In this document: positions 1-64,000 of the stretch, one piece after another
Layout: each line of letters begins with the position of its first letter
Position numbering within the stretch: position 1 is the first letter of the stretch
Assembly (NCBI GenBank): GCA_963811315.1
Contig: CAWERH010000013.1
Span: 134,123 to 198,122 of the forward strand
Source of the DNA: an uncultured delta proteobacterium
GTDB lineage: Bacteria > Desulfobacterota > Binatia > UBA9968
DNA length: 64,000 nt
Direction of reading: 5' to 3'
Program-made: the position numbers and the translations under genes
Notes under the pieces: model-generated
Told to the model about the DNA's origin: nothing
Databases searched by the model: none
Seen by the model: only the letters and a program-made list of their open reading frames with translations

Positions 1-104
1 AGGATTTTCCCAAAGCCAAAACGGCCGATCCCAATTCGTTCATCGACAACAGCCTGATCAAGCCATTGGAAGACAGCGGTTTCATCAAAGCGCTCTATCC
101 GTAA
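1..104 (+). CDS. 3' end (partial; gene starts upstream of window) of NMT1/THI5-like periplasmic solute-binding protein paralog
   Basis: Reading frame ...DFPKAKTADPNSFIDNSLIKPLEDSGFIKALYP* ending TAA 102-104; about 90% nt identity to 3' end of downstream paralog (1261-1365). Confidence 0.6.
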   Translation, partial: DFPKAKTADPNSFIDNSLIKPLEDSGFIKALYP

Positions 105-182
105 GACCATGCCGCGAATCTCAGCGCTGGCAGCGACAATGGCTTTGCGTTCGGCAGTAGATGAGAGCAGCGTGCTTACATT
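1..182. repeat. Copy A of segmental tandem duplication (SBP 3' end plus decayed fragment of zinc-ribbon gene 5' end)
   Basis: 1-110 matches 1261-1370; 117-182 matches 1585-1652 (cagcgctggcagcg ... gagagcagcgtgcttacat shared) with a 5-nt deletion destroying the ORF; the 214-bp segment 1371-1584 is absent from copy A. Confidence 0.7.
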
Positions 183-348
183 AAAATCGAATATTTCCCC
201 TGCTTCTCCTTCCGATGCGGTTGTTTTTGTGAGCGCCCGGGGTCATTTTGTCATTGGCCCTCACGCGCGGCCAGGTTTATTTCGACAGCGATCAGTGACG
301 GGTGCAAAGAACAATCGAATTGATATTTCGGCGGAGGAAAGTTCCAAG

Positions 349-1365
349 ATGAAACGCACGCGGCTCGACATATATGCTCATGCCCTTGCCTGGCTTGTTA
401 TGGCCGGGGCTATTTCTCTAAACGGAATCAAAGCTCACGCCGCGGACAAAGTGCGAGTCGGGTTTTCCGCCATCAGCCTCGCCAATGCTCCAGTGTGGAT
501 CGCCGAAGAAAAGCAAATCTTCAGAAAATATGACATCGAGCCGGAATTGATCGTGGTCGGCGGCGGCGCAACCCGTTCGGTGAGCGCGGTGATCGCCGGC
601 GACTTGCAGTTCGGCACTACCGGCGGCGGCGCGATTATCAGCGCATCGCTGAGTGGCGCGGACGTCGTCATGGTCGCGGCCGGCAATAACAAAGGAGTTC
701 AACGCTTGGTCGTTAAACCGGAAATCAAAACGCCGGAGGCGCTCAAAAACAAAAGAATCGGTGTGACCATGCTGGGTTCCTCCGGCCATTTGGCCCTGCT
801 TCTTATCCAACGCAAGTGGGGCCAGAACCCCGATGACGTGCAAGTGGTTCAGCTGGGTTCATCTCCGGTGATGTTTATCAGCCTGCAAAAAGGCGGGATC
901 GATGGCGCGGTGCTTCAGGACCCGTCGTTTTTCATGGCCGAAGATGCCGGGTTCAAGACTCTGGCCGATCCAGCGGCGATGGACATCCACTATCTACAGA
1001 ACGTTCTGGTAACTTCGCGGAGCTACATCCGCAGCCATCGAGACGCCGCCGCGAGGTTCATGAAAGCCTTCGTCGAAGGCGTGGCCTTTTTCAAGAAGAA
1101 TAAAGAAGAGGCGTTACGAATCCTCACCAAGAAGATGCGCATCGAAAAAGGCAAGGAGAGTTATCTTGAGCGCTCCTACCAACTCTACGCCACCCAGTAT
1201 ATCGAAGCGGTCCCCTCTGCCTCCGTCAATGGGGCAAAAACCGTGCTGGAATTTCTTGTCAAGGATTTTCCCAAAGCCAAAACGGCCGATCCCAGCTCGT
1301 TCATCGACAACAGTTTGATCAAACCCCTGGAGGACAGCGGGTTTATTAAAGCGCTCTATCCGTAA
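349..1365 (+). CDS. ABC-type (nitrate/sulfonate/bicarbonate-like) NMT1/THI5-family periplasmic substrate-binding protein
   Basis: ORF track 109..1365; likely true start ATG 349 (MKRTRLDIYAHALAWLVMAGAISLNGIKAHA signal peptide) preceded by GGAGG at 333-337; NMT1-like sequence through C-terminus. Confidence 0.8.
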   Translation: MKRTRLDIYAHALAWLVMAGAISLNGIKAHAADKVRVGFSAISLANAPVWIAEEKQIFRKYDIEPELIVVGGGATRSVSAVIAGDLQFGTTGGGAIISASLSGADVVMVAAGNNKGVQRLVVKPEIKTPEALKNKRIGVTMLGSSGHLALLLIQRKWGQNPDDVQVVQLGSSPVMFISLQKGGIDGAVLQDPSFFMAEDAGFKTLADPAAMDIHYLQNVLVTSRSYIRSHRDAAARFMKAFVEGVAFFKKNKEEALRILTKKMRIEKGKESYLERSYQLYATQYIEAVPSASVNGAKTVLEFLVKDFPKAKTADPSSFIDNSLIKPLEDSGFIKALYP

Positions 1366-1652
1366 GACCAGACGGCGGATCTAGAATGGCGACGATGAGG
1401 CAGCGCAACCATTGGTGCGATAGGTCAAAGGCTGGTGATGATCGCGCCACACTCTTCACAACGGTAACGAACGGCTTTTTCCGCAGCATTGGAAACCGGT
1501 TCAAAGTTGTAGTGCTTCACGCCGGCGCTGTCGAAACATTCAGGGCAAAAACCGTCTCCCAGATCTTCCGGCGAGATGGTCAAATTGCAGCGCTGGCAGC
1601 GCACCTTGCCCTTGCGTTCGGGCAGGAGTTCGAGAGCAGCGTGCTTACATGC
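1261..1652. repeat. Copy B of segmental tandem duplication
   Basis: See copy A; includes intact 5' end of zinc-ribbon gene. Confidence 0.7.
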
Positions 1653-1658
1653 AGTCAT
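1425..1658 (-). CDS. Small Cys-rich zinc-ribbon-like protein (77-83 aa)
   Basis: MTACKHAAL...CQRC...CPEC...CEECG: three CxxC pairs; 7 nt downstream of ABC-F stop on same strand; start ATG 1658 (alternative TTG 1676); a decayed duplicate of its 5' end exists at 117-182. Confidence 0.45.
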   Translation of the reverse strand: MTACKHAALELLPERKGKVRCQRCNLTISPEDLGDGFCPECFDSAGVKHYNFEPVSNAAEKAVRYRCEECGAIITSL

Positions 1659-1683
1659 CGTGATGGCCGGCACCAAGGCGTGT

Positions 1684-3597
1684 TCAGCTCTTCGTGTTTG
1701 AGGCTAGTAACTCCAACTCCTGCCAGCGCCCATAGCAGACTTCAAGCTCTTGTCCGATCGACTCAAGCCGCTCCATGCTAGCAGTGATCTTCTCGCTCCC
1801 CTGGCGGTAAAAGTCGCCATGGCCGACGTGACCCTGCAATTCCGTTTGCTCGATCTCCAAGGCTTCGATCTTTGCGGGCAAGGCTGCCAATTCCCGCTGC
1901 TCTTTATAGGTGAGCTTACGGGGACTAGCGCCTTTTTTAGTTTCGGCGAACGTTGCTGGCTTCTGCCTGCTCGCCGGTTTTTTCGGCTCACTGAGCGCGT
2001 CGGGAATCTGCCGTTGATAGCGTTCCCAGTCGTCATAACCGCCGGCATATTCACCGAACTTGCCGTCGCCCTCGAACACTAACGTGCTGGTCACGACGTT
2101 GTCGAGAAAAGTTCGGTCATGGCTGACGAGCAGCAAGGTTCCTTCGTACTCGGAAAGAAGCTCTTCCAAAAGCTCCAACGTGTCGACATCCAAATCATTG
2201 GTCGGCTCGTCGAGAACTATCATGTTCGCCGACTGGGTGAAGATTTTTGCCAAAAGCAAACGATTGCGCTCGCCGCCGGATAACGCCTTTACCGGCGAAT
2301 CGATGCGTTGAGGCGGGAACAAAAAGTCTTTCAGGTAACCGATCACGTGGCGCGAACGTCCGCGCACCGTGACGTGGTCCGAGTCGCTGATATTTTCGCG
2401 CACGGTCTTTTCGGGATCGAGCGTGCGGCGGTGCTGGTCGAAATAGGCTAGTTGTAACCGCGTGCCCAAAACGACTTCGCCGGTAGTCGGTTCGAGCTCG
2501 CCAAGGATCAGCTTAAGCAATGTGCTTTTCCCGGAGCCGTTCGGACCGATGATGCCGACGCGATCGCCGCGCAGAATGCGCGTCGATAGATCCCGGACGA
2601 TGACGTTCTCACCATAACAAAAGCTGACCCGACGCACGTCGACTACGAGTTTGCCCGACTGTCCACCGGCGTCGATACCGAAGCGGGCTTTGCCTTGGGC
2701 TTCTAGGCGCTGAGCTTTCTCCTTGCGCAGCGCTTGTAACTCGCGCACGCGTCCTTCATTGCGCGTCCGTCTTGCCTTAACGCCGCGGCGAATCCAAGCC
2801 TCCTCTTCAGCCAGTTTTTTGTCGAACTTAGCGCTGGCGCGATCCTCGATCTCCAAGAGTTCGTCTTTTTTGCTGAGATAAGCGTCAAAGTCGCCGGGAA
2901 ACGAGGTCAGCCTGCCGCGATCGAGCTCGACGATGCGCGTTGCCAGGCGGCGCACAAAGGTCCGGTCATGGGTGATGAACATGACCGCGCCGCTGTAGTT
3001 GAGGAGATGTTTCTCCAGCCAGGTGATCGCATTGATGTCGAGATGGTTGGTCGGTTCGTCGAGCAGGAGCAGATCCGGCTCGCTCACCAAGGCGCGCGCC
3101 AGCATGATTTGCCGGCGTGTCCCGCCGGAACAGTCGGCGAGGCGTTTGTCCTCGGGCAAGCTCAATCGGGTCAAGATGGTCTCAACTTTTTGATTGACGT
3201 TCCAACCGCCGAACGCCTCGATGCGGGATTGCAGTTGCGCCAGGCGCCGCAAAGCCATGGGGTCGGCGGCGCCTGCTTCGTGCGAGACTTGGTGGTACTC
3301 GCTAAGGAGCGCGCCGATCTCGCCAAGGCCACCGGCAACAACTTCGAAAATCGTTTGATCCGTATCCGGCGGCACTTCCTGTTCCAAGTGGCCGACCCGC
3401 AGCGTCTCCGTTCGCCGAGTCTCGCCTTCGTCCGGCACCGCTGCGCCCGTGATGACGCGAAACAACGTGGTCTTTCCGGTGCCGTTGCGACCCACCAAGC
3501 AAACCCGCTCGCCCACGTCGATGTGAAAATCGACATGCGCCAGCAGCGGCAAGTGGCCGAATGCAAGAGAGACATTTTCGAGGCGCAGTAAGGACAT
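1684..3597 (-). CDS. ABC-F family ATPase (Uup/EttA-like; two ABC domains plus C-terminal coiled coil)
   Basis: Two Walker A motifs GRNGTGKTT and GPNGSGKST, two LSGG signatures (LSGGTRRQIM, LSGGERNRL), no TM segments, 637 aa. Confidence 0.9.
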   Translation of the reverse strand: MSLLRLENVSLAFGHLPLLAHVDFHIDVGERVCLVGRNGTGKTTLFRVITGAAVPDEGETRRTETLRVGHLEQEVPPDTDQTIFEVVAGGLGEIGALLSEYHQVSHEAGAADPMALRRLAQLQSRIEAFGGWNVNQKVETILTRLSLPEDKRLADCSGGTRRQIMLARALVSEPDLLLLDEPTNHLDINAITWLEKHLLNYSGAVMFITHDRTFVRRLATRIVELDRGRLTSFPGDFDAYLSKKDELLEIEDRASAKFDKKLAEEEAWIRRGVKARRTRNEGRVRELQALRKEKAQRLEAQGKARFGIDAGGQSGKLVVDVRRVSFCYGENVIVRDLSTRILRGDRVGIIGPNGSGKSTLLKLILGELEPTTGEVVLGTRLQLAYFDQHRRTLDPEKTVRENISDSDHVTVRGRSRHVIGYLKDFLFPPQRIDSPVKALSGGERNRLLLAKIFTQSANMIVLDEPTNDLDVDTLELLEELLSEYEGTLLLVSHDRTFLDNVVTSTLVFEGDGKFGEYAGGYDDWERYQRQIPDALSEPKKPASRQKPATFAETKKGASPRKLTYKEQRELAALPAKIEALEIEQTELQGHVGHGDFYRQGSEKITASMERLESIGQELEVCYGRWQELELLASNTKS

Positions 3598-3664
3598 GCC
3601 GAACGAATCCGCTGATCTAAATATCGGATCGACACCGATGCAGTAAAAGTATGGGGTTTCGAAG

Positions 3665-3958
3665 CTAACGCATTAATGCGGTGGCAAAGGCCAATGCGGC
3701 AACGGTCGCCGTGGCGATCAGCAAGACGATTACGATCCGCAATTTCTTTTGGGTTTTCTCCAGCAACGCATGGATCACCTTGATTTGCACGTCGACGTTT
3801 TCATTGAGCACCGACTGGATTTCCATGGCCTTTTCCAGCGCATCGAACTGAGCCTCGACGCCATTGGATCTCGGCTCGGCGAGACGATTGCGCAAACTGA
3901 TCAGCGCAGCAGCGCCAGTCGGGATCAAGAGCCCCAGCTTTTTGAGCAATGCCTTCAT
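3665..3958 (-). CDS. Hypothetical small protein with C-terminal transmembrane anchor
   Basis: 97 aa; C-terminal IVIVLLIATATVAALAFATALM hydrophobic helix; upstream of ABC-F on same strand. Confidence 0.4.
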   Translation of the reverse strand: MKALLKKLGLLIPTGAAALISLRNRLAEPRSNGVEAQFDALEKAMEIQSVLNENVDVQIKVIHALLEKTQKKLRIVIVLLIATATVAALAFATALMR

Positions 3959-4087
3959 GCTTCGCCATCCATCGTTGCTCTATCATAACCTACTCGCGCA
4001 ATACGGCAATATGCGGTTCGGCTACAGTACAGCACGAGGCGCAATCACGGATTCAATGAGAACCCCGCGTTAAAAGAATCGACTGCC

Positions 4088-5077
4088 TCAAGCTCTCAAT
4101 GCCGGAAGAACTTCTCGACCCAGCAGCTCGATTTGCTCGTACCAATCGGCGTAGCGAAACCGTAAATCGTAAACGATGTGGTCGGCACCGGCCGTTTCGT
4201 AGGCGCGGCTCTCGCCGACGATATCCGCCGGCGTGCCCGCCAAGACCAAACCGCGAATATCGTCCGGCGTATCAAAAACACCGCCGGGCGGCTTTACCCA
4301 AGTCGGAAACTTGTTTGCTTCGGAGATCAGAGCCTCGAAGTTGATTCTGCTGAGCGCATCCTGACGATCGCGAGCGACACTGGTGAATGGCATGACCGCA
4401 GCGCCAATCATCGGCTTGGCGGCTTTGGCGCAGAGCTCGCCGAGGTAAGATTTCAGTTTGCGAAAGGTCGCTAGCGTTGTGCGCGCCGGCATCCAACCGT
4501 CGCAATATTCCACGGCGCGCCGGCAAGCGGCCGGCGTGCCGCCGCCGTACCAGATGGGTATTGGTTTTACCGGCGTGGGTTTCAGTGCCACATCGGTAAA
4601 ATTGAAATACTCGTTCTTGAAGGTTATGCGCTCGCCGCTCCAGAGGCGGCGGCATATATCCACATTCGTCCTGACCAGTTCGGCGCGCGCGGCGATATCG
4701 GTCGGATAGCCCGCCGCTGCGAACTCATGAGGGAATCCGCCTAAGCCGATGCCCATGATGACCCGGCCCCCCGAGATGGTGCTCAAGCCGGCGAAAAGCT
4801 GCGCGAGATGAATTGGATGACGATGACAAATCGTCATTGACGTGCCGAGGGAGATCGTGCGAGTCGTCGCAGCGATCGCCGACAGGATTAATAAGCCCTC
4901 GATATGAGTGTTGTCGTTCCCCTCGATGCCGTGGGGCTCGAAAACCAAATGATCTCTCACCCAAACCGAATCGAAGCCAAGCGCCTCGGCTCTTCGGGCA
5001 CCGTCGAGACAATCGATGGCTGAGGCAAACTCACAAAAGTGCGGCAGCAATAAACCAAACTTGAGCGTGGTTGCCAT
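4088..5077 (-). CDS. LLM-class (luciferase-like) flavin/F420-dependent oxidoreductase
   Basis: MATTLKFGLLLPHF...GFDSVWVRDHL... typical LLM N-terminus and TIM-barrel length (329 aa). Confidence 0.85.
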   Translation of the reverse strand: MATTLKFGLLLPHFCEFASAIDCLDGARRAEALGFDSVWVRDHLVFEPHGIEGNDNTHIEGLLILSAIAATTRTISLGTSMTICHRHPIHLAQLFAGLSTISGGRVIMGIGLGGFPHEFAAAGYPTDIAARAELVRTNVDICRRLWSGERITFKNEYFNFTDVALKPTPVKPIPIWYGGGTPAACRRAVEYCDGWMPARTTLATFRKLKSYLGELCAKAAKPMIGAAVMPFTSVARDRQDALSRINFEALISEANKFPTWVKPPGGVFDTPDDIRGLVLAGTPADIVGESRAYETAGADHIVYDLRFRYADWYEQIELLGREVLPALRA

Positions 5078-5144
5078 GAAATCCCTGGTGCAATGAGCAA
5101 AGATGCTGGGTCACCTAGAAGCAAAGACTTGACTGAAAAGCGCA

Positions 5145-5672
5145 TTAAAACTGGACGAGGTATTCCTTGCCAGTGGCGCCCCTACAGCGACCGATGCCGC
5201 TCCCCGTATAGGATGAGCCGATCAAAAAACATTGCATGGTGGTGCGGCGGTCGCCCTGCAGATTTGCCGTCCAATAGAACAGAGGGCCGCTGACCGCGAC
5301 TCCGGGGCTCCCCGGTGGTCCAATCAATGGCTCTGCATAGGCGGTTTGATTAAACGCCGAGGAAGCGCCGAAGAAACCGACCAAACCACCGCCGTGTTGA
5401 GAGAGATCCGGCCCGTCCATGGCGATGGTGCCGATGCCAAAGGTTTTTTCGTAGCCATCAACAAACGTGCGCCGAGCCACGCGTGAAAACGTGCCGACCA
5501 GGATTTCCCCTTCCGTCCCGATAACCTGCATCAAGCCGTCGTCACCGCGAGCGTAACGCCAGCGGCCTTGCCATATTTCACCATCGCTGGAAACGAAACT
5601 GACCCGATTCGCGCAGCCGCAAACGCTGGCTAGCGAAAACAATAACGGGACGACAATAAAGAAATGTTTCAA
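5145..5672 (-). CDS. Hypothetical lipoprotein
   Basis: Signal peptide with lipobox MKHFFIVVPLLFSLASVCGC; Gly-rich 175 aa. Confidence 0.5.
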   Translation of the reverse strand: MKHFFIVVPLLFSLASVCGCANRVSFVSSDGEIWQGRWRYARGDDGLMQVIGTEGEILVGTFSRVARRTFVDGYEKTFGIGTIAMDGPDLSQHGGGLVGFFGASSAFNQTAYAEPLIGPPGSPGVAVSGPLFYWTANLQGDRRTTMQCFLIGSSYTGSGIGRCRGATGKEYLVQF

Positions 5673-6176
5673 GCCGAAGTTTCCTGCGTTGGACGCATGG
5701 GAATTTTAAACCATCCTGAGTGAACATACCAAGCTCACTCAAGGTTCATCACGGCGGAAACGGGCCGACGCCTTTTCTGAACAATTGCTCTAGGCCCGCT
5801 CGCCACTTGATCGCGGATAATGCATTGCGAAATCATTCGATCTGGCAACAATGACATCGGGCGAAGCGCACAGACAGTACACGCATCTTGACCTTAAGCG
5901 CGAGCGGACTCTTCTCAGCGAGCCAATGGCGAATTCGCCGACTTGCAGTCTGACACGATCCCACATGGGAGATCAGACCGTGCACTCCGCTTCCTTCGCC
6001 ACTATAGCTTGCAACAATACGTATTATAAATAATAGTTATATCTAAACTTCTAAGCTAACACTAGAGTAATTTCTCTGGCGGCGAAATGACCAAAATTGA
6101 GCCCCCCGGCAAACCGACCTTGGCGTCTTCCCGCCAGAGATTGATGCGCAAGTGTCCAGGTTTTATCTAATTTAGC

Positions 6177-6653
6177 TTATGAGTTTTTCCCATGTTGCTT
6201 CATAGCGGCTTCTGCCCGCTTATGAAGTTCCTCGGGCGAAAGGTCTTCTTTGTGGGTCGCAATCGACCACACATGGCCAAAGGGGTCTTCTACCGTCCCA
6301 GACCGATCACCGTAGAATTGGTCCTCCACGGGACGGAGCACCTTCGCGCCGGCCGCGACAGCCCGGTCGAAGCATGAATCCACGTCTCTCACATATAGAA
6401 CAAGACTTACGCCGGTTCCTCCAATCGACTGTGGGCTACGAAATCCCATATCCGGGAACTCGTCCGCCAACATGATCGCGGAACCATCGATTTCGATTTC
6501 CGCATGCCCAACGGTGCCGTTCGGCCCATCCATTCGCATGCGCTGCGAAGCGCCGAACACTTTCTTATAATAATCGATCGCGCGACCCGCCCCCTTTATG
6601 ATGAGATAAGGGGTCACGCTGTGATAGCCATCGGGAATCGGTTTTACTGCCAT
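6177..6653 (-). CDS. VOC family protein (glyoxalase/bleomycin-resistance fold, PhnB-like)
   Basis: MAVKPIPDGYHSVTPYLIIKGAGRAIDYYKKVFGA...; start ATG 6653 with GGAGGTG RBS; track ORF extends to 6701 upstream of the RBS. Confidence 0.85.
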   Translation of the reverse strand: MAVKPIPDGYHSVTPYLIIKGAGRAIDYYKKVFGASQRMRMDGPNGTVGHAEIEIDGSAIMLADEFPDMGFRSPQSIGGTGVSLVLYVRDVDSCFDRAVAAGAKVLRPVEDQFYGDRSGTVEDPFGHVWSIATHKEDLSPEELHKRAEAAMKQHGKNS

Positions 6654-6899
6654 GATTTCACCTCCTGGCTTGACGTTAACTCCGAAAAAAACGTGACACA
6701 ATAATCATCGTGTTAAAAAACAGTAACGACTGGGAGCAAGCTAAAAATTGGCAATCTTGTTGAGCTGGCGCCACGTCGCGCGCGCAAATTCTACTTCAAT
6801 ATTTCATTCAGCAACTTATCGGCGGGCCGGCGGTCGGAAAATTTCGGGTCGTCGCGCTCGCCGCGTCGACGATATCTCAAAGCCGATCCTGCGGGCTTG

Positions 6900-7330
6900 T
6901 GAGTGCATGGCGGCCACGTCTTCGACCACCGCGAAAGACAGAGTCTGTTGCCAAGGAATCATCGAAGCGCAGCGAGTCGGAACCGCCAGGGTCTTCGACA
7001 TACAGTTCGATCGCGCATCGCATGTGGGTCGCAAGAGTCTCCAGTCTGGCCGTAATGACATAACTTCCGTCGGTCCTGATGAGGCGCGCGATCTGAGCGA
7101 GCTGAATCGTGCCGGCGAAAAGACGTCAGTTTCTTCGGCATCGAGCGGAGCGCAGTTTGCCCTGCCACCATTTCGAGCCATCGATAACCTCCGGCAGCGA
7201 TAACATCGGCTTGACCGGATCGAGCAGCTTGCCGACGTGGAGCGTGTTGAAGGCGGTGCCTTTGCCGCCGGCGATGGTCGCGGCGAAGCTGGCGACAGTG
7301 AAACAAGGCAGATTCAGTGAGAAAGATAAA
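6900..7330 (-). other. Fragmented ORF pieces of unknown function (multiple frames)
   Basis: Three overlapping minus-strand ORF fragments (…DGSYVITARLETLATHMRCAIELYVEDPGG…, …FTVASFAATIAGGKGTAFNTLHVGKLL…) suggest a frame-shifted gene; no family recognised. Confidence 0.25.
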
Positions 7331-7345
7331 GCAGTTTCTCGTCTA

Positions 7346-8282
7346 TTAAACTTTAGTGAAGACTTCCTGCGCCATCCACTCCATCCGCTCGAACGTTTCA
7401 TTGATGCTCGGCTGGCGCACGTCGAAGATCATGGTATCGACTCCCGCATCGCGGTAGGCGCGGATGTCGGAGGCGATCTCTTCGGCGCCGCCCATGAAGC
7501 GGCGGCGCCGGCCCTCGATCTTTTTTTCCTTGTCGAAGAGCGAGCCTTTGAGGGCGACGCGAATTTGTTTTGGGTCGCGGCCGGCTTTTTGCGCGTACTC
7601 GGTCAGAGTGGCCATGTCTTTCTTGATGTGCTCGGGTTCGAGCGGGATCGTCGGCACGCCTCCGATCGGGTGCCAGCCGTCGCCCAACTGTCCGGCGCGC
7701 CGCAACGCTTGCTTGCTATGGCCGCCGATCCAGATGGGAATCGCCGGTTTTTGCACTGGCTTGGGAAGAAAAATAATATTGGAAAACTTGCAGTACTTAC
7801 CATTGAAGGAAGGATTGTCGCTAGTCCACAGCTCTCTGAAGGCTTGGATGTACTCGTCGGTCACTTTGCCGCGTTCTTCGTAGGGCGGCGCTTTTAGATT
7901 TTCAAACTCCTCTTTCATCCAACCGACACCCAAACCGGCGATCACCCTGCCGTTCGACAACACGTCGAGACTCGCGAGCATTTTAGCGGTGATGATCGGA
8001 TTGCGATACGGCGCGATCATCACACTGGTGATGAATTTGATTGTTTTGGTGGCGCCAGCAAGGAATCCCATGGTCGCCAACGTTTCAAGATGGTAACCAG
8101 TGCCCGGGTATTTGCCGTCGACGGTGTAGGGATAGGGCACGGAAATATCGCGCGGCACGATCACGTGATCGGCGATCGTGAGGCAATGCAGTCCCAGCGC
8201 TTCGGCGCGTTTGCGCGAAGCGCACCAAGTCGTCGGCCTTTACCGCCGCGCTCGACGCCGGCAGATGGAGTCCAAAATCCAT
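7346..8282 (-). CDS. LLM-class F420/flavin-dependent oxidoreductase, frame-shifted near 8205-8212
   Basis: N-terminus MDFGLHLPASSAAVKADDLVRFAQ (8282..) continues after a 1-nt shift as RAEALGLHCLTIADHVIVPRDISVPYPY... (frame of 7346..8164); shift at caaa run. Confidence 0.7.
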
Positions 8283-8288
8283 GGTGGT

Positions 8289-8862
8289 TTACCCTACTTG
8301 CGCAGATAAGATTTGCCGATCTTGCCGGAGCGCGATCGGTTCGCCGGTGCGGATCACGCCGTCGCTCAAGATCGCCGCCTTGAGACCGCTGCGATGTTCG
8401 AGAGCCTTGAAAATGGCCGGCAGCTTGGTGACTTTTACCAGGTGGCCACAGGGTTCGAACAAACGAATGCCGCGCATCAGGACTCCACCGACAGTGAATT
8501 CGTGACCGAGCAATTCGATCAACGGCACGCCCCGCGTCACGATATTGCGACGGGTCAGAACTCCGATCGAGTCCATAGACAGTTCCTTCGCCGCGAGTTG
8601 AAGGACTTCATCCTCGATCAGGCTCACGGCTTTGTCCGCGCGGTTCACGGCATTCCAGGACTCGCGAAAGAACCGATCGCCTTCCAAGCCGCGGTCGGCA
8701 AAAGCGCGCGCCTCCGGCACTGAGACCATCTCGCCCGCGGATTCCGGCGTAACAAAAATCGCCGCGACGCTGCCTTGCCAAGTCGCAGCTCTTCGGTTTG
8801 AAGCCGCGCCACAGCTCGAGCGGCATTTCCTCGGGCATGGGTCGAATTGCTTGTTGAGCCAT
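8289..8862 (-). CDS. MOSC domain protein (YiiM-like), frame-shifted
   Basis: C-terminal ORF has GLEGDRFF motif and MOSC-like beta-barrel region; N-terminal piece MAQQAIRPMPEEMPLELWRGFKP (start 8862, RBS GGGGAGAG) is in another frame. Confidence 0.55.
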
Positions 8863-8943
8863 ATTCTCTCCCCAAAACGACACCGGCCACTGATACTTCA
8901 GTGGCCGGTGGTTGAGCTGAAGCTGTATTTCGGACCGAGCGCT

Positions 8944-9426
8944 TTATCCAGCCGAGTCCGCAAAAAAGCGAGTGTCTTCGATCGGCGGCACCGTCTTGTT
9001 CTCTTCCGAGGAAGCGATCAGCGGCTTGCCATCGGGGCGCACGCGCATATCCTCACCGCCCTGGGCTTTCCCTTTGATGCCCGCGCCGACGCGGATCACG
9101 ACGAGATTTTCCGGGCCGGTATTGAGATAACGATAATAGGCGCCCTTGGGAATCATGACTCCCTGATGTTTTTCGACCTTGATCTCGCCGCCCTTTTCGT
9201 CGAATACGCTCATCTGGCCTTCGAGCACAATGAACGAATGGTCTTCATCGAGATGGCAGTGAATCTCGTTTTCGCCGCCCTCGTAGTTGATCTTGGTGTG
9301 AATCCACATGTTTTCGGTCTCGGCGACCAACTGCGTGATCCGGCCCTGCTTCATGTACGGGGTCCGTAGCGAAAACTTTTGCGTCTTCGGTTTCTCCGTC
9401 GGTTCTAATTTTCTTGCTGCGTTCAT
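8944..9426 (-). CDS. Cupin-domain protein
   Basis: MNAARKLEP...HCHLDEDHSFIVLEGQMSVFDEKGGEIKVEKHQGVMIPKGAYYRY; start ATG 9426 with AAGGAG RBS. Confidence 0.7.
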   Translation of the reverse strand: MNAARKLEPTEKPKTQKFSLRTPYMKQGRITQLVAETENMWIHTKINYEGGENEIHCHLDEDHSFIVLEGQMSVFDEKGGEIKVEKHQGVMIPKGAYYRYLNTGPENLVVIRVGAGIKGKAQGGEDMRVRPDGKPLIASSEENKTVPPIEDTRFFADSAG

Positions 9427-9454
9427 CGGAACTCCTTTCAAGGTGGTTGGTGAT

Positions 9455-10519
9455 TTAGTTATTAACGCCGTCAACCTTTAGGTGATAGAGATCGATCACG
9501 TTGCTGCGCACGACTTTGTCGATGACCGGCTTCGGTAGATGGCCGAGTTCATCGGCGATGACTTGGCGCGAGTGCGGCCAGGTCGAAGCTGCGTGCGGAT
9601 AATCGCTCGACCACATAAAATTATTCTCGCCAAACCAATCCATCATGCGCCCGCCGCGCGGGATCGCTGAAGAAGGTCGCAAAAACTTGGTCTTGTACGT
9701 ATTCGCTCGGCAACTTCTTCATGTACGGCAGCGGTGCTTTGGGGCTGTGGCGCACGAAATATTTGTCCCACTCGTGGCAGTAGAACGGAATCCAGCCCAC
9801 TTCATTTTCCACGTACACGAGTTTTAGTTTCGGATACTTTGCCAACGCGCCGCCGAAGACGAAATCAAATAAGCGTGTTCGCCGCGTCGGCGAGCTTCTG
9901 ATTCACGGTCATACGGTAAGTATCCAAGCCTTTGCGGTCAAACCGGCTGTAGTTGAATCCGGTAAGGATGTGGACGTTGACCGGCATATCGAGTTCCGAC
10001 GCCGCTTCCCAGAACGGATTGTAATAGTCGCTGGTAAACGGCAAATGGTCGGGCGGCACCTGCCAGATCATGCAGCCGATCATGCCCTGTTTCTTGCAGC
10101 GTTCGAGCTCTTTAATGGCGTTCGGGATGTTGTACATCGAGATCATCGGGATGCCGAACAGGCGGCCCGGCGAGGATTGGCAATAATCGATCATCCAATC
10201 GTTGGCGATCTGGAAGCAGGATTCTTGCAGATCGGCGTCTTCCAGCGCGTAGAGCCGAAGGCCATGGGTCGCATACAAAACTTCGGCGCTCACGCCATCG
10301 ACCGCCATTTCATCGAGGCGCGCCTTGGGATCGTGTCCACCCGGTTTCTCACCCGCCGTGTTGCGCGGCGGAAACGTCGGAAATTTGGCCTTTAAGACTC
10401 GGCGTCAGGTTAGCTTCCCAAAGATCTACCGGCTCCATGATATGGGAGTCGGACGAAATAATTTTATCTTTCCCCAGTACTTGCTCCGCGGTACGTTTGA
10501 CCGCAGCGGCTGTGCTCAT
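9455..10519 (-). CDS. Amidohydrolase-2 family protein (ACMSD/LigW-like metal-dependent hydrolase/decarboxylase), at least 3 frameshifts
   Basis: Start ATG 10519 (GGAGG RBS) MSTAAAVKRTAEQVLGKDKIISSDSHIMEPVDLWE; then MAVDGVSAEVLYATHG..., ...AKYPKLKLVYVENEVGWIPFY..., ...MWSSDYPHAAS... in three frames. Confidence 0.7.
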
Positions 10520-10651
10520 AGTTATTTCCTCCCGTGATAATGCTTGATATCTTTAAGCAATATTCTTTTTTTTTAAGTTTGTCTAGGGCAAATTCACTAG
10601 CCCAACGGATTGGACATTGGCGAGCGCATACGTTAGATCTTTTTATCGTCT

Positions 10652-11485
10652 ATGAGCCTGTTTAATCGCCGGTTTTGGCCACATCTGATCGTCTTTTTAC
10701 TGTTGCCCGGCTGGTCGATCGCCGGCGAAGCGCAGAACGCCTTTAACGACGGCATCAAGTTCTACAAAGCCGCAAAGTATAAGGACGCCGTGGGCGCCTT
10801 TAGCCGCGCCATCAAGGCGTCGCCAAAAGCCGACGAGGCTTACAACAATCGCGGCCTGGCCTATTTCAAGCTTGGCCAAACCGACAACGCCGTCAAAGAC
10901 TACGACGAGGCTTTGCGGCTTAACGGTAAATTAACCGACGCTTATTTCAATCGCGGCAATGCTTATTTCGCCCAAAAACAGTACGACCGCGCGCTCAAAG
11001 ACTATGACGAAGTGATCAAAGCCGATCCCAAAATGCCGCGCGCTTACCGTCAGCGCGGCCTCACTCACAATGCGCTGGGCCAGTTCGAAAACGCCGTGGC
11101 GGATTTCAATCAAGCGCAAAAACTCGATCCCAAGGACGCGGAAATTTATTACAGCCGCGGCCTCGCCTACCGCCGCCTCGGTAAGAGCGAGCAGGCCGTG
11201 CAAGACTATTCCGAGGCGATCAAGCTCGATCCGAAAAATACCGAGGCCTTTAACAACCGCGCCAACGCCTATTCGCTGCTCGGCAAATACGACGAGGCCG
11301 TCAAAGACTATGACGCGGCGCTGAAGCTCGACCCCAATAGCGCCAAGATTTACGCCAATCGCGGGGTCATTCGGACGCGCCAGGGAAAGACCGATGAAGC
11401 ACAGAAAGATTTCAGAAAAGCTCTGGAGTTAGATCCTAAGCTTAAAGACAGCGTCGAGCCTTTTCTGACGCCGCAAAAAAAATGA
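10652..11485 (+). CDS. Secreted tetratricopeptide-repeat protein
   Basis: Signal peptide MSLFNRRFWPHLIVFLLLPGWSIAG; about 7 TPR units (AYxNRGxAYxxLGQxDxAxxDYxxAL). Confidence 0.9.
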   Translation: MSLFNRRFWPHLIVFLLLPGWSIAGEAQNAFNDGIKFYKAAKYKDAVGAFSRAIKASPKADEAYNNRGLAYFKLGQTDNAVKDYDEALRLNGKLTDAYFNRGNAYFAQKQYDRALKDYDEVIKADPKMPRAYRQRGLTHNALGQFENAVADFNQAQKLDPKDAEIYYSRGLAYRRLGKSEQAVQDYSEAIKLDPKNTEAFNNRANAYSLLGKYDEAVKDYDAALKLDPNSAKIYANRGVIRTRQGKTDEAQKDFRKALELDPKLKDSVEPFLTPQKK

Positions 11486-12555
11486 ACGCCTGGACGCAAA
11501 GATATTTTTTCACGGCGATCGCCGCCGGACTATTGGCTGTTTCGGCGCCCGTTTGGCCGGCTCAGATAGACGAACCGTTAAAGGCTGCGCTGGAACTGCA
11601 CGACGCCGGCAAAGTCAGAGAGGCATTGGCTGAATACGACAAAGTCATCAAAGCTCACCCGAAGCTCGCCGAAGCCTATTTCAATCGCGGCAACGCCTAC
11701 TACGATCTTGGGCAAAACCAACAAGCCATCAAGGATTATAGCGAAGCGATTCGCTTGAATCCGAAGGACGCCGAAGCCTATTTCAACCGCGCCAACTCTT
11801 ACCGGCGGCTCAAACAGGTGGACGCGGCGTTGAAGGATTATACTGCGGCCATCAAGCTCAACCCGGAAGACGTCCGCAGCTATATGAACCGCGGCACCAT
11901 CCATTTCGACGCTAAACGCTACGAAGCCGCTGTCAAAGACTTCACCGAAGCGATCAGGATCGACCCCAGCGATGCCCAGACCTACTACAACCGCGGCAAT
12001 AGTTATCTGGCTTTGAGCGATGAAGACGCCGCAATCAAAGATTACGATGACGCGTTGGAGCGCGATCCGAAGTTGTCCGAAGCCTACTACAACCGCGGCA
12101 TCGCCTATGTCGACGCGCAAAAATATGAGGCTGCGATCCGCGATTTCGACCAGGTCATCAAGCTCAATGCGAAATCATCCGACGCGTTTTATAATCGCGG
12201 ACTCGCCAAGATGAAGGCCGGCAAGCACGAAGACGCCATCGAAGATTATAGCGAAGCGATGCGCATCAATCCTAAAGACGCCGAAGCGCCGTTCAATCGA
12301 GGTCTCGCCTACCTGCGCATCGACAAGTACGACTACGCCGCGCGCGACTTCAGCGAAGTCATCGGTCTCCAGCCAAAAAATGCCGACGCCTACGTTTACC
12401 GCGGCATCATCCGCATTTATCAAAATAAGGACAAGGAAGCCGACGGCGATTTCCAGCGCGCATTCCAAATCAATCCTGCCCTCAAGAAAAAGCTCCAGCC
12501 GATCATCGACGACGCCAAAGCCAAAGCAAAGACGCAGCAGCTCAAAGAAAAATAA
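11482..12555 (+). CDS. Secreted tetratricopeptide-repeat protein (paralog)
   Basis: ATGA overlap with upstream TPR gene; signal peptide; about 9 TPR units. Confidence 0.9.
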   Translation: MNAWTQRYFFTAIAAGLLAVSAPVWPAQIDEPLKAALELHDAGKVREALAEYDKVIKAHPKLAEAYFNRGNAYYDLGQNQQAIKDYSEAIRLNPKDAEAYFNRANSYRRLKQVDAALKDYTAAIKLNPEDVRSYMNRGTIHFDAKRYEAAVKDFTEAIRIDPSDAQTYYNRGNSYLALSDEDAAIKDYDDALERDPKLSEAYYNRGIAYVDAQKYEAAIRDFDQVIKLNAKSSDAFYNRGLAKMKAGKHEDAIEDYSEAMRINPKDAEAPFNRGLAYLRIDKYDYAARDFSEVIGLQPKNADAYVYRGIIRIYQNKDKEADGDFQRAFQINPALKKKLQPIIDDAKAKAKTQQLKEK

Positions 12556-12606
12556 GTTTATTGAGCCGGATTTTGCGAGTACATAAAACAGCGAGACTGA
12601 TCCATC

Positions 12607-14192
12607 ATGGGTGAAACACGCGTCGACTTGCTGCATCTCTTGGAAGACCTTCGAGACGCCTATCCCGGCGCCCTCGAAGAAACCATTCTCACCGAAGTGA
12701 TGGCCAACGCGCTCGATTCCGGCGCGTCGCTAATTTCGTTCGAAGCCGATCTGGCAGCTCACACGATGACCGTGATCGATAACGGCTCCGGCATGCAGCG
12801 CCGCGAACTGGCGCGGTTTCACGATATTGCGGCGAGCACTAAGACCCGCGGCGAAGGCATCGGTTTTGCCGGTGTCGGCATCAAGCTCGGACTGTTGATT
12901 TGTGAAGAAGTGCTCACCGAAACCCGGCGCGGCAAAAGTCATGTGGCGAGTCCTGGCATATGGCGTCGCGCCATCGCGCGCCGTGGAAGTGGATTGCACC
13001 GTCCGGTCTCGTCGCCGAGCGCGGCACTGCGGTGCGCTTGAAAGTTCGCAACGCGCTCTCGCCGCTGCTCGACGCCGGTTTTCTCGAAGTCACGCTGCGC
13101 CGCCATTTTCAACCCCTGCTGGATTCGACCTTCGATGAGTTCCTTGCCGGACACTATCCAAAAGGCGTCGCGATCATCGTCAATGGCCGGGCTTTGGAGC
13201 GCCGCCAAGCGCCGGCGCGTTTACGCGCGCCCATAGAAATCCGTTTGCTGCGCAAGCGTAAGCCCTCGGCGCTCGGTTATCTCTTCCGCGAAGACAACGC
13301 GCTGGCGGAAGACCACCGTGGGTTGGCGATCAGCACCTATGGGAAAGTTATCCGGCGCGGTTGGGATTGGCTGGGCGTGACGCCGACGGCGGCGGAACGT
13401 ACCGGCGGGCTCATCGAAGTGCCGGAGTTGGCGGCTTGCCTGACACTCAACAAGGGCGACTTCATTCGCACTGGGCCGCGCGGCGCGACCTACTTGGCGT
13501 TTCGTAAAGCAATTCAAGAAGCGGTTGCCAAACAGCTCGCGGCCTGGGGCGATGCCCGGCCCGCGAGCGAGGAAGCGCCGCCCCGCGAAGCGCGCCCGCT
13601 CCAGCGTGATCTCGCCCATCTTCTCGAAGATCTCGCGCTCGACTTTCCTTTGCTCGCGAGCTTGGTCGAACACCATGCCGGCGGGCAAAAACGCTTGTCG
13701 CTCGACGGACGCGGCGATGACGATGCACGTGGTTTTGTCGCGGCGTCGATCGCGGCCCAGACCGAGACCGTTCCGGTACAAAATGAATCGTCAACTCAGC
13801 CGCAGAACGCAGCGCAAAATGCTCAACTCGATCGGAAGGCGCCGAACCAGGCCGCCGAACCGCCCGAGCGAAGCACGGTGTTGCCGAACAACGGGGCGGC
13901 GCGCCGCCCGGCGCACTACGGCCTCGATATTCAATTTGAAGATTTGCCGGAGGCGAGAACTCTAGGTCGCCTGATAGAATCGACGGTTTGGGTCAATCGG
14001 CGGCATCCCGCCTATCGCCGCGCCTTGGCGTCGCGCTCCATCGGTTATCATATCGCCCTCACCGTGGCGATGTCGCTGGCGCCGCTGGCGGTCGAACCGG
14101 CACAACAAAGCGATTTCGTTCTGACGTTTCTCACCCGCTGGGGTGAAGCCATCGACAAACCGGCCGCGCGCAAGGGTGCAAGCCGGCGCTAA
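12607..14192 (+). CDS. GHKL-superfamily (HATPase_c-like, Hsp90/MORC-type) ATP-binding protein, ~530 aa, frame-shifted near 12940-13000
   Basis: N-terminus ...LTEVMANALDSGASLISFEAD...TVIDNGSGMQRREL...GEGIGFAGVGIKLG (Bergerat-fold N, G1, G2 boxes); continues in other frame 12960..14192. Confidence 0.6.
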
Positions 14193-14223
14193 CCCACCCC
14201 GCCAACTCTTACGAACGTCGAGC

Positions 14224-15382
14224 TCAATCCCTAACGACACTGCCGGCGCTGGTGGCGACGAAGGATGCCTTCGCCGGATCGCGGAAAATCCCCTTCGGGT
14301 CTTCGCCCCGTAGTGCAGCTTGAATCGCTTTTTTTAGAATTGCGCGAAACATCAACACGCCCTTGTCGGAACTGACCAGATGCTCGAGACCGTGCAATGC
14401 GATCGGTCCTTGGCCTTCGACGGCTTCTTTATCGTCGGGATGGCGCTGGATGTATTCGTAGCTTGCGTTTTTGCGTCCACCGGGAGCCAGTTGTTCGCGG
14501 CCGGAGAGACGCTTCGGATTCGCCATCGGGGAGCCAGCGAATACTCGCGCCGAGTTGATGAGTATCATCCACCGGCACACAGTAGCTTACGGCGCGCACC
14601 CGCTCGGTTTTCGGCTCATCGGTGTAAACTAGATGGATGTTGAGCGGCATAATCATTTCCCAAATGAGCTCCCACCACTTGCCGTTCTCCAGCCTTCGCT
14701 TGAGCACGAAGCGCATGCCCAAGTCGGTCTCCTCGTATTTCAGCGCGTCGGGGTCGACACCATAGGCCTGGGATGGAAACTGCGCGCCACTGTGGCGCGT
14801 GTGCAACCAAAAGGTATGCAGTGCGTCCATAAGATTTTCTTCGGCCTGGAGCCAATTGCAATTGACCGGCCCGCCGATGCGCGGCCCCATGCGCGCTTTA
14901 AGCGCACCACCATCCTTTTGCCATACGTCATAAATCGGCAGCTCGGGCATTTTGTCGAGCGGCCCCATGTAGGCGAAGACCAAGCCGGCAAACTCGCGCA
15001 CGGGATAACAGGGGTGTTGATATTGTTTCAAATAGGGATTGAGGTCTGGCTCCAGCGGCATCTCTAAGATGTTGCCTTCGACGTCATAGAGCCAACCGTG
15101 ATAGCAGCAGCGCAGTCCGCGCGGTTCGACTCGGCCGTACTCAAGCGAGGTGCCGCGGTGACTGCAACGGGGAAACAGCAGCCCCGGCCTGCCCGCGCCA
15201 TCGCGAAAGGCGATTAAATCCTCACCGAGAATGCGCACCGGTTTCGCCAAGTCCGTGAGATCTGCCGACAAGCACACCGGCTGCCAGTAGCGACGCATCA
15301 ACTCGCCGCATGGTGTGCCTGGACCAACGCGCGTGAGAGAAGTGTCGGGCTCGGGAATTTTTAGCCCATAGGCGCTTTTCAT
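14224..15382 (-). CDS. Rieske [2Fe-2S] aromatic-ring-hydroxylating oxygenase alpha-subunit-like protein, frame-shifted near 14430-14580
   Basis: CSHRG...CCYHGW Rieske ligands; NWLQAEENLMDALHTFWLH catalytic His motif; C-terminal piece in 14224..14580 frame. Confidence 0.7.
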
Positions 15383-15577
15383 GATTTCTCCCTCCGGATT
15401 TCGTATGCGCTTGCAGCGTGCATCGTCGTGCCATCATATGCCAATGCTGAGAAGCGAGTGTCAAGATAAGATTCACGCCGTTGAATCGCCGCGCCAATGT
15501 CACTTGACAGTGTCGAGCGATCCGCACTAACGTCGCGTCAGTTTCGACATGCCTCAGTTGAAATGGGAGGAACTCCG

Positions 15578-16662
15578 ATGGCCAACTCGCTCCGTATTAT
15601 CGATGCCGATGCCCATGTCATCGAAACCGAACGCACCTGGGATTATCTCGATTCTTCGGAACATAAGTATCGGCCCAAGCTCTTTTCCACGCCCGACAAC
15701 GCAACCCGGCAGTATTGGGTGATCGACGATAAGATCGCGGGGTTTCGTTTTCCAACATTGAGCGAGCAAGAGCTTCACGAATTTGCCCAACGCGCCGGCA
15801 GGAACTTCGAAACGCCGCAAGCGGCCCGCGAGCTCGACGACGTCGATCTACGCCTGAAGCACATGGACGAATTGGGCATCGACGTGCAGGTGCTGCACAA
15901 CACTTTTTGGATCGAACGCATCACGACCACGCCCCGATGCCGAAGTCGCTCTTTGCCGCAGCTGGAATCGTTGGTTAGCCGACATCTCCAAGAAAAGTCA
16001 CGGACGGTCTATTCTATTCCTGCGTCGTGCCCGCAATGAACATCGATGCCGCAATCGAGGAGATAAAGTTTGCCAAGGAAAACGGTGGCGCCGCGGTGTG
16101 CATGCGACCGCTGGAAGGCGATCGGCATCTTTCCGATCCCTACTTTTATCCTCTCTACCAGATCGCCAGCGACCTCGATCTGTCTATCGCAGTCCATATC
16201 GCCAACGGCAATCCCGACAACGCCGATCTTTACCGCATGGCGCCGGCGGGACGCTTCGCGCAATTTCGTGTGCCGACGGTTACCGCCTGCTTCGATGTTA
16301 TCATGAGTGAGCTACACGAAAGATTTCCGAAGCTCCGCTGGGGATTCATCGAAGCCTCGGCTCAATGGGTGCCATGGATTTATCGCGAAGCAAAAATTCG
16401 TTACCGGGTCGCTAATCGATCTTTTCCGGAAAACGTTTTCGAGGCTTATAATATTTTCGTTACCTGCCAGGTCAACGACGATGTGCCCTACATCGTGAGC
16501 TGCGCCGGCGAAGACCGCCTGGTGATCGGTACCGACTATGGCCATACCGACCCATCGAGCGCCGTGACTGCATTGAACGAATTTCAACGCATGGAAGGCA
16601 TCGACTCCGCCGTGAAGGAGAAAATTCTTTCACATAATGCCAGGACGCTCTACGGTCTGTAA
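15578..16662 (+). CDS. Amidohydrolase-2 family protein, frame-shifted near 15930-16030
   Basis: MANSLRIIDADAHVIE... (GGGAGG RBS before ATG 15578); C-terminal ...SCAGEDRLVIGTDYGHTD... in 16027..16662 frame. Confidence 0.7.
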
Positions 16663-16777
16663 TCTTGTGCTGTTGGCACATCGTGCCTAGACTAAGTTGG
16701 TTTCGCTCACTACAGCCTACTCAACTCACATGGTATTTTCCTGGTAATACAAGCCAACTAGCGAGGAGGTGTTTGCA

Positions 16778-17903
16778 ATGCGGGTTATCGATGCCGACGG
16801 TCACGTCGAGGAAAATCTCGATACTTTTAGCGACAAGTATCTCGATCCAGCGTTTCGCGCGTTGCGTCCGCGCGTGACGGCGGTGGACGGTCTCGTTTAC
16901 TGGGTCATCGACGAGCAACTTTATCCACGGCGCGTTGGGCCCGGCTGCCATAATCTTGGTACGCCGACAAACTTCAACGGCCAGCTCGCGGCGCACACCC
17001 AAGGCAAAACCGATAGCATCGGCAGCATGGAACTGAGCGATCTCACCGCCCGCCTCACGGCAATGGACGAGGAAGACATCGCCATTCAGGTGATCTATAC
17101 CACGCTGTTTCTGGCCTATCCGTTAACGAAGAACGTCGGCCTCGGCAGCGCGATCACGACATCCTACAACCGCTGGATGGGCGACCGCCTTTCCGGCCAC
17201 CCGCGCATCAAATGGTCGGCGGTGGTCAATCTGGACGACGTCGCCGCGGCGGTCGGACAAGTGCACGAAGCCAAGAAACTCGGCGCGGTGTCGGTCATGG
17301 TGCTCGGAACCGCCGGCGACGACATGCTCGATCATCCCAGGCTCTTTCCTTTTTACCAGGCGCTGTGTGAAGAAAATCTCGCGCTCGGCGTCCATGTCGG
17401 CTGGTCCTGTCCGTCGATCAATAATCTCTACTCGCACATCTACCCGTCCGGCGTCATCGCGTTTCACGTGCCGCTGCTCATGGCTTTCACCGCGTTGATC
17501 AGCGGCGGAGTGTTGGATCGCTTCCCGGATCTTCGTCATCGTTTTTCTCGAAGCCGGTTGCCAATGGGTGCCGTTCATTCTCGAACGCGTGCATCACCGC
17601 TACAAAAACCAGGGTTCGACGTTGAGGAAGTTTTTGCCCCAGACCGCGCCGATTCAGAAACTGCCGGTGATGGAATACATCAAACGCGGCAATATCTTTT
17701 TCAGCACCGAAGTCGAAGACGAAATTTTGCCCAATGTGCTCAAGCTCGCCGGTGAGGGCCAGGTCATTTTCGGCAGCGATATGCCGCACGGCGACCGCGA
17801 GCGTTGCGCCGCGCGCATGCTCCAAGAGCGCACGGATATCAGCGAGTCGGCAAAAGCGAGTATTCTCGATACGAATCCTGCGCGGCTTTACGGCATTGCA
17901 TAA
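16778..17903 (+). CDS. Amidohydrolase-2 family protein, frame-shifted near 17550
   Basis: MRVIDADGHVEENLD... (GGAGG RBS, ATG 16778); C-terminus ...QVIFGSDMPHGD... in 17568..17903 frame. Confidence 0.7.
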
Positions 17904-18101
17904 GCGAGACCCGCGCTTCGCAGCTTCCATGCGCTACTGAATCAACCGCAGAGGCAAGACGCGAGTTCGTCATGCCGGTGAAAACCGGCATCCAGGTCCC
18001 CGTTCCGGTGGACGTCAAAGACGCCTGGATTCGGCTTCCGCCGGAATGACGAATGAGCTCGAAACTCAGCACTTTGGACCGAATCGTCCGCTTTATGCGA
18101 C

Positions 18102-19189
18102 GCCGTAAAGATGGCGGGCGTTTTCGCATAAGATCTTTTCGACGATATGAGGCGGCACGTCTTCCCGGGCGCGCAGGTTCTTGACGAACTCCGGTTCCTT
18201 CGACGGATCATTATGACCGTAATCCGAGCCGATGACGATGATGATCCTCGCCGATATAGGTGAGCAGATGCGGCAATTCTTCGTCGGCCTCGCAGGCGAT
18301 CCAGAACCGATAGTCGCGAAACAAATCCTGCGGATTCTTATTCTTTAAATCCGCGCGCACCGACCGCCGCAGCACGTGAAAGATGTAGGGCACCCAGCTC
18401 GCGGCCGCTTCGATGAAGCCGAAACGGAGCTTGGGAAACTGCTCGGGAATACGATTGGCGACCAGATCCCGGAATGCGATCACCGGCAGAACGCGATTGT
18501 GGGCAAAGGTGTGATTGCGCTCGACGTCGAACGGCTGCATCAGGTAGCGGCTCCCCGAACCGGTATGGATGCAGATCGTTAAATCGAGCTTTTCGGCCAA
18601 GCGCGTAGATCGGCAAGAAATACGGGTTGTCCAGAGTCAGATTGCCTTCCATGCCGCGAAAGAAACACTCCCACCGCGCCCTGCTCTTTCGCCCATTTCA
18701 TTTCCACCAACGAGGCCTCTATATCCCGCAGCGGCAAGATCGCGACCCATTTGAGCCGCTCCGCCGCCTTGGCGCAGGCATCGGCGATGAAGCGGTTATA
18801 GGCGCGGCACAGGGCGGTCTCGAGCTTCGGATCGTCGGTGAGATAGACCAGAAACAGCGTCGGATAGATCACCTGAATCTCCACACCGAGCTTGTCCATG
18901 TCTTTTAATCGCGCTAACGGATCGGTCAGTTCCCGCACGCCGAGATGAATATCGCCCCGCCCCGATTCTTTTTTTGCGCCGATGGCGTGATCAAGCTGTA
19001 ACTCGCCTTCCCCGCCGGCTTGGGAAAAATTTCGCCGTCGATGAGCCAAAACGCATTGCGCTCTTTGTACCAGGTGTCGTCGGGGATCTTGGCCAGCACC
19101 GGACGGCGCGGATACATTTCTTTGTCGATATAGCTCCACATCGCTTCCGATTCGGCGATGTGCGTGTCCGCGTCTAAAACTCCGGGCAT
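18102..19189 (-). CDS. Amidohydrolase-2 family protein, at least 3 frameshifts
   Basis: MPGVLDADTHIAESE... start ATG 19189; pieces in 18926..19204, 18579..19139, 18211..18600 and a final ...IIVIGSDYGHNDPS...LYGVA* ending TAA 18102-18104. Confidence 0.65.
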
Positions 19190-19207
19190 GATTTCGATCC
19201 TCAAACT

Positions 19208-19243
19208 CCGTTCAAGCAGTTCAAATCGTTCAAGCCGTTCAAA
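19208..19243. repeat. Tandem 9-bp repeat x4 (CCGTTCAAG CAGTTCAAA TCGTTCAAG CCGTTCAAA)
   Basis: Directly visible; lies in 5' region of amidohydrolase gene (start 19189, minus) just downstream of SBP gene stop (19277). Confidence 0.8.
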
Positions 19244-19276
19244 CCGTCGGAAGGAACGGCCATAGTTCGCGATCGG

Positions 19277-20272
19277 TTAGCGCTTAAACTTGTCGATGAA
19301 ACCGCTCTTCTTGATTTCGTCGAGGACGCTCGAGTCCAGGAGTCGCAGACTTTCGGGCGTCTGACCTTTGGCTTTCGGGGTGGTGGCCGCCACCTGAGAC
19401 AGAATAAACTCCAAGCCCTTGCGGTCCGGCATCACCATCACGTCGCTGCCGTGTTTCGCCAGATAATACTCGTAGCTGATGTTGGCGTCTTCGCCGTCGA
19501 CACGAATATATTTCTTGATGAGCTGCAGGCCCAGCGCCTTATCGTTCTTGACCGCGAAATAGCCTTCGATGATCGCCTTCATGGCGTTGACGATCTTGCC
19601 GCGGTTCGCCTCCAAGTAACTGCGCCGGACAATGAAACAGTTCTGCGGAAACGGCACGCCGCTCTCCGCCAGGTCGATCAATGAATTCATCTTGTGCTCG
19701 CGGATGCCCATGGTCGTAAGGGGCTCGGCCAAAAGCGTGGCATGAATCGTGCCGTTCATCAGCGCGGCATAACGGGTCATATTGCCGCCGACCTGGACAA
19801 TGGTCACGTCTTTTGGGTTCAGCCCGAGTTTTTCCAACGCCACTTGCGTCGCGTAGTCCGATGCCGAGCCGAAGCGGCTGATCGCGATGCGTCTGCCCTT
19901 CAAATCTTCCGGGCGTTTGATCTCGGGACGAACAAGAAGCTTATTGGGGATAAAATTCATGCCGCCGGCGATAATCGTCGTATCCGCGCCTTGAAGATTC
20001 GCCGTGATCGCCAGCGCACCGGTGGTGAACACGATCTGCAGCTCGTTCGCCAGCAAGGCCTGCATCGCCGGCGTGCCGCTTTCCAGCGCTAGATATTCGC
20101 CATCGAGTCCGTACTTTTGAAAGATCTTTCTCTCGTAGGCCGCCCAAACGACGGCATGAACCGCCGTCGAAAATCCGCCGCTGGCGACGCGAAATTTTTC
20201 CTGCGCGGCGGTTCGATCCACGTTGGCCGCTAACAAGCTCACCGCAACCAACAGACAGCAAAATAGTTTCAA
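19277..20272 (-). CDS. NMT1/THI5-like ABC-type periplasmic substrate-binding protein
   Basis: Signal peptide MKLFCCLLVAVSLLAANVDRTAA; SsuA/NMT1-like fold sequence, 331 aa. Confidence 0.85.
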   Translation of the reverse strand: MKLFCCLLVAVSLLAANVDRTAAQEKFRVASGGFSTAVHAVVWAAYERKIFQKYGLDGEYLALESGTPAMQALLANELQIVFTTGALAITANLQGADTTIIAGGMNFIPNKLLVRPEIKRPEDLKGRRIAISRFGSASDYATQVALEKLGLNPKDVTIVQVGGNMTRYAALMNGTIHATLLAEPLTTMGIREHKMNSLIDLAESGVPFPQNCFIVRRSYLEANRGKIVNAMKAIIEGYFAVKNDKALGLQLIKKYIRVDGEDANISYEYYLAKHGSDVMVMPDRKGLEFILSQVAATTPKAKGQTPESLRLLDSSVLDEIKKSGFIDKFKR

Positions 20273-20295
20273 GCTTCCTCCGATGCCATTGCCCG

Positions 20296-21588
20296 TTAAA
20301 TAAGTTTATTTGCGCAGGGCGCTACAGGCCTTTTTTCGAACGGTCGGCTACCTGACTCTGCCGGTGGGTGAAGCAGGGTTTGAGCCTGCTCGCGCAAACG
20401 ATTGAAGCGGGCCAGATCCTCTCCGACCAGCCGCCGAGTCTTCGGTATGCGCAGATCGAGAAAGTTAATCTTCGTGCCGCCGTTAAGAAACTCGAAATGC
20501 AGATGCGGACCGGTGGCGTGGCCGGTTTGACCGACATAGCCAATGATGTCACCCGGATCGACGCTCTGACCCCGGCGCAGATTTTCCGCAAAACGGGAAA
20601 AATGAGCATAGCGAGAGGTATAATTTCCGGAATGGCGAATATCCACGACGTTGCCGTAACCGTTGCGCCATCCGACAAACTCGACTCGCCCTCGCCCTAT
20701 CGCTACCACCGGTGTTCCTGCCGGCGCGGCATAGTCGATCGCCATATGCTGCCGCACGGTGCGGAAAATCGGATGTAGCCGGTTGCGATTGAAGGGCGAC
20801 GAGATCCTTGCATAACTCAACGGTGCGCGTAAAAACGACCGGCGCATCGATTCGCCGTTGAGACTATAGTAATCGCCGCTTCCATCCTTGCTCGTGAAGT
20901 AAAGCGCGTTAAAGACATCTCTCCCAGCTTCTATCTCGGCGGCGATAATTCTCCCGGGCGCGCGACGGCCGTCCGAATAGCGGACTTCTTCCACCATCGC
21001 GCTGAAATCGTCGCCGCGCTGAAAGTCGGAGAAAAAGTCGACGTCATATTCAAAGATTTTCGCCAGATCGAGAATCTGCTGCGGCGACAGTCCCGCCTCG
21101 GCGCCACTTTCATACAAGCTGCCTTTGATCGTACCGCGAACGACTCGAGTCTCCCGCATTGCGGGAATATCGTGGCGCTCCGCCGACCAGCCATTTTCGG
21201 TGGCTTTGACGCGAATCAAATTATCGTCGACGACAAATTCCACTCCTCGAACCGTGCGATCTCCAGGATCGAGAACGACGTGAACATTATCTCCGGGACG
21301 AATCTTTCTGGGATTGACGAATGGCCGAACTTTTTCGATCAGCGCGCGCGCCGACGGCGGAGCCACACCAAAACGTTTGAGCACGGTGCCTAGCGTGTCA
21401 CCACTGCGCACCTGCACGCCGATCCGCGATTGCGACGTCAGACTTTCCGCCACTGCGTTTAGCGCCGCTGGTTCAGGTTGACGGAATGGAGGCTCTTCAT
21501 ACGGCGCTCTCAGCAATGGGGCGCATAGCAGCAATACGCGTGGTGGCAATGACAACGCCGGCACAACGACGCAGGAAATTGCCGACAA
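20296..21588 (-). CDS. M23 family metallopeptidase (peptidoglycan DD-endopeptidase-like) with N-terminal LysM/OapA-like region
   Basis: HxxxD...AIDYAAPAGTPVVAIGRGRV...GQTGHATGPHLHFEF M23 signature. Confidence 0.85.
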   Translation of the reverse strand: MSAISCVVVPALSLPPRVLLLCAPLLRAPYEEPPFRQPEPAALNAVAESLTSQSRIGVQVRSGDTLGTVLKRFGVAPPSARALIEKVRPFVNPRKIRPGDNVHVVLDPGDRTVRGVEFVVDDNLIRVKATENGWSAERHDIPAMRETRVVRGTIKGSLYESGAEAGLSPQQILDLAKIFEYDVDFFSDFQRGDDFSAMVEEVRYSDGRRAPGRIIAAEIEAGRDVFNALYFTSKDGSGDYYSLNGESMRRSFLRAPLSYARISSPFNRNRLHPIFRTVRQHMAIDYAAPAGTPVVAIGRGRVEFVGWRNGYGNVVDIRHSGNYTSRYAHFSRFAENLRRGQSVDPGDIIGYVGQTGHATGPHLHFEFLNGGTKINFLDLRIPKTRRLVGEDLARFNRLREQAQTLLHPPAESGSRPFEKRPVAPCANKLI

Positions 21589-21944
21589 AAGTTCTGGTAG
21601 ATTGTCTCGCAGTTTGCTGTAAATCCCGCATCAATAAAAATTCCTTGAATTGTTTTGGCCAATCTATAGAACTCGGACGTTACGGTCAAAGCGATTTGCT
21701 GAAGTTTTTCCAAATTCTTAAATCATTTTAACTAACGATAGGATCATTCTTAGCCCTTGATTCGTCGCATCCGAAGTATTTCCACGCAAGTGTTTCGGCC
21801 GCGTGGCACGATCAATCGATTTTGCCGAGACATTACAGAGCGCATTTTCGGCTCTTGTTGCGGTTTACACTCGCGCGCGTTCGGTTTATATCGAATTCAG
21901 CTAGGCGTAGCCCAACAGCGCCAGGTCGAAAAGGAGTTCATTTC

Positions 21945-23042
21945 ATGCTCTTCTTGACCAACGAACACATTCAGCAAGTCCTCAACATGGAAACCTGCAT
22001 CGCCGCCATGGAGGATGCGTACGGCGAGATTAACGAGCAACGCGCCGGTTATCGCCCGCGCATCGATTTCTACGTGCCGGAGGAGCCGCATTATTATCGC
22101 TGGGGCACGATGGAGGGCGCGTCACGCAAGCTCGGTGTCTTCGCCATTCGAATGAAATCCGACATGCTGGCCTGGGAAGAGCAGGACGGTTTTATGGTCG
22201 AAGACAAATATTGCATGGAACGCGGCCGTTACTGCGGGCTGATTTTTTTACTGAGCACGCGCAACGCGCAACCGCTTGCGCTGATGAATGACGGCTATTT
22301 GCAGCATATGCGGGTCGGCGCTTGCGCCGGCTTGGGGACCAAATACCTCGCCCGAGAAGATTCGACGGTGCTCGCGATGATCGGCTCCGGCGGCATGGCA
22401 CGGACTTACGCCGAAGCCATCAAACTCGTCCGGCCCATCGAAGTCATGCGCGTGTTCAGCCCGACCAAAAATAATCGCGAGGCTTTCGCCGCCGAGATGA
22501 CCGACAAACTCGATATCGAGGTGATCGCCGTCGACTCTCCGGAGAAAGCGCTCAGGGACGCCGATATCGTCTCGCTGACGACGGATTCTCTCGTGCCCGT
22601 GATCAAGGCGGACTGGCTCGAGCCGGGAATGCACATTAATAACGTGCGCAACAACGAGGCCGGCCCCGACGTGCTCGCTCGCGCCGATGTCCGTGCCCGC
22701 CTCGGCACGTCGACGCTGTTCGCCGACCGTAATGCTCCGGAAGTCGTCACCGGCAGCGACGGCATGTTCGGTTACATCGCCGGCAATGCCGCCGAAAAGA
22801 GGAAGATCCCGAAATCACCACATATGGAGATCGACAATCCGAATATCACGACGATCCCCGACATCATGGCCGGACGCCGGCGCGGCCGGATCAACGACCG
22901 GCAAATCACTTTTCTCAACAATCAAGGAACCCAGGGATTGCAATTTGCCGCCGTGGGCGCCGCAGCGTACAACCTGGCAAAAGCCAAAGGGCTGGGGCAC
23001 CCGCTGCCGCTCGAATGGTTTACGCAGAATATACGAGATTAG
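21945..23042 (+). CDS. Ornithine cyclodeaminase / mu-crystallin family protein
   Basis: MLFLTNEHIQQVLNMETCIAAMEDAY...; Rossmann MIGSGGMAR; AAGGAG RBS 8 nt before ATG 21945. Confidence 0.85.
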   Translation: MLFLTNEHIQQVLNMETCIAAMEDAYGEINEQRAGYRPRIDFYVPEEPHYYRWGTMEGASRKLGVFAIRMKSDMLAWEEQDGFMVEDKYCMERGRYCGLIFLLSTRNAQPLALMNDGYLQHMRVGACAGLGTKYLAREDSTVLAMIGSGGMARTYAEAIKLVRPIEVMRVFSPTKNNREAFAAEMTDKLDIEVIAVDSPEKALRDADIVSLTTDSLVPVIKADWLEPGMHINNVRNNEAGPDVLARADVRARLGTSTLFADRNAPEVVTGSDGMFGYIAGNAAEKRKIPKSPHMEIDNPNITTIPDIMAGRRRGRINDRQITFLNNQGTQGLQFAAVGAAAYNLAKAKGLGHPLPLEWFTQNIRD

Positions 23043-23050
23043 GACAAATT

Positions 23051-23138
23051 GGAGTGATGGAGTAATGGAATGTTGGAGCATTGGGTAAGAAGCGATTCGG
23101 CCTCACCCATTACTCCACCACTCCATTACTCCAACTCC
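23051..23138. repeat. Imperfect inverted repeat / hairpin (TGGAGTAATGGA vs TCCATTACTCCA x2)
   Basis: 23058-23069 pairs perfectly with 23122-23133 and 11/12 with 23106-23117; between OCD stop and VOC start. Confidence 0.7.
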
Positions 23139-23167
23139 TTCGAAGTTAAACTAACAAGGAGTTTCAC

Positions 23168-23962
23168 ATGTCCACCCTTCGCTACATCGCTTATCTCGCA
23201 GAAGAGCCGGCGGAACTCGTCGACTTTTACCATCGCTTCCTCGGAACCGAGGAGCTGGGCCGTTCGCCCGAGGGCGATATCACGATCACCGACGGTTTTT
23301 ACAATCTCACTTTCTTCAAGAAGCGCCCCGCCCTCGGCGAGATGCAGATGGACACCGGGTTGCACCATATCGGCTTGCAAGTCGACAATCTCGAAGAGGT
23401 GAAGGGACGCTTCCTGAAATTGAATCCGCGCGGCATGATCATTCAGGAACCGGGCGACCTCCAGCATGGCGAAATTCGCCTGCATGATCCCGAGTGCCGT
23501 CCGGTCTCCGTCTCAACCTCCACCTTCGGCGTCCCGGCGAGCAAAGAGAAGCAGTTCCCACGCGTCCGCCATATCGCCTACAATGCGCTAGATCCTGAAA
23601 TGATGTTACTCTTCTACACGCAGGTGTTTGGCCTGCGCGAAATTCCATCGAGTTATCTGCGCCGCCAACAAGGGCGCGGCAATCGGTTCTGCGCCGATGG
23701 CAAAACCAACCTGGCGATCCATCCGTTCTACAACAAAATCGAAGGCCACGAAGCCAAATACGGCATCAATCACATCGGCTTCCTCACCAACTGCATGCAA
23801 GCCACCATGGCCGAGCTCAGCAGCATTCTCAAAATCGTGCCGCGCCCGGCAAATCGTCCCTACTCAGAATTCCGCTTCCGCGATATCGAAGGGAATGCCT
23901 TAGACCTCTCGCAGACCAAAGGCTGGGAAGTTGACGTCGATAAGTGGGAAACCGCAGCATGA
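23168..23962 (+). CDS. Two-domain VOC (glyoxalase/extradiol-dioxygenase fold) protein
   Basis: MSTLRYIAYLAEEPAELVDFYHRFLG... and second module HIAYNALDPEMMLLFYTQVFGL...; AAGGAG RBS. Confidence 0.8.
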   Translation: MSTLRYIAYLAEEPAELVDFYHRFLGTEELGRSPEGDITITDGFYNLTFFKKRPALGEMQMDTGLHHIGLQVDNLEEVKGRFLKLNPRGMIIQEPGDLQHGEIRLHDPECRPVSVSTSTFGVPASKEKQFPRVRHIAYNALDPEMMLLFYTQVFGLREIPSSYLRRQQGRGNRFCADGKTNLAIHPFYNKIEGHEAKYGINHIGFLTNCMQATMAELSSILKIVPRPANRPYSEFRFRDIEGNALDLSQTKGWEVDVDKWETAA

Positions 23963-25026
23963 GAAAACCTCGGGCCGTGGTGTATTGGAGTGATGGAGCA
24001 ACGGGCAAGGGAAAAGATGATTGCGCGTTGCCTGTTGTCAGTTTGCTCTTTCTGATTGCCGTATTGCTTGGTTCAACGCCGACCCTTTTTGCTGCTGCGA
24101 CGCTGGAGAAACTCACCATCGGCTGGAGCGCCATCGCCGGCTCGCAAGCACCGTTTTGGATCACCAAGGAAGCCGCGCTTTTCGAGAAGAACGGCCTGGA
24201 CGTGACAATGATTTATGTCGACGGAGGATCCAAAGCGACCCAAGCGATGATGTCGGGCGATATGCCGATCGCCCAGGTCGGCGGCAACGCGCCGGTAGTG
24301 GCACGGCTGCGCGGCGCCGATATAACGCTGATTGCTGGACTGCTGAATGTGCTGGCCTACAGCATGGTCGTCTCGCCGGAGATCAAGAAACCGGAAGATC
24401 TCAGGGGCAAGAGACTTTCCGTCAGCCGCTTTGGCTCGAACTCGGACTACGCGACTCGCAAAATTCTACTTAAGTGGGGACTCCGGCCCGACATCGACGT
24501 GGCCGTATTGCAGATTCCCGGCGGCCAACCCGCTCGGCTCGCCGCGATCCAGTCGAAACAGGTCCATGGCATGGTCGCGCAACCGCCGGTGACAAATCTT
24601 GCGCGCAAATTCAACTTAGGAATTATCGCCGAGCCAGCAGATTTCGGCGGTGCCTATCCGACGACACCGGTGGCGGCGCGCATGTCGTTTCTCCGTGAAA
24701 AGCGCGACCTGGCGCGCAAGTTTACCCGAGCATTGCTGGAGGGCATTTACGTTTACAAGACGCAGAAGGATTTCAGTAAGAAAGTGATCGCTAAGTACGT
24801 CAAGACCGACGATAACGACGCACTGGAAGACAGCTACCGGTTTTTCTCACCCCTGGTTCCGCAGAAACCCTACCCTTCGCTCGAAGCCGTCAAGGAAGCC
24901 CTCGCCGAGCTCGGCGAAAAAGACCCAAAGGTCCGATCGGCAAAACCCGAAGATTTCGTCGATGGCAGCCTAATCAGAGAATTCGACGACAACGGCTTTA
25001 TCGACGGGCTCTATAAGCAGCGCTAA
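23959..25026 (+). CDS. NMT1/THI5-like ABC-type periplasmic substrate-binding protein
   Basis: Hydrophobic signal LPVVSLLFLIAVLLGSTPTLFAAA; start uncertain (ATG 23959, GTG 23977/23980); NMT1-like body. Confidence 0.8.
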   Translation: MRKPRAVVYWSDGATGKGKDDCALPVVSLLFLIAVLLGSTPTLFAAATLEKLTIGWSAIAGSQAPFWITKEAALFEKNGLDVTMIYVDGGSKATQAMMSGDMPIAQVGGNAPVVARLRGADITLIAGLLNVLAYSMVVSPEIKKPEDLRGKRLSVSRFGSNSDYATRKILLKWGLRPDIDVAVLQIPGGQPARLAAIQSKQVHGMVAQPPVTNLARKFNLGIIAEPADFGGAYPTTPVAARMSFLREKRDLARKFTRALLEGIYVYKTQKDFSKKVIAKYVKTDDNDALEDSYRFFSPLVPQKPYPSLEAVKEALAELGEKDPKVRSAKPEDFVDGSLIREFDDNGFIDGLYKQR

Positions 25027-25425
25027 GCACCAACTTTGGCGCCGACTCTTCCGTTTTTGTCCAACCTAGAAACACGAAATCAGCGAGAATTTCGTCAAGG
25101 ATCGAGGCTCATGGCTGACTGATCCTGATTTAAAAAAGATCTTAAGATTTCGCGCTCAAATCCTAAATCTTGCAAGGGATATCTTATTCGAGGCATAGGT
25201 GATACAGTTACTTCACACCGAAGATCGTAACGACCTCCTCCTGTTTCTCACCTTAGGATCCGACACGGCGTGTGGGCACTGTACGACGAATTCAATCCTC
25301 GGTTGTCGATACAGTAGACATGAAACATCCGAGCGGACGAATTTTCGTCTGGAATCTGGAACTAGTGACAGCAATACGCAGTTGTGCTTGAAGTCATCCG
25401 GCATCAAGCGGAAATGGAGACTCCA

Positions 25426-25941
25426 ATGACTTTGACGGTTGGCGATAAGGTCGTTTATCCAGGCCGCGGTCCCTGTCTTATTGGTGCGGTGGTTGAGAAA
25501 ATGGTTTGCGGTAGGTTGGCAAGCTATTATCGATTGGCCCTTTTGGACGATAGCAGAGCCGAGTTGTTTGTGCCGGTCGATAAATCCCGCGACATAAATA
25601 TGCGGGCATTGCTGACCCGACTTGAGATTCCCAAGCTGCTCGAGCAGCTCAAGACCGGGGTCCCAATAACAAGAAATCCCGCAGCCAAGAACTGGCGCCA
25701 GCGCGAGCTCGACAATTTGAAACTGTTCCATTCGGGAACCATATTCGAATTAGCGCACATGGTCGAATCGCTCACCAAGTTAGGCATTACCAAGACCCTA
25801 GCAGCACACGAGCGAGAGACGCTATATCGCGCGAGGAAACTCCTGATCTGCGAAATTTCCGAAGTGATGGGCGAAAGCAAAACGGCAGCGGAGGAGCGAA
25901 TTGACAATGTGCTTGAGCCCGACAAGAACAAGCTGAACTAG
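25426..25941 (+). CDS. CarD/CdnL family RNA-polymerase-binding transcription regulator
   Basis: MTLTVGDKVVYPGRGPCLIGAVVEK... (CarD_CdnL_TRCF N-domain GDKVVYPxxG) plus helical C-domain; ~172 aa; lower GC than surroundings. Confidence 0.8.
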   Translation: MTLTVGDKVVYPGRGPCLIGAVVEKMVCGRLASYYRLALLDDSRAELFVPVDKSRDINMRALLTRLEIPKLLEQLKTGVPITRNPAAKNWRQRELDNLKLFHSGTIFELAHMVESLTKLGITKTLAAHERETLYRARKLLICEISEVMGESKTAAEERIDNVLEPDKNKLN

Positions 25942-26107
25942 AGCGTTGAGGCGCCTAAATGACACCAACGATTTCATGATTCGCGAATCTCGCGTGAACG
26001 GATTTTCGGTAATCCGTGCGCGGTGAAACGGCTCGCTCAGCAATAAAAACCGATCCGACATTTGATCGAAGACTCGTTCCAATGTGCCCTGATAACGGAG
26101 GCCGTCA

Positions 26108-26482
26108 ATGGATCGAATAACGCGATTAGCAGTGGCTTCGACTGCGAAGAGTTCACCAACCCTCTACGAGGTCCACGTCGGATGCAATAAATGCGGCGAT
26201 GTCCATAACATGGGTATCACTGTGGTAGTGGAAGACGGCCCCGCCACTAAACAAAACATCAGCGCCCTATACCAAGAGAAAAGCCTGCCGAAGAACCTCG
26301 CAGACCTTGCCAACAACAGTATTAGCTGCCCCAAGACAGGGAGGCAATCCACGCAAAAAAACAACCAGCAAATCTTCTTGGTTCCGACTAAAAGCCTAGT
26401 CCGTCTCTGCGAGGGTTGGGACTGTAAGAGATGGCGAACGGTTTCTACGAGAAGCTTTCGTGTCTATTGGCGATATCTTTAG
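26108..26482 (+). CDS. Hypothetical Cys-rich small protein
   Basis: GGAGG 6 nt before ATG 26108; GCNKCGDVH...SCPKTG...CEGWDCKRW; AT-richer codon usage; 3' end overlaps RlpA-like ORF. Confidence 0.4.
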   Translation: MDRITRLAVASTAKSSPTLYEVHVGCNKCGDVHNMGITVVVEDGPATKQNISALYQEKSLPKNLADLANNSISCPKTGRQSTQKNNQQIFLVPTKSLVRLCEGWDCKRWRTVSTRSFRVYWRYL

Positions 26483-26877
26483 GTCTGCTGCTTTCTCAGG
26501 GCTGCGCCCTATTTCAACGCCCGCCGGATCAGGCATCCGCTCCGCCATCGACAAAACAAAAATCGGCAGCACCGGCGCTATTGCCACAAACCGGCCTAGC
26601 TTCGTGGTATGGAGCGCAACATCAAGGAAAACAGACGGCCAGCGGTACAATTTTTGATCAAGCAGCGCTGACAGCCGCGCATCGAAGTCTACCATTTGGC
26701 AGCAAAGTAAAAGTTACGAATCTCGCCAACGGAAAGTCAGTGGAAGTAGAGATCACCGACCGCGGACCCTTTGCAGAAAATCGCATCATTGACCTGTCGC
26801 AGGCGGCGGCAAAAGCCTTGGAAATGATGGATTCAGGGACGGCCACTGTCCGGATCGAACAGCCCTCAGGGCGGTAG
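26431..26877 (+). CDS. RlpA-like (septal ring lytic transglycosylase family, DPBB domain) lipoprotein
   Basis: Lipobox LLLSQGC; ASWYGAQHQGKQTASGTIFDQAALTAAHRSLPFGSKVKVTNLANGKSVEVEITDRGPF. Confidence 0.75.
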   Translation: MANGFYEKLSCLLAISLGLLLSQGCALFQRPPDQASAPPSTKQKSAAPALLPQTGLASWYGAQHQGKQTASGTIFDQAALTAAHRSLPFGSKVKVTNLANGKSVEVEITDRGPFAENRIIDLSQAAAKALEMMDSGTATVRIEQPSGR

Positions 26878-27001
26878 AAATCGACATGACCCGTCCGACG
26901 GTGTTTGGTAGAGTGCTGGATTTGAAGAATCGGCTTGCCACCTTTCTGAACTCGTGTCAGAAATTAGCATTGTATCCCGCGAATCCGCTCATAACGAACC
27001 T

Positions 27002-28061
27002 ATGAATAGCGTCGAAGTCTTAGTGATCCCGCAGGTGTCGGATCAAATACTCGATCGCATTGCCAGCGTCGATCGTCGGATCAAAGTCGTCGACGCGCGA
27101 GGATGGTTTGACGGTGAATTGCGCACCACGTGGCCGCAGTGGACGGTTGCTCGCTATCTTGGCGATCGCAAATTTCCGGCAACGAGCTTCGATCAGCGTA
27201 ACAGCGTGCTTGCATCGGCCGACGTGATCCTGCTCGGTTGGCCGCCGGTGAAAGATATTCGAGTCCGTGCGCCGCGTTTGAAATGGGTGCATCAAACGCC
27301 GGCAGGAGCGAGCAATCTTCTCGATACCGATCTTTGGGGCTCAGATGTGATCGTCACTACGTCACGCGGGCTGACAAACAGGCGCCCGATGGCCGAATAT
27401 GTATTGGCAAGTTTTCTGCATTTCACACGTGGGCTTCACTTGAGTTACCGTGACCGGCAGCGCCATCGGTTTGATCATAGAGCTTACGATGCGGTGGTTA
27501 TCCGAGACAAAACGGTCTGCGTCGTCGGTGCGGGCGGCATCGGCCAGGAAGTGGGCAAGCTCTGCGCCGCTGCCGGGATGCGGGTCGTCGGCACGCGCCG
27601 GGAAGTCGCTAATGGCTCTGCCTTACCCCCGGGCTTTGCGCGGTTAGAAAGCCCTGAAGCACTGCACGAATTGCTGCGCCAGAGCGAATTCGTCGCAGTT
27701 TGTTGCCCTTGGACTAAGGAAACGAACCATCTCATCGACGACGGGGCTTTCAGCGCGATGAAGCCGGAAAGCGTTTTAGTCAACCTCTCGCGCGGCGAGA
27801 TCATCGATAGAGACGCTCTTCTAAAGGCATTATCGGAAGACAAACTGCGGGGCGTCGCTCTGGATGTCTATGAGGGGGAATTCGACCGCGCTCCGGACCC
27901 GCGATTGTGGGACGACGACCGCGTCGTGATCACACCCCACGTATCAGCGGTGACCGACGTTTCCGAACATCAGGGTGTTAAATTATTCTGTGACAATTTG
28001 CTGCTGCTATCTGGAAGGTCGACCACTGGAAAACGTGATCGACTGGGGACGTGGTTACTAA
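27002..28061 (+). CDS. D-isomer-specific 2-hydroxyacid dehydrogenase family protein (NAD-binding), frame-shifted near 28000
   Basis: VVGAGGIGQEVGKLCAAAGMRVVG GxGxxG; catalytic R..E..H region; true C-terminus YLEGRPLENVIDWGRGY* (TAA 28059-28061) is in another frame from ...CDNLLLL. Confidence 0.7.
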
Positions 28062-28090
28062 GGCTCCTTCGAGAGCAATCCTCAGGTCCG

Positions 28091-28594
28091 TTACGACTCG
28101 TCATTCAGAAAACTCAGCAATTCAAATCGATCGCGGCCCATGAATCGACCTTCGATTCTGACGCGATCCCCATCTTTCAGCCTGCGCAAACGCTCACGAT
28201 CGGAATCCCGCGCGCTCTCCGAAAGCACGACTAGAACCGGCTGGCTTTGCTGATCATCCAAGTCGAAGGAGTTGCCCCTCACATCGATTCGATCCACTCT
28301 CCCGGACAGCGTCTGGATCCGCGATGCGGCGCTCGGACCTTCGGAGCGGCTCTGTTCCCTGACGTTTTCTTGAACGCGAATCAAGTCTGTATAGGAATCA
28401 CCGCGCGCGTCCCGTTTTACTTGCAGGGCGACGACATCGCCTGTTTCTAAGCGGGTTAACGGATATTCACGGCCCCGATAAAGTACTTTCGCATCCGCGC
28501 TATAGGCAATGACCCGGCGGTCGCTGTCGTCCGGACGTAAATAGATTCGTCGAGAAGCAAAGTCGACACGTTCGATTTCAGCCGCGGACATCAC
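28091..28594 (-). CDS. Hypothetical protein with two repeated beta-rich modules (possibly a lipoprotein if joined to upstream 38-codon signal-peptide ORF)
   Basis: 167 aa; upstream mini-ORF 28600-28713 encodes MKFLHRVVPILALAMPLIGVAGC (lipobox) and ends in a different frame, overlapping this gene's start. Confidence 0.45.
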   Translation of the reverse strand: MMSAAEIERVDFASRRIYLRPDDSDRRVIAYSADAKVLYRGREYPLTRLETGDVVALQVKRDARGDSYTDLIRVQENVREQSRSEGPSAASRIQTLSGRVDRIDVRGNSFDLDDQQSQPVLVVLSESARDSDRERLRRLKDGDRVRIEGRFMGRDRFELLSFLNDES

Positions 28595-28721
28595 TCTCTC
28601 CTTCCGCGATCGTCGGCCGCCCGATCAACGCGATATTTTCCATGCAGCCGGCGACGCCGATCAACGGCATCGCCAGCGCAAGAATCGGGACGACCCGGTG
28701 CAAGAACTTCATGACCAATTG

Positions 28722-28949
28722 CTAATAGATGATCGAGCCCTTCTCGATTTGGGCCTTGCGGGACTCGTATTCTCTGCGAGAAATTCTTTCGCTTCGGTAG
28801 TCGTCTTCAAGCTTATCCATTTGGCTTTTCGCGTTGATTTCGTAGCCGGCGCCGGTCGCTAAAGTCCCTAACGCCGCGCCGCCGAGAAACGCGCAACCGC
28901 TTTGTGCAACACCGATCAAGAGCACTGCCGCCAAAAATAATCTCTTCAT
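28722..28949 (-). CDS. Small glycine-zipper lipoprotein
   Basis: MKRLFLAAVLLIGVAQSGCAFLGGAALGTLATGAGY. Confidence 0.5.
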   Translation of the reverse strand: MKRLFLAAVLLIGVAQSGCAFLGGAALGTLATGAGYEINAKSQMDKLEDDYRSERISRREYESRKAQIEKGSIIY

Positions 28950-29145
28950 ATAAATAAACCTCCAAGTCAGATTTACCGATTTGATTCATGCCTTAGCGCA
29001 AGGGATGTGCCATCATTGGAGAGAAGAAGAAATTCTAATTAATTAGGCGACTTCGCGAATGAGTTGCGCAGTGGCAGGCAGTAAATTTCCTACAAACATG
29101 TCGGCATTTACGCCCAAACAGAATACGATGGCTAAGTCGATCTGG

Positions 29146-30138
29146 TCACGATTTCGTCGCGATCAAGATCGCATCGGGATCAAAAGCTAGCGGACTCGAT
29201 TGCCGCGGACCTTGAATAGTCGCGAAGCCGGCTTGACGCAGCCAGTTGCGAATTTCGTCCAGCGAATAGCAACGGCCCCGGGGTGTGTGAAGCAGCAGCG
29301 CGATCGAAAACAACGCACCCCATTCGGGCGCGACGCGATCCTGACGCATAAAAACATCGCGCACAATCAACTGGCCGCTCGGGTTAAGACTGCGATGGAT
29401 TCGTCTTAACAGAAAGAGATTCTCAGCTGCGCCATGGGCATGCAAAATATTTGAGGCAAACACGGCATCGAATCCGACCGGCAGACTGCCGCGCGTGAAG
29501 TTTCGTCCGATAACCCGAATTCGTTGCGCCAATCCCGAATCTTCCACAGCACGGCGCGCCAGCGGTGCGATATTCGGATGCTCCAGCAAAGTCACTTGAA
29601 GCCGCGAATAGCGACGGCAAAACGCGCGCGCGAAAGTACCCAGCCCACCGCCGATGTCGAGCAAGGTCTTAGCGCCACCAAGATGCAATCCCTGGATCAC
29701 ATAGGGCGCAATCTGCTCGGCATGGAGGTCCAGTCCCTGAAGCAACCGCGCCGACTGCGCGCGGTCCGAAGCAAACGGTTTCTGCGTTCTGGTCCTCTTT
29801 GCCGTCGTCAGGATCGACGTCAAGTCTCCCCAGGTGCACCAGGCATCATATTGAGGCAGCAGCAGTGTTCGCTTGTCACCGGTGAGATAACGCGCCGCAA
29901 ACGCACTGCTGGAATAGCGGGTCGCTTGTTTGCGAATCAAGCCCATGCCGCTAAGGGCGTCGAGAAAACTCTCCCAGCTGTCTTCGTCGCCACCGAAGTA
30001 GACCGCAGCGGCAGCCGACTTTATTTTGCGTTTACCGAGCCAACCAAAAAGATCGAGATGGGCCGCGGTGAGCAGAATTGCGCTGCGCCAGTAATTGCTT
30101 TCGCTTTCTAGTCGCTTGGCGGTCCATTTCACCGCCAT
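29146..30138 (-). CDS. Class I SAM-dependent O-methyltransferase (family 2, plant-like OMT fold)
   Basis: LLDIGGGLGTFARAF SAM-binding motif; dimerisation-like N-domain; start ATG overlaps stop of upstream GT4 gene (TGATG). Confidence 0.8.
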   Translation of the reverse strand: MAVKWTAKRLESESNYWRSAILLTAAHLDLFGWLGKRKIKSAAAAVYFGGDEDSWESFLDALSGMGLIRKQATRYSSSAFAARYLTGDKRTLLLPQYDAWCTWGDLTSILTTAKRTRTQKPFASDRAQSARLLQGLDLHAEQIAPYVIQGLHLGGAKTLLDIGGGLGTFARAFCRRYSRLQVTLLEHPNIAPLARRAVEDSGLAQRIRVIGRNFTRGSLPVGFDAVFASNILHAHGAAENLFLLRRIHRSLNPSGQLIVRDVFMRQDRVAPEWGALFSIALLLHTPRGRCYSLDEIRNWLRQAGFATIQGPRQSSPLAFDPDAILIATKS

Positions 30139-31193
30139 CACGGTTGCGCCCGCGGCCACTCCCCGACCGCCGCGATCTTATACAGTTGCTCATAACCATC
30201 GACCATCTGCTCCACCGAGAATCGTTCTTCTGCCCAATTTCGGCAGCGGGCGCGCTCCAACGAGCCGATCCGATCGAGCGCCTCGACCATTTCGCCTTCG
30301 CTCCCACAGAGATAGCCGCTCTCGCCATGGTTGATTAATTCGGGCATGGAGCCGCGCGGGTAAGCGATGACCGGAGTGCCGGCAGCCATTGCTTCGACCA
30401 CAACCATGCCGAAGGGCTCATCCCATTGGAGAGGAAATAGAAAGCCCTTTGCCTTGCCCATCAATTTTACCACCTCATGATAGGGCAGCCTATCGATGTA
30501 GCGGATTTGAGTTCCATCAATATGGGGCTTGACCTCTTTGAGAAAATACTCCTCGCTCCAAGGCAAATGGCTGGTGACATGGCCGACGATCAAAAGTCGC
30601 ACGCCGGCCTTCTTGGCGATGCGAATCGCTTCAGCGATGCCTTTGCCCGGCGTCATGCGGCCGACAATAATAAAGAAGTCTTCCGGCTTATCGTTGAATT
30701 CAATCTCGTCAGTATCGATGCCGTTGTAGACCACCGGGATCGATTCATCACCGAGCATCTCTTTCTGAGCCCGGCTTACACAGACCGGCAAACAGCGGGA
30801 AAAGTGGCTTCGATAGTATTCGTGCACTTGCTTGTCGATGTAGCCGTAAGTCACCAAGGTCGGCGTCTGGGTAAACGCGCAGAAATAGGGAGCCAAGGTC
30901 GGCCAGTGGGCATGAACCAGGTCGAAGCGCTCGGCCTGACGATAAAGATCGTAGGTGTGACGCGCTTCCAATTCCTTTTCCAAGTAGATGGTCGAATGGG
31001 GATCGTCCTGGCAAGCAATCGGCACCACGGATTGCAAGGTGCAATCGACCTTCGAGTCACCCGAGGCGAACAGCTCCACATCATATCCCCGGCGATTGAG
31101 ATGTTGACACAGATAGTAAACGATTCGCTCGGTTCCGCCATAAGTTTTCGGCGGAACTGAAATGTACACGCTCGTGATTTGAGCGATCTTCAT
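30138..31193 (-). CDS. Glycosyltransferase family 4 (GT-B, retaining)
   Basis: MKIAQITSVYISVPPKTYGGTE...; C-terminal E-x7-E region FGMVVVEAMAAGTPVIA; GGAGG RBS before ATG 31193. Confidence 0.8.
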   Translation of the reverse strand: MKIAQITSVYISVPPKTYGGTERIVYYLCQHLNRRGYDVELFASGDSKVDCTLQSVVPIACQDDPHSTIYLEKELEARHTYDLYRQAERFDLVHAHWPTLAPYFCAFTQTPTLVTYGYIDKQVHEYYRSHFSRCLPVCVSRAQKEMLGDESIPVVYNGIDTDEIEFNDKPEDFFIIVGRMTPGKGIAEAIRIAKKAGVRLLIVGHVTSHLPWSEEYFLKEVKPHIDGTQIRYIDRLPYHEVVKLMGKAKGFLFPLQWDEPFGMVVVEAMAAGTPVIAYPRGSMPELINHGESGYLCGSEGEMVEALDRIGSLERARCRNWAEERFSVEQMVDGYEQLYKIAAVGEWPRAQP

Positions 31194-31440
31194 GGTCAAG
31201 CCTCCGCTCACTATAGCACCGCCATCGATTGCCGAAAGGGATTTTAGTGAAACTAGCCAAGAAATAAAATGAAAATGGCCCTCTGCTCTCAACATTCTTG
31301 GTTAAAAAAGCTGTTAGGAATGCCGTAGATACAAAAAGCCTGGGAAAACTTACCTTGACAACGGCGCTTACCGTTCCTAGCTTGTTTGGTAAACTCTGAA
31401 GTCTGCGCCAAAAGATGACGCGCATGGAGGCTCAAAAAAG

Positions 31441-31872
31441 ATGGCAGGTAACGACTGGGATATCATAGTCTGGCAGCGCGCCAACGATCTGCTCCAACAA
31501 GCAGAACGCATCCACAGAAATTTTTTACAAGTTGCCGTCGGCGCGCGTTATCGCTCCTCGGCGGGAACAACGCCAAGCTGGGAGCCTCCGGTCAACGTCG
31601 TCGAGACCGACACCAGCGTGTGGGTGATTGCGGCATTGCCCGGCGTGGCGCGAGAACAGATGGAAGTGAGTTTGGAAGGACGCGAACTCGTCATCACCGG
31701 CAGCCGACCGCTGCCGAAATGTTGCGAAGACGGAGAAATGAAAATTTGGGAGATGCCACTCGGCCGTTTCCAGCGCCGCTTGAGGCTCGTCAGCAATGAC
31801 AGAACGGTAACGGTCGGGGAAGTTTCTCTGCACGACGGGCTACTGATCATCGAACTGAGGAAAACATCATGA
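31441..31872 (+). CDS. Hsp20/alpha-crystallin family small heat-shock protein
   Basis: WEPPVNVVETDTSVWVIAALPGVAREQMEVSLEGRELVITGSR alpha-crystallin domain. Confidence 0.7.
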   Translation: MAGNDWDIIVWQRANDLLQQAERIHRNFLQVAVGARYRSSAGTTPSWEPPVNVVETDTSVWVIAALPGVAREQMEVSLEGRELVITGSRPLPKCCEDGEMKIWEMPLGRFQRRLRLVSNDRTVTVGEVSLHDGLLIIELRKTS

Positions 31873-34284
31873 ACGCTGAAGAAACCGAAAGCACCAAGAC
31901 CGATACCAAAACCGGCCTGAATGTTCCTGCCGGAGCGCTTGGTCATTATCCCGCTCCGTAGTCGCGTGCTCTATCCATCCATGATGATGCCGTTGATGGC
32001 GCGCAGTGCGGCGCGGCGCCAGATCATTGAGGAAGCCGTGCGCCAGCAGATTCCCATCGGATTCGTCACTCAGCGCGATCCAAATGTCGAAACTCCTGAG
32101 CCTAAGGACCTGTACACCGTGGGCACTGCCGCGGATGTGCTGCGCATGTTCACCCTGCCGGACGGTCAACGCCAGGTGCTCGTCCAGGGCCGGCGCCGCT
32201 TCGAGATCGCCGAATTTATCCAGACCGATCCGGTGTTGATCGCGCGCGTGACCATGGTGGAAGAAAAGGTGCCGCAGACCAAACAGTTCGAGGCGAGAAT
32301 CCTCCACCTGCGCCAGGAAGCGGCCAGGGCCTTGTCCCTCTTTCCCGAGCCCATGAACGAGCTTCGGGCCATGGTCGAAAGGATCGAAGATCCGTTGTCC
32401 TTGATCGATATCATCGCGTCCACTTTGGATTTGCCGATCGCCGAGAAACAGGAAATCCTCGCGATCCTCGATCCGGAAACGCGCGCCCAGCGCGTCGCCG
32501 AGAAGCTCGCCCGCCAAATCGAGCTGCTCGAGCTCAGCAGAAAAATCGGCGCTGAAACCAAAGATTCGATGGACAAATCGCAGCGCCAGTACTTTCTGCG
32601 CGAACAGTTAAAAGCGATTCAAAAAGAGCTCGGCGAGGAGGACGGCAAGGGCAACGAAGTCGAGGAGCTGAGAAGAAAACTCTACGACGCCAAGATGCCG
32701 CCCGAGGTCGAGAAGGAAGCGCTCAAAGAGCTGGCTCGGTTGGAGCGCATGCCTGAGCAGGCGGCCGAACACTCGCTGATGCGGACGTACTTCGATTGGC
32801 TTGTCGAGCTGCCTTGGAGCGTGACCACCAAGGAAGAGATCGATCTGCCAAAAGCGCGCGAAGTTCTCGACGCCGACCACTACGGTCTGGAGAAAGTGAA
32901 GAAACGCATCATCGAATTTCTCGCGGTGCGCAAGCTCATGCCGGAAGGGAAAAGCCCGATATTGTGCCTGGTCGGCCCTCCAGGAGTCGGCAAGACTTCG
33001 CTCGGCCAAAGCATCGCGCGGGCGATGAACCGCAAGTTTGTGCGCCAAAGTCTCGGCGGCGTGCACGACGAGGCGGATGTTCGCGGCCACCGGCGCACCT
33101 ACGTCGGCGCGCTGCCGGGCAATATCATTCAGGGAATTCGCAAAGCGGGCAGCCGCAATCCGGTCTTCATGCTCGACGAAATCGACAAGCTCAGTGCGAG
33201 CTTTCACGGCGATCCGTCGGCGGCGTTGTTGGAGGTTCTCGATCCGGCGCAGAACGCGACCTTTCAGGACCATTATATCGCCCTGCCCTTCGATCTCAGC
33301 CAGGTGCTGTTCATCGCCACGGCCAACGTGCTCGACACTATCCCCGGACCGTTGCGCGACCGCATGGAGATCTTGGAATTGCCCGGCTACATCGAAGACG
33401 AGAAATTGGCGATTGCCAAGGGCTATCTCGTTCCCCGGCAAACCTCCGAGAACGGCCTCAAGCCGGGCGACATCGAATTCACCGATGAAGCGATTCGGGA
33501 GATCATTCGCTCCTACACGCGGGAAGCCGGCGTGCGCCAACTCGAACGTGAACTCGGCGCCGTCTGCCGCAGCGTAGCCACGCGCGTCGTCGAAGGCTCG
33601 ACCCAAACGGTCGTGGTCAAGCCGGAATCCCTTAACGCCTATTTGGGACCGCAAAAATTCTTCAACGAGATCGCGTTGCGCACCAGCTTGCCAGGGGTTG
33701 CAACGGGCTTGGCCTGGACTCAATTCGGCGGCGACATTTTGTTCGTTGAAGCGACCAAAATGCCGGGCGATGGCAAATTGATTCTAACCGGCCAGTTGGG
33801 CGACGTGATGAAAGAAAGCGCCCAGGCTGCCTTCAGCCTGGTCAAGTCGCGCGCCGATTCGCTCGGCATCGATCCCAAATTGTTCAAAAAGAATGATCTG
33901 CACATTCATATTCCCGCCGGCGCGATTCCGAAAGACGGACCCAGCGCCGGAGTGACACTGTTTGTCGCTCTCGTCTCTCTTTTGACGGGACGGCGAATCA
34001 GCAAAGATGTCGCGATGACCGGCGAGATCAGCCTGCGCGGCTTGGTTCTGCCGGTGGGCGGAATCAAAGAGAAAATGCTCGCGGCCAAAAGAGCAGGCAT
34101 TACCTGCGTCTTGCTTCCCGAGCTCAATCGGCGCGATTTAGAAGAAATTCCTCCGGCCGGACGCGAGGGCATCCGCTTCGAATTTTTGAAAACCGCCGAT
34201 GAAGCGTTGAAGATCGCGTTGGAGGCCGACGCACCAAGCGGTTATTCGCCGGGTGAGAGAGTCGCGGCCCGGCCCTTCGCGTGA
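31869..34284 (+). CDS. lon: ATP-dependent Lon protease (LonA); probable N-terminal frameshift near 31915-31925
   Basis: LON N-domain, Walker A GPPGVGKTS, Walker B, S16 protease domain PKDGPSAGV with catalytic Ser; ATG 31869 overlaps hsp20 stop (ATGA) and encodes MNAEETESTKTDTKT in +1 frame relative to the main ORF from 31921. Confidence 0.85.
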
Positions 34285-34302
34285 ACGAGCGGTAAATATA
34301 TC

Positions 34303-36003
34303 CTAAGTGAACGCCCGCTGTAACTGCCGCAAGATACCGTCGGGCTCGCGCACTGCGAGCCCGACGATTTCATCGGCGCGTTGTTGTGAATCGCTATTCG
34401 CATAAATTCTCAATTGTGGCGCATTGCCTGATGGTCGGATGTGCGCGACATCGCCATTATGAAAATAAATCCGCACACCGTCGAGCACGTTGAGCCGCGC
34501 AATCGAGTCGAATCCCATATTTGGCGAAAAGTAATTCTCCAAAATCGCTTTCCGCCGGCGCCAATCGTCGGCCGCGGCTGGTTCGAGAGGCAAAGGAGCG
34601 CTATCCGCCCGGCTGCGATCGAGCACTCTGCCTGCCTGATCAAACTCAACTTCGATGACGCGCCCCAGTGGAATCAACCCGGCAAGAATAGCCTGGCTTG
34701 CGGCAACCGGGAAGTTGTCGATCAAACCGGCCCGGCCAAAACGCGCCGGCAAACGATCCCATAAGGCGGATAAACTGATCCCCTGCTCTTTCGCGGCAAA
34801 CAGGTTGGCTAGAATCGGCAGTACCGCATCGCGCGTCGGTAGCGCCGCCAACGTGGATTCGCCGACCCTAATATCGCTGCCGGTCAAAAAACCGCCGTTG
34901 GCTTCCCAGCCGACGACTCGCTGAAATTTCCCGGCGCCGCGCAACTCGTCGAGCGCGGAGATCACGTAGGGCGAACCGATTTTGGTTTTTTCCAGCAACA
35001 CATTGCGCTCGCGCAAGCGCCGCTCAACCGCGTCGTTGGCGCTGATCGGCACTGCCGCCGCATCGGCGCGCAGGTATTCGGCAACCACGATGCCGAGCAG
35101 ATCCCCCGGCAGAAAGCGCACGCGCTTGCCATTCGGCATGGCACCATCAGGCAATACGGCAGTGACGAGAGGCCGGTCCGAGTCTCCGTCGGTCGAAACA
35201 ATGGCCTGGGGCAACCCGCCACTGCGCTCGGCAGCTGTGGCGAATTCTTCCAGCCGCTCAAGCTGATCGTCGGTGATATTCTCGGTGTCGATGGGAATGA
35301 AAGTCTCGCTGCGCCCCACGCTTACGACGTCGGCGCCAAGCTCGCGGAGAATCCGCGCCAACAAATCCCTTCCCACTGCCGAGTGCTGATACACGAGCAC
35401 GCGCATGCCGGAAAGGCCGCCGCGAGCGAAGCTATTCAAGTAGCGACTGACATAAGCATCTTCGGCAGCGCGATCGACCGCCGGCAACTCCGGCGGATGT
35501 TTGAGCATGCCGGAAGCGTCAAACAGCGACGCCTGCATGGTGCGGCCATACTCTTCGGCTCGCGCCTTTTCTACCTCGGCGATGATACCGGCCTCGTCGG
35601 ACTTCAGCACCTCGCCGCCGCTCTTGTTGATCTTTATGCCGTTACGGTCGAAGGGAATGTGGCTGCCGGTCACCATCACGCCGGCGCTTTTGTTGGCAAG
35701 AGCCCGGGCAAACAAAGCCGGTGTCGGGATCTTGCCGGCGTTCTCGACCTGGAACCCCAAGTCGCCAATCGCTTGAGCGGACGCCCGCATGATCCGGTCT
35801 GTGCTCGGTCGTAGATCACCGGCGATGACCACCGTGCCATTGGCCGGGATATCGCCGGTGGCCAACAAATAGCGCAACGTCCCTTTGACATTGATGTAGG
35901 CTTCGAGGTCAGTGATGTCTTTCACCAAGCCACGCAAGCCACTGGTGCCGAACGCCAACGGGATGGGCGTGTAGTTGAGAAACGAGGGTTTTGCTTGCTC
36001 CAT
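34303..36003 (-). CDS. Phosphoglucomutase/phosphomannomutase (alpha-D-phosphohexomutase) family protein
   Basis: AFGTSGLRG N-terminus; phosphoserine loop TGSHIP; 566 aa. Confidence 0.8.
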   Translation of the reverse strand: MEQAKPSFLNYTPIPLAFGTSGLRGLVKDITDLEAYINVKGTLRYLLATGDIPANGTVVIAGDLRPSTDRIMRASAQAIGDLGFQVENAGKIPTPALFARALANKSAGVMVTGSHIPFDRNGIKINKSGGEVLKSDEAGIIAEVEKARAEEYGRTMQASLFDASGMLKHPPELPAVDRAAEDAYVSRYLNSFARGGLSGMRVLVYQHSAVGRDLLARILRELGADVVSVGRSETFIPIDTENITDDQLERLEEFATAAERSGGLPQAIVSTDGDSDRPLVTAVLPDGAMPNGKRVRFLPGDLLGIVVAEYLRADAAAVPISANDAVERRLRERNVLLEKTKIGSPYVISALDELRGAGKFQRVVGWEANGGFLTGSDIRVGESTLAALPTRDAVLPILANLFAAKEQGISLSALWDRLPARFGRAGLIDNFPVAASQAILAGLIPLGRVIEVEFDQAGRVLDRSRADSAPLPLEPAAADDWRRRKAILENYFSPNMGFDSIARLNVLDGVRIYFHNGDVAHIRPSGNAPQLRIYANSDSQQRADEIVGLAVREPDGILRQLQRAFT

Positions 36004-36098
36004 ACGGCTTATTTTAAGCCGCGCGGACGGACTTCACAATTGACTGACGGCCTTTTCGGCGAGGACTGGGATAAAAATTGAATGGACCCATAGTCCGG

Positions 36099-36845
36099 TC
36101 ATCCAACGAAATGATAGCCGCCGTCCACATTCAGCAGCTGGCCGGTCATGAAGTCACTGTCCGGCGACGCTAAATAAAGCACGGTGCCGACCAGATCGCC
36201 TTCGACCTGCGAGCGTTTGAGGCTGCGCTGTTGAGCACGGACTTTCTCGTATTCCGGATCGACCTGCCGACCTTCGGTGACGACGAAGCCGGGGCTCACC
36301 GTGTTGACGCAAATATTCCAATCGCCAACTTCACGCGCCATGGCGCGGGTCATGGCAATGATTGCGCCCTTGGAAGTCACGTAATGGATATAGTTGGGAT
36401 TGCCGGTTAATGCGACGTTGGAAGAGATGTTGATGATCTTGCCGTGTTTCTGCTTCTGCATGTGCGGCACCACCGCTTTGGCGCAGAGCCATGAACCGCG
36501 CACATTGACCGCCATAGCTTTGTCGAACTCATCAACGGTCATTTCCCAGAACGGCCCTTTCCAAACCGTCATGAAATAGGCCGCATTGTTGATTAAAATA
36601 TCGACGGTGCCGAATTGCTTGACCGTCTCGTCGACCATCGCCTTGACGCTCTCCTCGTTCGACACATCGCAGGCCATGCTGATCGCCGTGCCGCCCATGT
36701 CCTGGATCGCCTTGACCATGGAATCTGCGCTGGTGATATCGGGGAGACAAAGGTTCGCGCCTTCTTTCGCAAAAGCGGTCGCATAGGCTTTGGCGATTTT
36801 GCCGCCACCGCCGGTAATGATCACCGACTTATTTTCGAATCGCAT
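36099..36845 (-). CDS. SDR family NAD(P)-dependent oxidoreductase
   Basis: ITGGGGKIAKAY glycine-rich motif; NISS...YVTSKGAI (Y-x3-K). Confidence 0.85.
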   Translation of the reverse strand: MRFENKSVIITGGGGKIAKAYATAFAKEGANLCLPDITSADSMVKAIQDMGGTAISMACDVSNEESVKAMVDETVKQFGTVDILINNAAYFMTVWKGPFWEMTVDEFDKAMAVNVRGSWLCAKAVVPHMQKQKHGKIINISSNVALTGNPNYIHYVTSKGAIIAMTRAMAREVGDWNICVNTVSPGFVVTEGRQVDPEYEKVRAQQRSLKRSQVEGDLVGTVLYLASPDSDFMTGQLLNVDGGYHFVG

Positions 36846-36903
36846 CGCCCGTCCTTCCGCTTTAATTTCAGTGTCGGCCTCACATAACATCGCCTCTAAA
36901 AGC

Positions 36904-36930
36904 TGTCAATAAAATGTGAATTCATTGACA
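36904..36930. promoter_or_regulatory. Perfect palindrome TGTCAAT-N13-ATTGACA in divergent promoter region
   Basis: tgtcaataaaatgtgaattcattgaca; between SDR start (36845, minus) and NMT1-like gene (37240, plus). Confidence 0.5.
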
Positions 36931-37239
36931 CCCGAAATGCGCGTCCCTATGATCACGGTAATTCTATGGCGCATCCATCGCGATGGTCGAGCAGGCGATG
37001 CAGCGACCCGATGATTTTGGAGCAGGCTTACAAATTTAGCGCCGCCGACTATCTCATGAAGCCCTATCCTTCGATCAAGAGCAGCGAATTTACTTTGCAA
37101 GATCTCGGACGTAACAAACCGGGCATTGCCGAGTTGAACCCGCTGCGTTTTGCCGATATGGATTTGCTCAGGAGCTTGAAGCCAGCGGATTCATCGATCA
37201 CCTATATAGCAAGAAAATCTAGCTAGAAAGGCTATTTTT

Positions 37240-38199
37240 GTGGCTAAACTAAAGTTAACTATTGCTTTTGATAAGTACGACTATCTGCAACCGTTGCGCG
37301 CCGGCGAAGTCGAGGTTGAAGGTATCGATCTCAACATCATCACTGTGGAGAGCGGCATTCGCCACGAACGTATGTTTCACTATGGCGAATACGATGGCTG
37401 CGAGTTCTCCATGTCGTCCTATCTGGTCGCCCGCGGCCAAGACATCGACTGGCTGCAAGCCATCCCTTTCTTTCCGCGGCGGATGTGGGGCCACAAGTTT
37501 TGTTTTATTAAAGCCGGCTCAGGAGTGAAGAAGCCTGCCGACCTCAAAGGTGGCCGGATCGGCCTGCGCAGCTATGAAAACACGCTGGCGCTAGTCACCA
37601 AAGGCATGCTGATGAACAGCTACGACCTCGGTGTCGGTGATGTTACTTGGGTGATCGTCAATAAGGAGCATGTCGGTTTCAAGCTACCGGCGAGCATTAA
37701 AGTCGAGTTCGTCGAAGGCAAACGGAAACTGGAAGACTTGCTCGTCGAAGGAAAAGTCGACGCGGAAGTCGAACCGGATCTGCCGCAGCGCTGGATTCGC
37801 GGCGACGGCAGCGTCGAGCGGCTGTTCCCCGAATTCGAAAACGAAGAGCGCGACTATTACAAACGCACCGGTATTTTTCCGATCATGCATCCGGTTGTAG
37901 TCAAGAAAGAAATTCTCGACCGGGATCCCTGGGTGGCAACCAGCTTGTACGAAGCCTTGATGAAATCGCGCAAAGCCTACAACGAATTCATGGAGCAACC
38001 GCATCGTTTGAGCTTTGCCTGGGGCCGCTCTTATCTCGAAGAAGAAAGAAAATTCTTCGGCAAGGACCCGTTTTATCAAGGGCTGAAAGAGAACTACAAC
38101 GACGTGCAGAATTTGATCAAATTCGCCGGGCAGCAAGGCATGCTCGGCCGCGACTTGACCGTCGAGGAATTGTTCACGGAGAATACTCGGCGTACATAA
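37240..38199 (+). CDS. Cytoplasmic NMT1/THI5-like domain protein (no signal peptide; fold shared with 4,5-dihydroxyphthalate decarboxylase-type enzymes)
   Basis: MAKLKLTIAFDKYDYLQPLRAG... no N-terminal hydrophobic segment; 319 aa. Confidence 0.6.
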   Translation: MAKLKLTIAFDKYDYLQPLRAGEVEVEGIDLNIITVESGIRHERMFHYGEYDGCEFSMSSYLVARGQDIDWLQAIPFFPRRMWGHKFCFIKAGSGVKKPADLKGGRIGLRSYENTLALVTKGMLMNSYDLGVGDVTWVIVNKEHVGFKLPASIKVEFVEGKRKLEDLLVEGKVDAEVEPDLPQRWIRGDGSVERLFPEFENEERDYYKRTGIFPIMHPVVVKKEILDRDPWVATSLYEALMKSRKAYNEFMEQPHRLSFAWGRSYLEEERKFFGKDPFYQGLKENYNDVQNLIKFAGQQGMLGRDLTVEELFTENTRRT

Positions 38200-38317
38200 C
38201 CGAAACGCAACTTGTCATCCTGAACGAAGTGAAGGATCTAGATTCTTCGTCGCTTCGCTCCTCAGAATGACAATCGGCCTATAACGCAGCAAACACCGCT
38301 TAAAACAGGAGGAAGCC

Positions 38318-39412
38318 ATGACTGACTACCGAATCATCGACGCCGACGGACATGTGATGGAGCTCGACAGTGAGCTGCGTGAGTTCATCGGCCCACCGTA
38401 CAAAGATTTGGAATGGCACCAGAGTTATTCTTTCTGGCCGGGCCTGACGATGGACGGTTTTCTCCGCTCGCTGCGCAAGCCGGGCGGGTGGGCCGGTGGC
38501 GGCACCGGACCGCACGCCAAGGATTGGCTGAATTTTCTCGATATCAACAAGATCGAGCTGACGGTTCTCTACCCCACTCAGGGACTCACCCACGGCGCGA
38601 TCCAGGACAAAGATTGGGCGATCTGCATGGCCAAGGCGTACAACGACTGGCTCTATCACAAGTTCATGAAAGTGAGTCCGCGTTTGGTCGGTGTCGCCCT
38701 GCTGCCGATCCAGGATATTTCTGAAGCGGTCAAAGAACTGCGCCGCGCGGTGAACGAATTGGGCATGGTGGGCGCCGTGCTGCCGGCCGTCGCTCCCGGC
38801 GGCCGGCTCTACAGCGGGCCCGAGTTCTATCCGCTCTGGGAGGAGGCGCAGAGGCTCGACGTGCCGGTCTCGACCCACGGCGGTTTGAGCATGCCGGCGC
38901 TCGGCCTCGACGCGGTCAATAATTTCACCATCGGCCACACGCTGGAACATCCCTTTGCGCAGATTCGCCAATTCACCGCGCTGATATTCGAAGGCGTCTT
39001 CGAGCTCTTTCCCAATTTCAAATTTGGTTGCATCGAGTGCGGCGTCGGCTGGGTGCCGTATATGATGGACCGGATGGACGAGGAGCAAGAACGCAAGGGC
39101 CACTACTCGCCGCGCTGCAAGTTGAAACCGAGTGAGTACGTCAAGAAAGGCAATATCTACTTCGCCGTCGAAGTCGAAGAATCGGCCTTGCCGCTCGCCG
39201 CGCAAGTAGCCAACGACAACGCGCTCATCTGGGCGTCGGACTATCCGCACGAGCGCGACCAGCGCGACTTCAGCCATGACATCCCGAACCTGATCAATCG
39301 CAAAGACGTTAGCGACGAGCTCAAGCGAAAAATCTTCTGGGATAATCCGCTGCGCTTCTACCCGCGCCTCAAAGCGAGAGTGGAAAAAGGTGAAGCCAAG
39401 GCAGTGGCGTAA
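38318..39412 (+). CDS. Amidohydrolase-2 family protein (intact)
   Basis: MTDYRIIDADGHVMELDS...WASDYPHER...; AGGAGG RBS; 364 aa uninterrupted. Confidence 0.9.
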   Translation: MTDYRIIDADGHVMELDSELREFIGPPYKDLEWHQSYSFWPGLTMDGFLRSLRKPGGWAGGGTGPHAKDWLNFLDINKIELTVLYPTQGLTHGAIQDKDWAICMAKAYNDWLYHKFMKVSPRLVGVALLPIQDISEAVKELRRAVNELGMVGAVLPAVAPGGRLYSGPEFYPLWEEAQRLDVPVSTHGGLSMPALGLDAVNNFTIGHTLEHPFAQIRQFTALIFEGVFELFPNFKFGCIECGVGWVPYMMDRMDEEQERKGHYSPRCKLKPSEYVKKGNIYFAVEVEESALPLAAQVANDNALIWASDYPHERDQRDFSHDIPNLINRKDVSDELKRKIFWDNPLRFYPRLKARVEKGEAKAVA

Positions 39413-39432
39413 TCGATCCGCTCTGAAATAGC

Positions 39433-39469
39433 AAAGAGGCTCGCGTCCGAAAACGCGAGCCTCTTTTTT
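39433..39469 (+). terminator. Rho-independent terminator
   Basis: aagaggctcgcg-tccgaaaa-cgcgagcctctt followed by TTTTTTG. Confidence 0.65.
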
Positions 39470-39609
39470 GTGCCGTTTGGGTTCTTTGCGGTAATCGATC
39501 TTGTTTCTGTTTCTTTCGTTGAAAGGGCAATAAATTGCGCCCTACGTATGGCGCGAAATCAATAGTGAGCAGGCTGGATTGTTGAAAAGACCGACAGTGC
39601 CAAAGTTGC

Positions 39610-40335
39610 CTACGGCATCTCTTCCAACAGCTTGCCGAAGCCTTTTACTTTCTGCCGCAAATGCAGCCGTTTCTGCACCGCCCAGACGCGGGCCGGCACC
39701 GCGTGAACGACGGGCACCTGCAAATCCTCTTCGAGCATGTGAATGATATCGAGACAGCGCCAGCCGGTGCCGAGCATGTAAATGCCATCGGCGCCGGGAT
39801 TTTTGAGAAACGCCTGCCGGGTATGCCCGTAGATTTCCGTCGAGGCCAAACGCCCCACGTCCGCGAAATCGACTTTCATCCCAGCCATCGCCAACACTTC
39901 GAAACCGGCTTCCTGGAAGTAGCGGGTAAACATATCGTTGATGCTGCCAACGAAGTAGGTCACACCGACAAATTTTTTCACCCCAAGCGCGCGCAACGCC
40001 TCCACTTGAGTCTGCGCCGCGGTCACGATGGGGATTTTAAATTCCGCTTCCCACTCTTTGACGATCTTTTCTTCGCCCTTGAAGCCATGAACCATGAACG
40101 GCGGCGCGCCTTCGGGATGAATCAGATCGACGCCTTCCTTGGCAAGCTCGTCGACTTTCTCGTGCACGGCATTGAGCGCGGCGCGGAATTCGTCTTCGGT
40201 GCCGCGTTTGAAATCGAGATAGACCGGTACGACGCCGACGCCTTCGGGTAACAAGCGGATAAATTCTTCCAGCGAACCGGGCCGATGGGTCGGCTTAACA
40301 ACGCCAACCACTCCACGCCAACTGGTAAAGACCAT
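39610..40335 (-). CDS. Asp/Glu/hydantoin-racemase-superfamily protein (arylmalonate decarboxylase / maleate isomerase-like)
   Basis: 241 aa, two-domain racemase-like pattern with conserved Cys (GTGWRCLD); family assignment from overall pattern. Confidence 0.55.
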   Translation of the reverse strand: MVFTSWRGVVGVVKPTHRPGSLEEFIRLLPEGVGVVPVYLDFKRGTEDEFRAALNAVHEKVDELAKEGVDLIHPEGAPPFMVHGFKGEEKIVKEWEAEFKIPIVTAAQTQVEALRALGVKKFVGVTYFVGSINDMFTRYFQEAGFEVLAMAGMKVDFADVGRLASTEIYGHTRQAFLKNPGADGIYMLGTGWRCLDIIHMLEEDLQVPVVHAVPARVWAVQKRLHLRQKVKGFGKLLEEMP

Positions 40336-40359
40336 AAACTCGTTCCAATCGTTTCAAGG

Positions 40360-40436
40360 GTTCCAATCGTTCCATTCGTTTCAGAGACTCGATTCCAACC
40401 ACTTGGAACCTCTGAAACCATTGGAACAATTGGAAC
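40360..40436. repeat. Nested inverted repeat element: 27-bp imperfect arms (40360-40386 / 40410-40436) around an inner TTCCAA-ccac-TTGGAA hairpin; preceded by direct copy cgttccaatcgtttcaag (40341-40358)
   Basis: About 7 copies of GTTCCAA(T)/ATTGGAAC in both orientations within 100 bp; between UbiD-family stop (40445) and AMDase-like start (40335). Confidence 0.8.
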
Positions 40437-40444
40437 CGTCTTCG

Positions 40445-41914
40445 TTATTTAAATACCTGCGGAAACTTCGCTTTGAGCTGCTGACGTACGTTCTCCGGCA
40501 CGTCCACGACTTTGGGAAATTCTCCTTTGAGTTTTCGGTTGTAAGGCTGGCACGCGTCAATCAAAATCCGATTGTTGAAATTGCCCGGCAAAAACATCGG
40601 ATCGCGTCCCGATGACCAGGCCTTCTGGACGATGTCGATGTCGGTGACCGGATCAAAGCGTGTGCCCATCGCCCACAGAACCTGATCCATGTCCGAGCAG
40701 TCCACGTCGTCGTCGACGACCACCGTCCACTTGCCGTTGTACGCGCCGGCCATGCAATTACTTGCGACGTGGAGCACGTTACGCGCGTGACCGGGATAGC
40801 GCTGGCGAATTTGTATCGCGGTAAAACGGGTGGCGGGCGCGCCTTCATGGTTCCACACGCCGAGAATGTCGGGCAGCCCGCAGGATTCCAGCGCCTTCCA
40901 CACCTCGGCGGCGCCGGCGATGCCTTTGAGCAGTCCGGTCTCGTCGACCGGTTTGTGCTGCGGCGCGCAGGTGAGAATCGGATCGTTGCGGTACATGACG
41001 GTTTTGACGTTTAAATAGGGTCGCGGCACGACGTCGTCGGAATAGTAGCCCATCCATTCGCCGAACGGCCCTTCGGGTTGGCTTTGACCGGGCACGGCTT
41101 CGCCTTCGATGACGATCTCGGCATCGGCGGGAATTGGGAAACCTGTGAACGGACCCTTGACGACTTCGACAGGTTCGCCGCGGATGCCGCCGGCAAAGTC
41201 ATACTCGGAAATGCCGGATGGCAACGGGCTGGCCGAAAGCAAATAGAGCAGCGGATCTTGACCGCAGACGATAGCGAACTTGCAGCTTTGGCCGCGCTCG
41301 AAATATTTGTCACGATGAATCCGGCCGTGTTTACCTTCGGTGATCTGGCAACCGATGGTTTTGCCGTCGTAAACTTCACAACGATAGGCGCCGAAGTTGT
41401 ACCAGTCGGCGTCGGGATCTTTGGTAATGCACATATCGGCGGTGCCGATGTAACGGTGCGTGTCGAGTTGGTGGTGAATCGGCACGGGGAGCTTGAGCAC
41501 GTCGACTTTATCGCCTTCCAGGACATTTTCGAAGATCGGCCCGGTCTTGACCATTTTGGGCTTGAGCATCTTCATGTCGGTCATGACGTGATGGTACGCC
41601 TTGACGATGTCGGCTTTGTGCTCGTATTCGAGCGGTAGTCCCAGGGTGAGCGCGACCCGCTTGATCGTCGAAAACTGGCCGTAGAGCGTTCGATAGCCTT
41701 TGGCATACCCGGGGACTTCGTCGAACAGGATCGCGGGCGCTTTGCCTTTGCCGCCTTCGGTGAGCATCTGTGTGACCGCGCCCATCTCGCGATCCCAGTG
41801 GGCTCCACTGACCTTTTGCAACTCGCCCAGCTTTTCGACCTGGTCAATCCAATCGCGCAATCCTCGATAGCTGACAGCGCTCTGGGATGCCCCTATCCTC
41901 TCGGGTCTTGCCAT
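40445..41914 (-). CDS. UbiD-family (prFMN-dependent) reversible decarboxylase
   Basis: 489 aa; full-length colinearity with UbiD/Fdc1-type decarboxylases. Confidence 0.85.
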   Translation of the reverse strand: MARPERIGASQSAVSYRGLRDWIDQVEKLGELQKVSGAHWDREMGAVTQMLTEGGKGKAPAILFDEVPGYAKGYRTLYGQFSTIKRVALTLGLPLEYEHKADIVKAYHHVMTDMKMLKPKMVKTGPIFENVLEGDKVDVLKLPVPIHHQLDTHRYIGTADMCITKDPDADWYNFGAYRCEVYDGKTIGCQITEGKHGRIHRDKYFERGQSCKFAIVCGQDPLLYLLSASPLPSGISEYDFAGGIRGEPVEVVKGPFTGFPIPADAEIVIEGEAVPGQSQPEGPFGEWMGYYSDDVVPRPYLNVKTVMYRNDPILTCAPQHKPVDETGLLKGIAGAAEVWKALESCGLPDILGVWNHEGAPATRFTAIQIRQRYPGHARNVLHVASNCMAGAYNGKWTVVVDDDVDCSDMDQVLWAMGTRFDPVTDIDIVQKAWSSGRDPMFLPGNFNNRILIDACQPYNRKLKGEFPKVVDVPENVRQQLKAKFPQVFK

Positions 41915-42118
41915 GAAATCCTCCTGGAAGTAAGACTTTTAACCTCGGTAAAACACCTTGTTTAGTGCGGTGGCTCCCACCTTACGATTGGCCCTACCCC
42001 TTGTCAAGAAATGGCGCCGCTTGCGCGATCAACTCGGATGGTGGTATGAACGCCGCTCGTCGACGGCTCTTAGTAAATCGGTAAGCAAAATTTTCGGCAA
42101 AGTTGGCGTGAGGTTTCC

Positions 42119-42617
42119 ATGACGGGTCGAACAACGTACGATAGACAACTCCGGACCATCGGTCAGTCCCTCGAAGCCCAGCGCATACAGTTATTCGAAC
42201 TAACCCGCCAAGGGGAACGTTATGTCGTCAAAGGCGAACCGGAGAAAGAAACCTCGCTGCTCGCGACGCTGCGCCAGTGGCAAAAGCGCGTGCGCAGCGA
42301 AGGCATCAACAACTCGCTGAGCTTTCACCGCTCCGATCTCGAGCAGCTCGATCAATCAGGGATGCGCTAATCGTGCCAAGACCAATCAACTTTCCGACTT
42401 TCACCGGCTGCCGAATACTTTGCGAACCGTGGGCGCTTACTTGGAACTGAACGGCGCTGAGCTGATCGAGCTGCACAAAAAAGAACTCAGCGTCACGATC
42501 CTCTCGCGCAATCAAGCCGGGCATCCCAAACTGGAAGAACGCAGCGTCGCGTCGCTTTACGATATCTTCGTGCGACTGCACGGAAGGCGCGCCGAGAAAA
42601 TGCGCAGTTCGCGCTAA
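42119..42617 (+). CDS. Hypothetical protein with two tandem ~60-aa repeats, apparently frame-shifted near 42365
   Basis: LRTIGQSLEAQRIQLFELTRQGERYVVKG vs LRTVGAYLELNGAELIELHKKELSVTILS; ORFs 42119..42370 and 42420..42617 in different frames. Confidence 0.35.
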
Positions 42618-42856
42618 TCATCGCGATCAATATCGTTTGGGTCCGTGTATTGTTTGTTCGACAAATCCTAACAGTCCATCGTCGACAATATTCTGCCTTC
42701 TCCTTCAACATTTTTTTTCAGCTCGTCAAAAGACGACTTGGAGATCACGCGATCGAACTGCGAGCGGTAATTGTTGATGATGCTGATGTTTTGCGACAGC
42801 AAGATCACCGCTATTGGACGACACGACACTCTCATGCCTCCATTCTCCTAAACATG

Positions 42857-43231
42857 CTATTGAACAAATTGATCGGACAGCAGAATCGCCCAGACAGTCG
42901 CGGCAAGAATAATCGCAGCAAGCACCGCCGCCGAGCCGATATCTTTGGCGCGTCCGGATAACTCGTGGCGCTCCCGGCCGATCCGGTCCACCACCGTTTC
43001 CAATGCTGAGTTGAGCAGCTCGACGACCACGACTTGGAGACAGCTGCCGATCATCAAAGCCCGCTCTACCGCGCCTCTGCCGAGCAGCCACGCCGTCGGC
43101 AGCGCCACAATCAAGACATAAACTTCGTAGCGGAGCGCCTGCTCGGTTTGCCAGGCCTGGCGCAAACCCCGGGAAGAGTAGCAGGTCGCGTTCACCAAGC
43201 GCTGCACCGGGCCGCCGTCGTTTCCGTTCAT
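42857..43231 (-). CDS. dgkA: Diacylglycerol kinase (prokaryotic DgkA family)
   Basis: 124 aa, three TM helices, ...ERALMIGSCLQVVVVELLNSALETVVDRIG... DAGK_prokar signature region. Confidence 0.8.
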   Translation of the reverse strand: MNGNDGGPVQRLVNATCYSSRGLRQAWQTEQALRYEVYVLIVALPTAWLLGRGAVERALMIGSCLQVVVVELLNSALETVVDRIGRERHELSGRAKDIGSAAVLAAIILAATVWAILLSDQFVQ

Positions 43232-43235
43232 AGGC

Positions 43236-45494
43236 TCAAGCCGATGGCGCGACGGAAACGATGGTCATTGCTGCGCGTCCCTTCAGCCCATTGAGCACCT
43301 TCTCCGCAGTGATCGGCAAAGATCGAATGCGCACTCCGATCGCGTCTTCCACCGCATTGGCGATCGCCGCCGCCGTCGGGATCAGCGAAGTCTCGCCGAT
43401 GCTCATGCTGTTATACGGCCCGCTGCCGAAATCGGATTGCAGTATCGTCGTCTTCAGCTCCGGTATGTCTTTAATGTTGGGAATCTTGTATTCGCCCAGA
43501 TTGGTGGCGAGCGCCTGGCCGCTTTCGTCGACGGCGAGATTTTCAATCAATCCGTATCCCATGCCCATCACCACGCCGCCGTCGATCTGGCCTTGATGGG
43601 TCATTGGATTGAGGATCGTGCCGGTATTGTGCGCGGTGGTCAATTTCCTGAGGGTCACTTCGCCGGTTTCTTCGTCGACTTCCACTTCCGCCACCTGGGC
43701 GACCAGCGAAGCTTCAGGACCGTCGGCCATATTCGCGTAGTGACCTTCGGCCTCGAGCGGTTTGCCGTTTGCGCGGGCGATTTCGGCGTACGTCATGCGC
43801 CGTTCGGCGCGCCCATGGATCACCCCTCCGTCGTAAAGAATAAGATCATCCGGCGTCGTATTCATCGCCTGCGCCGCGACCTTGAGAATCTCATCGCGCA
43901 TCCTGCGCGCCGCATCCAGAGCCGAGCTGCCGTGCACCCGAGTGCTGCTGCTGCCGCGCACGCCGGTGTCTTTGACGACTTGCGCGGAATCGAGCATTTC
44001 GACGCGAATTGAATCGAGCGGCACTTTCAGTTCCTCGCCGATGATCTGGCGCATCATCGTGAACACACCCGGCCCGGTGTCCGTGACCGCCGATGAAAGC
44101 GTGACGACGCCGCTATCGTCAATTTTCACAAACGCGTAGGACTCGCCGCCCTTCGATACCCAATCCGCAATGGCGCAACCGCGGCCGATTTTCTTTCCCT
44201 TCGGCTTGCGAAAGCCGGATTCGTCCAAGGCGCGGCCGAGGGTCTCGGTGGCTTTGACGTGCGGAATAACTTCGCCCAGCGGCGAAGTATCGCCGTCGCG
44301 CATGAAATTCATCCGGCGAAACTCCACCGGGTCTATGCCCAGGCGCTTGGCGACCAAATCGGCCTGGCTTTCGGAAGCGAAAAAAGCTTGCAGGTGGCCC
44401 GGTGCGCGCATGTAACCGCAGGGCATTTTGTTGGTATAGACATAATTTTCTTCGACCAGACAATTGGGCACGCGATACGGTCCGGGCGCATCGTGGGCGC
44501 CGACGAGATAGCCCTGCGGCCGGTAGGCGCCATAGGCGCCGCTATCGAAGACGAATTGGATATGCGCCGCGATCAGGATGCCGTTTTTCTTCACTCCGGT
44601 TTTGATCTTGATCACCGCGCCGTGGCGCGGATTGCCGGCGATCAGTTCCTCGGCATAATCGATGACCAGTTTGACCGGCCGGCCGGCTTTTTTTGCCAAT
44701 GCGTAACAGAGTGCGACATCGTTGCCGTCGCCCTTGCCGCCGAAATCGCCGCCGACGTAGCAAGGATGAATAATCAGGCTGGCCGGCGCGACTTGCATGG
44801 CGCTGCCGACCTGATCGCGCAGATTGAACGGGCTTTTGTTCGACGACCACACATCGGCGTTGCCATCCGGATTGATGCGCACCAGAGACGAATGCGGCTC
44901 GATATAAGCCTGATGCACGGCGGGAACCGTAAACGTGTTCTCGACGACCACGTCGGACTGGCGAAAGCCTTCTTCGACGACACCCTTCTTCCAAGTCAAG
45001 TGCACGAAGACATTGCTTGGTGCCTCGATTTTGTGGAGCAGACCTTTGTATTCGGCAAGGTTCGGATGCAACAGCGGCGCATCCGGCGCCATCGCTTGGA
45101 GCGGATCGGTGACAATCGGCAGCTCTTCATACTCTACATCGATCAAATCGAGCGCCGCTTCGGCGATCGCCTCGCTATCGGCCGCCACGGCAGCGACTTT
45201 TTCCCCGCGATAGCGCACGACTTGCTCGGCGAGGATCGGCATGTCGACGATCTTCTTGCCGATTTTTGCGCCGGCAAGATCGGCGCCGGTCAGCACCGCG
45301 TGAACTCCGCTCAGCGCCGATGCTTTTGCATGATCGATTTTTTTTATCCGGCCGTGGGCGATGGGACTGCGCAAAACTTTCGCCCAGAGCAAGTCCGGCA
45401 CGGATACATCGACGGCGTAAAGCGCTCCGCCACCGACTTTTTGTTCGCCTTCGACTCGCGGACTTGGAATGCCGATGCTGCGAATCTCCACCAT
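43236..45494 (-). CDS. Xanthine dehydrogenase / aldehyde oxidase / CO dehydrogenase-family molybdopterin-binding large subunit
   Basis: 752 aa; MVEIRSIGIPSPRVEGEQKVGGGALYAVD... N-terminal a/b-hammerhead then MoCo-binding domains. Confidence 0.85.
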   Translation of the reverse strand: MVEIRSIGIPSPRVEGEQKVGGGALYAVDVSVPDLLWAKVLRSPIAHGRIKKIDHAKASALSGVHAVLTGADLAGAKIGKKIVDMPILAEQVVRYRGEKVAAVAADSEAIAEAALDLIDVEYEELPIVTDPLQAMAPDAPLLHPNLAEYKGLLHKIEAPSNVFVHLTWKKGVVEEGFRQSDVVVENTFTVPAVHQAYIEPHSSLVRINPDGNADVWSSNKSPFNLRDQVGSAMQVAPASLIIHPCYVGGDFGGKGDGNDVALCYALAKKAGRPVKLVIDYAEELIAGNPRHGAVIKIKTGVKKNGILIAAHIQFVFDSGAYGAYRPQGYLVGAHDAPGPYRVPNCLVEENYVYTNKMPCGYMRAPGHLQAFFASESQADLVAKRLGIDPVEFRRMNFMRDGDTSPLGEVIPHVKATETLGRALDESGFRKPKGKKIGRGCAIADWVSKGGESYAFVKIDDSGVVTLSSAVTDTGPGVFTMMRQIIGEELKVPLDSIRVEMLDSAQVVKDTGVRGSSSTRVHGSSALDAARRMRDEILKVAAQAMNTTPDDLILYDGGVIHGRAERRMTYAEIARANGKPLEAEGHYANMADGPEASLVAQVAEVEVDEETGEVTLRKLTTAHNTGTILNPMTHQGQIDGGVVMGMGYGLIENLAVDESGQALATNLGEYKIPNIKDIPELKTTILQSDFGSGPYNSMSIGETSLIPTAAAIANAVEDAIGVRIRSLPITAEKVLNGLKGRAAMTIVSVAPSA

Positions 45495-45687
45495 GAGATG
45501 TCACCTCAATTATTTAGTCGCGAACGATCAGAGAAACCGCTTCGATAAAATAAAACTGTTCAAATCGACCTGCATCTTCATCAGCCCGTGGCTGGAGATC
45601 GTCGTACCTCTGAATCTCCAGCCAAGATTCGATAGATCGCAAGTTTCGCCTCTGCAGCAAGTCCGCCGCGCGCTGCCGGGGTTTGCG

Positions 45688-48600
45688 TTACCCCTGTTGA
45701 GGTAGATCCAGGTTTTGCAGACGGCTCAATAGCTCACCAACCAATCCGACATCAATGGGAATGCCGTCGCGATAGGCGATCGCCTGATTGGAATAGGGCG
45801 AAACCCGCCCGTCCGCCGTCAAAATTCCCAGCAGATTCAAGGGGTCGGCCGCCGCCACGAGGACCGGACGCTGCACCTGCGCTTGCCGGCGTCCGGCGCG
45901 CAACTTGTCGAGGGCCTCAGGCAACGCAAACTGCTCGCCGACGAAACCATTGACAAAACGCCCGCCGCGGATTTCGCCGCGCGCTTCCAACAAGCGAAGA
46001 ACTCCCAATAACGCGCGCCACGGCGGCAAGTGCGTTTCGCGGGCGAGCAAATCGCGAAACACCACACCGTAACGCCGCAGCAGTTGCCGCGCGTGCTGTT
46101 CGACGATCGCTTCGGGATTTTTTTCCATCGGCGCAAACTGGTTGCGCCACAGCGACCAGCGCCCCACGGGCATGATTCGTTCAGGACTTTTGCCACCCGC
46201 AATGACCCGCAGCCTCCGCCGCTCCGTGCGTTTATGATCGGGGGTCAATAACACACGCAGACCGGCAATACCGTCGCCGGTCGCGAGCCCGTGCGCGACC
46301 AGTTGCCAGAGCGCCTCTTCGACTTTGACCTTCAACAAACCGGTCGCGCGCGCGACGTCAGCAAGAAACGACGCGCCATGCCGGTCAAGATGGCGCGCCA
46401 CTTCCAGCGCCATCGGCGACAAAGACTCGATTTGATCGAAGCGCAAAGTCATGGGCGCCAGATAAAATCCGAGATCGTCGCGCAGCACGAATGCGATCGG
46501 CGCGTTGCGCGCCGGCGCTAATAAACGTTTCGCGCGCCGGTTAAGGGATTTATCCACGGCTGACGACGTAGCCGCAGTCAGCTCGACACCAAGTCTGCCC
46601 CAAGCGACGACGCCGGCCAAGCACAGGTGCTCGAGATCCGCCGGGTCGTACTGCTCGACGCGCGCCGGAAGAATATGCTGTTCCCAGGCGGGCGCCGGCA
46701 GTTCCAATCCCTGTAACTGGCGAATCACCTGCAAGACGCCGTCGCGGCCGCGCAGCTGCGAACCCGGCGTTACATGCTGCCAAGCGAGCAGGAACTTCAT
46801 AAACTCTTGAGCTGAAACCGGTTCAATTTCTTTGCGCATCCGGCCCAGGGTTAGCCGATGGATGCGCGCCAACAAAGCACGCTCGCACCACTCGACCTCG
46901 CCGTCTTGGCTGCGCCCGGTGAACTCGCCGCGCAGCACCACGCCGGCGCTTTCCAAGGCCAACAGCGCCGCGTCGATTTGACTGCGCGAAATCCCCAGCC
47001 GTGAAGCCAGCGTATTTGCGGTTATCGGCCCGCTCACTTCCAACCAGCCTTGAACAATTTTTTTGACCGCGTCTTCCGCCGACTCGACGGTTTCGGCAAA
47101 ACCGAGCGGCAGTTCGATCGGTGGCTTGAGCGCTATTTCCGGCAAGCACTTGCGGATCAAATCAACTCGCTCCGCTGCAACAAATGCCTGGCGTTCGCCA
47201 TCGACGGTGATCCACTGGGCCGCGCTCGCCCGCCGATCTTCAATCAACGCTTGCGCCAGCGGTCGCCAGTCAGGACGAAAATCCACCGGCAACAAACCGA
47301 TCCCCAACAAAAGATCGTGCAGCTCGTCGACATTGCGCACTTCCGGCCAGGCCTGCCTGGCAACTTCCGCGATGGCCGCGGCATCGAGCCGGCCGAACTC
47401 GCGGCCGAGCCACGGATCGACCCGCCGCAGCGACACGGCACGGGCACGCCGCTCTTCCAAGGGCGCGTCGTCGAGAAACGCATACGGATTGGCATTGAGG
47501 ATTTCGTGCGCCATCGGCGACGGCGCCGGCGTGTCGATGGCGAGCGTCTCGATCGCGCCGCTCTCGATGCGGCTGAGAATATTCGCCAGACCATCGACAT
47601 CCATGGCTTCGTGCAAACAGTCCCCCATGGTTTCTTTCACCAGCGGATGATCCGGCAGTTCCACCGGGCCGCTGCGATTGTCCTGGCACATGACCTGCTC
47701 GGGAAAAACCGCCGCGAGCAAATCTTCCGCGCGCATGCGCTGCAATGCCACCGGGACTTTCTTTGCCGCCGCTATGGCGCAACAGAGCCAGCGCGCGCGA
47801 CGCGTTCCAGCGCCAGCGATTGGTAAACATCGGCGAGACCAAAGCGGCCTGAATGAGATTTTCTTCCAGGATCGCCGGGCGCAGCATCAGAAACACATCG
47901 CTGAGCGGAAACGAGTGCTGCTCGACCAGCGAGATGCAGATGCCGTCATCCGTCGCCGCGGCCTGCAACTCGCGATCGAAGCTCACGCAAAAGCGCTTGC
48001 GCAGCGCCAATCCCCAGGCGCGATTGATCCGCCCGCCCCAGGGCGAATGGAGGATCAACTGCATGCCGCCGGCTTCGTCAAAGAAGCGCTCGGCGATAAT
48101 CCGCTCTTGGGTCGGCACCGTGCCGAGCATCGCGAGTGTATCCGCGACATAATCAACGATCTGTTCCGCCGCCGCTTGCGACATGGCGACTTGCTCAATC
48201 AGCCATTGCGCCGCCGCGGCGCGGTCCGGCAGGAGTTGCATTACGGCCTGCCGCAAATCCGCGACCGCTTTGGACAGCTCAAGAGTGCGCGCCGGCGCCT
48301 CGCCCATCCAGAATGGAATGGTCGGCGGCAGGCCCTCGGCATCGTCGACCCAAACTTTGCCGGCGCCGACCCGGCGAATCCGCCAGGAGCGATTGCCGAG
48401 CAGAAAAATATCGCCGGCGAGACTTTCGATGGCAAAATCTTCGTGGACTTTCCCGACGAAAGTTTCCGTGGAGAATTCCACCACATCGTAGTCGGCGGTA
48501 TCGGGAATCGCGCCGCCGTTGGTGATCGCGGTCAAGCGCGCGCCGCGGCGCGGCCTGAGCATGCCGTGGATCCGATCTCGATGGATGTAAGCGCCGCGCC

Positions 48601-50056
48601 GGCTGCGCCGGGTTTCCACGCCCTCGCTAAGCATTTCCAGAAGCTGCTCGAAATTCTTCCTGCGGCAGATTTCGATACGGATACGCGCCGCGGACCAGCT
48701 GCCACAAGGCGTCCTCGACTGATGCCGTCCTCTGTGCGGTTCGAGTTTCGCTCGTCCTGACCGTGCTTGCAGCCGCGCGCCAAGCTCGCCACGGTTGCGA
48801 CCATTTGTTGCGCCAGCACGTCGAGCGGTTTTTCGGCGACGGTCAATTTATCCAGCTCGCCCTGTTTCACCGCGCGAATCGCCGCCACCGACTGCACCAG
48901 ATCATCGCGGGTCAAGGGATAGAAGATCCCCTTGGGAATCGCGCCGAGCCAATGACCGGAGCGGCCGACGCGCTGCAACAGCACCGCCAAGTTTCGTGGC
49001 GACGCCGATATGGCAGACCACATCGACGTGACCGATGTCGATGCCCAGCTCCAAGGATGCGGTGGCGACGACCACCGGGTATTGCCCGGTCTTGAGTTTC
49101 TCCTCGACCTCCAGCCGGGTTTTGCGCGACAAACTGCCGTGATGGGCGCCCACCTTGCCGTCGCCCAATCGCTCGGTCAGCTGATGCGCCACCCGCTCGA
49201 CGAGCCGCCGCGTGTTGACAAAAACCAATGTGCTCTTGTGCGCCCGGATTTGCTCAACCAACCGATCGTATACCGCCGACCAGATATCCTGCCGGATGAT
49301 CGGCCCCAATTCCTCATCCGGCACTTCGATGCGCAAATCCATTTCGCGCCGGTGTCCCGCGTCAATGATGGTGCAGTCGGGTGCGCCGTCCCTGTCAATG
49401 CCACGGCTCCCGACCAACAACCGTGCGATATCCTCGATCGGCTTTTGGGTCGCGCTCAAACCGATCCGCTGCAGCGGCCGCGCCGCCAGCGCTTGCAGTC
49501 GCTCGATCGACAATGACAGATGGGCGCCGCGCTTGTCCTGGGCGACGGCATGAATCTCATCGAGGATCACCGTTTCTGTGGTCCGGAGAAATTCCCGGCT
49601 GCGCGACGCGGTCAATAAAATGTAGAGCGACTCCGGCGTGGTGATCAGAATGTGCGGCGGCCGGCGCAGCATCAATTGGCGCTCGCGCGCCGGCGTATCG
49701 CCGGAGCGTACGGCGACGCGAATCGTCGGCAGCAAAATTCCCTCGCGCCCGGCAAGAGCATAGATCTCCGCAAGCGGTCCCTGAAGATTGCGAGCGATAT
49801 CGTTGCCGAGAGCCTTTAGCGGCGAGACATAGACCACGCTGGTGCGCTCGTCCAAGGCGCCCTGGAGGGCGCGTTGGATCAAGCGATCGATGGACCAAAG
49901 AAACGCGGCCAGAGTTTTGCCCGAACCGGTCGGTGCGGCGATCAGCGTCGACTTCCCGGCGGCGATCGATTGCCAGCCCAACTGCTGCGGCGTTGTGGGA
50001 TTTTGAAAACGCTGGACAAACCAGCGCCAAACCAGCGGGTGAAAAAAATCTTTCAA
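45688..50056 (-). CDS. lhr: Lhr-type large ATP-dependent helicase, split by at least 3 frameshifts
   Basis: N-terminal DEAD/DEAH module APTGSGKT, DEIH, helicase C; remaining ~1000 aa in ORFs 48532..49023, 47270..48634, 45688..47751. Confidence 0.8.
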
Positions 50057-50096
50057 AAATGTTTCTCCGTCGAATTGGAGAAACTTAGATTAAATA

Positions 50097-50127
50097 GAAA
50101 ATTGCCGCGGATCAACCTTGTGCGGCA
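50097..50127 (-). terminator. Rho-independent terminator (minus strand) downstream of 50145..50537 gene
   Basis: Minus-strand TTGCCGC-acaaggttgatcc-GCGGCAA followed by TTTT. Confidence 0.55.
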
Positions 50128-50144
50128 AGCCGCATGAAACCCGA

Positions 50145-50537
50145 TTACTTAGAAGGCGCGGGTGCCGCCTTTGACGGCGCCTTGGTTTCAGGGAGGACTT
50201 CCTTGGTTTCAGGCGCGACACTGAGTCCTTGGGATTGCAGCCCTTCCATGATCATTTTCGCGCCGGCGTGGCCCTGCTGAGCGAGGTCGCTGGTTTTTGA
50301 AATCAGCGTCTTGAATTGTGCCTGAATTTTTTGCGCCTCTTGAATAGCACTCTCCTGGTTGGCCTTCACCATGCCGAGATTTCCTCGCTCGACGACCATT
50401 TGCAGGGTTTGAAACGCGAAGTAAAGCAACAGCGCCGCCAACGTGATGATAAATGGCGCTTTTAAGGCGCTCGCGTCCGGCACCTTGGTTTCTTCGACCG
50501 GCTCGGCGTCGGCAACGTTGTCGATCTCTTCAGCCAT
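50145..50537 (-). CDS. Hypothetical single-pass membrane protein with Q-rich coiled region
   Basis: 130 aa; TM APFIITLAALLLYFAFQTL; paralogous to adjacent gene. Confidence 0.5.
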   Translation of the reverse strand: MAEEIDNVADAEPVEETKVPDASALKAPFIITLAALLLYFAFQTLQMVVERGNLGMVKANQESAIQEAQKIQAQFKTLISKTSDLAQQGHAGAKMIMEGLQSQGLSVAPETKEVLPETKAPSKAAPAPSK

Positions 50538-50543
50538 GAATCC

Positions 50544-50837
50544 TCACTTCTTTGCCGGCGCGGGGTTTGGAGTCTCGGCCGGGCCCAGGTTGACGCCGCT
50601 CTCGGCGAGCAATTTCTTGAGCTGCTCATCGTTGGTCTTGAGCGCCAGGTTCGCCATCACGCCAATTAATTGCCGATTGAGATTTTCCAGCTGCATGGTC
50701 TGCGTCAGCATCTGTTGGCGTTCGCTGACCTCGGCCTGGATCGATTGGTTGCCGAGCGCCAGCACGACATTGACGATGACCAAGAGCAAAACCAGCGTCG
50801 ACAACACCGTCAGGAGAATATTGCCCTTTCTAAACAT
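50544..50837 (-). CDS. Hypothetical single-pass membrane protein (paralog of 50145..50537)
   Basis: 97 aa; TM ILLTVLSTLVLLLVIVNVVLAL followed by Q-rich coiled region. Confidence 0.5.
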   Translation of the reverse strand: MFRKGNILLTVLSTLVLLLVIVNVVLALGNQSIQAEVSERQQMLTQTMQLENLNRQLIGVMANLALKTNDEQLKKLLAESGVNLGPAETPNPAPAKK

Positions 50838-50918
50838 GACACCTCGCTCAAGAGTCGGCTAGAGATTAGAGAATCGCTTCCCGTTGGCGCCCATCGAGCG
50901 CGCTATGCGCAGCCTCGA

Positions 50919-51587
50919 CTAACGGATAAGGCTGCCGAGTCGCTCCCAGCGCACCCAGCGGTCGCCGCCATCCCAGGACCAATAGATCAGAAACGCTTTG
51001 CCGCGCACGTCATTGAGATTGACATAGCCCCAAAAGCGGCTGTCGTAACTGCGATCACGGTTGTCGCCCATGACGAAGATATGATTCTCCGGAACTACTT
51101 TCGGCCCATAATCGTCGCCGCTCCCAACTGCTCCGGCTTGGGGATCGTAACCGGCGAAATTGGCATGAGGATCGTCGACCTGTTTGCCGTTGATAAAAAC
51201 TTTCTTCGCCCGCACTTCGACCGTATCGCCGGCGACGCCGATCACGCGCTTGATAAAGTCTTTCGAACGGTCCTCGGGAAAAATAAAAACCACCACCTCG
51301 CCGCGCTGCGGCGTCGAATATTCGAGCAGATAGCGCTCGAGAAACGGCATGCGCAGACCGTAGGACAGTTTGTTGACCAGAATATGATCGCCGATTTGCA
51401 AAGTCGGAATCATCGAGCCGGACGGAATCTTGAACGCCTGAACGATAAATGTCCGAATAAACAGCGCCAGCACCAGCGCCATCAGGATCGCCTCCGCGTA
51501 TTCGCGGAAGGTCGACTTGGTTTTTACCGCATCTTGAGCGTCCATTACACTTCGATCTTTCACTTTATTCGCCTTTTCCCCGGCCAT
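50919..51587 (-). CDS. lepB: Signal peptidase I
   Basis: S26 motifs IPSGSMIPTL (Ser) and K box; C-terminal GDNRDRSYDSRFWG. Confidence 0.85.
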   Translation of the reverse strand: MAGEKANKVKDRSVMDAQDAVKTKSTFREYAEAILMALVLALFIRTFIVQAFKIPSGSMIPTLQIGDHILVNKLSYGLRMPFLERYLLEYSTPQRGEVVVFIFPEDRSKDFIKRVIGVAGDTVEVRAKKVFINGKQVDDPHANFAGYDPQAGAVGSGDDYGPKVVPENHIFVMGDNRDRSYDSRFWGYVNLNDVRGKAFLIYWSWDGGDRWVRWERLGSLIR

Positions 51588-51603
51588 TGGCAACCCCTGA
51601 GCG

Positions 51604-53398
51604 CTAGACTTTGAGTGCGACCAGAAACGCTTCCTGGGGGATTTCGACTTTTCCAACCTGTTTCATGCGCTTCTTGCCTTCTTTTTGGCGCTCCAGCAGT
51701 TTGCGTTTACGCGTGATATCTCCCCCGTAACATTTAGCTGTAACATTTTTTCTCAGCGGTTTCACGGACTCGCGGGAAATGATCCGGCTGCCGATCGCGG
51801 CTTGAATGACCACTTCGAACATCTGCCGCGGAATCAGCTCGCGCATTTTATGCACCAGATCGCGGCCGCGATAGTAAGCGTTGTCGCGATGCACGATCAT
51901 CGACATGGCGTCGACGACATCGCCGTTGATGCGCACGTCGAGCTTAACCAGATCCGCGGCGCGGTAGCCCGCTAGTTCGTAATCCATCGAGGCATAACCG
52001 CGGCTCACCGATTTGAGCCTGTCGTAAAAATCCACGACGATTTCATTTAAGGGCAGCTCATACATAAGCATCACCCGTTTGGGACCGAGATAGCGGATCT
52101 CCTTCTGCGTGCCGCGTTTTTCTTCGCAGATTTTCAAGACGCCGCCGAGAAACTCCTGCGGCAAATGCAGCGTCGCCTGGATCACCGGCTCCTCGATGCG
52201 CTCGATTTCCGCCTCGTTCGGCAATTTCACCGGATTGTCGATCAACAGGGTTTCGCCGTGGACGGTGATGATTTGATACACCACGGTGGCGGCGGTGGTG
52301 ATCAGGCTCAGACTAAATTCGCGCTCTAGCCGCTCGCGCACGATGTCCATGTGCAGCAAACCCAAAAAACCGCAGCGGAAACCGAAACCCGAGTGCCTGC
52401 GATGTTTCCGGCTCGTAGGTGAACGACGAATCATTCATGCGCAGTTTTTCCAGCGCGTCGCGCAATGCTTGATACTGGCCCGAGTCGGTCGGATAAAGCC
52501 CGCTAAAGACCATCGGCTTCATCGGTTTGAATCCCGGCAGCGGCTCGGCCGCCGGCCGTTCGTCGGTAGTGATCGTGTCGCCGATGCGGGTCTCGTCCAC
52601 TTCTTTGATGCCGGCCATCAGAAATCCGACATCGCCGGCTTTGAGCGCGGGGACTTCCGTTGAAACCGGTGAAAACACGCCGAGACGGAGCACCTCGAAG
52701 GCCCGTCCGCTCGACATCATGCGGATCTTCGTGCCTTTCTCCACTGTGCCGTCGAACACGCGCATCATGACCACGGCGCCATGATAAGGATCAAACCAGC
52801 TATCGATGATCAGCCCCCGTAACGGTGCGGCTGCGTCACCTTTGGGCGGCGGGAAATAATGGACGATCCCTTCGAGAATTTCTTCCGTGCCGATGCCTTC
52901 CTTGGCGCTCGCCGGAATCGCATGAGAGGCATCGATACCGATGACGTCTTCGATCTCCGCCCTGACTCGCTCCGGATCGGCGCTCGGCAGATCGATCTTG
53001 TTGATGACCGGCAGGATTTCCAAATTGTGATCCAACGCCATATGCACGTTGGCCACCGTCTGCGCTTCCACTCCCTGCGCGGCATCCACCACCAGCAGCG
53101 CACCTTCGCACGCCGCCAGGCTGCGCGAAACTTCGTATGTGAAATCGACGTGGCCGGGAGTATCGATGAGATTGAGTTTGTATTCGTTGCCGTCTTTAGC
53201 GTGATAATACAGGCAGACCGGGCTCGCCTTGATGGTGATACCGCGCTCTCGTTCGAGGTCCATGCTGTCGAGAATCTGCGCGGTCTTCTCGCGCTCGCTC
53301 ACCGCGCCGGTAAATTCCAGCAAGCGGTCGGCCAGCGTCGATTTGCCATGATCGATATGCGCGATGATGGAAAAATTTCGAATCCGCTCCAAACTCAT
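51604..53398 (-). CDS. lepA: Translation elongation factor 4 (LepA), frame-shifted near 52380-52430
   Basis: [27 protein letters not shown]... G-domain; C-terminal LepA-specific domain in 51604..52434 ORF; start ATG overlaps upstream epimerase stop (ATGA). Confidence 0.9.
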
Positions 53399-54322
53399 CG
53401 GCCAACGGTATCCCGGTAATACGCGGCGGTGCGCTGTAAACCGTCGCGCAACGCCATCTGCGGCCGCCAACCGAGAATCTCGGCGGCGCGCCCGGCGTCC
53501 AGGCAGCTGCGCCGTTGCTCGCCGGTCTTGGCCGGCCCATGTTGCGCCTTGGTCGCGCTACCGACGGCTTCGCGAAGATGTTCATAAATAGTCACGACAT
53601 CGGTTTCGACGCCCGTGCCGATATTGATCTGACCGACAAAGGTGGATTCCAACGCCGCGACATTGGCGGCAACCACGTCAGCCGACGTATACATAGTCGC
53701 GGGTTTGCCGCCCGTCGCCGTTAATGATCGGCGTCTTGCCAGACAGGAGCATCGACAAGAAAATCGCCACTACACCGGCCTCGCCCTTGGTCGATTGCCG
53801 CGGACCGTAAACATTGGCGTAACGCAGTGCGATGAAAGGCAGGCCAAAGGCTTGGTGGTAATAGGACAAATAAAGCTCGCCGGTGCGCTTGCTCACGCCA
53901 TAGGGACTTGCCGGTTGAGTCGCGTGACTTTCCGGCGCGGGAAAAACTTCCTGCTCCCCATAAACGGCTCCGCCCGATGACGCAAAGATAACTTTTTTGG
54001 CGCCGGCATTCTTGCAGGCTTCCAGCAGATTGATGAAACCGATGATGTTGACCCGAGCATCGAAGGCCGGATCGGCGACCGAATGGCGCACATCCATTTG
54101 CGCCGCATGATGACTCAACACATCGGGTTTGATCTGTTCGATCAGCTTTGCGGTCTGCGCCTCGGCAATATCGATGCGATGAACCGTCGCCTTCGGGTTT
54201 AGATTCGACTGCTGTCCGGTCGAGAAGTCGTCGAGGATGTGAACTTCGTGGCCGCGCTCGATGTAGGCATCGACGATTTGCGAAGCGATAAATCCCGCGC
54301 CGCCCGTAACCACGATTTTCAT
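53395..54322 (-). CDS. NAD-dependent epimerase/dehydratase family protein (GalE-like), frame-shifted
   Basis: [17 protein letters not shown]... YGVSK (YxxxK); C-terminal piece 53395..53694 in another frame. Confidence 0.75.
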
Positions 54323-55270
54323 GCTTTTGGCTCCGTCAAGCTTGGTGCGAAAATATTCGATAGTCTTGATCAGCCCCTCTTCGAGTTTCACCTTGGGCTC
54401 CCAACCGAGAATCTTGCGCGCCTTGGTGATATCCGGTTGGCGCACCTGCGGATCGTCCTCGGGCAATGGTTTATAGAGCGATGGCGCTCTTCGAGTGGGT
54501 CAACTCGATAATTTTTTTGGCAAACTCCAAAACCGTCATCTCATGCGGATTGCCGATATTCACCGGCAGATGATGATCCGCTTGCAATAGCTTTTCGATG
54601 CCGGCGACGAGATCGTCGACATATTGAAAGCTGCGCGTCTGTTGTCCCTGACCGTAAACCGTCAGCGCTTCGCCTTTGAGCGCCTGCATGATGAAGTTCG
54701 GCACCACGCGGCCGTCCTGCAGGCGCATGCGCGGCCCGTAGGTATTGAAGATCCGCACAATCCGCGTATTCAGCCCGTGAAAGCGATGGTACGCCATGGT
54801 CATCGCCTCTGCGAAGCGTTTGGCTTCGTCATAGACGCCGCGCGGGCCGATGGGATTGACATTGCCCCAGTATTCTTCGCTTTGCGGCCGTACCAACGGA
54901 TCACCGTAAACTTCCGAAGTCGATGCGAGTAGAAAAACCGCGCCTTTGGCCTTGGCCAGGCCGAGCGCGTTATGAGTGCCCAGGGCGCCGACCTTCAAAG
55001 TCGGAATCGGCAATTCCAGATAGTCCACCGGACTCGCGGGCGAAGCGAAATGCAAGACATAGTCGAGCGGCTCCGGCACTTCGATATAGCGGCTGACATT
55101 ATGATCGATAAAACGAAACCGCGGGTTTTTGAGAAAAGCCCCGATGTTGTGCTTTCGCGCCGGTCGAGTAGTTGTCCATGCACAGCACTTCGTGCCCCTG
55201 CCCGAGGAAACTTCTCACACAGATGAGAACCGATAAATCCGGCGCCGCCGGTGATGAGATATCTAGCCAT
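54323..55270 (-). CDS. UDP-glucuronate decarboxylase (UXS)-like NAD-dependent epimerase/dehydratase, frame-shifted; stop not resolved (reads in-frame into next gene)
   Basis: [19 protein letters not shown]...; ...[17 protein letters not shown]...; C-terminal [23 protein letters not shown] typical of UXS. Confidence 0.7.
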
Positions 55271-56569
55271 TGTGCCGTCCGATCGAATAGTATTTGAAGC
55301 CCAGACGTTGGCAGATCGATCGGAGTCGTAAATATTTCGTGCCGTCGAAAATCACCGGCTTCTGGAGCAGCTTTTTAATCCGGTCAAAATCCGGCCGGCG
55401 AAACTCATTCCATTCCGTCAAGATCAGCAGCGCCGAAGCGCCGTGAAGAGCGTCGTAGTTCCGGTGGGTATATTGGATGCGATCGCCGAAAATTTTTCTC
55501 GCTTCTTCCATCGCTTCAGGATCGAAGGCCTGCACCCGCGCGCCCGCCGCGAGCAAGGATTCGATGACCGTAATCGCCGGAGCGTCGCGCATGTCGTCGG
55601 TGCGCGGTTTAAAGGCAAGGCCCCAGACGGCAAAGGTCAAGCCGGACAAATCTGCGCCGAAATGGCGCTTCACTTTTTCAAACAAAAGTCCCTTCTGCCG
55701 CTCGTTGACTTCTTCCACCGCTTTGAGCAGCACCATCTCCGGATCGTCGCCGCCCATGCTGATCATCGCCCGAATATCTTTGGGAAAACAGGAGCCGCCG
55801 TATCCCACGCCGGGAAAAATAAAATGCGGGCCGATTCGGCGATCCAGGCTGATCGCGCGGCGCACTTCGCCGACATCGGCGTTCATCTCTTCGCATAGCC
55901 GCGCCACTTCATTGATGAACGAGATCTTGGTCGCCAGCATGGCGTTGGAAGCATACTTGCTCATCTCGGCGCTGCGGCTGTCCATGATCAGGATCGGATT
56001 GCCGGTGCGCACGAAAGGCTCGTAAAGTTCCTTCACTGCCTCCAATGCCTCGGCGTTGTCTCCACCGAGCACCACCCGATCGGGCTTCATGAAATCCTCG
56101 ACCGCGGCGCCTTCTTTCAGAAACTCCGGATTGGAAACCACGGCAAAGGGCTGCTTGGTTGCTTCGCTCATCCATTGCTTGATTTGATCCGCGGTGCCCA
56201 CCGGCACCGTGCTTTTGGTCACGATGATCTTGAAATCCTCCATGGCCTTGGCGATCCCCTTCGCCGTGCCTTGACGTATTCAAGATTGGCGTGGCCGGTC
56301 GGGCCCTGCGGCGTGCCCACAGCGATAAAAATAATCGGCGATTTTTTGACCGCTGCGGCTAGATCGGTGGTGAAAATTAACCGTTGCTCTTGGCTATTGC
56401 GTCGGACCATTTCTTCAAGACCGGGTTCATAGATTGGCACCGTCCCGGCATTGAGCATATCGATCTTTGTTTTATCGATATCGACGCAGATCACATCGTT
56501 GCCGGTCTCGGCAAAACAAGTGCCGGCAACCAATCCGACATACCCGGTTCCCACAACGGCGACTTTCAT
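55263..56569 (-). CDS. ugd: UDP-glucose/GDP-mannose 6-dehydrogenase family protein, frame-shifted near 56220-56245
   Basis: MKVAVVGTGYVGLVAGTCFAETG N-terminal Rossmann; catalytic GGSCFPKD; C-terminal UDPG_MGDP_dh_C. Confidence 0.8.
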
Positions 56570-57521
56570 ACTGTTCCCTTTCTCCGGCAACACCTCGCCA
56601 ACGACGTAAACCGGCCGATCTTGCGACTCATGATAAGTCCGCGCCAGCATCTCCCCGAGCAGGCCCATGGTAACGAATTGAAAGCCGATAAAGATCAGCA
56701 ACACCGCCAGCAAGAGCAGCGGACGGCCGCCGATATCGCCTTCGTAGACAAACTTTTGAATCGTCAGATGCAAGCACAAAACAAACCCGACCACGCCGCT
56801 GACAATGCCGATGGGACCGAATACATGCGCCGGTCGGGTGGAATAGGTGTTGAGAAATTTCACCGTCAATAAGTCCAAAATGACCCGCAAGGTCCGAGAA
56901 ATACCGTACTTGGTTTGGCCGCGCAGCCGCGGCCGGTGATTGACCTTGAGCTCGGCGATTTGCGCGCCGCGCTCGTAGGCCATCGCCGGTATGAACCGGT
57001 GCATTTCCCCGTAGAGCCGCAAATCTTTGGCGACCGTCCTGCGCATCACTTTCAGCGTACATCCGTAGTCGTGCAGTTTCACTTGGGTAGTCCAGGATAT
57101 CAGACGATTGGCGATCATTGAAGGCAAGCGGCGATTGAGAAAAGGGTCTTGCCGATTGAAGCGCCAGCCGACGACCAGATCGTTGCCCTCGTCTAGTTTC
57201 GCCAGCATGGCCGGAATATCCGCCGGATCGTTTTGTCCGTCGCCATCCATCAAGATCGACGATCTCGCCACTCGCATGCGCCAATCCGGCTGCCACCGCC
57301 GCGGTTTGTCCAAAGTTCCGTTTAAGCCGCATGATCGTCAATTCAGGCCGCTGCGCCAACAACACGCGCAGTTTGGCAAACGTTCCATCTCTGCTGCCGT
57401 CGTCGACAATCACGATCTCGTAAGTTTGCTGCAGCCGGCTCAAAACCGTTGTCAGCTCGCTGACTAACGGTTCGATGTTCTCTTCTTCGTTATAAACGGG
57501 AATGACGATTGATAGCTCCAT
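56570..57521 (-). CDS. GT2 polyprenol-phosphate glycosyltransferase (DPM1/ArnC/GtrB-like) with C-terminal TM helices, frame-shifted near 57240; 3' boundary uncertain
   Basis: MELSIVIPVYNEEENI...IVIVDDGSRDGT...; DGDGQNDP; two C-terminal TM helices; ends ...RPVYVVGEVLPEKGNS in frame with ugd ATG. Confidence 0.75.
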
Positions 57522-57534
57522 CGGCTCAGGAGTG

Positions 57535-58433
57535 AAAATCGGTCAGCTGGACAAACTTTTGATAGCGTTCTTCGATCTCGGCGAAGGGAAGTATCGGTCA
57601 GTCGCTTGACGCCGAAATCTTCGACGGTAAACGATGCGACTACCGAACCGTAGACGATGGCCCGTCGCAGGCCGCCCTGGCTCAGATCGCCCGAGCGCGC
57701 CAGTTGACCCATCAAACCGCCGGCGAAAGAATCCCCCGCGCCGGTGGGATCGAAAACCTCTTCGAGGGGATAGGCGGGCGTTGCGAAAACCGACGAGTCG
57801 GAAAATTGCAACACGCCGTATTCGCCGCGCTTGATCAAAACCATCTTCGGCCCCATGCGCAAAATCGCGCGCGCCGCTTGAACGATGTTGTTATAGCCGC
57901 TCAGCAAGCGCGCTTCGGAATCATTGATCACGAGCATTTCGATGCGCTGCAAGACTTTTTTTAGCTCTTCGGGGCTTTCGCGAATCCAGTGATCCATGGT
58001 GTCGCAAATCACCAGCTTCATATGCCGGATCTGATTGAGCACTTCCAGTTGCATGACTGGATCGATATTGCCGAGAAAGACATACTCGGCGTCGCGATAA
58101 TTACTCCGGCAATTGCGGCTCAAAGCCGGCCAGGACGTTCAAATGGAGCTCGATGGTATCGCGCACATTGATGTCCTCGTGATAGCGCCCGCGCCAGTGA
58201 AAAGTCTCGCCACGCTCGCGCTTGATGCCCTCGATATCAATCCCGCGTTGGGTAAATAAATCGAGATAGTCCTGGGGAAAATCCTCGCCGATAACGCCGA
58301 CGATCCTGACCGGCGCAAAAAAACTTGCGCCCAGCGCAAAATAAGACGCCGAGCCGCCGAGAACCCGCTCTGCCGATCCGGATGGCGTTTCGATCGAATC
58401 AAAAGCCACCGTGCCAACCACTAGTACGCTCAT
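57535..58433 (-). CDS. PfkB-family carbohydrate/nucleoside kinase (ribokinase-like), 2 frameshifts
   Basis: [17 protein letters not shown]...; DPTGAGDSFAGG anion-hole motif; true C-terminus ...EIEERYQKFVQLTDFHS* in another frame. Confidence 0.7.
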
Positions 58434-59291
58434 AGATATTTCCCGATGATCGGCCGCAAAGCCGTCTTGAGTTTTTTTGGAATCCGCGATCGGTCCGTAA
58501 TGATAGCATCCTTCAGCGCTGACGCACAGCCGCAGTCGCGCGCGGCGGTCAACTCGCCGACCGCCCGGCGAATCGTGCGCTGGGCCAAGTCGACGTTTTT
58601 TTGCAGCACCGCCAGCACATGCTCGATCTCGACGTCGCCGGCGCTTTCATTCCAGCAATCGTAGTCGGTGGCCAGCGCCAGCGTGCCGAAGCAAATCTCC
58701 GCTTCGCGCGCCAGCTTCGCTTCTTGCAAATTAGTCATGCCGATTACATGGGCATCCCAACTGCGATACAGCCGGGATTCGGCGCGGGTCGAAAATTGCG
58801 GCCCTTCCATGCAGAGATAAGTTCCGCCCCGGTGCACCGTGAGCGTTTTCGGCTTGGGCCGCCTGGACCAACAGTGTCGATAACCGCGGGCAAAACGGGT
58901 CGGCCAGACTCACGTGCGCCACCAAACCCTTGCCAAAGAAAGTGCTCGGACGCTGCGTCGTGCGATCGATAAATTGATCCGGCACGACGAGATCGCCGGG
59001 AGCGATATTCTCGCGCAGACTGCCGACCGCACTGACTGAAATAATCCGCTCGACGCCGAGTTTCTTTAGGGCAAAAATATTTGCGCGAAAGTTGATTTCG
59101 GTGGGCAACCAACGATGACCTTTGCCATGTCGCGGCAGGAAGATCAATTCGGCTTCGCCGAGCCTGCCCCGAACTAAACGGTCGGACGGCTTCCCGAACG
59201 GCGTTTTGACGGCCACTTCGCGCACGCGCTGAAGACCCGCCATCTGATACAGCCCGCTGCCGCCGATCACGCCGATGATCGGGTTGGCCAT
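58430..59291 (-). CDS. mtnP: S-methyl-5'-thioadenosine phosphorylase, frame-shifted near 58800-58850
   Basis: [15 protein letters not shown]...; C-terminal ...[25 protein letters not shown] in 58430..58837. Confidence 0.8.
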
Positions 59292-59294
59292 AGG

Positions 59295-60373
59295 CTACGG
59301 AAGCGCCTCGACCGCAATCACTTCGCGCCGCGCCACGGCATCGACAGCTTCGCCTTGAAGTTGCCCGCAAGCTGCTTGAATATCGTCGCCGCGCGGCCGG
59401 CGCACATTGACTTGCACGCCCGCGTCGCGCAAGGCCATTTGAAATCGCTCGGTCTCGCGATCCGCGGGCCGGGTATATTTGCTGCCGGGATGGGGATTGA
59501 ATGGAATGACGTTCACTTTGCTCGGAATGCCGCGCAACAGCCGATTGCGAGTTGACGCGCATCGGTTTCGGAATCGTTGACGCCGCGCAGCAGAACATAC
59601 TCGAAAGTAATCCGCTTACGTCGCGGCAACGGCAGCGCGCGGCAGCAATCCAAAACTTGCTTGAGCGGATACTTGCGATTGATCGGCATCAGTTGACCGC
59701 GCAGTTCGTCGTTGGGCGCATGCAGCGAGATCGCCAGATTAACCCGGGTTTCTTCCATGAGCTTTTGGATTTGCGGCACCAGGCCGACCGTCGAAAGCGT
59801 CACTCGGCGGGGCGAAATGCCGAGCCCCCAATCGCCGTCGGTCAAAATCTCCAGGGCACGAACCACTTGGGCATAGTTGGCAAGCGGCTCGCCCATACCC
59901 ATCAGAACAATATGCGTAATGCCGTTGCTCCGCACTGAGCGCGCGCGCCGCCTCCGTAACTTGCTCGACGATTTCCGCTAGCGCTCAAATTGCGCTTGAG
60001 CCCCAACACAGCGGTGGCGCAAAAGGCGCAGCCCAGGCCGCACCCGGCCTGGGTCGAAATGCACAAGGTCAGGCGATGGGTTTCCGGAATCAGCACGCTC
60101 TCGATGCTTTCGCCATCGTTGAGACCAAACAGAAACTTGACCGTGCCGTCGCGCGCTTCGACCTGGCGCAGAATCTGCAAGCCGGCCGATGGAGAAATGT
60201 TGCTCTAGCTCATCGCGCAGTGACCGCGCCAGATTGGTCATCTCGTCAAAGGAAACTGCGCGCTTCTGAAACAGCCACTGCCAGACTTGCCGGGCGCGAT
60301 AAGCGGGGTGCTTGCGCTCGAGCAAAAAATCGATGAGCTCCTTGAAGCTCAAATCTTTGATATTGGGCTTCAC
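59295..60373 (-). CDS. rlmN: 23S rRNA (adenine2503-C2)-methyltransferase RlmN (radical SAM), at least 3 frameshifts
   Basis: [17 protein letters not shown] CxxxCxxC; MGMGEPL; pieces in 59978..60373, 59902..60180, 59513..59935, 59295..59537. Confidence 0.8.
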
Positions 60374-60412
60374 TTCGGATGCCGAACAAGCGCGCCCCTG
60401 CGGCGCGAGGTT

Positions 60413-60832
60413 TTAGAGCACTTCGTCGGGTTTGAAAAAGAAGGCGATCTCGCTGGCTGCAGTCTCCGGACTGTCGGAGCCGTGAACCGCGTTCTGCTCA
60501 ACATCCCGACCGCAGTCCTTGCGGATGGTTCCCGGCGCAGCTTTCGCGGGATCGGTAGCGCCCATAATCTCGCGGTTCTTAAGAATTGCGTTTTCGCCTT
60601 GTAAAACTGAAACAAAAATCGGCCCCGAAGACATGTAGGTACACAGACCGGCAAAAAATGGCCGCTCTTTGTGCACCGCGTAAAACGCCTGCGCCCTTTC
60701 GGGCGTCAAACGGAGCAGCTTTCCCGCGGCAATTCTGAGCCCCGCCGCTTCGAAGCGGCGCAGAATTTCGCCGATGAGGTTTCGCCCGGTGGCATCCGGT
60801 TTAATGATCGATAAAGTTTTTTCAACGCTCAT
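60413..60832 (-). CDS. ndk: Nucleoside diphosphate kinase
   Basis: LSIIKPDA...NAVHGSDS...IAFFF; 139 aa. Confidence 0.9.
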
Positions 60833-60834
60833 GA

Positions 60835-61704
60835 TTAGTTAAAGCCTCCTGCATTGTGCTTGCCAATGGTCGCCGGCGACGACGCCATATGAATCCCAGC
60901 CGCTTTCATCGCAACGATCTTTTCCTTCGCCGTCCCTTTGCCGCCGGAAATGATCGCCCCGGCATGACCCATGCGTTTACCGGGCGGCGCGGTCTGCCCG
61001 GCGATAAAGCCGACCACCGGTTTTTTCATATTTGCCTTGATCCAAAGAGCCGCTTCTTCTTCGGCGCTGCCGCCGATTTCACCGATCATCACCACCGCTT
61101 GGGTGCCCGTATCTTGGTTGAACATCTTCAAGACGTCGACAAATTCCAATCCATGCACCGGATCGCCGCCGATGCCGACACAAGTCGACTGCCCCATGCC
61201 AAGCCGCGTCAGTTGATCCACCGCCTCATAGGTCAAGGTGCCGCTGCGCGACACCACACCAATTTTCCCCGGCTTGTGAATATGCCCCGGCATGATGCCG
61301 ATTTTGCACTCTCCGGGGGTGATCGTGCCGGGACAATTAGGGCCGAGCAATTGCGAGTCGTGCCCGGCGAGATAGCGTTTCACTTTGACCATATCGCGCA
61401 CGGGCACGCCTTCAGTGATGCAAATGATCAGCGGGATTCCGGCGTCAGCCGCTTCCAGAATAGCATCGGCGGCAAACGGTGGCGGCACGTAAATCACACT
61501 GGCATTGGCGCCGGTCTCTTTGACCGCGCGTTCGACGGTGTCGAAGATCGGAATCTCTTCAAAAGCGGATCCGCCCTTGCCAGGCGTGACGCCGGCCACC
61601 ATTTGGGTGCCGTACTCTTTGCACGCCTTAGTATGAAATCGTCCCGTGGCACCGGTAATACCCTGAGTCAAAACGCGCGTCTGGCTGTTTACCAATATAG
61701 CCAT
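60835..61704 (-). CDS. sucD: Succinate--CoA ligase [ADP-forming] subunit alpha
   Basis: 289 aa; CoA-binding N-domain, phosphohistidine loop MGHAGA. Confidence 0.95.
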
Positions 61705-61718
61705 GTCAGCTCTTGGCT

Positions 61719-62883
61719 TTAGTTCCTTACCGCCGCGACGATTTTCTCGGCGGCCTCGGCCATCGTTTCGGCGGGAATAATCGCCAGTCCTGAATCAGCC
61801 AGGATTTTTTTGCCGAGGTCGACATTGGTGCCTTGCATTCTGACCACCAGTGGAACGCTGACGCTCAATTCGCGCGCGGCATCGACGACGCCCTGGGCCA
61901 ACACGTCGCAACGCATGATGCCGCCGAAAATATTGATCAGCAGGCCGCGCACGCGGGCGTCGGCCAACAGGATCTTGAAAGCTTGCGCAACCTTTTCTTT
62001 ATCGGCGCCGCCCCCGACGTCGAGAAAGTTCGCCGGCTCGCCGCCGTAAAGCTTGATGATGTCCATCGTCGCCATTGCCAAACCGGCGCCGTTCACCATG
62101 CAGGCGATGTTGCCATCCAGCGAAATGTAGGAAAGATCGTACTTGCTCGCTTCGACTTCGCTGCGGATCTTCCTCGTCGAGATCGCGCAACGCGAGAATA
62201 TCCTTTTGGCGAAAAAACGCGTTGCTGTCGAAATTCATCTTGGCATCCAACGCCATGATTTGGCCGTCAGACGTGATGATCAGCGGATTGATTTCCGCCA
62301 GCGCAGCGTCGCACTCTTCGAAAGCGCGATAAAGCCCCTGCATGACGCCAGTCATTTTCCCGGTCAGGTTAGCGGGGATGCCGAGCGCAAACGCCAAACG
62401 TCGGCACTGAAAGGCCGCGAGCCCGATCACCGGATCGATGGTTTCCTTGAGAATCTTCTCCGGATGCCGGTCGGCAACCTCTTCAATCTCAACGCCTCCT
62501 TCGGTTGAACAAATCACCGTGACACGGGACTGGGCCCGGTCCAAAACCATGGCAAGATAGAGCTCGCGCGCAATACCGACGCCCTGCTCGACCAATACTC
62601 GCCGTACTTGGCGACCTTCCGGCCCGGTTTGATGGGTGACCAAATTGTGGCCGAGCATGGCAGCGGCTTTTTGCGCGGCTTCATCCGGGCTTTTTACCAC
62701 TTTGACCCCGCCGCCCTTGCCGCGGCCGCCGGCATGGATCTGCGCCTTGACGACGCAAACCGCGCCACCTAACTCAGCGGCAGCAGCCTTGGCTTCCTCC
62801 GGCGTCGATGCGACGATGCCGCGCGGGACGACAACGCCGAATCGCTTGAGGATCTCCTTGGCTTGAAACTCGTGTATGTTCAT
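61719..62883 (-). CDS. sucC: Succinate--CoA ligase [ADP-forming] subunit beta, frame-shifted near 62170
   Basis: [17 protein letters not shown]... ATP-grasp; C-terminal ligase-CoA domain in 61719..62099. Confidence 0.9.
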
Positions 62884-62905
62884 CGGTCCGGGATCTTCAT
62901 AAAAC

Positions 62906-62941
62906 GAGACCCTAAGACTAAACGATTAGCCTCAGGGTCTC
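62906..62941. promoter_or_regulatory. Perfect 8-bp stem hairpin (GAGACCCT-N20-AGGGTCTC) between mdh and sucC
   Basis: On minus strand followed by GTTTTAT; possible partial terminator/attenuator. Confidence 0.45.
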
Positions 62942-62964
62942 AATAACATCAGGGCTGGAAACGG

Positions 62965-63923
<959 letters not shown>

Positions 63924-64000
63924 CTAATTCTGACTATTAAGCTTTACACTCGGTCCTCAGTCCTCGCGACTCAGTCCTGATCTACATACTGGCGATAATC

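Follow-up and report, generated by a model that had tools for sequence, protein, structure and literature searches.

Re-annotation of a Binatia-type gene neighborhood carrying PF04909 proteins and orphan solute-binding proteins

What are the five proteins annotated as amidohydrolases that lie among oxidative enzymes and solute-binding proteins (SBPs) in a 64-kb stretch of DNA (hereafter the window)? The window finds its closest relatives among soil MAGs labeled Binatia or "delta proteobacterium," and it therefore probably derives from an uncultured soil Binatia bacterium. The gene families listed in the initial annotation hold up, whereas its open reading frames, SBP count, and gene orientations do not. 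Pfam recovers the two LLM and two VOC proteins, the MOSC, cupin, Rieske, and OCD proteins, and four of the five PF04909 proteins (AMH2–AMH5); AMH1 is recognized by tblastn and PDB homology. The three clustered PF04909 genes, said to alternate in orientation, lie on strands +, +, and −.

We favor a joint explanation, with a probability of about 60%, in which conserved modules of ARO-like enzymes and SBPs share a translocator, the paralogs are ancient, and the frameshifts are artefacts. What the stretch offers is a useful re-annotation and no novel type of system, because its "amidohydrolases" resemble two-metal oxygenases described recently and its frames have been broken by sequencing errors.

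Table 1. Features of the window, with supporting matches and frame-breaking changes
Feature	Positions	Strand	Basis and details	Frame
Secreted NMT1-type SBP, orphan	346..1365	+	Pfam; N-terminus read	
ABC-F ATPase	1684-3597	-	Two ABC_tran domains, Xtn, CTD; adjoins SBP 346	
LLM1, luciferase-like oxidoreductase, 329 aa	4088..5077	-	PF00296 E=3e-51	Intact
Small single-domain VOC/glyoxalase-fold protein	6177..6701	-	PF00903 E=8e-15	
LLM2, F420-dependent LLM-class oxidoreductase	7349..8282	-	PF00296	One 1-nt insertion near 8212
MOSC-domain protein	8292..8858	-	PF03473; orthologues in L001, L003, L004, L006, L007	
Cupin_2 protein	8947..9474	-	PF07883; orthologues 90-94% identical	
AMH1, PtmU3-like PF04909 protein	9458..10519	-	tblastn, PDB homology; DSH ... 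VHI ... VENE ... DYPHAA, seventh acidic residue missing	Three 1-nt insertions (~9662, 9874, 10393)
Two tandem secreted TPR-repeat proteins, not catabolic	10652..12555	+	TPR Pfam families; 102-nt repeat units	
GHKL/HATPase_c_3 ATPase	12607..14192	+	PF13589, PF02518 on N-terminal piece	Shifts at ~12949 and near 3' end
Phthalate-family Rieske oxygenase alpha subunit	14224..15382	-	PF00355	One 1-nt insertion at ~14510
AMH2, ARO-like PF04909 protein, D-x-G-H-x-D clade	15578..16662	+	Pfam; DAH ... VHI ... IEAS ... DYGHTD	Two 1-nt insertions (~15930, ~16009)
AMH3, PF04909 protein with canonical ARO signature	16778..17903	+	Pfam; DGH ... VHV ... LEAG ... DMPHGD	One 1-nt insertion at ~17537
AMH4, ARO-like PF04909 protein, D-x-G-H-x-D clade	18096..19199	-	Pfam; DTH ... 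IHT ... IEAA ... DYGHND	Three insertions, one deletion (18240, 18602, 18666, 18972)
Secreted NMT1/SsuA-TauA-type SBP, orphan	19277..20272	-	PF09084, PF13379; signal peptide read	
M23 peptidase, cell-wall type, unrelated	20296..21588	-	PF01551, PF19425	
OCD/mu-crystallin family dehydrogenase	21945..23042	+	PF02423	
Conserved intercistronic hairpin	23044..23138	+	GGAGU/ACUCC octamer repeats	
Two-domain VOC protein	23168..23962	+	PF00903	
Secreted NMT1-type SBP, orphan	23944..25026	+	PF09084; signal peptide read	
Cytoplasmic PBP-fold protein, 4,5-dihydroxyphthalate decarboxylase homologue	37240..38199	+	PDB 9jp7	
AMH5, ARO-like PF04909 protein	38318..39412	+	Pfam; DGH ... THG ... IECG ... DYPHERD	Intact

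Metal ligands and relatives of the PF04909 proteins

Amidohydrolase-related dinuclear oxygenases (AROs) such as PtmU3, AibH2, SfbO, and DitZ share the PF04909 TIM barrel with all five window proteins, and their hallmarks are an N-terminal D-x-H, a mid-barrel His and Glu, and a C-terminal D-x-x-H (PMC10811679, PMC13154177, PMC7782822). All six metal ligands are present in each of AMH1–AMH5, where they align with the ligand columns of PtmU3 and AibH2. In ACMSD these columns read HxH, H, H, and DYPF; the window proteins carry Glu for its His and His for its Phe. The ligands are kept in at least 94% of 66 representative clusters and also in orthologues. PtmU3, the best solved relative of the ARO-like proteins, is the top structure match for four of the five: AMH1 (E=7e-42), AMH3 (9e-18), AMH4 (1.6e-12), and AMH5 (6e-33). 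Further matches link AMH1 to DitZ (1e-28) and AMH5 to 8sm9 (6e-27) and, over its full length with D-x-H aligned, to 8sm7. Most likely, all five belong to the ARO superfamily, or lie next to it, and act as O2-activating dinuclear Fe/Mn hydroxylases rather than hydrolases or decarboxylases. The sequences show homology and conserved ligands (D, H, H, E, D, and H), from which metal content, oxygenase activity, and substrates are predicted.

The defining C-terminal ARO motif, D-x-P-H-x-[DE], is found in AMH3 alone (1/5). In AMH2 and AMH4, Gly replaces Pro, and both belong to a conserved D-x-G-H-x-D clade (DYGHTD is present in 15/16 AMH2 orthologues), whose Gly, Ser, or Thr at this position means that the published motif filter leaves it out by construction. 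The final acid is displaced in AMH5 and missing from AMH1, whose DYPHAA is kept in 9/9 orthologues. AibH1, which also lacks this acid, is mononuclear and non-catalytic (PMC7782822). In the window, the place of a small Rieske ferredoxin as partner is taken by a secreted SBP or by a Rieske oxygenase of full size; gene-family annotation of the 64 kb found no partner gene for a ferredoxin, a Rieske ferredoxin, or a reductase. The window genes resemble in this most diiron-type "H-AROs," which have no Rieske ferredoxin gene alongside.

The initial annotation placed the five proteins in the ACMSD/LigW/gamma-resorcylate family, which would make them mononuclear, non-oxidative decarboxylases or hydratases through which aromatic or heterocyclic acids enter central metabolism. 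They do share fold, overall length, mid-barrel His, and C-terminal Asp with ACMSD, LigW, gamma-resorcylate, and IDCase decarboxylases. As single sequences, AMH2 and AMH4 match ACMSD about as well as PtmU3, and for AMH2 the two are level. The phthalate-dioxygenase-like Rieske protein, the 4,5-dihydroxyphthalate decarboxylase homologue, and UbiD are also compatible with such a role, as is the resemblance of AMH1 to mononuclear AibH1 (PMC7782822). However, the decarboxylase pattern (H-x-H or E-x-H, His not Glu, Phe not His) occurs in 0/5 aligned window proteins and D-x-H in 5/5, and no NCBIfam decarboxylase or hydratase equivalog is matched by any of them. When a profile of the AMH2 clade (59 representatives) is used, PtmU3 leads with 129.7 bits, followed by 4dzi, SfbO, 8sm9, and DitZ; ACMSD, at 83.9 bits, is 46 bits worse. 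The decarboxylase assignment is unsupported because of the D-x-H, Glu, and His ligands and the success of the PtmU3/ARO group in the structure comparison, and we consider it quite improbable. PtmU3 itself belongs to a natural-product biosynthetic cluster, and a similar setting for the window genes might be suggested by this kinship, by an O-methyltransferase and a glycosyltransferase at 29–31 kb, and by the presence of about 10% of AROs in BGCs (PMC13154177). Such a role is extremely unlikely, given that core biosynthetic genes (PKS, NRPS, terpene synthase, or others) are absent from the 64 kb and that the ARO-like genes are divided over several small operons with uptake-type SBPs.

Conserved modules and a possible aromatic-acid connection

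Synteny of the block at 7.3–25 kb extends to at least 10 Binatia MAGs, and the block is old and conserved. Together with 36–42 kb, it would form a chromosomal neighborhood of several small oxidative modules, each transcribed separately. One module would comprise AMH1, cupin, MOSC, and the F420-type LLM2 as its last gene. Another would consist of the Rieske gene divergent from AMH2, followed by AMH3; AMH2 lies beside a Rieske orthologue in about 15/19 close loci. The remaining modules would be a secreted SBP followed by AMH4 (a directly adjoining pair kept in L001, L005, L011, L079, L080, and L083); OCD, VOC, and then a secreted SBP (kept in L079, L080, and L083); and the 4,5-dihydroxyphthalate-decarboxylase-like protein directly upstream of AMH5 (kept in L007 and L079). 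Because two TPR genes, a GHKL ATPase gene, and an M23 peptidase gene, all unrelated, are interleaved, the neighborhood does not constitute a single pathway.

The five PF04909 paralogs are mutually 22–35% identical, and other Binatia contain separate orthologues of each at 75–97%; AMH5 homologues carry Binatia/Deltaproteobacteria MAG names. The recent duplication that the term "paralog expansion" suggests is contradicted by this low identity. Strong purifying selection acts on each of these ancient paralogs. PF04909-like ORFs number 56 in 824 kb of Binatia-type loci, and non-Binatia loci totaling 627 kb contain 1; these figures are biased because the loci were picked around related genes.

After repair, the Rieske protein has 386 aa, carries CSH...CCYH and NWLQAEENLMDALHTFWLH motifs, and matches 7fhr (E=4e-47) and 7fjl (1e-42). 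Its adjacency to an ARO gene holds throughout Binatia and involves two distinct ARO lineages, but it is absent beside non-Binatia Rieske homologues. Like the phthalate 4,5-dioxygenase pathway (oph/pht; PDB 7fhr, 7fjl, 9jp7), the window encodes a homologue of the alpha-only Rieske oxygenase, a 4,5-dihydroxyphthalate decarboxylase homologue, and an SDR. In contrast to that pathway, the first two are 22 kb apart in different modules and there is no reductase gene, and the similarity is at the family level only. UbiD and an arylmalonate-decarboxylase-like protein are also encoded. These four proteins, and not the PF04909 genes, give some support to the possible aromatic-acid link proposed initially.

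Orphan binding proteins and broken frames

Four secreted NMT1-like SBPs had been reported, but signal peptides are present in only three (346, 19277, and 23944). The fourth (37240–38199) has a weak NMT1 match, no signal peptide, and a full-length match to the decarboxylase 9jp7 (E=1.7e-36). Pfam annotation detects no ABC permease, importer ATPase, or specific transcription factor anywhere in the 64 kb. The claim that SBPs lack such neighbors needs amending only for the ABC-F gene next to the first SBP, whose product, as is established for that family, is a soluble translation factor and not a transporter subunit. The orphan state recurs in three annotated relatives (L079, L080, and L083), where no BPD_transp_1 or SBP-partner-type ABC_tran lies within ±10 kb. 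The view of the region as an oxidative or catabolic enzyme reservoir, with orphan SBPs and without a local regulator, is supported. There are 11 places, of four or more independent kinds, where an SBP- or PBP-fold gene immediately precedes a PF04909 gene. In the periplasm, each secreted SBP would bind one specific small, anionic organic substrate for delivery to a NitT/TauT-type permease/ATPase, which would be shared and encoded elsewhere, and the co-transcribed cytoplasmic ARO would carry out the first hydroxylation. An SBP 3' end is also present at 9–98 and an SBP relic at 36996–37178.

Single-nucleotide indels split four of the five PF04909 genes and the Rieske, LLM2, and GHKL ATPase genes over two to four reading frames each. 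The ORFs given initially for these genes are fragments, the frameshifts having been missed. The genes lepA, lhr, sucC, mdh, ugd, and rlmN and a purine-nucleoside-phosphorylase-family gene are split too. About 11 single-base insertions were counted versus two to three deletions. Orthologues in relatives are intact, including one of AMH3 in L001 (93–97% identical), those of LLM2 (311–312 aa), and those of the GHKL ATPase (526–530 aa, typically ~528). The dN/dS values are 0.02–0.08 for broken genes versus 0.02–0.16 for intact neighbors, and broken genes contain no in-frame stops beyond those from the shifts. The frameshifts are sequencing or assembly errors, not pseudogenes, because housekeeping genes are equally damaged, orthologues are intact, dN/dS is low, and insertions outnumber deletions.

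If the broken genes were real pseudogenes, the region would be a decaying store of redundant paralogs. This would fit the 13–14 indels that break frames over 12 kb and cluster in genes for paralogous enzymes, their patchiness (none was detected in 19.2–45.6 kb), and the SBP relic, which is genuine. However, bacterial gene decay has a deletional bias, contrary to the excess of insertions here; with housekeeping genes broken alike, selection evident in dN/dS, and all relatives intact, decay is very improbable. A more serious competitor, though still unlikely, is that the secreted NMT1-type proteins, rather than being transporter subunits, act in the periplasm as sensors or as enzyme-like proteins of PBP fold and need no ABC translocator. 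The missing permease and ATPase genes, the use of the same fold by the cytoplasmic enzyme homologue, and matches to the TIGR01728 and TauA models only below cut-offs (73 bits on TIGR01728 for SBP 19277) are consistent with this idea. Against it are the Sec-type signal peptides and the fact that SsuA/TauA binding proteins are the best named relatives. Moreover, it is well established that one translocator can serve several SBPs, as HisQMP does for HisJ and ArgT. Orphan SBPs with a shared translocator remain our preferred reading.

The ssuEADCB and tauABCD sulfonate utilization systems pair an oxygenase gene with one for a periplasmic binding protein of the SsuA/TauA family. The window likewise has an SsuA/TauA-family SBP gene beside a putative oxygenase gene, and LLM-class enzymes in the region. 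It differs in lacking SsuBC/TauBC permease or ATPase genes, in an oxygenase partner that is ARO-like rather than SsuD or TauD, and in SBPs that fall under the SsuA and TauA cut-offs. Its LLMs are of the F420-type TIGR03619 group, not SsuD: repaired LLM2 scores 251 bits and LLM1 165.9 bits (cut-off 166.9). The Bug (TctC-family) proteins of Bordetella are an expansion of orphan SBPs, and here too many secreted SBP genes without adjoining membrane components are scattered among metabolic genes. Unlike Bug proteins, the window SBPs are of the NMT1/SsuA (ABC) type rather than tripartite tricarboxylate type, come from another phylum, and are paired repeatedly with one enzyme family.

Predicted metal ligands of the PF04909 proteins

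The initial annotation assigned the five PF04909 ("amidohydrolase-2") proteins of the window, here called AMH1 to AMH5, to the decarboxylases ACMSD and LigW. This assignment is not upheld, because the decarboxylase metal motifs are absent and the ligand set of the amidohydrolase-related dinuclear oxygenases (AROs) is present in all five proteins. AROs, which include PtmU3, AibH2, SfbO and DitZ, catalyse O2-dependent C-H hydroxylation and contain an Fe2, Mn/Fe or Mn2 cofactor (PMC10811679, PMC13154177, PMC7782822). The ligands of AibH2 are Asp25, His27, His211, Glu265, Asp337 and His340; Asp342 is a second-sphere residue. When aligned, AMH1-5 all show Asp, His, His, Glu, Asp and His at these columns, whereas human ACMSD shows H-x-H, His, His and Asp-x-Pro-Phe (H, E, H in the former where the latter has H, H, F). 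The N-terminal D-x-H of the first beta strand aligns with DVH of the solved ARO 8sm7. Likewise, the mid-barrel His and the bridging Glu of site 1 align with SIHIG and IAEAG of PtmU3, where ACMSD has His/His. The ACMSD/LigW pattern (H-x-H or E-x-H, a sixth-strand His and no His after D-x-P) was found in none of AMH1-5, and NCBIfam yielded no equivalog for any of them after reading-frame repair.

Motifs and solved-structure matches of the five PF04909 proteins
Protein	N-terminal motif	C-terminal motif	C-terminal variation	Best match (E-value)	Other matches
AMH1	DSH	DYPHAA	last acid absent	PtmU3 (7e-42)	DitZ (1e-28)
AMH2	DAH	DYGHTD	Gly for Pro	ACMSD (2.6e-10)	PtmU3 (8e-10), about equal
AMH3	DGH	DMPHGD	canonical	PtmU3 (9e-18)	8sm9, 8sm8, 4dzi
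AMH4	DTH	DYGHND	Gly for Pro	PtmU3 (1.6e-12)	ACMSD, about equal
AMH5	DGH	DYPHERD	last acid displaced	PtmU3 (6e-33)	8sm9, 8sm7, SfbO

A 2026 paper defines the ARO superfamily by an N-terminal D-x-H together with a C-terminal D-x-P-H-x-[DE] (PMC13154177). The C-terminal motif is strictly present in AMH3 alone among the five proteins, and by these published criteria the AMH3 sequence is that of an ARO. Three of the variant motifs are kept in orthologues (AMH2, 15 of 16; AMH4, 5 of 5; AMH1, 9 of 9), and AMH1 resembles the mononuclear AibH1 in that both are without the last acid. We file AMH2 and AMH4 as members of an ARO-like sister clade outside the published motif filter, and AMH1 and AMH5 as PtmU3-like proteins with atypical seventh positions. 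On these sequence grounds, oxygenase activity is predicted for all five proteins.

A small Rieske ferredoxin (<250 aa) in the ARO transcription unit is a trait of the Mn-type "L-AROs". No such ORF is present in the window, whose sole Rieske protein, of 386 aa, is the alpha subunit of an oxygenase. This does not disqualify the proteins as AROs, because the diiron "H-AROs" are usually without a Rieske ferredoxin partner (PMC13154177).

The intact C-terminal 211 residues of AMH2 were used as the query in an exhaustive search of representative sequences, which recovered 476 clusters at E≤1e-10. Residues were counted in the 66 full-length sequences within the top 150 of these clusters. Each of the six ligands is conserved in 62-64 of the 66 representatives, D-x-H in 63-64 and the seventh Asp in 60. 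The position of the motif Pro is occupied by Gly in 44, Ser in 11, Thr in five, Ala in two and Pro in none. A clade profile built from 59 of these sequences was scored against solved structures and gave 129.7 bits with full-length PtmU3, followed by 4dzi (99.4), SfbO (90.3), 8sm9 (88.6), DitZ (85.5) and ACMSD (83.9). Given this conserved D-x-G/S/T-H-x-D clade, the ARO superfamily appears to be under-counted by the D-x-P-H-x-[DE] filter.

Gene content and broken reading frames

The window has a G+C content of 54-63% and its genes are densely packed, as judged from ORF listing and composition. Pfam scans covered essentially all of its ORFs, with the exception of AMH1, and confirm the presence of the gene families named in the initial annotation. 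In the 64 kb, these scans found no LysR/IclR/MarR/TetR-type regulator, ABC permease or importer ATPase, in line with the initial annotation, which saw none accompanying an SBP. The ABC-F protein belongs to a family of soluble translation factors.

Features of the window and their positions
Feature	Positions	Strand	Assignment
SBP gene end	9-98	+	3' end of another SBP gene, cut by the window start
SBP	346-1365	+	NMT1-type binding protein
ABC-F ATPase	1684-3597		ABC-F architecture (Pfam)
LLM1	4088-5077	-	luciferase-like oxidoreductase
Small VOC	6177-6701	-	VOC/glyoxalase fold
LLM2	7349-8282	-	luciferase-like oxidoreductase
MOSC	8292-8858	-	MOSC domain
Cupin-MOSC hairpin	8881-8910	-	
Cupin	8947-9474	-	Cupin_2
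AMH1	9458-10519	-	PF04909, from tblastn similarity to AMH5 and the PtmU3 match (E=7e-42)
Two TPR proteins	10652-12555	+	TPR; unrelated, interleaved
GHKL ATPase	12607-14192	+	HATPase_c_3, ~528 aa; unrelated, interleaved
Rieske	14224-15382	-	Rieske oxygenase alpha
AMH2	15578-16662	+	PF04909 (Pfam match)
AMH3	16778-17903	+	PF04909 (Pfam match)
AMH4	18096-19199	-	PF04909; precomputed PF04909 on orthologues
SBP19277	19277-20272	-	NMT1-type binding protein
M23 peptidase	20296-21588	-	M23; unrelated, interleaved
OCD	21945-23042	+	OCD/mu-crystallin
OCD-VOC hairpin	23044-23138	+	
Two-domain VOC	23168-23962	+	VOC
SBP23944	23944-25026	+	NMT1-type binding protein
Half-copy of OCD-VOC hairpin	23984-24004		
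SBP remnant	36996-37178	+	61 codons
PhtD-like protein	37240-38199	+	4,5-dihydroxyphthalate decarboxylase homologue
AMH5	38318-39412	+	PF04909; precomputed PF04909 on homologues
Arylmalonate-decarboxylase-like and UbiD	39610-41914	-	Asp/Glu racemase superfamily; UbiD-family decarboxylase
Molybdenum hydroxylase large subunit	43236-45494	-	752 aa

The remaining window is mostly housekeeping (ABC-F protein, CarD, Lon, Hsp20, PGM, Lhr, LepA, signal peptidase, UDP-sugar enzymes, RlmN, Ndk, SucCD and Mdh). A second catabolic-looking patch at 36-45 kb comprises an SDR gene, the PhtD-like gene, AMH5, and genes for an arylmalonate-decarboxylase-like protein, UbiD and a molybdenum hydroxylase large subunit. 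The arylmalonate-decarboxylase-like and UbiD genes are convergent with AMH5, and no UbiX prenyltransferase gene to accompany UbiD was seen in the window. Neither FAD nor 2Fe-2S subunit genes adjoin the molybdenum hydroxylase gene. In L077, a related locus from another genome, a gene for a large subunit of the same length abuts an NMT1 SBP gene (15982-19247).

A reading of the region as a biosynthetic cluster was rejected because core biosynthetic genes are absent. Scans of the window for tRNAs and Rfam families gave no matches, and promoter and terminator scans gave fewer sites than in shuffled controls. A repeat search found no mobile-element ends, just TPR units, paralog echoes and an intercistronic hairpin.

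When the proteins encoded in the window were searched back against it by tblastn, four of the five PF04909 genes proved to be split across two to four reading frames. The same genes are single intact ORFs in relatives, where the PF04909 proteins are 353-398 aa long, the Rieske protein 385-444 aa, the GHKL ATPase 526-530 aa and LLM2 311-312 aa. By column-by-column comparison, the region from 8.2 to 19.0 kb contains ∼11 insertions and two to three deletions, all of a single base, and only some of them are in short homopolymers.

Patchy assembly indels can mimic the pseudogenization of a paralog family, and housekeeping genes provide the resolving control. Breaks of the same kind are found in these genes: Lhr is split over three ORFs, two ORFs each make up LepA, SucC (ATP-grasp_2 and Ligase_CoA in overlapping frames) and a purine-nucleoside-phosphorylase-family (PNP_UDP_1) gene, RlmN is in several pieces, and truncation or mis-joining affects Mdh, UGDH, PfkB and two epimerases. 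When indels are removed, dN/dS values relative to the closest orthologue are 0.02-0.08 for broken genes and 0.02-0.16 for intact neighbours. Selection on the broken genes is purifying and is not relaxed. Moreover, bacterial pseudogenes are expected to show a deletional bias, whereas insertions exceed deletions among the frame-breaking indels of the window. The breaks in housekeeping genes, the low dN/dS values and the insertion bias argue that the indels are assembly or sequencing errors, and the reading of the region as a pseudogene "graveyard" was rejected on these grounds. The errors are unevenly distributed, with at least 13 (∼14) frame-breaking indels detected between 7.3 and 19.2 kb, none between 19.2 and 45.6 kb, and at least 11 between 45.6 and 64 kb. 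A uniform rate would predict ∼12 in the clean 26 kb. This patchiness points to uneven polishing, uneven coverage or a hybrid assembly.

Conserved neighbourhoods and pairing with solute-binding proteins

The repaired Rieske protein is alpha-only and contains CSH...CCYH and EENLMDALHTFWLH, which represent the Rieske C-x-H...C-x-x-H and the catalytic D-x2-H-x4-H iron motifs. Its best PDB matches are 7fhr (4e-47) and 7fjl (1e-42), and it is closest to structures of the phthalate 4,5-dioxygenase type. Neither a reductase partner (FNR-type or ferredoxin-reductase) nor a ferredoxin is encoded in the window, annotation gaps included. Of the two luciferase-like oxidoreductases, LLM2 passes the curated NCBIfam cut-off of TIGR03619, an F420-dependent class (251.2 versus 166.9, a family assignment by score), and LLM1 falls just under it (165.9).

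When the Rieske protein was scanned against one genome per species, 76 loci were recovered. In the closest locus (L001) the Rieske orthologue is 95% identical, and this locus and most of the next 40 are from Binatia or "delta proteobacterium" soil MAGs. The stretch from 7.3 to 25 kb is collinear with at least 10 of the 76 loci at 72-92% nucleotide identity (blastn). The Rieske orthologue adjoins an AMH2 orthologue in ∼15 of 19 close loci. Directly downstream of more distant Binatia homologues (∼72% identity), 13 of 19 loci encode another ARO, one with the canonical motif (DIPHGD or DIPHAD). Because this adjacency recurs in Binatia and no ARO was found next to non-Binatia Rieske homologues, the gene order points to a functional link between the two enzymes within Binatia. 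The TPR-TPR-GHKL trio (10652-14192, plus strand) is kept in the middle of the oxidative block in at least eight Binatia MAGs and looks unrelated to catabolism.

Gene content varies within the syntenic block. AMH3 is absent from L006, and AMH3, AMH4 and the SBP are absent from L007. L079 (ERZ25039520 contig_14843, 170210-191205), the closest annotated relative, has additional SBP and OCD genes, for a content of five NMT1 SBP, four PF04909 and three OCD genes in 21 kb. Its run SBP-ARO-SBP-OCD-OCD-SBP is not present in the window, and modules therefore have been gained and lost within a conserved block. The window had been described as the site of a paralog expansion. Five paralogs are indeed present, but their expansion is ancient, because they are mutually 22-35% identical and each has its own orthologues in other Binatia at 75-97% identity. 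Most likely, the region combines small oxidative modules in a conserved mosaic and is neither one pathway nor a recent duplication burst.

The window SBPs have the NMT1/SsuA fold (PF09084 and PF13379 matches), and hydrophobic N-terminal signal sequences are apparent by inspection in the three complete proteins. Their nearest named relatives are SsuA and TauA, with scores below the cut-offs of those models, TIGR01728 included. The SBPs are orphans, as initially described: NitT/TauT permease or ATPase genes are absent from the 64-kb window and from 10 kb on either side of the orthologous SBP genes in the annotated relatives L079, L080 and L083. The PhtD-like protein must be removed from the SBP count of the initial annotation. 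It lacks a signal peptide, matching a cytoplasmic location, and is homologous over its full length (residues 1-318) to the 4,5-dihydroxyphthalate decarboxylase 9jp7 (E=1.7e-36), which together mark its sequence as an enzyme-type PBP fold. NCBIfam has no equivalog for it. At 31% identity to the C terminus of the NMT1 SBPs, the remnant between the SDR and PhtD-like genes probably represents a genuine gene relic.

In Binatia loci totalling 824 kb, there are 11 instances of a PF04909 gene immediately preceded, on its own strand, by an SBP- or PBP-fold gene. At least four independent kinds of pairs are represented: SBP19277 then AMH4 (six genomes), the PhtD-like protein then AMH5, SBP23944-like then AMH5-like (twice in L077), and SBP109-like then AMH1-like (L013, possibly fused). 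The OCD-VOC-SBP triple is likewise conserved. In L013 (13415-15592, plus strand), one stop-free frame of 725 codons covers both an SBP that has a signal peptide and a PF04909 domain (DSH ... DYPHGG). This frame is either a real SBP-ARO fusion or the product of a stop codon lost in a long-read MAG.

In our working model, the SBPs would deliver ligands to a shared translocator encoded elsewhere, each SBP and the ARO encoded downstream of it would act on the same compound, and the PF04909 proteins would hydroxylate their substrates at a dinuclear metal site. Organosulfonates are one candidate substrate class, because the SBPs are related to SsuA/TauA and SfbO is reported to be sulfonate-active. 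Substituted aromatic acids are another, given the phthalate-type Rieske protein, the PhtD-like protein and UbiD. We give a probability of roughly one in four to the fuller reading, in which Binatia possess their own set of ARO-like dinuclear oxygenases that includes a sizeable, hitherto unrecognized Pro-less clade (D-[YF]-[GST]-H-x-D) dropped by the motif filter of the published census, and that is tied one-to-one to orphan periplasmic SBPs of the SsuA/TauA type. If this reading is true, the ARO superfamily exceeds its current estimate.

AROs are already known and their superfamily was recently defined. Orphan SBPs and enzyme-family expansions are a familiar theme in oligotrophic soil and marine lineages. 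What appears to be new, modestly, is the Pro-less ARO-like clade, the systematic SBP-ARO pairing and the ARO richness of Binatia. Natural substrates are lacking for nearly the whole ARO superfamily, and the recurrent pairing offers a practical route to them. If the pairs do work as modules for the uptake and hydroxylation of organosulfonates or comparable recalcitrant small anions, then ligand screening of the SBPs could reveal natural ARO substrates. Judging from their sequences, "amidohydrolase" genes in Binatia, and probably in many other soil MAGs, likely encode O2-dependent C-H hydroxylases. If so, the oxidative and catabolic capacity of a globally distributed, uncultured phylum reads differently. 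No literature linking Binatia with amidohydrolases was found. A Binatota survey covers alkB, CYP153, ladA and CuMMO, and in a term search of it Rieske, luciferase-like, F420, sulfonate and substrate-binding proteins were all absent (PMC8262859).

Intercistronic hairpins

A hairpin of ∼90 nt between the OCD stop and the VOC start is composed of four to five octamer repeats, TGGAGTNA, which carry an SD-like GGAG, and their complement TNACTCCA. Its RNA has a minimum free energy of -45.4 kcal/mol (z = -6.8 relative to shuffles) and no Rfam match. The hairpin occurs at the same junction in four relatives (L005, ∼1925-2020; L007, ∼5540-5660; L080, ∼7140-7250; L009, ∼20-140), and compensatory changes are seen in 3 of 23 pairs among only five sequences compared. 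It may be a translational or processing element. The half-copy is just 5' of the signal peptide of SBP23944. A separate hairpin in the cupin-MOSC gap of the AMH1 operon has a perfect 13-bp stem and a 4-nt loop (CACCGGCCACTGA AGTA TCAGTGGCCGGTG).

Follow-up and report, generated by a model that had tools for sequence, protein, structure and literature searches.

A UbiD-family gene paired with a cysteine-less AMDase-fold gene, in a probable juxtaposition of three transcription units

Gene layout

The stretch of DNA analysed here (the window, 64 kb) holds five genes at 36099-41914, which we confirmed as open reading frames and Pfam families (Table 1). They had been described as one gene cluster, but they lie on both strands and form three transcription units. 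The SDR gene stands alone on the minus strand, divergent from the NMT1-like gene. The second unit, on the plus strand, comprises the NMT1-like gene followed by the Amidohydro_2 gene and has its own promoter-like site (TTGACA, 17 nt, TATGAT; 11 of 12 positions) as well as its own terminator, a hairpin composed of AAAGAGGCTCGCG, an 8-nt loop, CGCGAGCCTCTTT and a T run. The third unit, UbiD followed by the AMDase-like gene on the minus strand, converges on the second. A 325-aa minus-strand open reading frame overlapping the Amidohydro_2 gene has no Pfam match.

Upstream of UbiD lie genes for a conserved protein that we call c6, a housekeeping diacylglycerol kinase and the large subunit of a molybdenum (Mo) enzyme. 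c6 matches no Pfam family and is found in 40 related loci; in the window it is split over two frames, with three single-base indels relative to the locus of a near-identical strain (L090).

Table 1. Features of the stretch and of the genes upstream of UbiD (window coordinates)
Feature	Coordinates	Strand	Details
SDR oxidoreductase	36099..36890	-	263 aa; Pfam adh_short_C2, 209 bits
Sigma-70-like promoter match, 5' of NMT1-like gene	36925..36953	+	consensus match only
NMT1-like protein	37240..38199	+	319 aa; PDB 9jp7 alignment
Amidohydro_2 protein	38318..39412	+	364 aa; PF04909, 119 bits
Intrinsic terminator hairpin	39433..39469	+	read straight from sequence
Terminator-like hairpin, 3' of AMDase-like gene	39537..39554	-	
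AMDase/maleate-isomerase-fold protein	39610..40335	-	241 aa; Amdase PF17645, 87.5 bits
Palindromic spacer, UbiD to AMDase-like gene	40336..40444	-	109 nt
UbiD-family PhdA-like (de)carboxylase	40445..41914	-	489 aa; UbiD_N, UbiD, UbiD_C domains
c6, conserved gene divergent from UbiD	42116..42590	+	~169 aa; frameshifted in window
DgkA, diacylglycerol kinase	42857..43231	-	PF01219, 112.6 bits; between Mo enzyme and UbiD
Xanthine-dehydrogenase-family Mo enzyme, large subunit	43236..45494	-	752 aa; Pfam Ald_Xan_dh_C, MoCoBD_1, MoCoBD_2

The SDR, NMT1-like and Amidohydro_2 genes

Profile searches upheld the family assignments of the preliminary description at the superfamily level, while its labels "LigW-like" and "AMDase-like" are valid at the level of fold only. 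The SDR reaches no NCBIfam equivalog at its cut-off, and no orthologue of it stands beside UbiD among the relatives' loci, where there are only paralogues of about 30% identity. The NMT1-like protein falls just short of the Pfam NMT1 cut-off (20.2 bits against 20.5), and its residues 1-318 align to 4,5-dihydroxyphthalate decarboxylase (PDB 9jp7, E 1.7e-36). Because the reading frame begins at the first start codon past a stop and the alignment begins at residue 1, there is no space for a signal peptide, in keeping with the original description. The protein is a cytoplasmic 4,5-dihydroxyphthalate-decarboxylase homologue with an NMT1/THI5-like fold.

The Amidohydro_2 protein had been read as a LigW-like decarboxylase. 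Its five best PDB matches are all amidohydrolase-related dinuclear oxygenases (AROs), led by PtmU3 (6e-33) and followed by 8sm9, 8sm7, 8sm6 and 8sm8, whereas LigW is matched at 1.5e-11. The metal-ligand motifs of AROs have been defined (PMC13154177); here we find D10-G-H12 towards the N-terminus and D308-Y-P-H-E-R towards the C-terminus, with D[YF]PHER kept throughout the orthogroup. By these matches the protein resembles dinuclear oxygenases such as PtmU3 and SfbO rather than LigW-type decarboxylases. Two of the four supposed decarboxylases, this one and the AMDase-fold protein discussed below, do not hold up in that role.

The five genes were initially taken to form one catabolic pathway that would carry out several non-oxidative decarboxylations of a dicarboxylic aromatic substrate. 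Although each of the five folds is represented in aromatic catabolism and the genes lie side by side, they are divided among three transcription units whose terminators converge. The UbiD/AMDase-like loci of relatives contain no orthologue of the SDR, NMT1-like or Amidohydro_2 gene, with the sole exception of L090, which has a fragment, the 3' end of the Amidohydro_2 gene. An NMT1-like orthologue of 69% identity does lie immediately 5' of an Amidohydro_2 orthologue at locus L175, where there is no UbiD; in this metagenome-assembled genome (MAG), JACQUW01, the UbiD locus (L063) is on a separate contig. The homology of the NMT1-like protein to 4,5-dihydroxyphthalate decarboxylase is genuine, and NMT1-like paralogues (35-37% identical) occur within 10 kb of two distant UbiD loci (L003 and L077), but the Amidohydro_2 protein is oxygenase-like and the AMDase-like protein has no Cys188. 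Moreover, the window holds expanded Amidohydro_2 and NMT1 families (about five Amidohydro_2 loci and four NMT1-fold genes across the 64 kb), so these folds are likely to be neighbours by chance. The comparative data largely refute the five-gene pathway, to which we assign very little probability. Instead, the 36.1-41.9 kb stretch probably represents three independent units brought side by side in this lineage rather than a single decarboxylation pathway. We are highly confident of the architecture and the UbiD/AMDase-like linkage taken together.

UbiD and its linkage to the AMDase-like gene

The UbiD protein scores 274 bits against TIGR00148 (cut-off 244.85), and its residues 16-481 align to the phenazine-1-carboxylate decarboxylase PhdA (PDB 7pda, E 1.6e-92). 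The catalytic Arg and Glu are intact: PhdA R159 is matched by R178, and the catalytic E269 of PhdA by E286. The gene is under strong purifying selection (omega 0.035). We infer that the enzyme reversibly decarboxylates an aromatic or heteroaromatic carboxylate and depends on prFMN. A housekeeping role in ubiquinone or menaquinone biosynthesis, with the neighbours irrelevant, is extremely improbable. JGI pipelines label the orthologues "4-hydroxy-3-polyprenylbenzoate decarboxylase", and in 17 relatives a methyltransferase with a UbiE-family Pfam match lies 3' of the pair; yet the protein scores only 168 against the NCBIfam UbiD model NF008175 (cut-off 788) and 199 against the menaquinone-type TIGR03701 (cut-off 496), and E. 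coli UbiD (2idb) is matched at 4.5e-44, far behind PhdA.

As first described, the window encodes no UbiX: a tblastn search with the E. coli protein (probe sequence verified as PF02441 at 146 bits) returned nothing below E = 5. This lack had been thought unusual, but no UbiX homologue was found in the 6-10 kb flank of any related locus either. An unlinked UbiX is the norm for the UbiD loci examined, and its absence from the window is nothing unusual. The prFMN would be supplied by a UbiX encoded elsewhere.

Across a comparison set of 168 related loci, the UbiD/AMDase-like pair is the only conserved part of the five-gene stretch. The preliminary description had proposed a check of UbiD and AMDase-like co-occurrence, and the linkage proved very tight. 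In loci with a UbiD of 79% identity or more and no less than 4.2 kb of sequence 3' of it, the AMDase-like gene follows on the same strand every time (35/35); when 1 kb or more of such sequence suffices, it does so in 44 of 46 loci. In the reverse test, UbiD lies immediately 5' of the AMDase-like gene in all 72 metagenome loci located via the AMDase-like protein. The pairing is near-obligate in Binatia-type soil MAGs, in a sample mostly of close relatives (partner 83-99% identical) that lies apart from the distant members of the cysteine-less clade (36-67% identity). At 70-79% UbiD identity, an AMDase-fold gene accompanies only 2 of 24 orthologues; because these nearly always do without it, the AMDase-fold protein is not an obligatory subunit of this UbiD type. 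We saw no protein in which UbiD and the AMDase fold are fused.

The spacer between the two genes is composed of GTTCCA/TGGAAC units of about 9 nt. Its RNA fold has a free energy of -48.5 kcal/mol (z -5.55), and the palindrome occurs as a single copy within the window. In relatives the same element recurs between the two genes, in 26 other distinct spacers; no covariation was detected and no Rfam family matched. Another 28 distinct spacers do not exceed 45 nt; most measure 21-27 nt, and many contain an RBS-like AAGGAG. The window is among the many loci in which a hairpin of about 110 nt parts UbiD from the AMDase-like gene and the two are not translationally coupled. The hairpin spacing counts against a close tie between UbiD and its partner, and the short spacers count for operon linkage.

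Alternatively, UbiD may act with the upstream Mo enzyme in a phenol/hydroxybenzoate-type route or, more generally, in the hydroxylation and decarboxylation of (hetero)aromatic acids, the AMDase-fold protein being incidental. The best PDB match of the Mo subunit is the alpha subunit of 4-hydroxybenzoyl-CoA reductase (HcrA, 1rm6_A, 6e-87), and many close relatives have an orthologue of it (70-87% identical) 5' of UbiD and on the same strand; however, dgkA intervenes between the two genes, as do, in relatives, c6, which is divergent, and an MlaC-like gene. UbiD orthologues of 70-78% identity adjoin three-subunit xanthine-dehydrogenase-family enzymes, with genes sometimes overlapping or closely spaced (L002, L003, L007), but those Mo enzymes are just about 30% identical to that of the window, which encodes no Fe-S (Fer2) or FAD subunit homologues. 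Phenylphosphate carboxylase beta is the best NCBIfam model for UbiD, at 301 bits against a cut-off of 469, and none of PpcA, PpcC, PpcD, phenylphosphate synthase or a CoA ligase was seen. We regard this route as improbable.

The cysteine-less partner and known systems

The AMDase-like protein is under strong purifying selection (omega 0.048) and yields a confident AF2 model (pLDDT 94.1) with TM scores of 0.84-0.89 to 4ix1, AMDase and maleate isomerase; against its NCBIfam equivalog it scores 85, with a cut-off of 225. G76 and G189 sit at the positions of AMDase Gly74 and Cys188, where isomerases and racemases carry their two cysteines. The protein has neither the proton donor Cys188 nor a thiol at the second position, which undercuts its assignment as a decarboxylase. 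In the HMMER alignment to AMDase 3dg9, with which the clade alignment concurs, Cys188 is replaced by Gly and T75-S76 by A-P; AMDase G189 corresponds to T. In an alignment of 27 clade sequences, G76 never varies and the conservation of G189 is at least 90%. We infer that such a partner cannot be a decarboxylase, isomerase or racemase of the thiol type.

The protein may still be a true enzyme with non-canonical residues (a cofactor-independent decarboxylase, tautomerase or isomerase) catalysing the step immediately before or after UbiD on a shared metabolite. Its intact fold, tight operon linkage and strong selection would suit an enzyme, and the absence of the gene beside 70-79% identical UbiD orthologues speaks more for a pathway step than for a subunit. 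The dioxyanion-hole Tyr126 of AMDase has its counterpart in Tyr127, but the hole positions T75, S76 and G189 have become A, P and T. Furthermore, only Pro, Gly, Glu and Leu residues are invariant in the clade, with no Cys, His, Lys, Ser or Asp conserved as a candidate, and we know of no characterised member of the AMDase-fold superfamily that functions without a thiol. We consider a non-thiol enzyme possible and rather unlikely. The most likely role, which we put forward tentatively, is that of a carboxylate-binding partner in the UbiD reaction, whether it serves as an accessory subunit or handles substrate or product.

Several of these proteins can be set against known systems. The NMT1-like protein is comparable in size to 4,5-dihydroxyphthalate decarboxylase (9jp7), and neither has a signal peptide; however, the similarity is only moderate, and the gene is adjoined by no phthalate dioxygenase or dihydrodiol dehydrogenase gene, its recurring neighbour being the oxygenase-like Amidohydro_2. 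The Amidohydro_2 protein shares the N-terminal D-x-H and C-terminal D-x-P-H of the AROs (PtmU3, SfbO, AibH2, DitZ), but its final motif position is Arg (DYPHER) in place of Asp or Glu, and no Rieske ferredoxin gene adjoins it. With PhdA of Mycobacterium fortuitum, the window UbiD shares the NxGxYR and EGPFGE motifs, while being too distant for the same substrate to be assumed; no prenyltransferase gene lies near it in the window, and to our knowledge PhdA has no AMDase-fold partner.

The AMDase-like protein has the two-domain fold of AMDase from Bordetella bronchiseptica (3dg9) and maleate cis-trans isomerase (2xec, 4fq5). It retains the equivalents of AMDase Gly74 and Tyr126, whereas both isomerase cysteines are missing. 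Its closest solved relative is OPAG_01669 of Rhodococcus opacus, a structural-genomics protein (4ix1, E 3.6e-17, TM ~0.84), which likewise has Gly at the Cys188 position but is just 26% identical. We found no paper in the literature searched that joins UbiD to maleate isomerase, arylmalonate decarboxylase or Binatia, and we know of no UbiD partner subunit with an Asp/Glu-racemase/AMDase fold. The pairing of UbiD with a cysteine-less AMDase-fold protein, absent from that literature, is a modestly novel and testable lead. UbiD enzymes with dedicated partner subunits include the phenolic acid decarboxylases VdcCD/BsdCD and the phenylphosphate carboxylase PpcABCD, in which the partner is a small D subunit (about 75 aa) or a phosphatase-like subunit; as in the window, a small non-UbiD partner gene adjoins the gene of the UbiD-family catalytic protein.

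Arrangement and conservation of the UbiD gene pair

The preliminary description had read positions 36099-41914 as a single cluster of decarboxylases, and the families it named are present there, as five genes called with Pfam or structure matches. The SDR and the NMT1-like gene are divergently oriented, and the UbiD and AMDase-like genes run opposite to the NMT1-like/Amidohydro_2 pair. These opposed units each end in a hairpin, and thus converge on each other in a 197-bp spacer. A single five-gene operon, and with it the notion that the five genes act as one unit, was rejected on the strand arrangement, the separate terminators, and the lack of joint conservation in relatives. The translation of the SDR contains INNAAY and YVTSK, fitting the NNAA and YxxxK motifs.

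Genes and sequence features of the window
Feature	Position	Strand	Basis or remark
Secreted-type NMT1 gene	109-1365
Amidohydro_2 locus	9545-10365
Rieske-domain gene	14429-15382
Amidohydro_2 locus	15497-16662		Split: 15497-16039 with 16027-16662
Amidohydro_2 locus	16769-17891		Split: 16781-17536 with 17547-17891
Amidohydro_2 locus	18241-19139
Secreted-type NMT1 gene	19277-20272
Ornithine-cyclodeaminase-family (OCD) gene	21822-23042
Secreted-type NMT1 gene	23944-25026
SDR	36099-36890	-	PF13561, 209 bits
Sigma-70-like match upstream of NMT1-like gene	36925-36953		11/12
NMT1-like protein, 319 aa	37240-38199	+	ORF and PDB 9jp7 homology
Amidohydro_2 protein	38318-39412	+	Pfam match
Strong hairpin, then T run, closing NMT1-like/Amidohydro_2 pair	39433-39469
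Second hairpin, closing UbiD/AMDase-like unit	39554-39537
Amdase-family protein (the partner), 241 aa	39610-40335	-	PF17645, 87.5 bits
Palindromic UbiD/AMDase-like spacer, 109 nt	40336-40444	-	-48.5 kcal/mol, z -5.55
Three-domain UbiD protein, 489 aa	40445-41914	-	Pfam
c6, ~169 aa	42116-42590	+	No Pfam family; two frames
MlaC-like gene, 3' end	42690-42797	-	Between dgkA and c6
XDH-family Mo large subunit	43236-45494	-
Lhr-helicase-related ORF, 687 aa	45688-47751	-
Second ORF, 454 aa	47270-48634	-	Overlaps upstream end of Lhr-related ORF

The association that is conserved is that of UbiD with the AMDase-like gene. We gathered 88 related loci from the contigs of five UbiD orthologues and from a UbiD scan of 185,579 species genomes, mostly Binatia or 'delta proteobacterium' MAGs from soil and groundwater, and used all window proteins as queries against them. 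Where UbiD is at least 79% identical, an AMDase-like gene lies downstream on the same strand in 35/35 loci with at least 4.2 kb of downstream sequence, and in 44 of 46 when at least 1 kb is required; where UbiD is 70-79% identical and at least 4.2 kb is available, the count is 2/24. In the reverse direction, UbiD stands directly upstream of the AMDase-like gene in all 72 loci on metagenome contigs that extend more than 300 bp upstream, a search by 8-sequence alignment that returned relatives at 83-99% identity only. Thus, the linkage that the preliminary description suggested looking for across genomes was found in both directions. The spacer between the two genes is at most 45 nt in 28 distinct sequences, mostly 21-27 nt, and many of these carry an RBS-like AAGGAG. 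Judged from these sequences, UbiD and its partner are predicted to form a two-gene operon. This UbiD clade derives from uncultured Binatia-type soil bacteria, with protein clusters of up to ~1,800 member sequences, and is always accompanied by an AMDase-fold gene stripped of the chemistry by which that fold is defined.

More distant loci differ in gene content. In the group with UbiD at ~80% identity, further genes separate UbiD from the AMDase-like gene. They were considered as pathway clues and set aside because they are inconsistent between loci; inspected by eye only, their sequences suggest a DapA-like aldolase, a rhodanese, a cysteine-dioxygenase-like cupin, and a beta-propeller. Loci with UbiD at 70-78% identity (L002-L007 and L071-L089, from Alphaproteobacteria, Burkholderiales, and Chloroflexota MAGs) lack an AMDase-fold gene. 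In most of them UbiD adjoins three-subunit XDH-family Mo enzymes, and in 14 it is followed by a secreted, solute-binding-like protein without a Pfam family; TctB-like and PrpF genes also lie downstream in L002 and L003.

In the window itself, the UbiD/AMDase-like spacer is a palindrome of ~9-nt units, one arm repeating GTTCCA(A/G) three to four times and the other TGGAAC three to four times. It occurs once in the window and at the same spacer in 26 further distinct sequences from relatives; in some loci there is a different palindrome (CCCGCAAAGGCGCAAAG...). A comparison with Rfam gave sub-threshold miRNA-hairpin matches only, and covariation was absent. We therefore set aside a known RNA; the spacer could instead be an mRNA-stability hairpin, a REP/MITE-like insertion, or a protein-binding array.

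Several genes upstream of UbiD appear broken. The gene c6, which 40 related loci also carry upstream of UbiD in divergent orientation, differs by three single-base indels from its counterpart in L090, the locus of a near-identical strain. Relative to positions 384-836 of L090, ~450 bp are missing from the window at the MlaC-like remnant, at the point where L090, like other relatives, carries a complete MlaC-family gene of ~203 aa. The Lhr-related ORF and its overlapping neighbor look like another split gene, the matching cluster in relatives having a median length of ~1,332 aa. The several apparent frameshifts in the window may be assembly errors.

The UbiD enzyme and its thiol-less partner

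UbiD enzymes are in demand as catalysts for reversible (de)carboxylation; how they are activated in vivo, and which proteins they work with, is incompletely understood. The UbiD protein of the window exceeds the gathering scores of all three of its domains (PF20695, PF01977, and PF20696) and the curated family cut-off (TIGR00148, 274 vs 244.85), and falls below every specific NCBIfam equivalog tested (score/cut-off: UbiD proper 168/788, PpcB 301/469, VdcC 252/650, menaquinone type 199/496). Its best solved relative is the phenazine-1-carboxylate decarboxylase PhdA (7pda; E 1.6e-92, full-length). The conserved R159 and catalytic E269 of PhdA (PMC10850782) align with R178 and E286, and the EGPFGE loop is conserved. 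Its sequence displays all the features expected of an active prFMN enzyme, one that probably adds a carboxyl group to, or removes it from, an aromatic or heteroaromatic compound.

Three observations hint at hydroxylated (hetero)aromatics as the substrate class, and we regard them as leads and not as tests. The orphan Mo large subunit encoded upstream is closest to the alpha subunit of 4-hydroxybenzoyl-CoA reductase (6e-87); the top NCBIfam model for UbiD is phenylphosphate carboxylase beta, though under its cut-off; and UbiD orthologues at 70-78% identity adjoin the three-subunit XDH-family enzymes and the secreted, solute-binding-like protein. The Mo subunit is accompanied by no Fe-S or FAD subunit genes in the whole window, and the same holds in close relatives.

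The lack of a UbiX gene, which the preliminary description had reported correctly, proves less puzzling than it seemed. A tblastn search of the 64-kb window with E. coli UbiX, a probe validated as Pfam Flavoprotein (146 bits), gave nothing better than E = 5, and in none of the related loci did the available flanks (6-10 kb on each side) contain a UbiX homologue. An unlinked ubiX is the rule in this UbiD clade, with a copy assumed elsewhere in the genome; its absence from the side of ubiD is the normal situation.

The partner has the AMDase/maleate-isomerase fold, its AF2 model (pLDDT 94.1) matching 4ix1, AMDase, and maleate isomerase with TM 0.84-0.89; against AMDase 3dg9 the TM is 0.87, and G76 aligns with Gly74. 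In maleate cis-trans isomerase and in Asp/Glu/hydantoin racemases, two catalytic cysteines face the substrate. The partner carries Gly at both positions, G189 in place of AMDase Cys188 in the HMMER alignment and G76 at the site of the other cysteine in racemases and isomerases. Arylmalonate decarboxylase (EC 4.1.1.76) is defined by the proton donor Cys188 and a dioxyanion hole of T75, S76, Y126, and G189 (PMC4996985 Table 4). The hole residues correspond to A77, P78, Y127, and T190 in the partner, so that the Tyr alone is kept. The earlier label of AMDase-like therefore stands for fold and Pfam family, and falls for the proton donor and most of the dioxyanion hole.

The thiol-less state is shared by the nearer clade (36-67% identity) and PDB 4ix1, while one or two cysteines remain in farther representatives, drawn like the others from 1.8 billion clustered proteins. 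Across a 27-sequence alignment of the thiol-less clade, only Pro, Gly, Glu, and Leu residues are invariant. Purifying selection on both genes is strong: the median omega is 0.035 (UbiD) and 0.048 (partner), values that are approximate because dS is near saturation. A maleate isomerase of a picolinate/nicotinate-type pyridine-carboxylate pathway was rejected as an identity for the partner: both cysteines are gone, and neither ring-cleavage dioxygenase genes nor amidase genes turned up.

The NMT1-like and Amidohydro_2 genes

The NMT1-like protein is, as previously proposed, cytoplasmic and related to 4,5-dihydroxyphthalate decarboxylase. Its residues 1-318 align with residues 21-345 of the solved enzyme 9jp7 (E 1.7e-36), and its ORF is already maximal, leaving no room for a signal peptide. 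The searchable literature yielded no description of the mechanism of 9jp7.

The Amidohydro_2 protein had been taken for a LigW-like decarboxylase, an assignment that we rejected. Its five top solved relatives (PtmU3, 8sm9, 8sm7, SfbO (8sm6), and 8sm8; 6e-33 to 4e-19) are all amidohydrolase-related dinuclear oxygenases (AROs), PtmU3 scoring 6e-33 vs 1.3e-15 for gamma-resorcylate decarboxylase and 1.5e-11 for LigW. AROs combine an N-terminal D-x-H on strand beta-1 with a C-terminal D-x-P-H-x-[D/E], and characterised Amidohydro_2 decarboxylases lack the D-x-H (PMC13154177). The protein has D10-G11-H12 in place of the N-terminal motif of LigW/ACMSD-type decarboxylases, with DADGH conserved across the orthogroup, and at its C terminus D308-Y-P-H-E-R, which keeps D-x-P-H and ends in Arg. 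It is thus ARO-like with the final residue missing. Nearly all of the ~100 full-length orthologues checked carry D[YF]PHER. The motif filter by which the ARO superfamily was sized would therefore overlook the orthogroup (P0391-P0510), which may be an ARO-like branch that has gone unrecognised. An overlapping ORF on the minus strand (38300-39277) was discarded as the amidohydrolase because it has no Pfam match, the true gene being on the plus strand.

These genes do not accompany UbiD in relatives, and the multi-decarboxylase pathway that had been proposed is not supported. No SDR or NMT1-like orthologue was found near UbiD in any related locus, and an Amidohydro_2 orthologue lies beside UbiD only as a 3' end, in the near-identical strain L090. 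The contexts of six Amidohydro_2 orthologues differ. Only in L175 is an NMT1-like orthologue (69% identical) directly upstream of an Amidohydro_2 orthologue, and this locus and the UbiD locus L063 lie on separate contigs of one MAG. Given these varied contexts and separate contigs, the two gene pairs are independent modules.

The window holds ~5 Amidohydro_2 loci and 4 NMT1-fold genes, so either fold next to any given gene is unremarkable there. This negative result is useful in that adjoining 'decarboxylase folds' are no evidence of a pathway where the Amidohydro_2 and NMT1 families are expanded. Several of the four further Amidohydro_2 loci are split across frames, being either pseudogenes or indel errors of long-read assembly, and secreted-type NMT1, Rieske-domain, and OCD genes lie among them. 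The combination of NMT1, Amidohydro_2, and OCD recurs in L170 and L175.

Possible roles of the partner and known UbiD systems

Because the partner cannot carry out the thiol-based reactions of its fold, we infer that it may serve as a carboxylate-binding accessory to UbiD. It is nearly as likely to be a non-canonical enzyme, a reading favored by its absence where UbiD is 70-79% identical. Whether as an accessory subunit or as a thiol-independent coupled enzyme, the cysteine-less protein could conceivably be an unrecognised dedicated partner of a soil-abundant, PhdA-like UbiD clade, a proposal that we advance tentatively and consider somewhat unlikely. If true, it would define a two-component prFMN (de)carboxylase system of a new type, and an entire branch of the Asp/Glu-racemase superfamily that lacks the thiols, PDB 4ix1 included, would gain its first function.

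No paper in the literature searched connects UbiD with maleate isomerase, arylmalonate decarboxylase, or Binatia. Taken singly, each protein is a new member of a known family, and it is the pairing of UbiD with a thiol-less AMDase-fold protein that is a new variant, worth experiment. Should the two cooperate, the partner would be a new kind of UbiD partner and offer a first functional foothold in its thiol-less branch. The known partner subunits of UbiD systems, VdcD/BsdD and PpcC/PpcD, have, to our knowledge, folds different from the AMDase fold of the protein described here.

Follow-up and report, generated by a model that had tools for sequence, protein, structure and literature searches.

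The window analysed here is a 64,000-nucleotide stretch of DNA from an uncultured delta proteobacterium of the Binatia. A UbiD-family decarboxylase gene is followed in it, on the minus strand, by an arylmalonate-decarboxylase (AMDase)-like gene, and the 109-bp spacer between the two is filled by a repeat element at window positions 40340-40437. The genes and the features of the spacer are listed below from the upstream gene to the downstream gene.

40445..41914, minus strand: upstream gene, UbiD-family decarboxylase, 489 aa (Pfam UbiD_N/UbiD/UbiD_C)
40445-40447: UbiD stop codon TAA, at the left edge of the element region
40438..40444, minus strand: linker CGAAGAC, 7 nt, from the UbiD stop to the first repeat unit
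40359..40437, minus strand: main predicted hairpin of the bicistronic transcript
40403..40437, minus strand: 5' arm in mRNA sense, four 9-nt units (GGTTCCAAtt, GTTCCAAtg, GTTTCAGag, GTTCCAAg), found by repeat search and TRF
40403, 40412, 40421 and 40430, read on the plus strand: inverted units TTGGAAC, CTGAAAC, TTGGAAC and TTGGAAC, respectively
about 40392/40393-40408: inner hairpin TTCCAA-CCAC-TTGGAA (GTGG on the minus strand), the tip of the long hairpin in the MFE structure
40387-40391: asymmetric bulge of the element hairpin in the MFE structure
40342..40386, minus strand: 3' arm in mRNA sense, five 9-nt units (..CTGAAAC, gaATGGAAC, gaTTGGAAC, ccTTGAAAC, gaTTGGAAC)
40342, 40351, 40360, 40369 and 40378, read on the plus strand: left array, units GTTCCAA, GTTTCAA, GTTCCAA, GTTCCAT and GTTTCAG, respectively
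40333..40341, minus strand: A/U-rich 6-nt linker GAGTTT and the AMDase ATG
39610..40335, minus strand: downstream gene, arylmalonate-decarboxylase-like protein of the Asp-Glu racemase superfamily, 241 aa (Pfam Amdase, 1.3e-24)

The 96 bp that had been flagged by a sequence-only reading of the window form a hairpin of about ten 9-base units (GTTCCAA plus two bases). The consensus unit is the degenerate nonamer GTTCCAAYS, present as an array and then as an inverted array. In the left array, each of the five units (GTTYCAR+NN) ends in two variable bases, which gives the 9-bp period, and TRF returned a period of 9 with 4.6 copies there, or 4.6 + 2.3 copies for the element. Of all sites in the 64-kb window that match GTTCCAA exactly, 11 in number, five lie within the 97 bp of the element. 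The sequence-only reading had described a repeat structure between the UbiD-family and AMDase-like genes, and all parts of it were found at the positions it had given. The inverted arms and the inner TTCCAA/TTGGAA hairpin were borne out, the best arms being 28 nt long and 89% complementary (40359-40386 / 40410-40437). What it had called a direct copy is present, but is not a separate feature and corresponds to two further units of the 9-bp array. The last two units of the 3' arm (40342-40358) are left over in the MFE fold of the element, and an alternative register, with arms 40342-40374 / 40404-40436, pairs them. Folding of the minus-strand transcript, which had been proposed as a check, yielded -48.5 kcal/mol for the mRNA-sense strand (z = -5.55, 121-nt context), and the plus strand yielded -39.5 kcal/mol (z = -5.35); none of 200 shuffles folded as well as the element on either strand.

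The dyad symmetry, the repeated half-sites and the position between two co-oriented genes speak for a local regulatory site, be it an array of operators bound by a dimeric regulator or an attenuator or terminator of transcription. A promoter scan revealed no promoter-like hexamers in the element, and neither a σ70-like promoter nor a terminator stem with a U-tract was present in or next to it: the RNA past the hairpin reads GAGUUUAUGG. No Rfam family matched at the gathering score in the 64-kb window or in 13 related loci, and a permissive Rfam search of the element returned only generic miRNA-like hairpins, far below threshold. Moreover, arrays of the same unit occur in dozens of unrelated spacers, convergent ones included, and the operon of sister lineages runs with a spacer of only 12-24 bp. 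A local operator or attenuator is very improbable on these grounds and can be regarded as effectively excluded. Mimicry of a sigma-54 or ECF -35 element, NarL-type 7-2-7 sites, a tRNA T-loop and CsrA GGA sites were also considered, and were set aside for misfit of spacing.

A metagenome scan with the AMDase protein identified 80 orthologous soil loci (83-99% amino acid identity), of which 69 distinct sequences were classed by the content of the spacer.

Class A, this GTTCCA hairpin: 27 of 69 distinct loci
Class B, short spacer of 12-24 bp with a canonical Shine-Dalgarno sequence (SD): 23 of 69
Class C, CGCAAAG octamer hairpin: 6 of 69
Class D, TGGAGT octamer hairpin: 1 of 69
Class E, direct TTGAAC arrays: 3 of 69
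Class F, AAATCCG heptamer elements: 4 of 69
Unclassed, other content: 5 of 69

The presence of the GTTCCA element is tightly linked to loss of the SD. In the window, no SD is present in the GAGTTT linker before the AMDase ATG, and an SD-like 4-mer at -18..-4 was found at one of the 27 class A loci versus 38 of the 42 loci of the other classes. The AMDase start codon is ATG at every class A locus, and GTG at 9 of the 23 class B loci. In most of the element-bearing orthologues measured, the last unit, CGATTGGAAC, lies 6-7 nt before the ATG. On the upstream side, the distance from the UbiD stop to the first GTTYC is 8 nt in the window and 4-10 nt in orthologues (class A loci), and the UbiD protein ends in ..FK* with the element and in ..FKAQS* or ..FKSQS* without it, the element form being 1-3 residues shorter. 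Palindromes of other families that occupy this spacer precede a normal SD. We therefore conclude that replacement of the SD is not general to the class of elements.

Contigs of related strains (L001-L005) were retrieved by exact-protein look-up of the flanking genes. The AMDase protein is 100% identical across L002-L005, and the spacers differ: L002 retains 109 bp with several substitutions, L003 has exactly one 9-bp unit fewer, and L004 has no element, its 12-bp spacer (AAGGAGTCGATC) being furnished with a canonical SD and followed by a GTG start. The UbiD protein of L004 is three residues longer than that of the window. The contig of L001 ends inside the element. When the filled site (window, L002, L003) was compared with the empty one (L004), 116 nt were found in place of 25 nt, and no target-site duplication was seen in this comparison. 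The identity of L004 to the window is 89.7% at the UbiD 3' end and 97% on the AMDase side, and this step across the spacer suggests recombination there. The element sequence itself was recovered in other assemblies (L002, L003, L124; 99% amino acid identity of the flank, spacer p-distance 0.011).

The spacer classes are interleaved when AMDase coding sequences are placed on a neighbour-joining tree, and thus the spacer has repeatedly been gained, lost, replaced or recombined. The 19 class A orthologues can be aligned and have a loop motif in common, which points to a single origin of this class. The data support a history in which the element entered the UbiD-AMDase spacer once, long ago, and in doing so took the place of 1-3 codons at the end of UbiD, of its stop codon and of the SD. 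They likewise support its inheritance since then across lineages that differ at ca. 42% of third codon positions, with other lineages retaining the short SD spacer or a palindrome of another family.

Presence, absence and a one-unit difference among strains with a 100% identical AMDase would also be expected of a selfish or neutral repeat, be it a mobile element of the non-autonomous kind or the outcome of slippage or recombination, which lands between genes, is tolerated and has only incidental effects on the operon. The interleaved spacer classes and the shift in flank identity at L004 fit such an origin too. Against it, the element has neither a target-site duplication nor conserved termini, and no transposase linked to it was found in the window or in the 8-kb loci.

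Sequence divergence within the spacer was determined as the mean pairwise p-distance among the 19 orthologues. It was 0.06-0.08 for the hexamer cores, 0.31 for the inter-core bases, 0.41 for the loop and 0.36-0.51 for the flanking linkers; the value for AMDase third codon positions was 0.42. Within the element, sequence constraint is on the cores only, and it is ca. six-fold relative to the loop, the inter-core bases and third codon positions. Slippage or conversion is not the cause of this pattern, because the inter-core bases would have been homogenised as well. The absence of such homogenisation counts against the selfish or neutral reading, which also sits poorly with cores that remain intact across a third-position divergence of ca. 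0.42 next to a loop and linkers that drift near-neutrally.

Cores more conserved than the inter-core bases, the loop and synonymous-like sites could also be the mark of a binding-site array, in which GTTCCA/TGGAAC hexamers, phased at 9 nt and facing the centre, are recognised by a sequence-specific factor and the hairpin is a by-product of the inverted arrangement. Candidates would be a nucleoid, partition-like or transposase-like DNA-binding protein, or else an oligomeric protein that binds RNA and targets the transcript. The 9-nt phase of the units is strict and the arms are gapless throughout the 19-orthologue alignment, as such an array would predict. The variable bases show no extra complementarity, which again favours binding sites: among 28 family members at different loci the inter-core complementarity was 0.772, compared with a resampling null of 0.772 +/- 0.03, and did not exceed that of a shifted-register control. 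We accordingly gave up the view of the arms as a maintained perfect palindrome.

Selection on RNA structure of the stem can also hold the cores constant, and this counts against the need for a binding factor. All 22 class A variants folded into long hairpins, with energies from -31 to -57 kcal/mol. The RNAalifold consensus of the 19 orthologues contains 26 pairs, three of them with compensatory changes, and it matches the four units of the 5' arm to the last four of the 3' arm, the outermost included. The small number of compensatory changes, together with the null result for complementarity, indicates motif conservation more than structural covariation. The sense strand was more stable than the antisense strand in 16 of the 22 class A variants. 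In a fixed unit register, G.U cells exceeded A.C cells (49 versus 26, counted over phylogenetically related sequences); when each strand of the class A variants was allowed its own MFE fold, the G.U counts were equal (76 versus 72). The excess of G.U over A.C is suggestive only as an RNA-level signal, and the strand evidence for such a signal is weak. Folding was also constrained to mimic a ribosome terminating at the UbiD stop, and no consistent opening of the start region was observed at 16 loci. In this modelling, melting of the first 13 nt after the stop did not consistently free the start region, because other pairing registers take over.

Elements of the same kind were found elsewhere in the window and in related genomes. 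A three-unit pattern, GTTYCAANNGTTYCAANNGTTYCA, matched at least 118 stretches in genome contigs of GTDB species genomes and, among the matches listed, many fall in Binatia-type MAGs. The closest relative MAG (MFD02242.bin.2.64, labelled 'uncultured delta proteobacterium') contains at least 10 pattern matches; its orthologous locus (L119) is 82.7% identical to the window at the nucleotide level over the whole UbiD-spacer-AMDase stretch and bears the element in a spacer of 109 bp, as in the window, in keeping with an old, single origin. Loci from MAGs titled Candidatus Binatia (L040, L050) have 77-81% nucleotide identity to the genes of the window, and these matches place the window in Binatia. 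The further copies predicted for a mobile or REP-type element by the sequence-only reading were thus found, at the level of a family. The architecture common at these matches is a GTTCCA array, a variable centre, which is sometimes the G/C-rich palindrome CCCCCGCGACGCGGGGG, and a TGGAAC array. Loops and inter-core bases vary freely between copies of the family, and composite and nested forms occur.

TRF analysis of 281 kb and then 610 kb of Binatia-type DNA revealed dozens of arrays with 6-9-bp units. In the 610 kb there were 36 pairs of an array and an inverted array, belonging to at least eight unit families: GTTCCAA, GTTCAA, TGGAGT, CGCAAAG, CACGAAGG, AAATCCG, AAGGATG and AGTTAGG. Two of the other families are represented in the window.

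23050..23133, plus strand: TGGAGTRA octamer array, loop and inverted array, between co-directional genes and followed by a normal SD
19208..19247, minus strand: (GTTCAA+3) 9-bp array, 4.4 copies, direct only, in a co-directional spacer

At the octamer element (23050..23133), the upstream gene is a different one in L208, which makes the element the site of a synteny break. This difference speaks for the selfish or neutral reading, as do the multi-copy, multi-family nature of the class and its composite nested forms. The order of the arms is fixed, with GTTCCA before TGGAAC in 30 pairs and the reverse in three; such polarity is compatible with descent from master copies, and it is equally in line with a binding array. 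For unpaired arrays the strand orientation was 14 versus 6, a count dominated by one locus and therefore left out of account. Set against a mobile origin is the fact that copies of the GTTCCA element at different loci have only the 9-bp unit in common. All told, we regard a selfish or neutral repeat as unlikely.

GTTCCA hairpin arrays also occur, in small numbers, in MAGs labelled Syntrophobacter, Thermodesulfobacteriota, Eisenbacteria, Acidobacteriota, Microthrixaceae and Bacteroidales, and the recurrence of the same hexamer under six other labels would suit a factor that reads it. Many of the genome matches outside Binatia, however, and almost every match in viral contigs, consist of perfect 9-bp repeats that are direct or coding and have no inverted arms; of ca. 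155 viral arrays, only two are GTTCCA-first pairs. Raw match counts therefore overstate the spread of the GTTCCA family. At least seven other unit families have the same architecture in the same genomes, and several turn up at the same spacer in sister lineages, a difficulty for a binding array. Interchangeable unit families argue for either a role at the level of architecture or many separate factors, and no candidate protein was found. The gene context of the elements was 35 co-directional, 8 convergent and 4 divergent, compared with a background of 99, 25 and 24, respectively; with the crude gene calls behind this comparison there is no clear bias, and the roughly background proportions are a further point against binding sites. 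An array of binding sites is in our opinion an unlikely explanation. It is well supported that the element is one resident member of a class of intergenic palindromes made of short tandem units, which is dispersed and comprises several families, and also that this class is typical of soil Binatia (Binatota) and sporadic in other phyla.

Several known repeat systems were compared with the element, and two of them, cyanobacterial STRR and the TAACTGA repeats of Beggiatoaceae, resemble it most closely. The short tandemly repeated repetitive (STRR) sequences of cyanobacteria are likewise short tandem intergenic units that recur across many loci and fall into several families in each genome, and their arrays can form hairpins between co-transcribed genes, e.g. 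hupS-hupL. The element falls within STRR-like short-tandem-repeat elements by its unit, which is non-coding and within 5-11 nt, and by its recurrence at many loci alongside other unit families. It is not an STRR in the strict sense: those are heptamers of filamentous cyanobacteria, whereas the unit here is 9 nt long and belongs to an uncultured soil Binatia lineage. The element further differs from STRR in that its unit is a 6-nt conserved core plus three degenerate bases, that it consists of an array and an inverted array of fixed polarity, and that this copy stands in place of the SD and contributes the stop codon of UbiD. For the STRR hairpins between hupS and hupL, stabilisation of the transcript or translational coupling was proposed and never demonstrated (PMC2670836).

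The TAACTGA repeats of marine Beggiatoaceae abut start codons, most of the spacers having no canonical ribosome-binding site, and a post-transcriptional or translational role was suggested for them, again never demonstrated (MacGregor 2015; PMC4679880). The likeness lies in short units that adjoin start codons without an SD and in a distribution that is patchy across phyla with no known mechanism of transfer. Unlike the element, the TAACTGA repeats are heptamers, occur as 169 direct sets versus one indirect set and form no hairpins, and no orthologous-locus history is described for them. As summarised in PMC4679880, long simple sequence repeats (LSSR, 5-11-nt units; Mrazek et al. 2007) have a sporadic phylogenetic distribution. 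By that summary, the length of the GTTCCA unit lies within their range and the slippage-like change in unit number (one fewer in L003) resembles them, but LSSR are usually near-perfect direct arrays, while the units here are degenerate outside the 6-nt core and palindromic.

REP, BIME and REPIN sequences of Proteobacteria are, like the element, multi-copy extragenic palindromes located in operons and at gene ends, where they often fill the spacer. REP hairpins stabilise upstream mRNA, e.g. that of malE-malF. A REP is a single imperfect palindrome of ca. 20-40 nt whose copies are nearly identical; it has a conserved tetranucleotide on its 5' side and a cognate RAYT transposase. REPINs are presented as a bacterial family of miniature mobile DNA (PMC3116915). 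The arms of the element are instead tandem 9-mers, no GTAG-type REP was found in it, and among the ten window proteins scanned there was no transposase domain, nor was a link to a RAYT found. Like MITEs (Correia/NEMIS, RUP, ERIC), which are often co-transcribed with flanking genes, the element is ca. 100 bp long, has inverted terminal arms and shows insertion/deletion polymorphism among strains; unlike them, it has no target-site duplication, full-length consensus or related insertion sequence. A decaying MITE, moreover, would not predict conserved cores in an old orthologous copy such as this one. Of the three options originally offered, a small REP/MITE-like element comes closest: the further copies, as a family, and the presence or absence among strains agree with it, and the GTAG-type REP, the target-site duplication and full-length identity between copies are missing. 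The core sites at the ends of the imperfect palindromes of integron attC are 5'-RYYYAAC ... GTTRRRY-3'. Inspection of the sequence led us to reject attC, the polarity of the element being opposite (GTT.. first, ..AAC last) and GTTCCAA being a misfit to GTTRRRY. A full-text literature search returned no description of this motif or of such elements in Binatia/Binatota. By analogy with the cyanobacterial repeat classes that it resembles, the element appears moderately, not radically, new.

From the anatomy and conservation of the element, we tentatively propose, as a reading that may well be correct, that it has been kept as an mRNA hairpin between the two cistrons, with an effect on translation of AMDase or stability of the transcript. 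The element would be transcribed as part of a bicistronic UbiD-AMDase mRNA and would fold into a long, register-slippery hairpin, with small internal loops between its 6-bp GUUCCA/UGGAAC helices. At the hairpin base, the UbiD stop codon and the SD-less AMDase AUG would come to lie near each other, and AMDase translation would be structure-dependent, through SD-independent initiation on the A/U-rich linker, coupling to UbiD translation, or both. The hairpin could in addition shield the upstream mRNA against 3' exonucleases, a role that has been proposed for hairpins of REP and STRR. If the stem is under purifying selection, this would account for conserved cores and unconserved bases between them. 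Among known systems, the element would by analogy work most like STRR or REP-type intercistronic hairpins. A broader and rather doubtful possibility is that the elements constitute, in Binatia and certain other lineages of soil and sediment, a previously undescribed superfamily of modular palindromes, with cores selected by the host, fixed polarity and unit families interchangeable at one site, of which the GTTCCA family can replace an SD and a stop codon. Were this true, replacement of the SD by GTTCCA would imply hairpin-dependent, SD-independent or coupled initiation, or an unknown factor that reads phased GTTCCA/UGGAAC hexamers.

A separate observation concerns L004: this near-identical strain does without the element, which counts against a function of the hairpin.

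Short-unit intergenic repeats such as STRR and TAACTGA have been known for decades with no established function. The UbiD-AMDase spacer offers, at a single orthologous site, about 70 natural variants that carry the element, no element or an element of another family, and in which hexamer cores under clear sequence constraint go with SD loss. This natural allelic series makes it possible to test whether short-unit repeats tune expression within an operon. Binatota is a phylum that only metagenomes have revealed, and the analysis draws attention to a repeat class abundant in it. Repeats like the GTTCCA element may, finally, break short-read assemblies as well: three short-read contigs end within it.

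The 3' end of the UbiD-family gene in the near-identical strain L004, which lacks the element, was compared with that of the window. Identity between L004 1-136 and window 40448-40583 was 89.7%, while the neighbouring AMDase gene was 97% identical. The step in divergence is located exactly at the UbiD-AMDase spacer, suggesting that recombination occurred at this site. Three contigs terminate in the loop of the element (L001 at its end, position 2375, and L131 and L133 at their starts). Short-read assembly is the apparent source of L001 and L131 at least. Such palindromes thus appear to break metagenome assemblies.

Palindromes of other families were observed in the same spacer. In L138, L147, L150, L154, L157, L164, and L175, a CGCAAAG/CGCCAAG octamer palindrome, enclosed in several loci by an outer inverted repeat (GATTCGGA...TCCGAAATC), lies in the orthologous spacer upstream of the AMDase start, and is followed by a canonical Shine-Dalgarno sequence. 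The spacer of L187 is occupied by the TGGAGTRA unit family, which in the window forms a palindrome at another site:

Window 23050-23133: TGGAGTRA octamer array with its own inverted array, forming a hairpin

This hairpin separates an ornithine cyclodeaminase/mu-crystallin-like gene from a glyoxalase-like gene, is followed by a normal Shine-Dalgarno sequence, and is retained in strain contigs. In L208, the upstream gene is a different one and the left arm is shorter, which indicates a synteny break at the octamer element.

GTTCCA arrays were also found in composite elements:

L033, ca. 3260-3370: composite element
L087, ca. 7560-7660: composite element
L108, ca. 4820-4940 and ca. 6059-6188: composite elements
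L109, ca. 932-1051: composite element

Each contains a G/C-rich palindrome (..CCTCCCCCGCGACGCGGGGGAGG..) with GTTCCA/GTTCAA arrays on either side, giving the impression of one palindromic element nested within a second. In L007 1-8000, from the closest relative MAG, MFD02242.bin.2.64, seven GTTCCA arrays are present within 6 kb, all in one orientation and without inverted partners; a 92-nt duplicate (266-357 and 3732-3823, 97% identity) lies in small minus-strand ORFs.

Several unrelated IMG/VR viral contigs (L223, L224, L226, L237, L245, and L248) contain a near-perfect direct triplet, ATGTTCCAAATGTTCCAAATGTTCCA. The GTTCCA-first inverted architecture was observed in only two of approximately 155 viral arrays.

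A direct array of units akin to GTTCCAA has an NMT1-like binding-protein gene on one side and an amidohydrolase gene on the other; an apparently split gene was also observed:

Window 19208-19247: direct array, (GTTCAA+3) x 4.4, without inverted partner
Window 18211-19204: Amidohydro_2-type gene, apparently split, in three reading frames (18926..19204, 18579..19139, and 18211..18600)

The apparent split reflects either a pseudogene or indel errors in the assembly.
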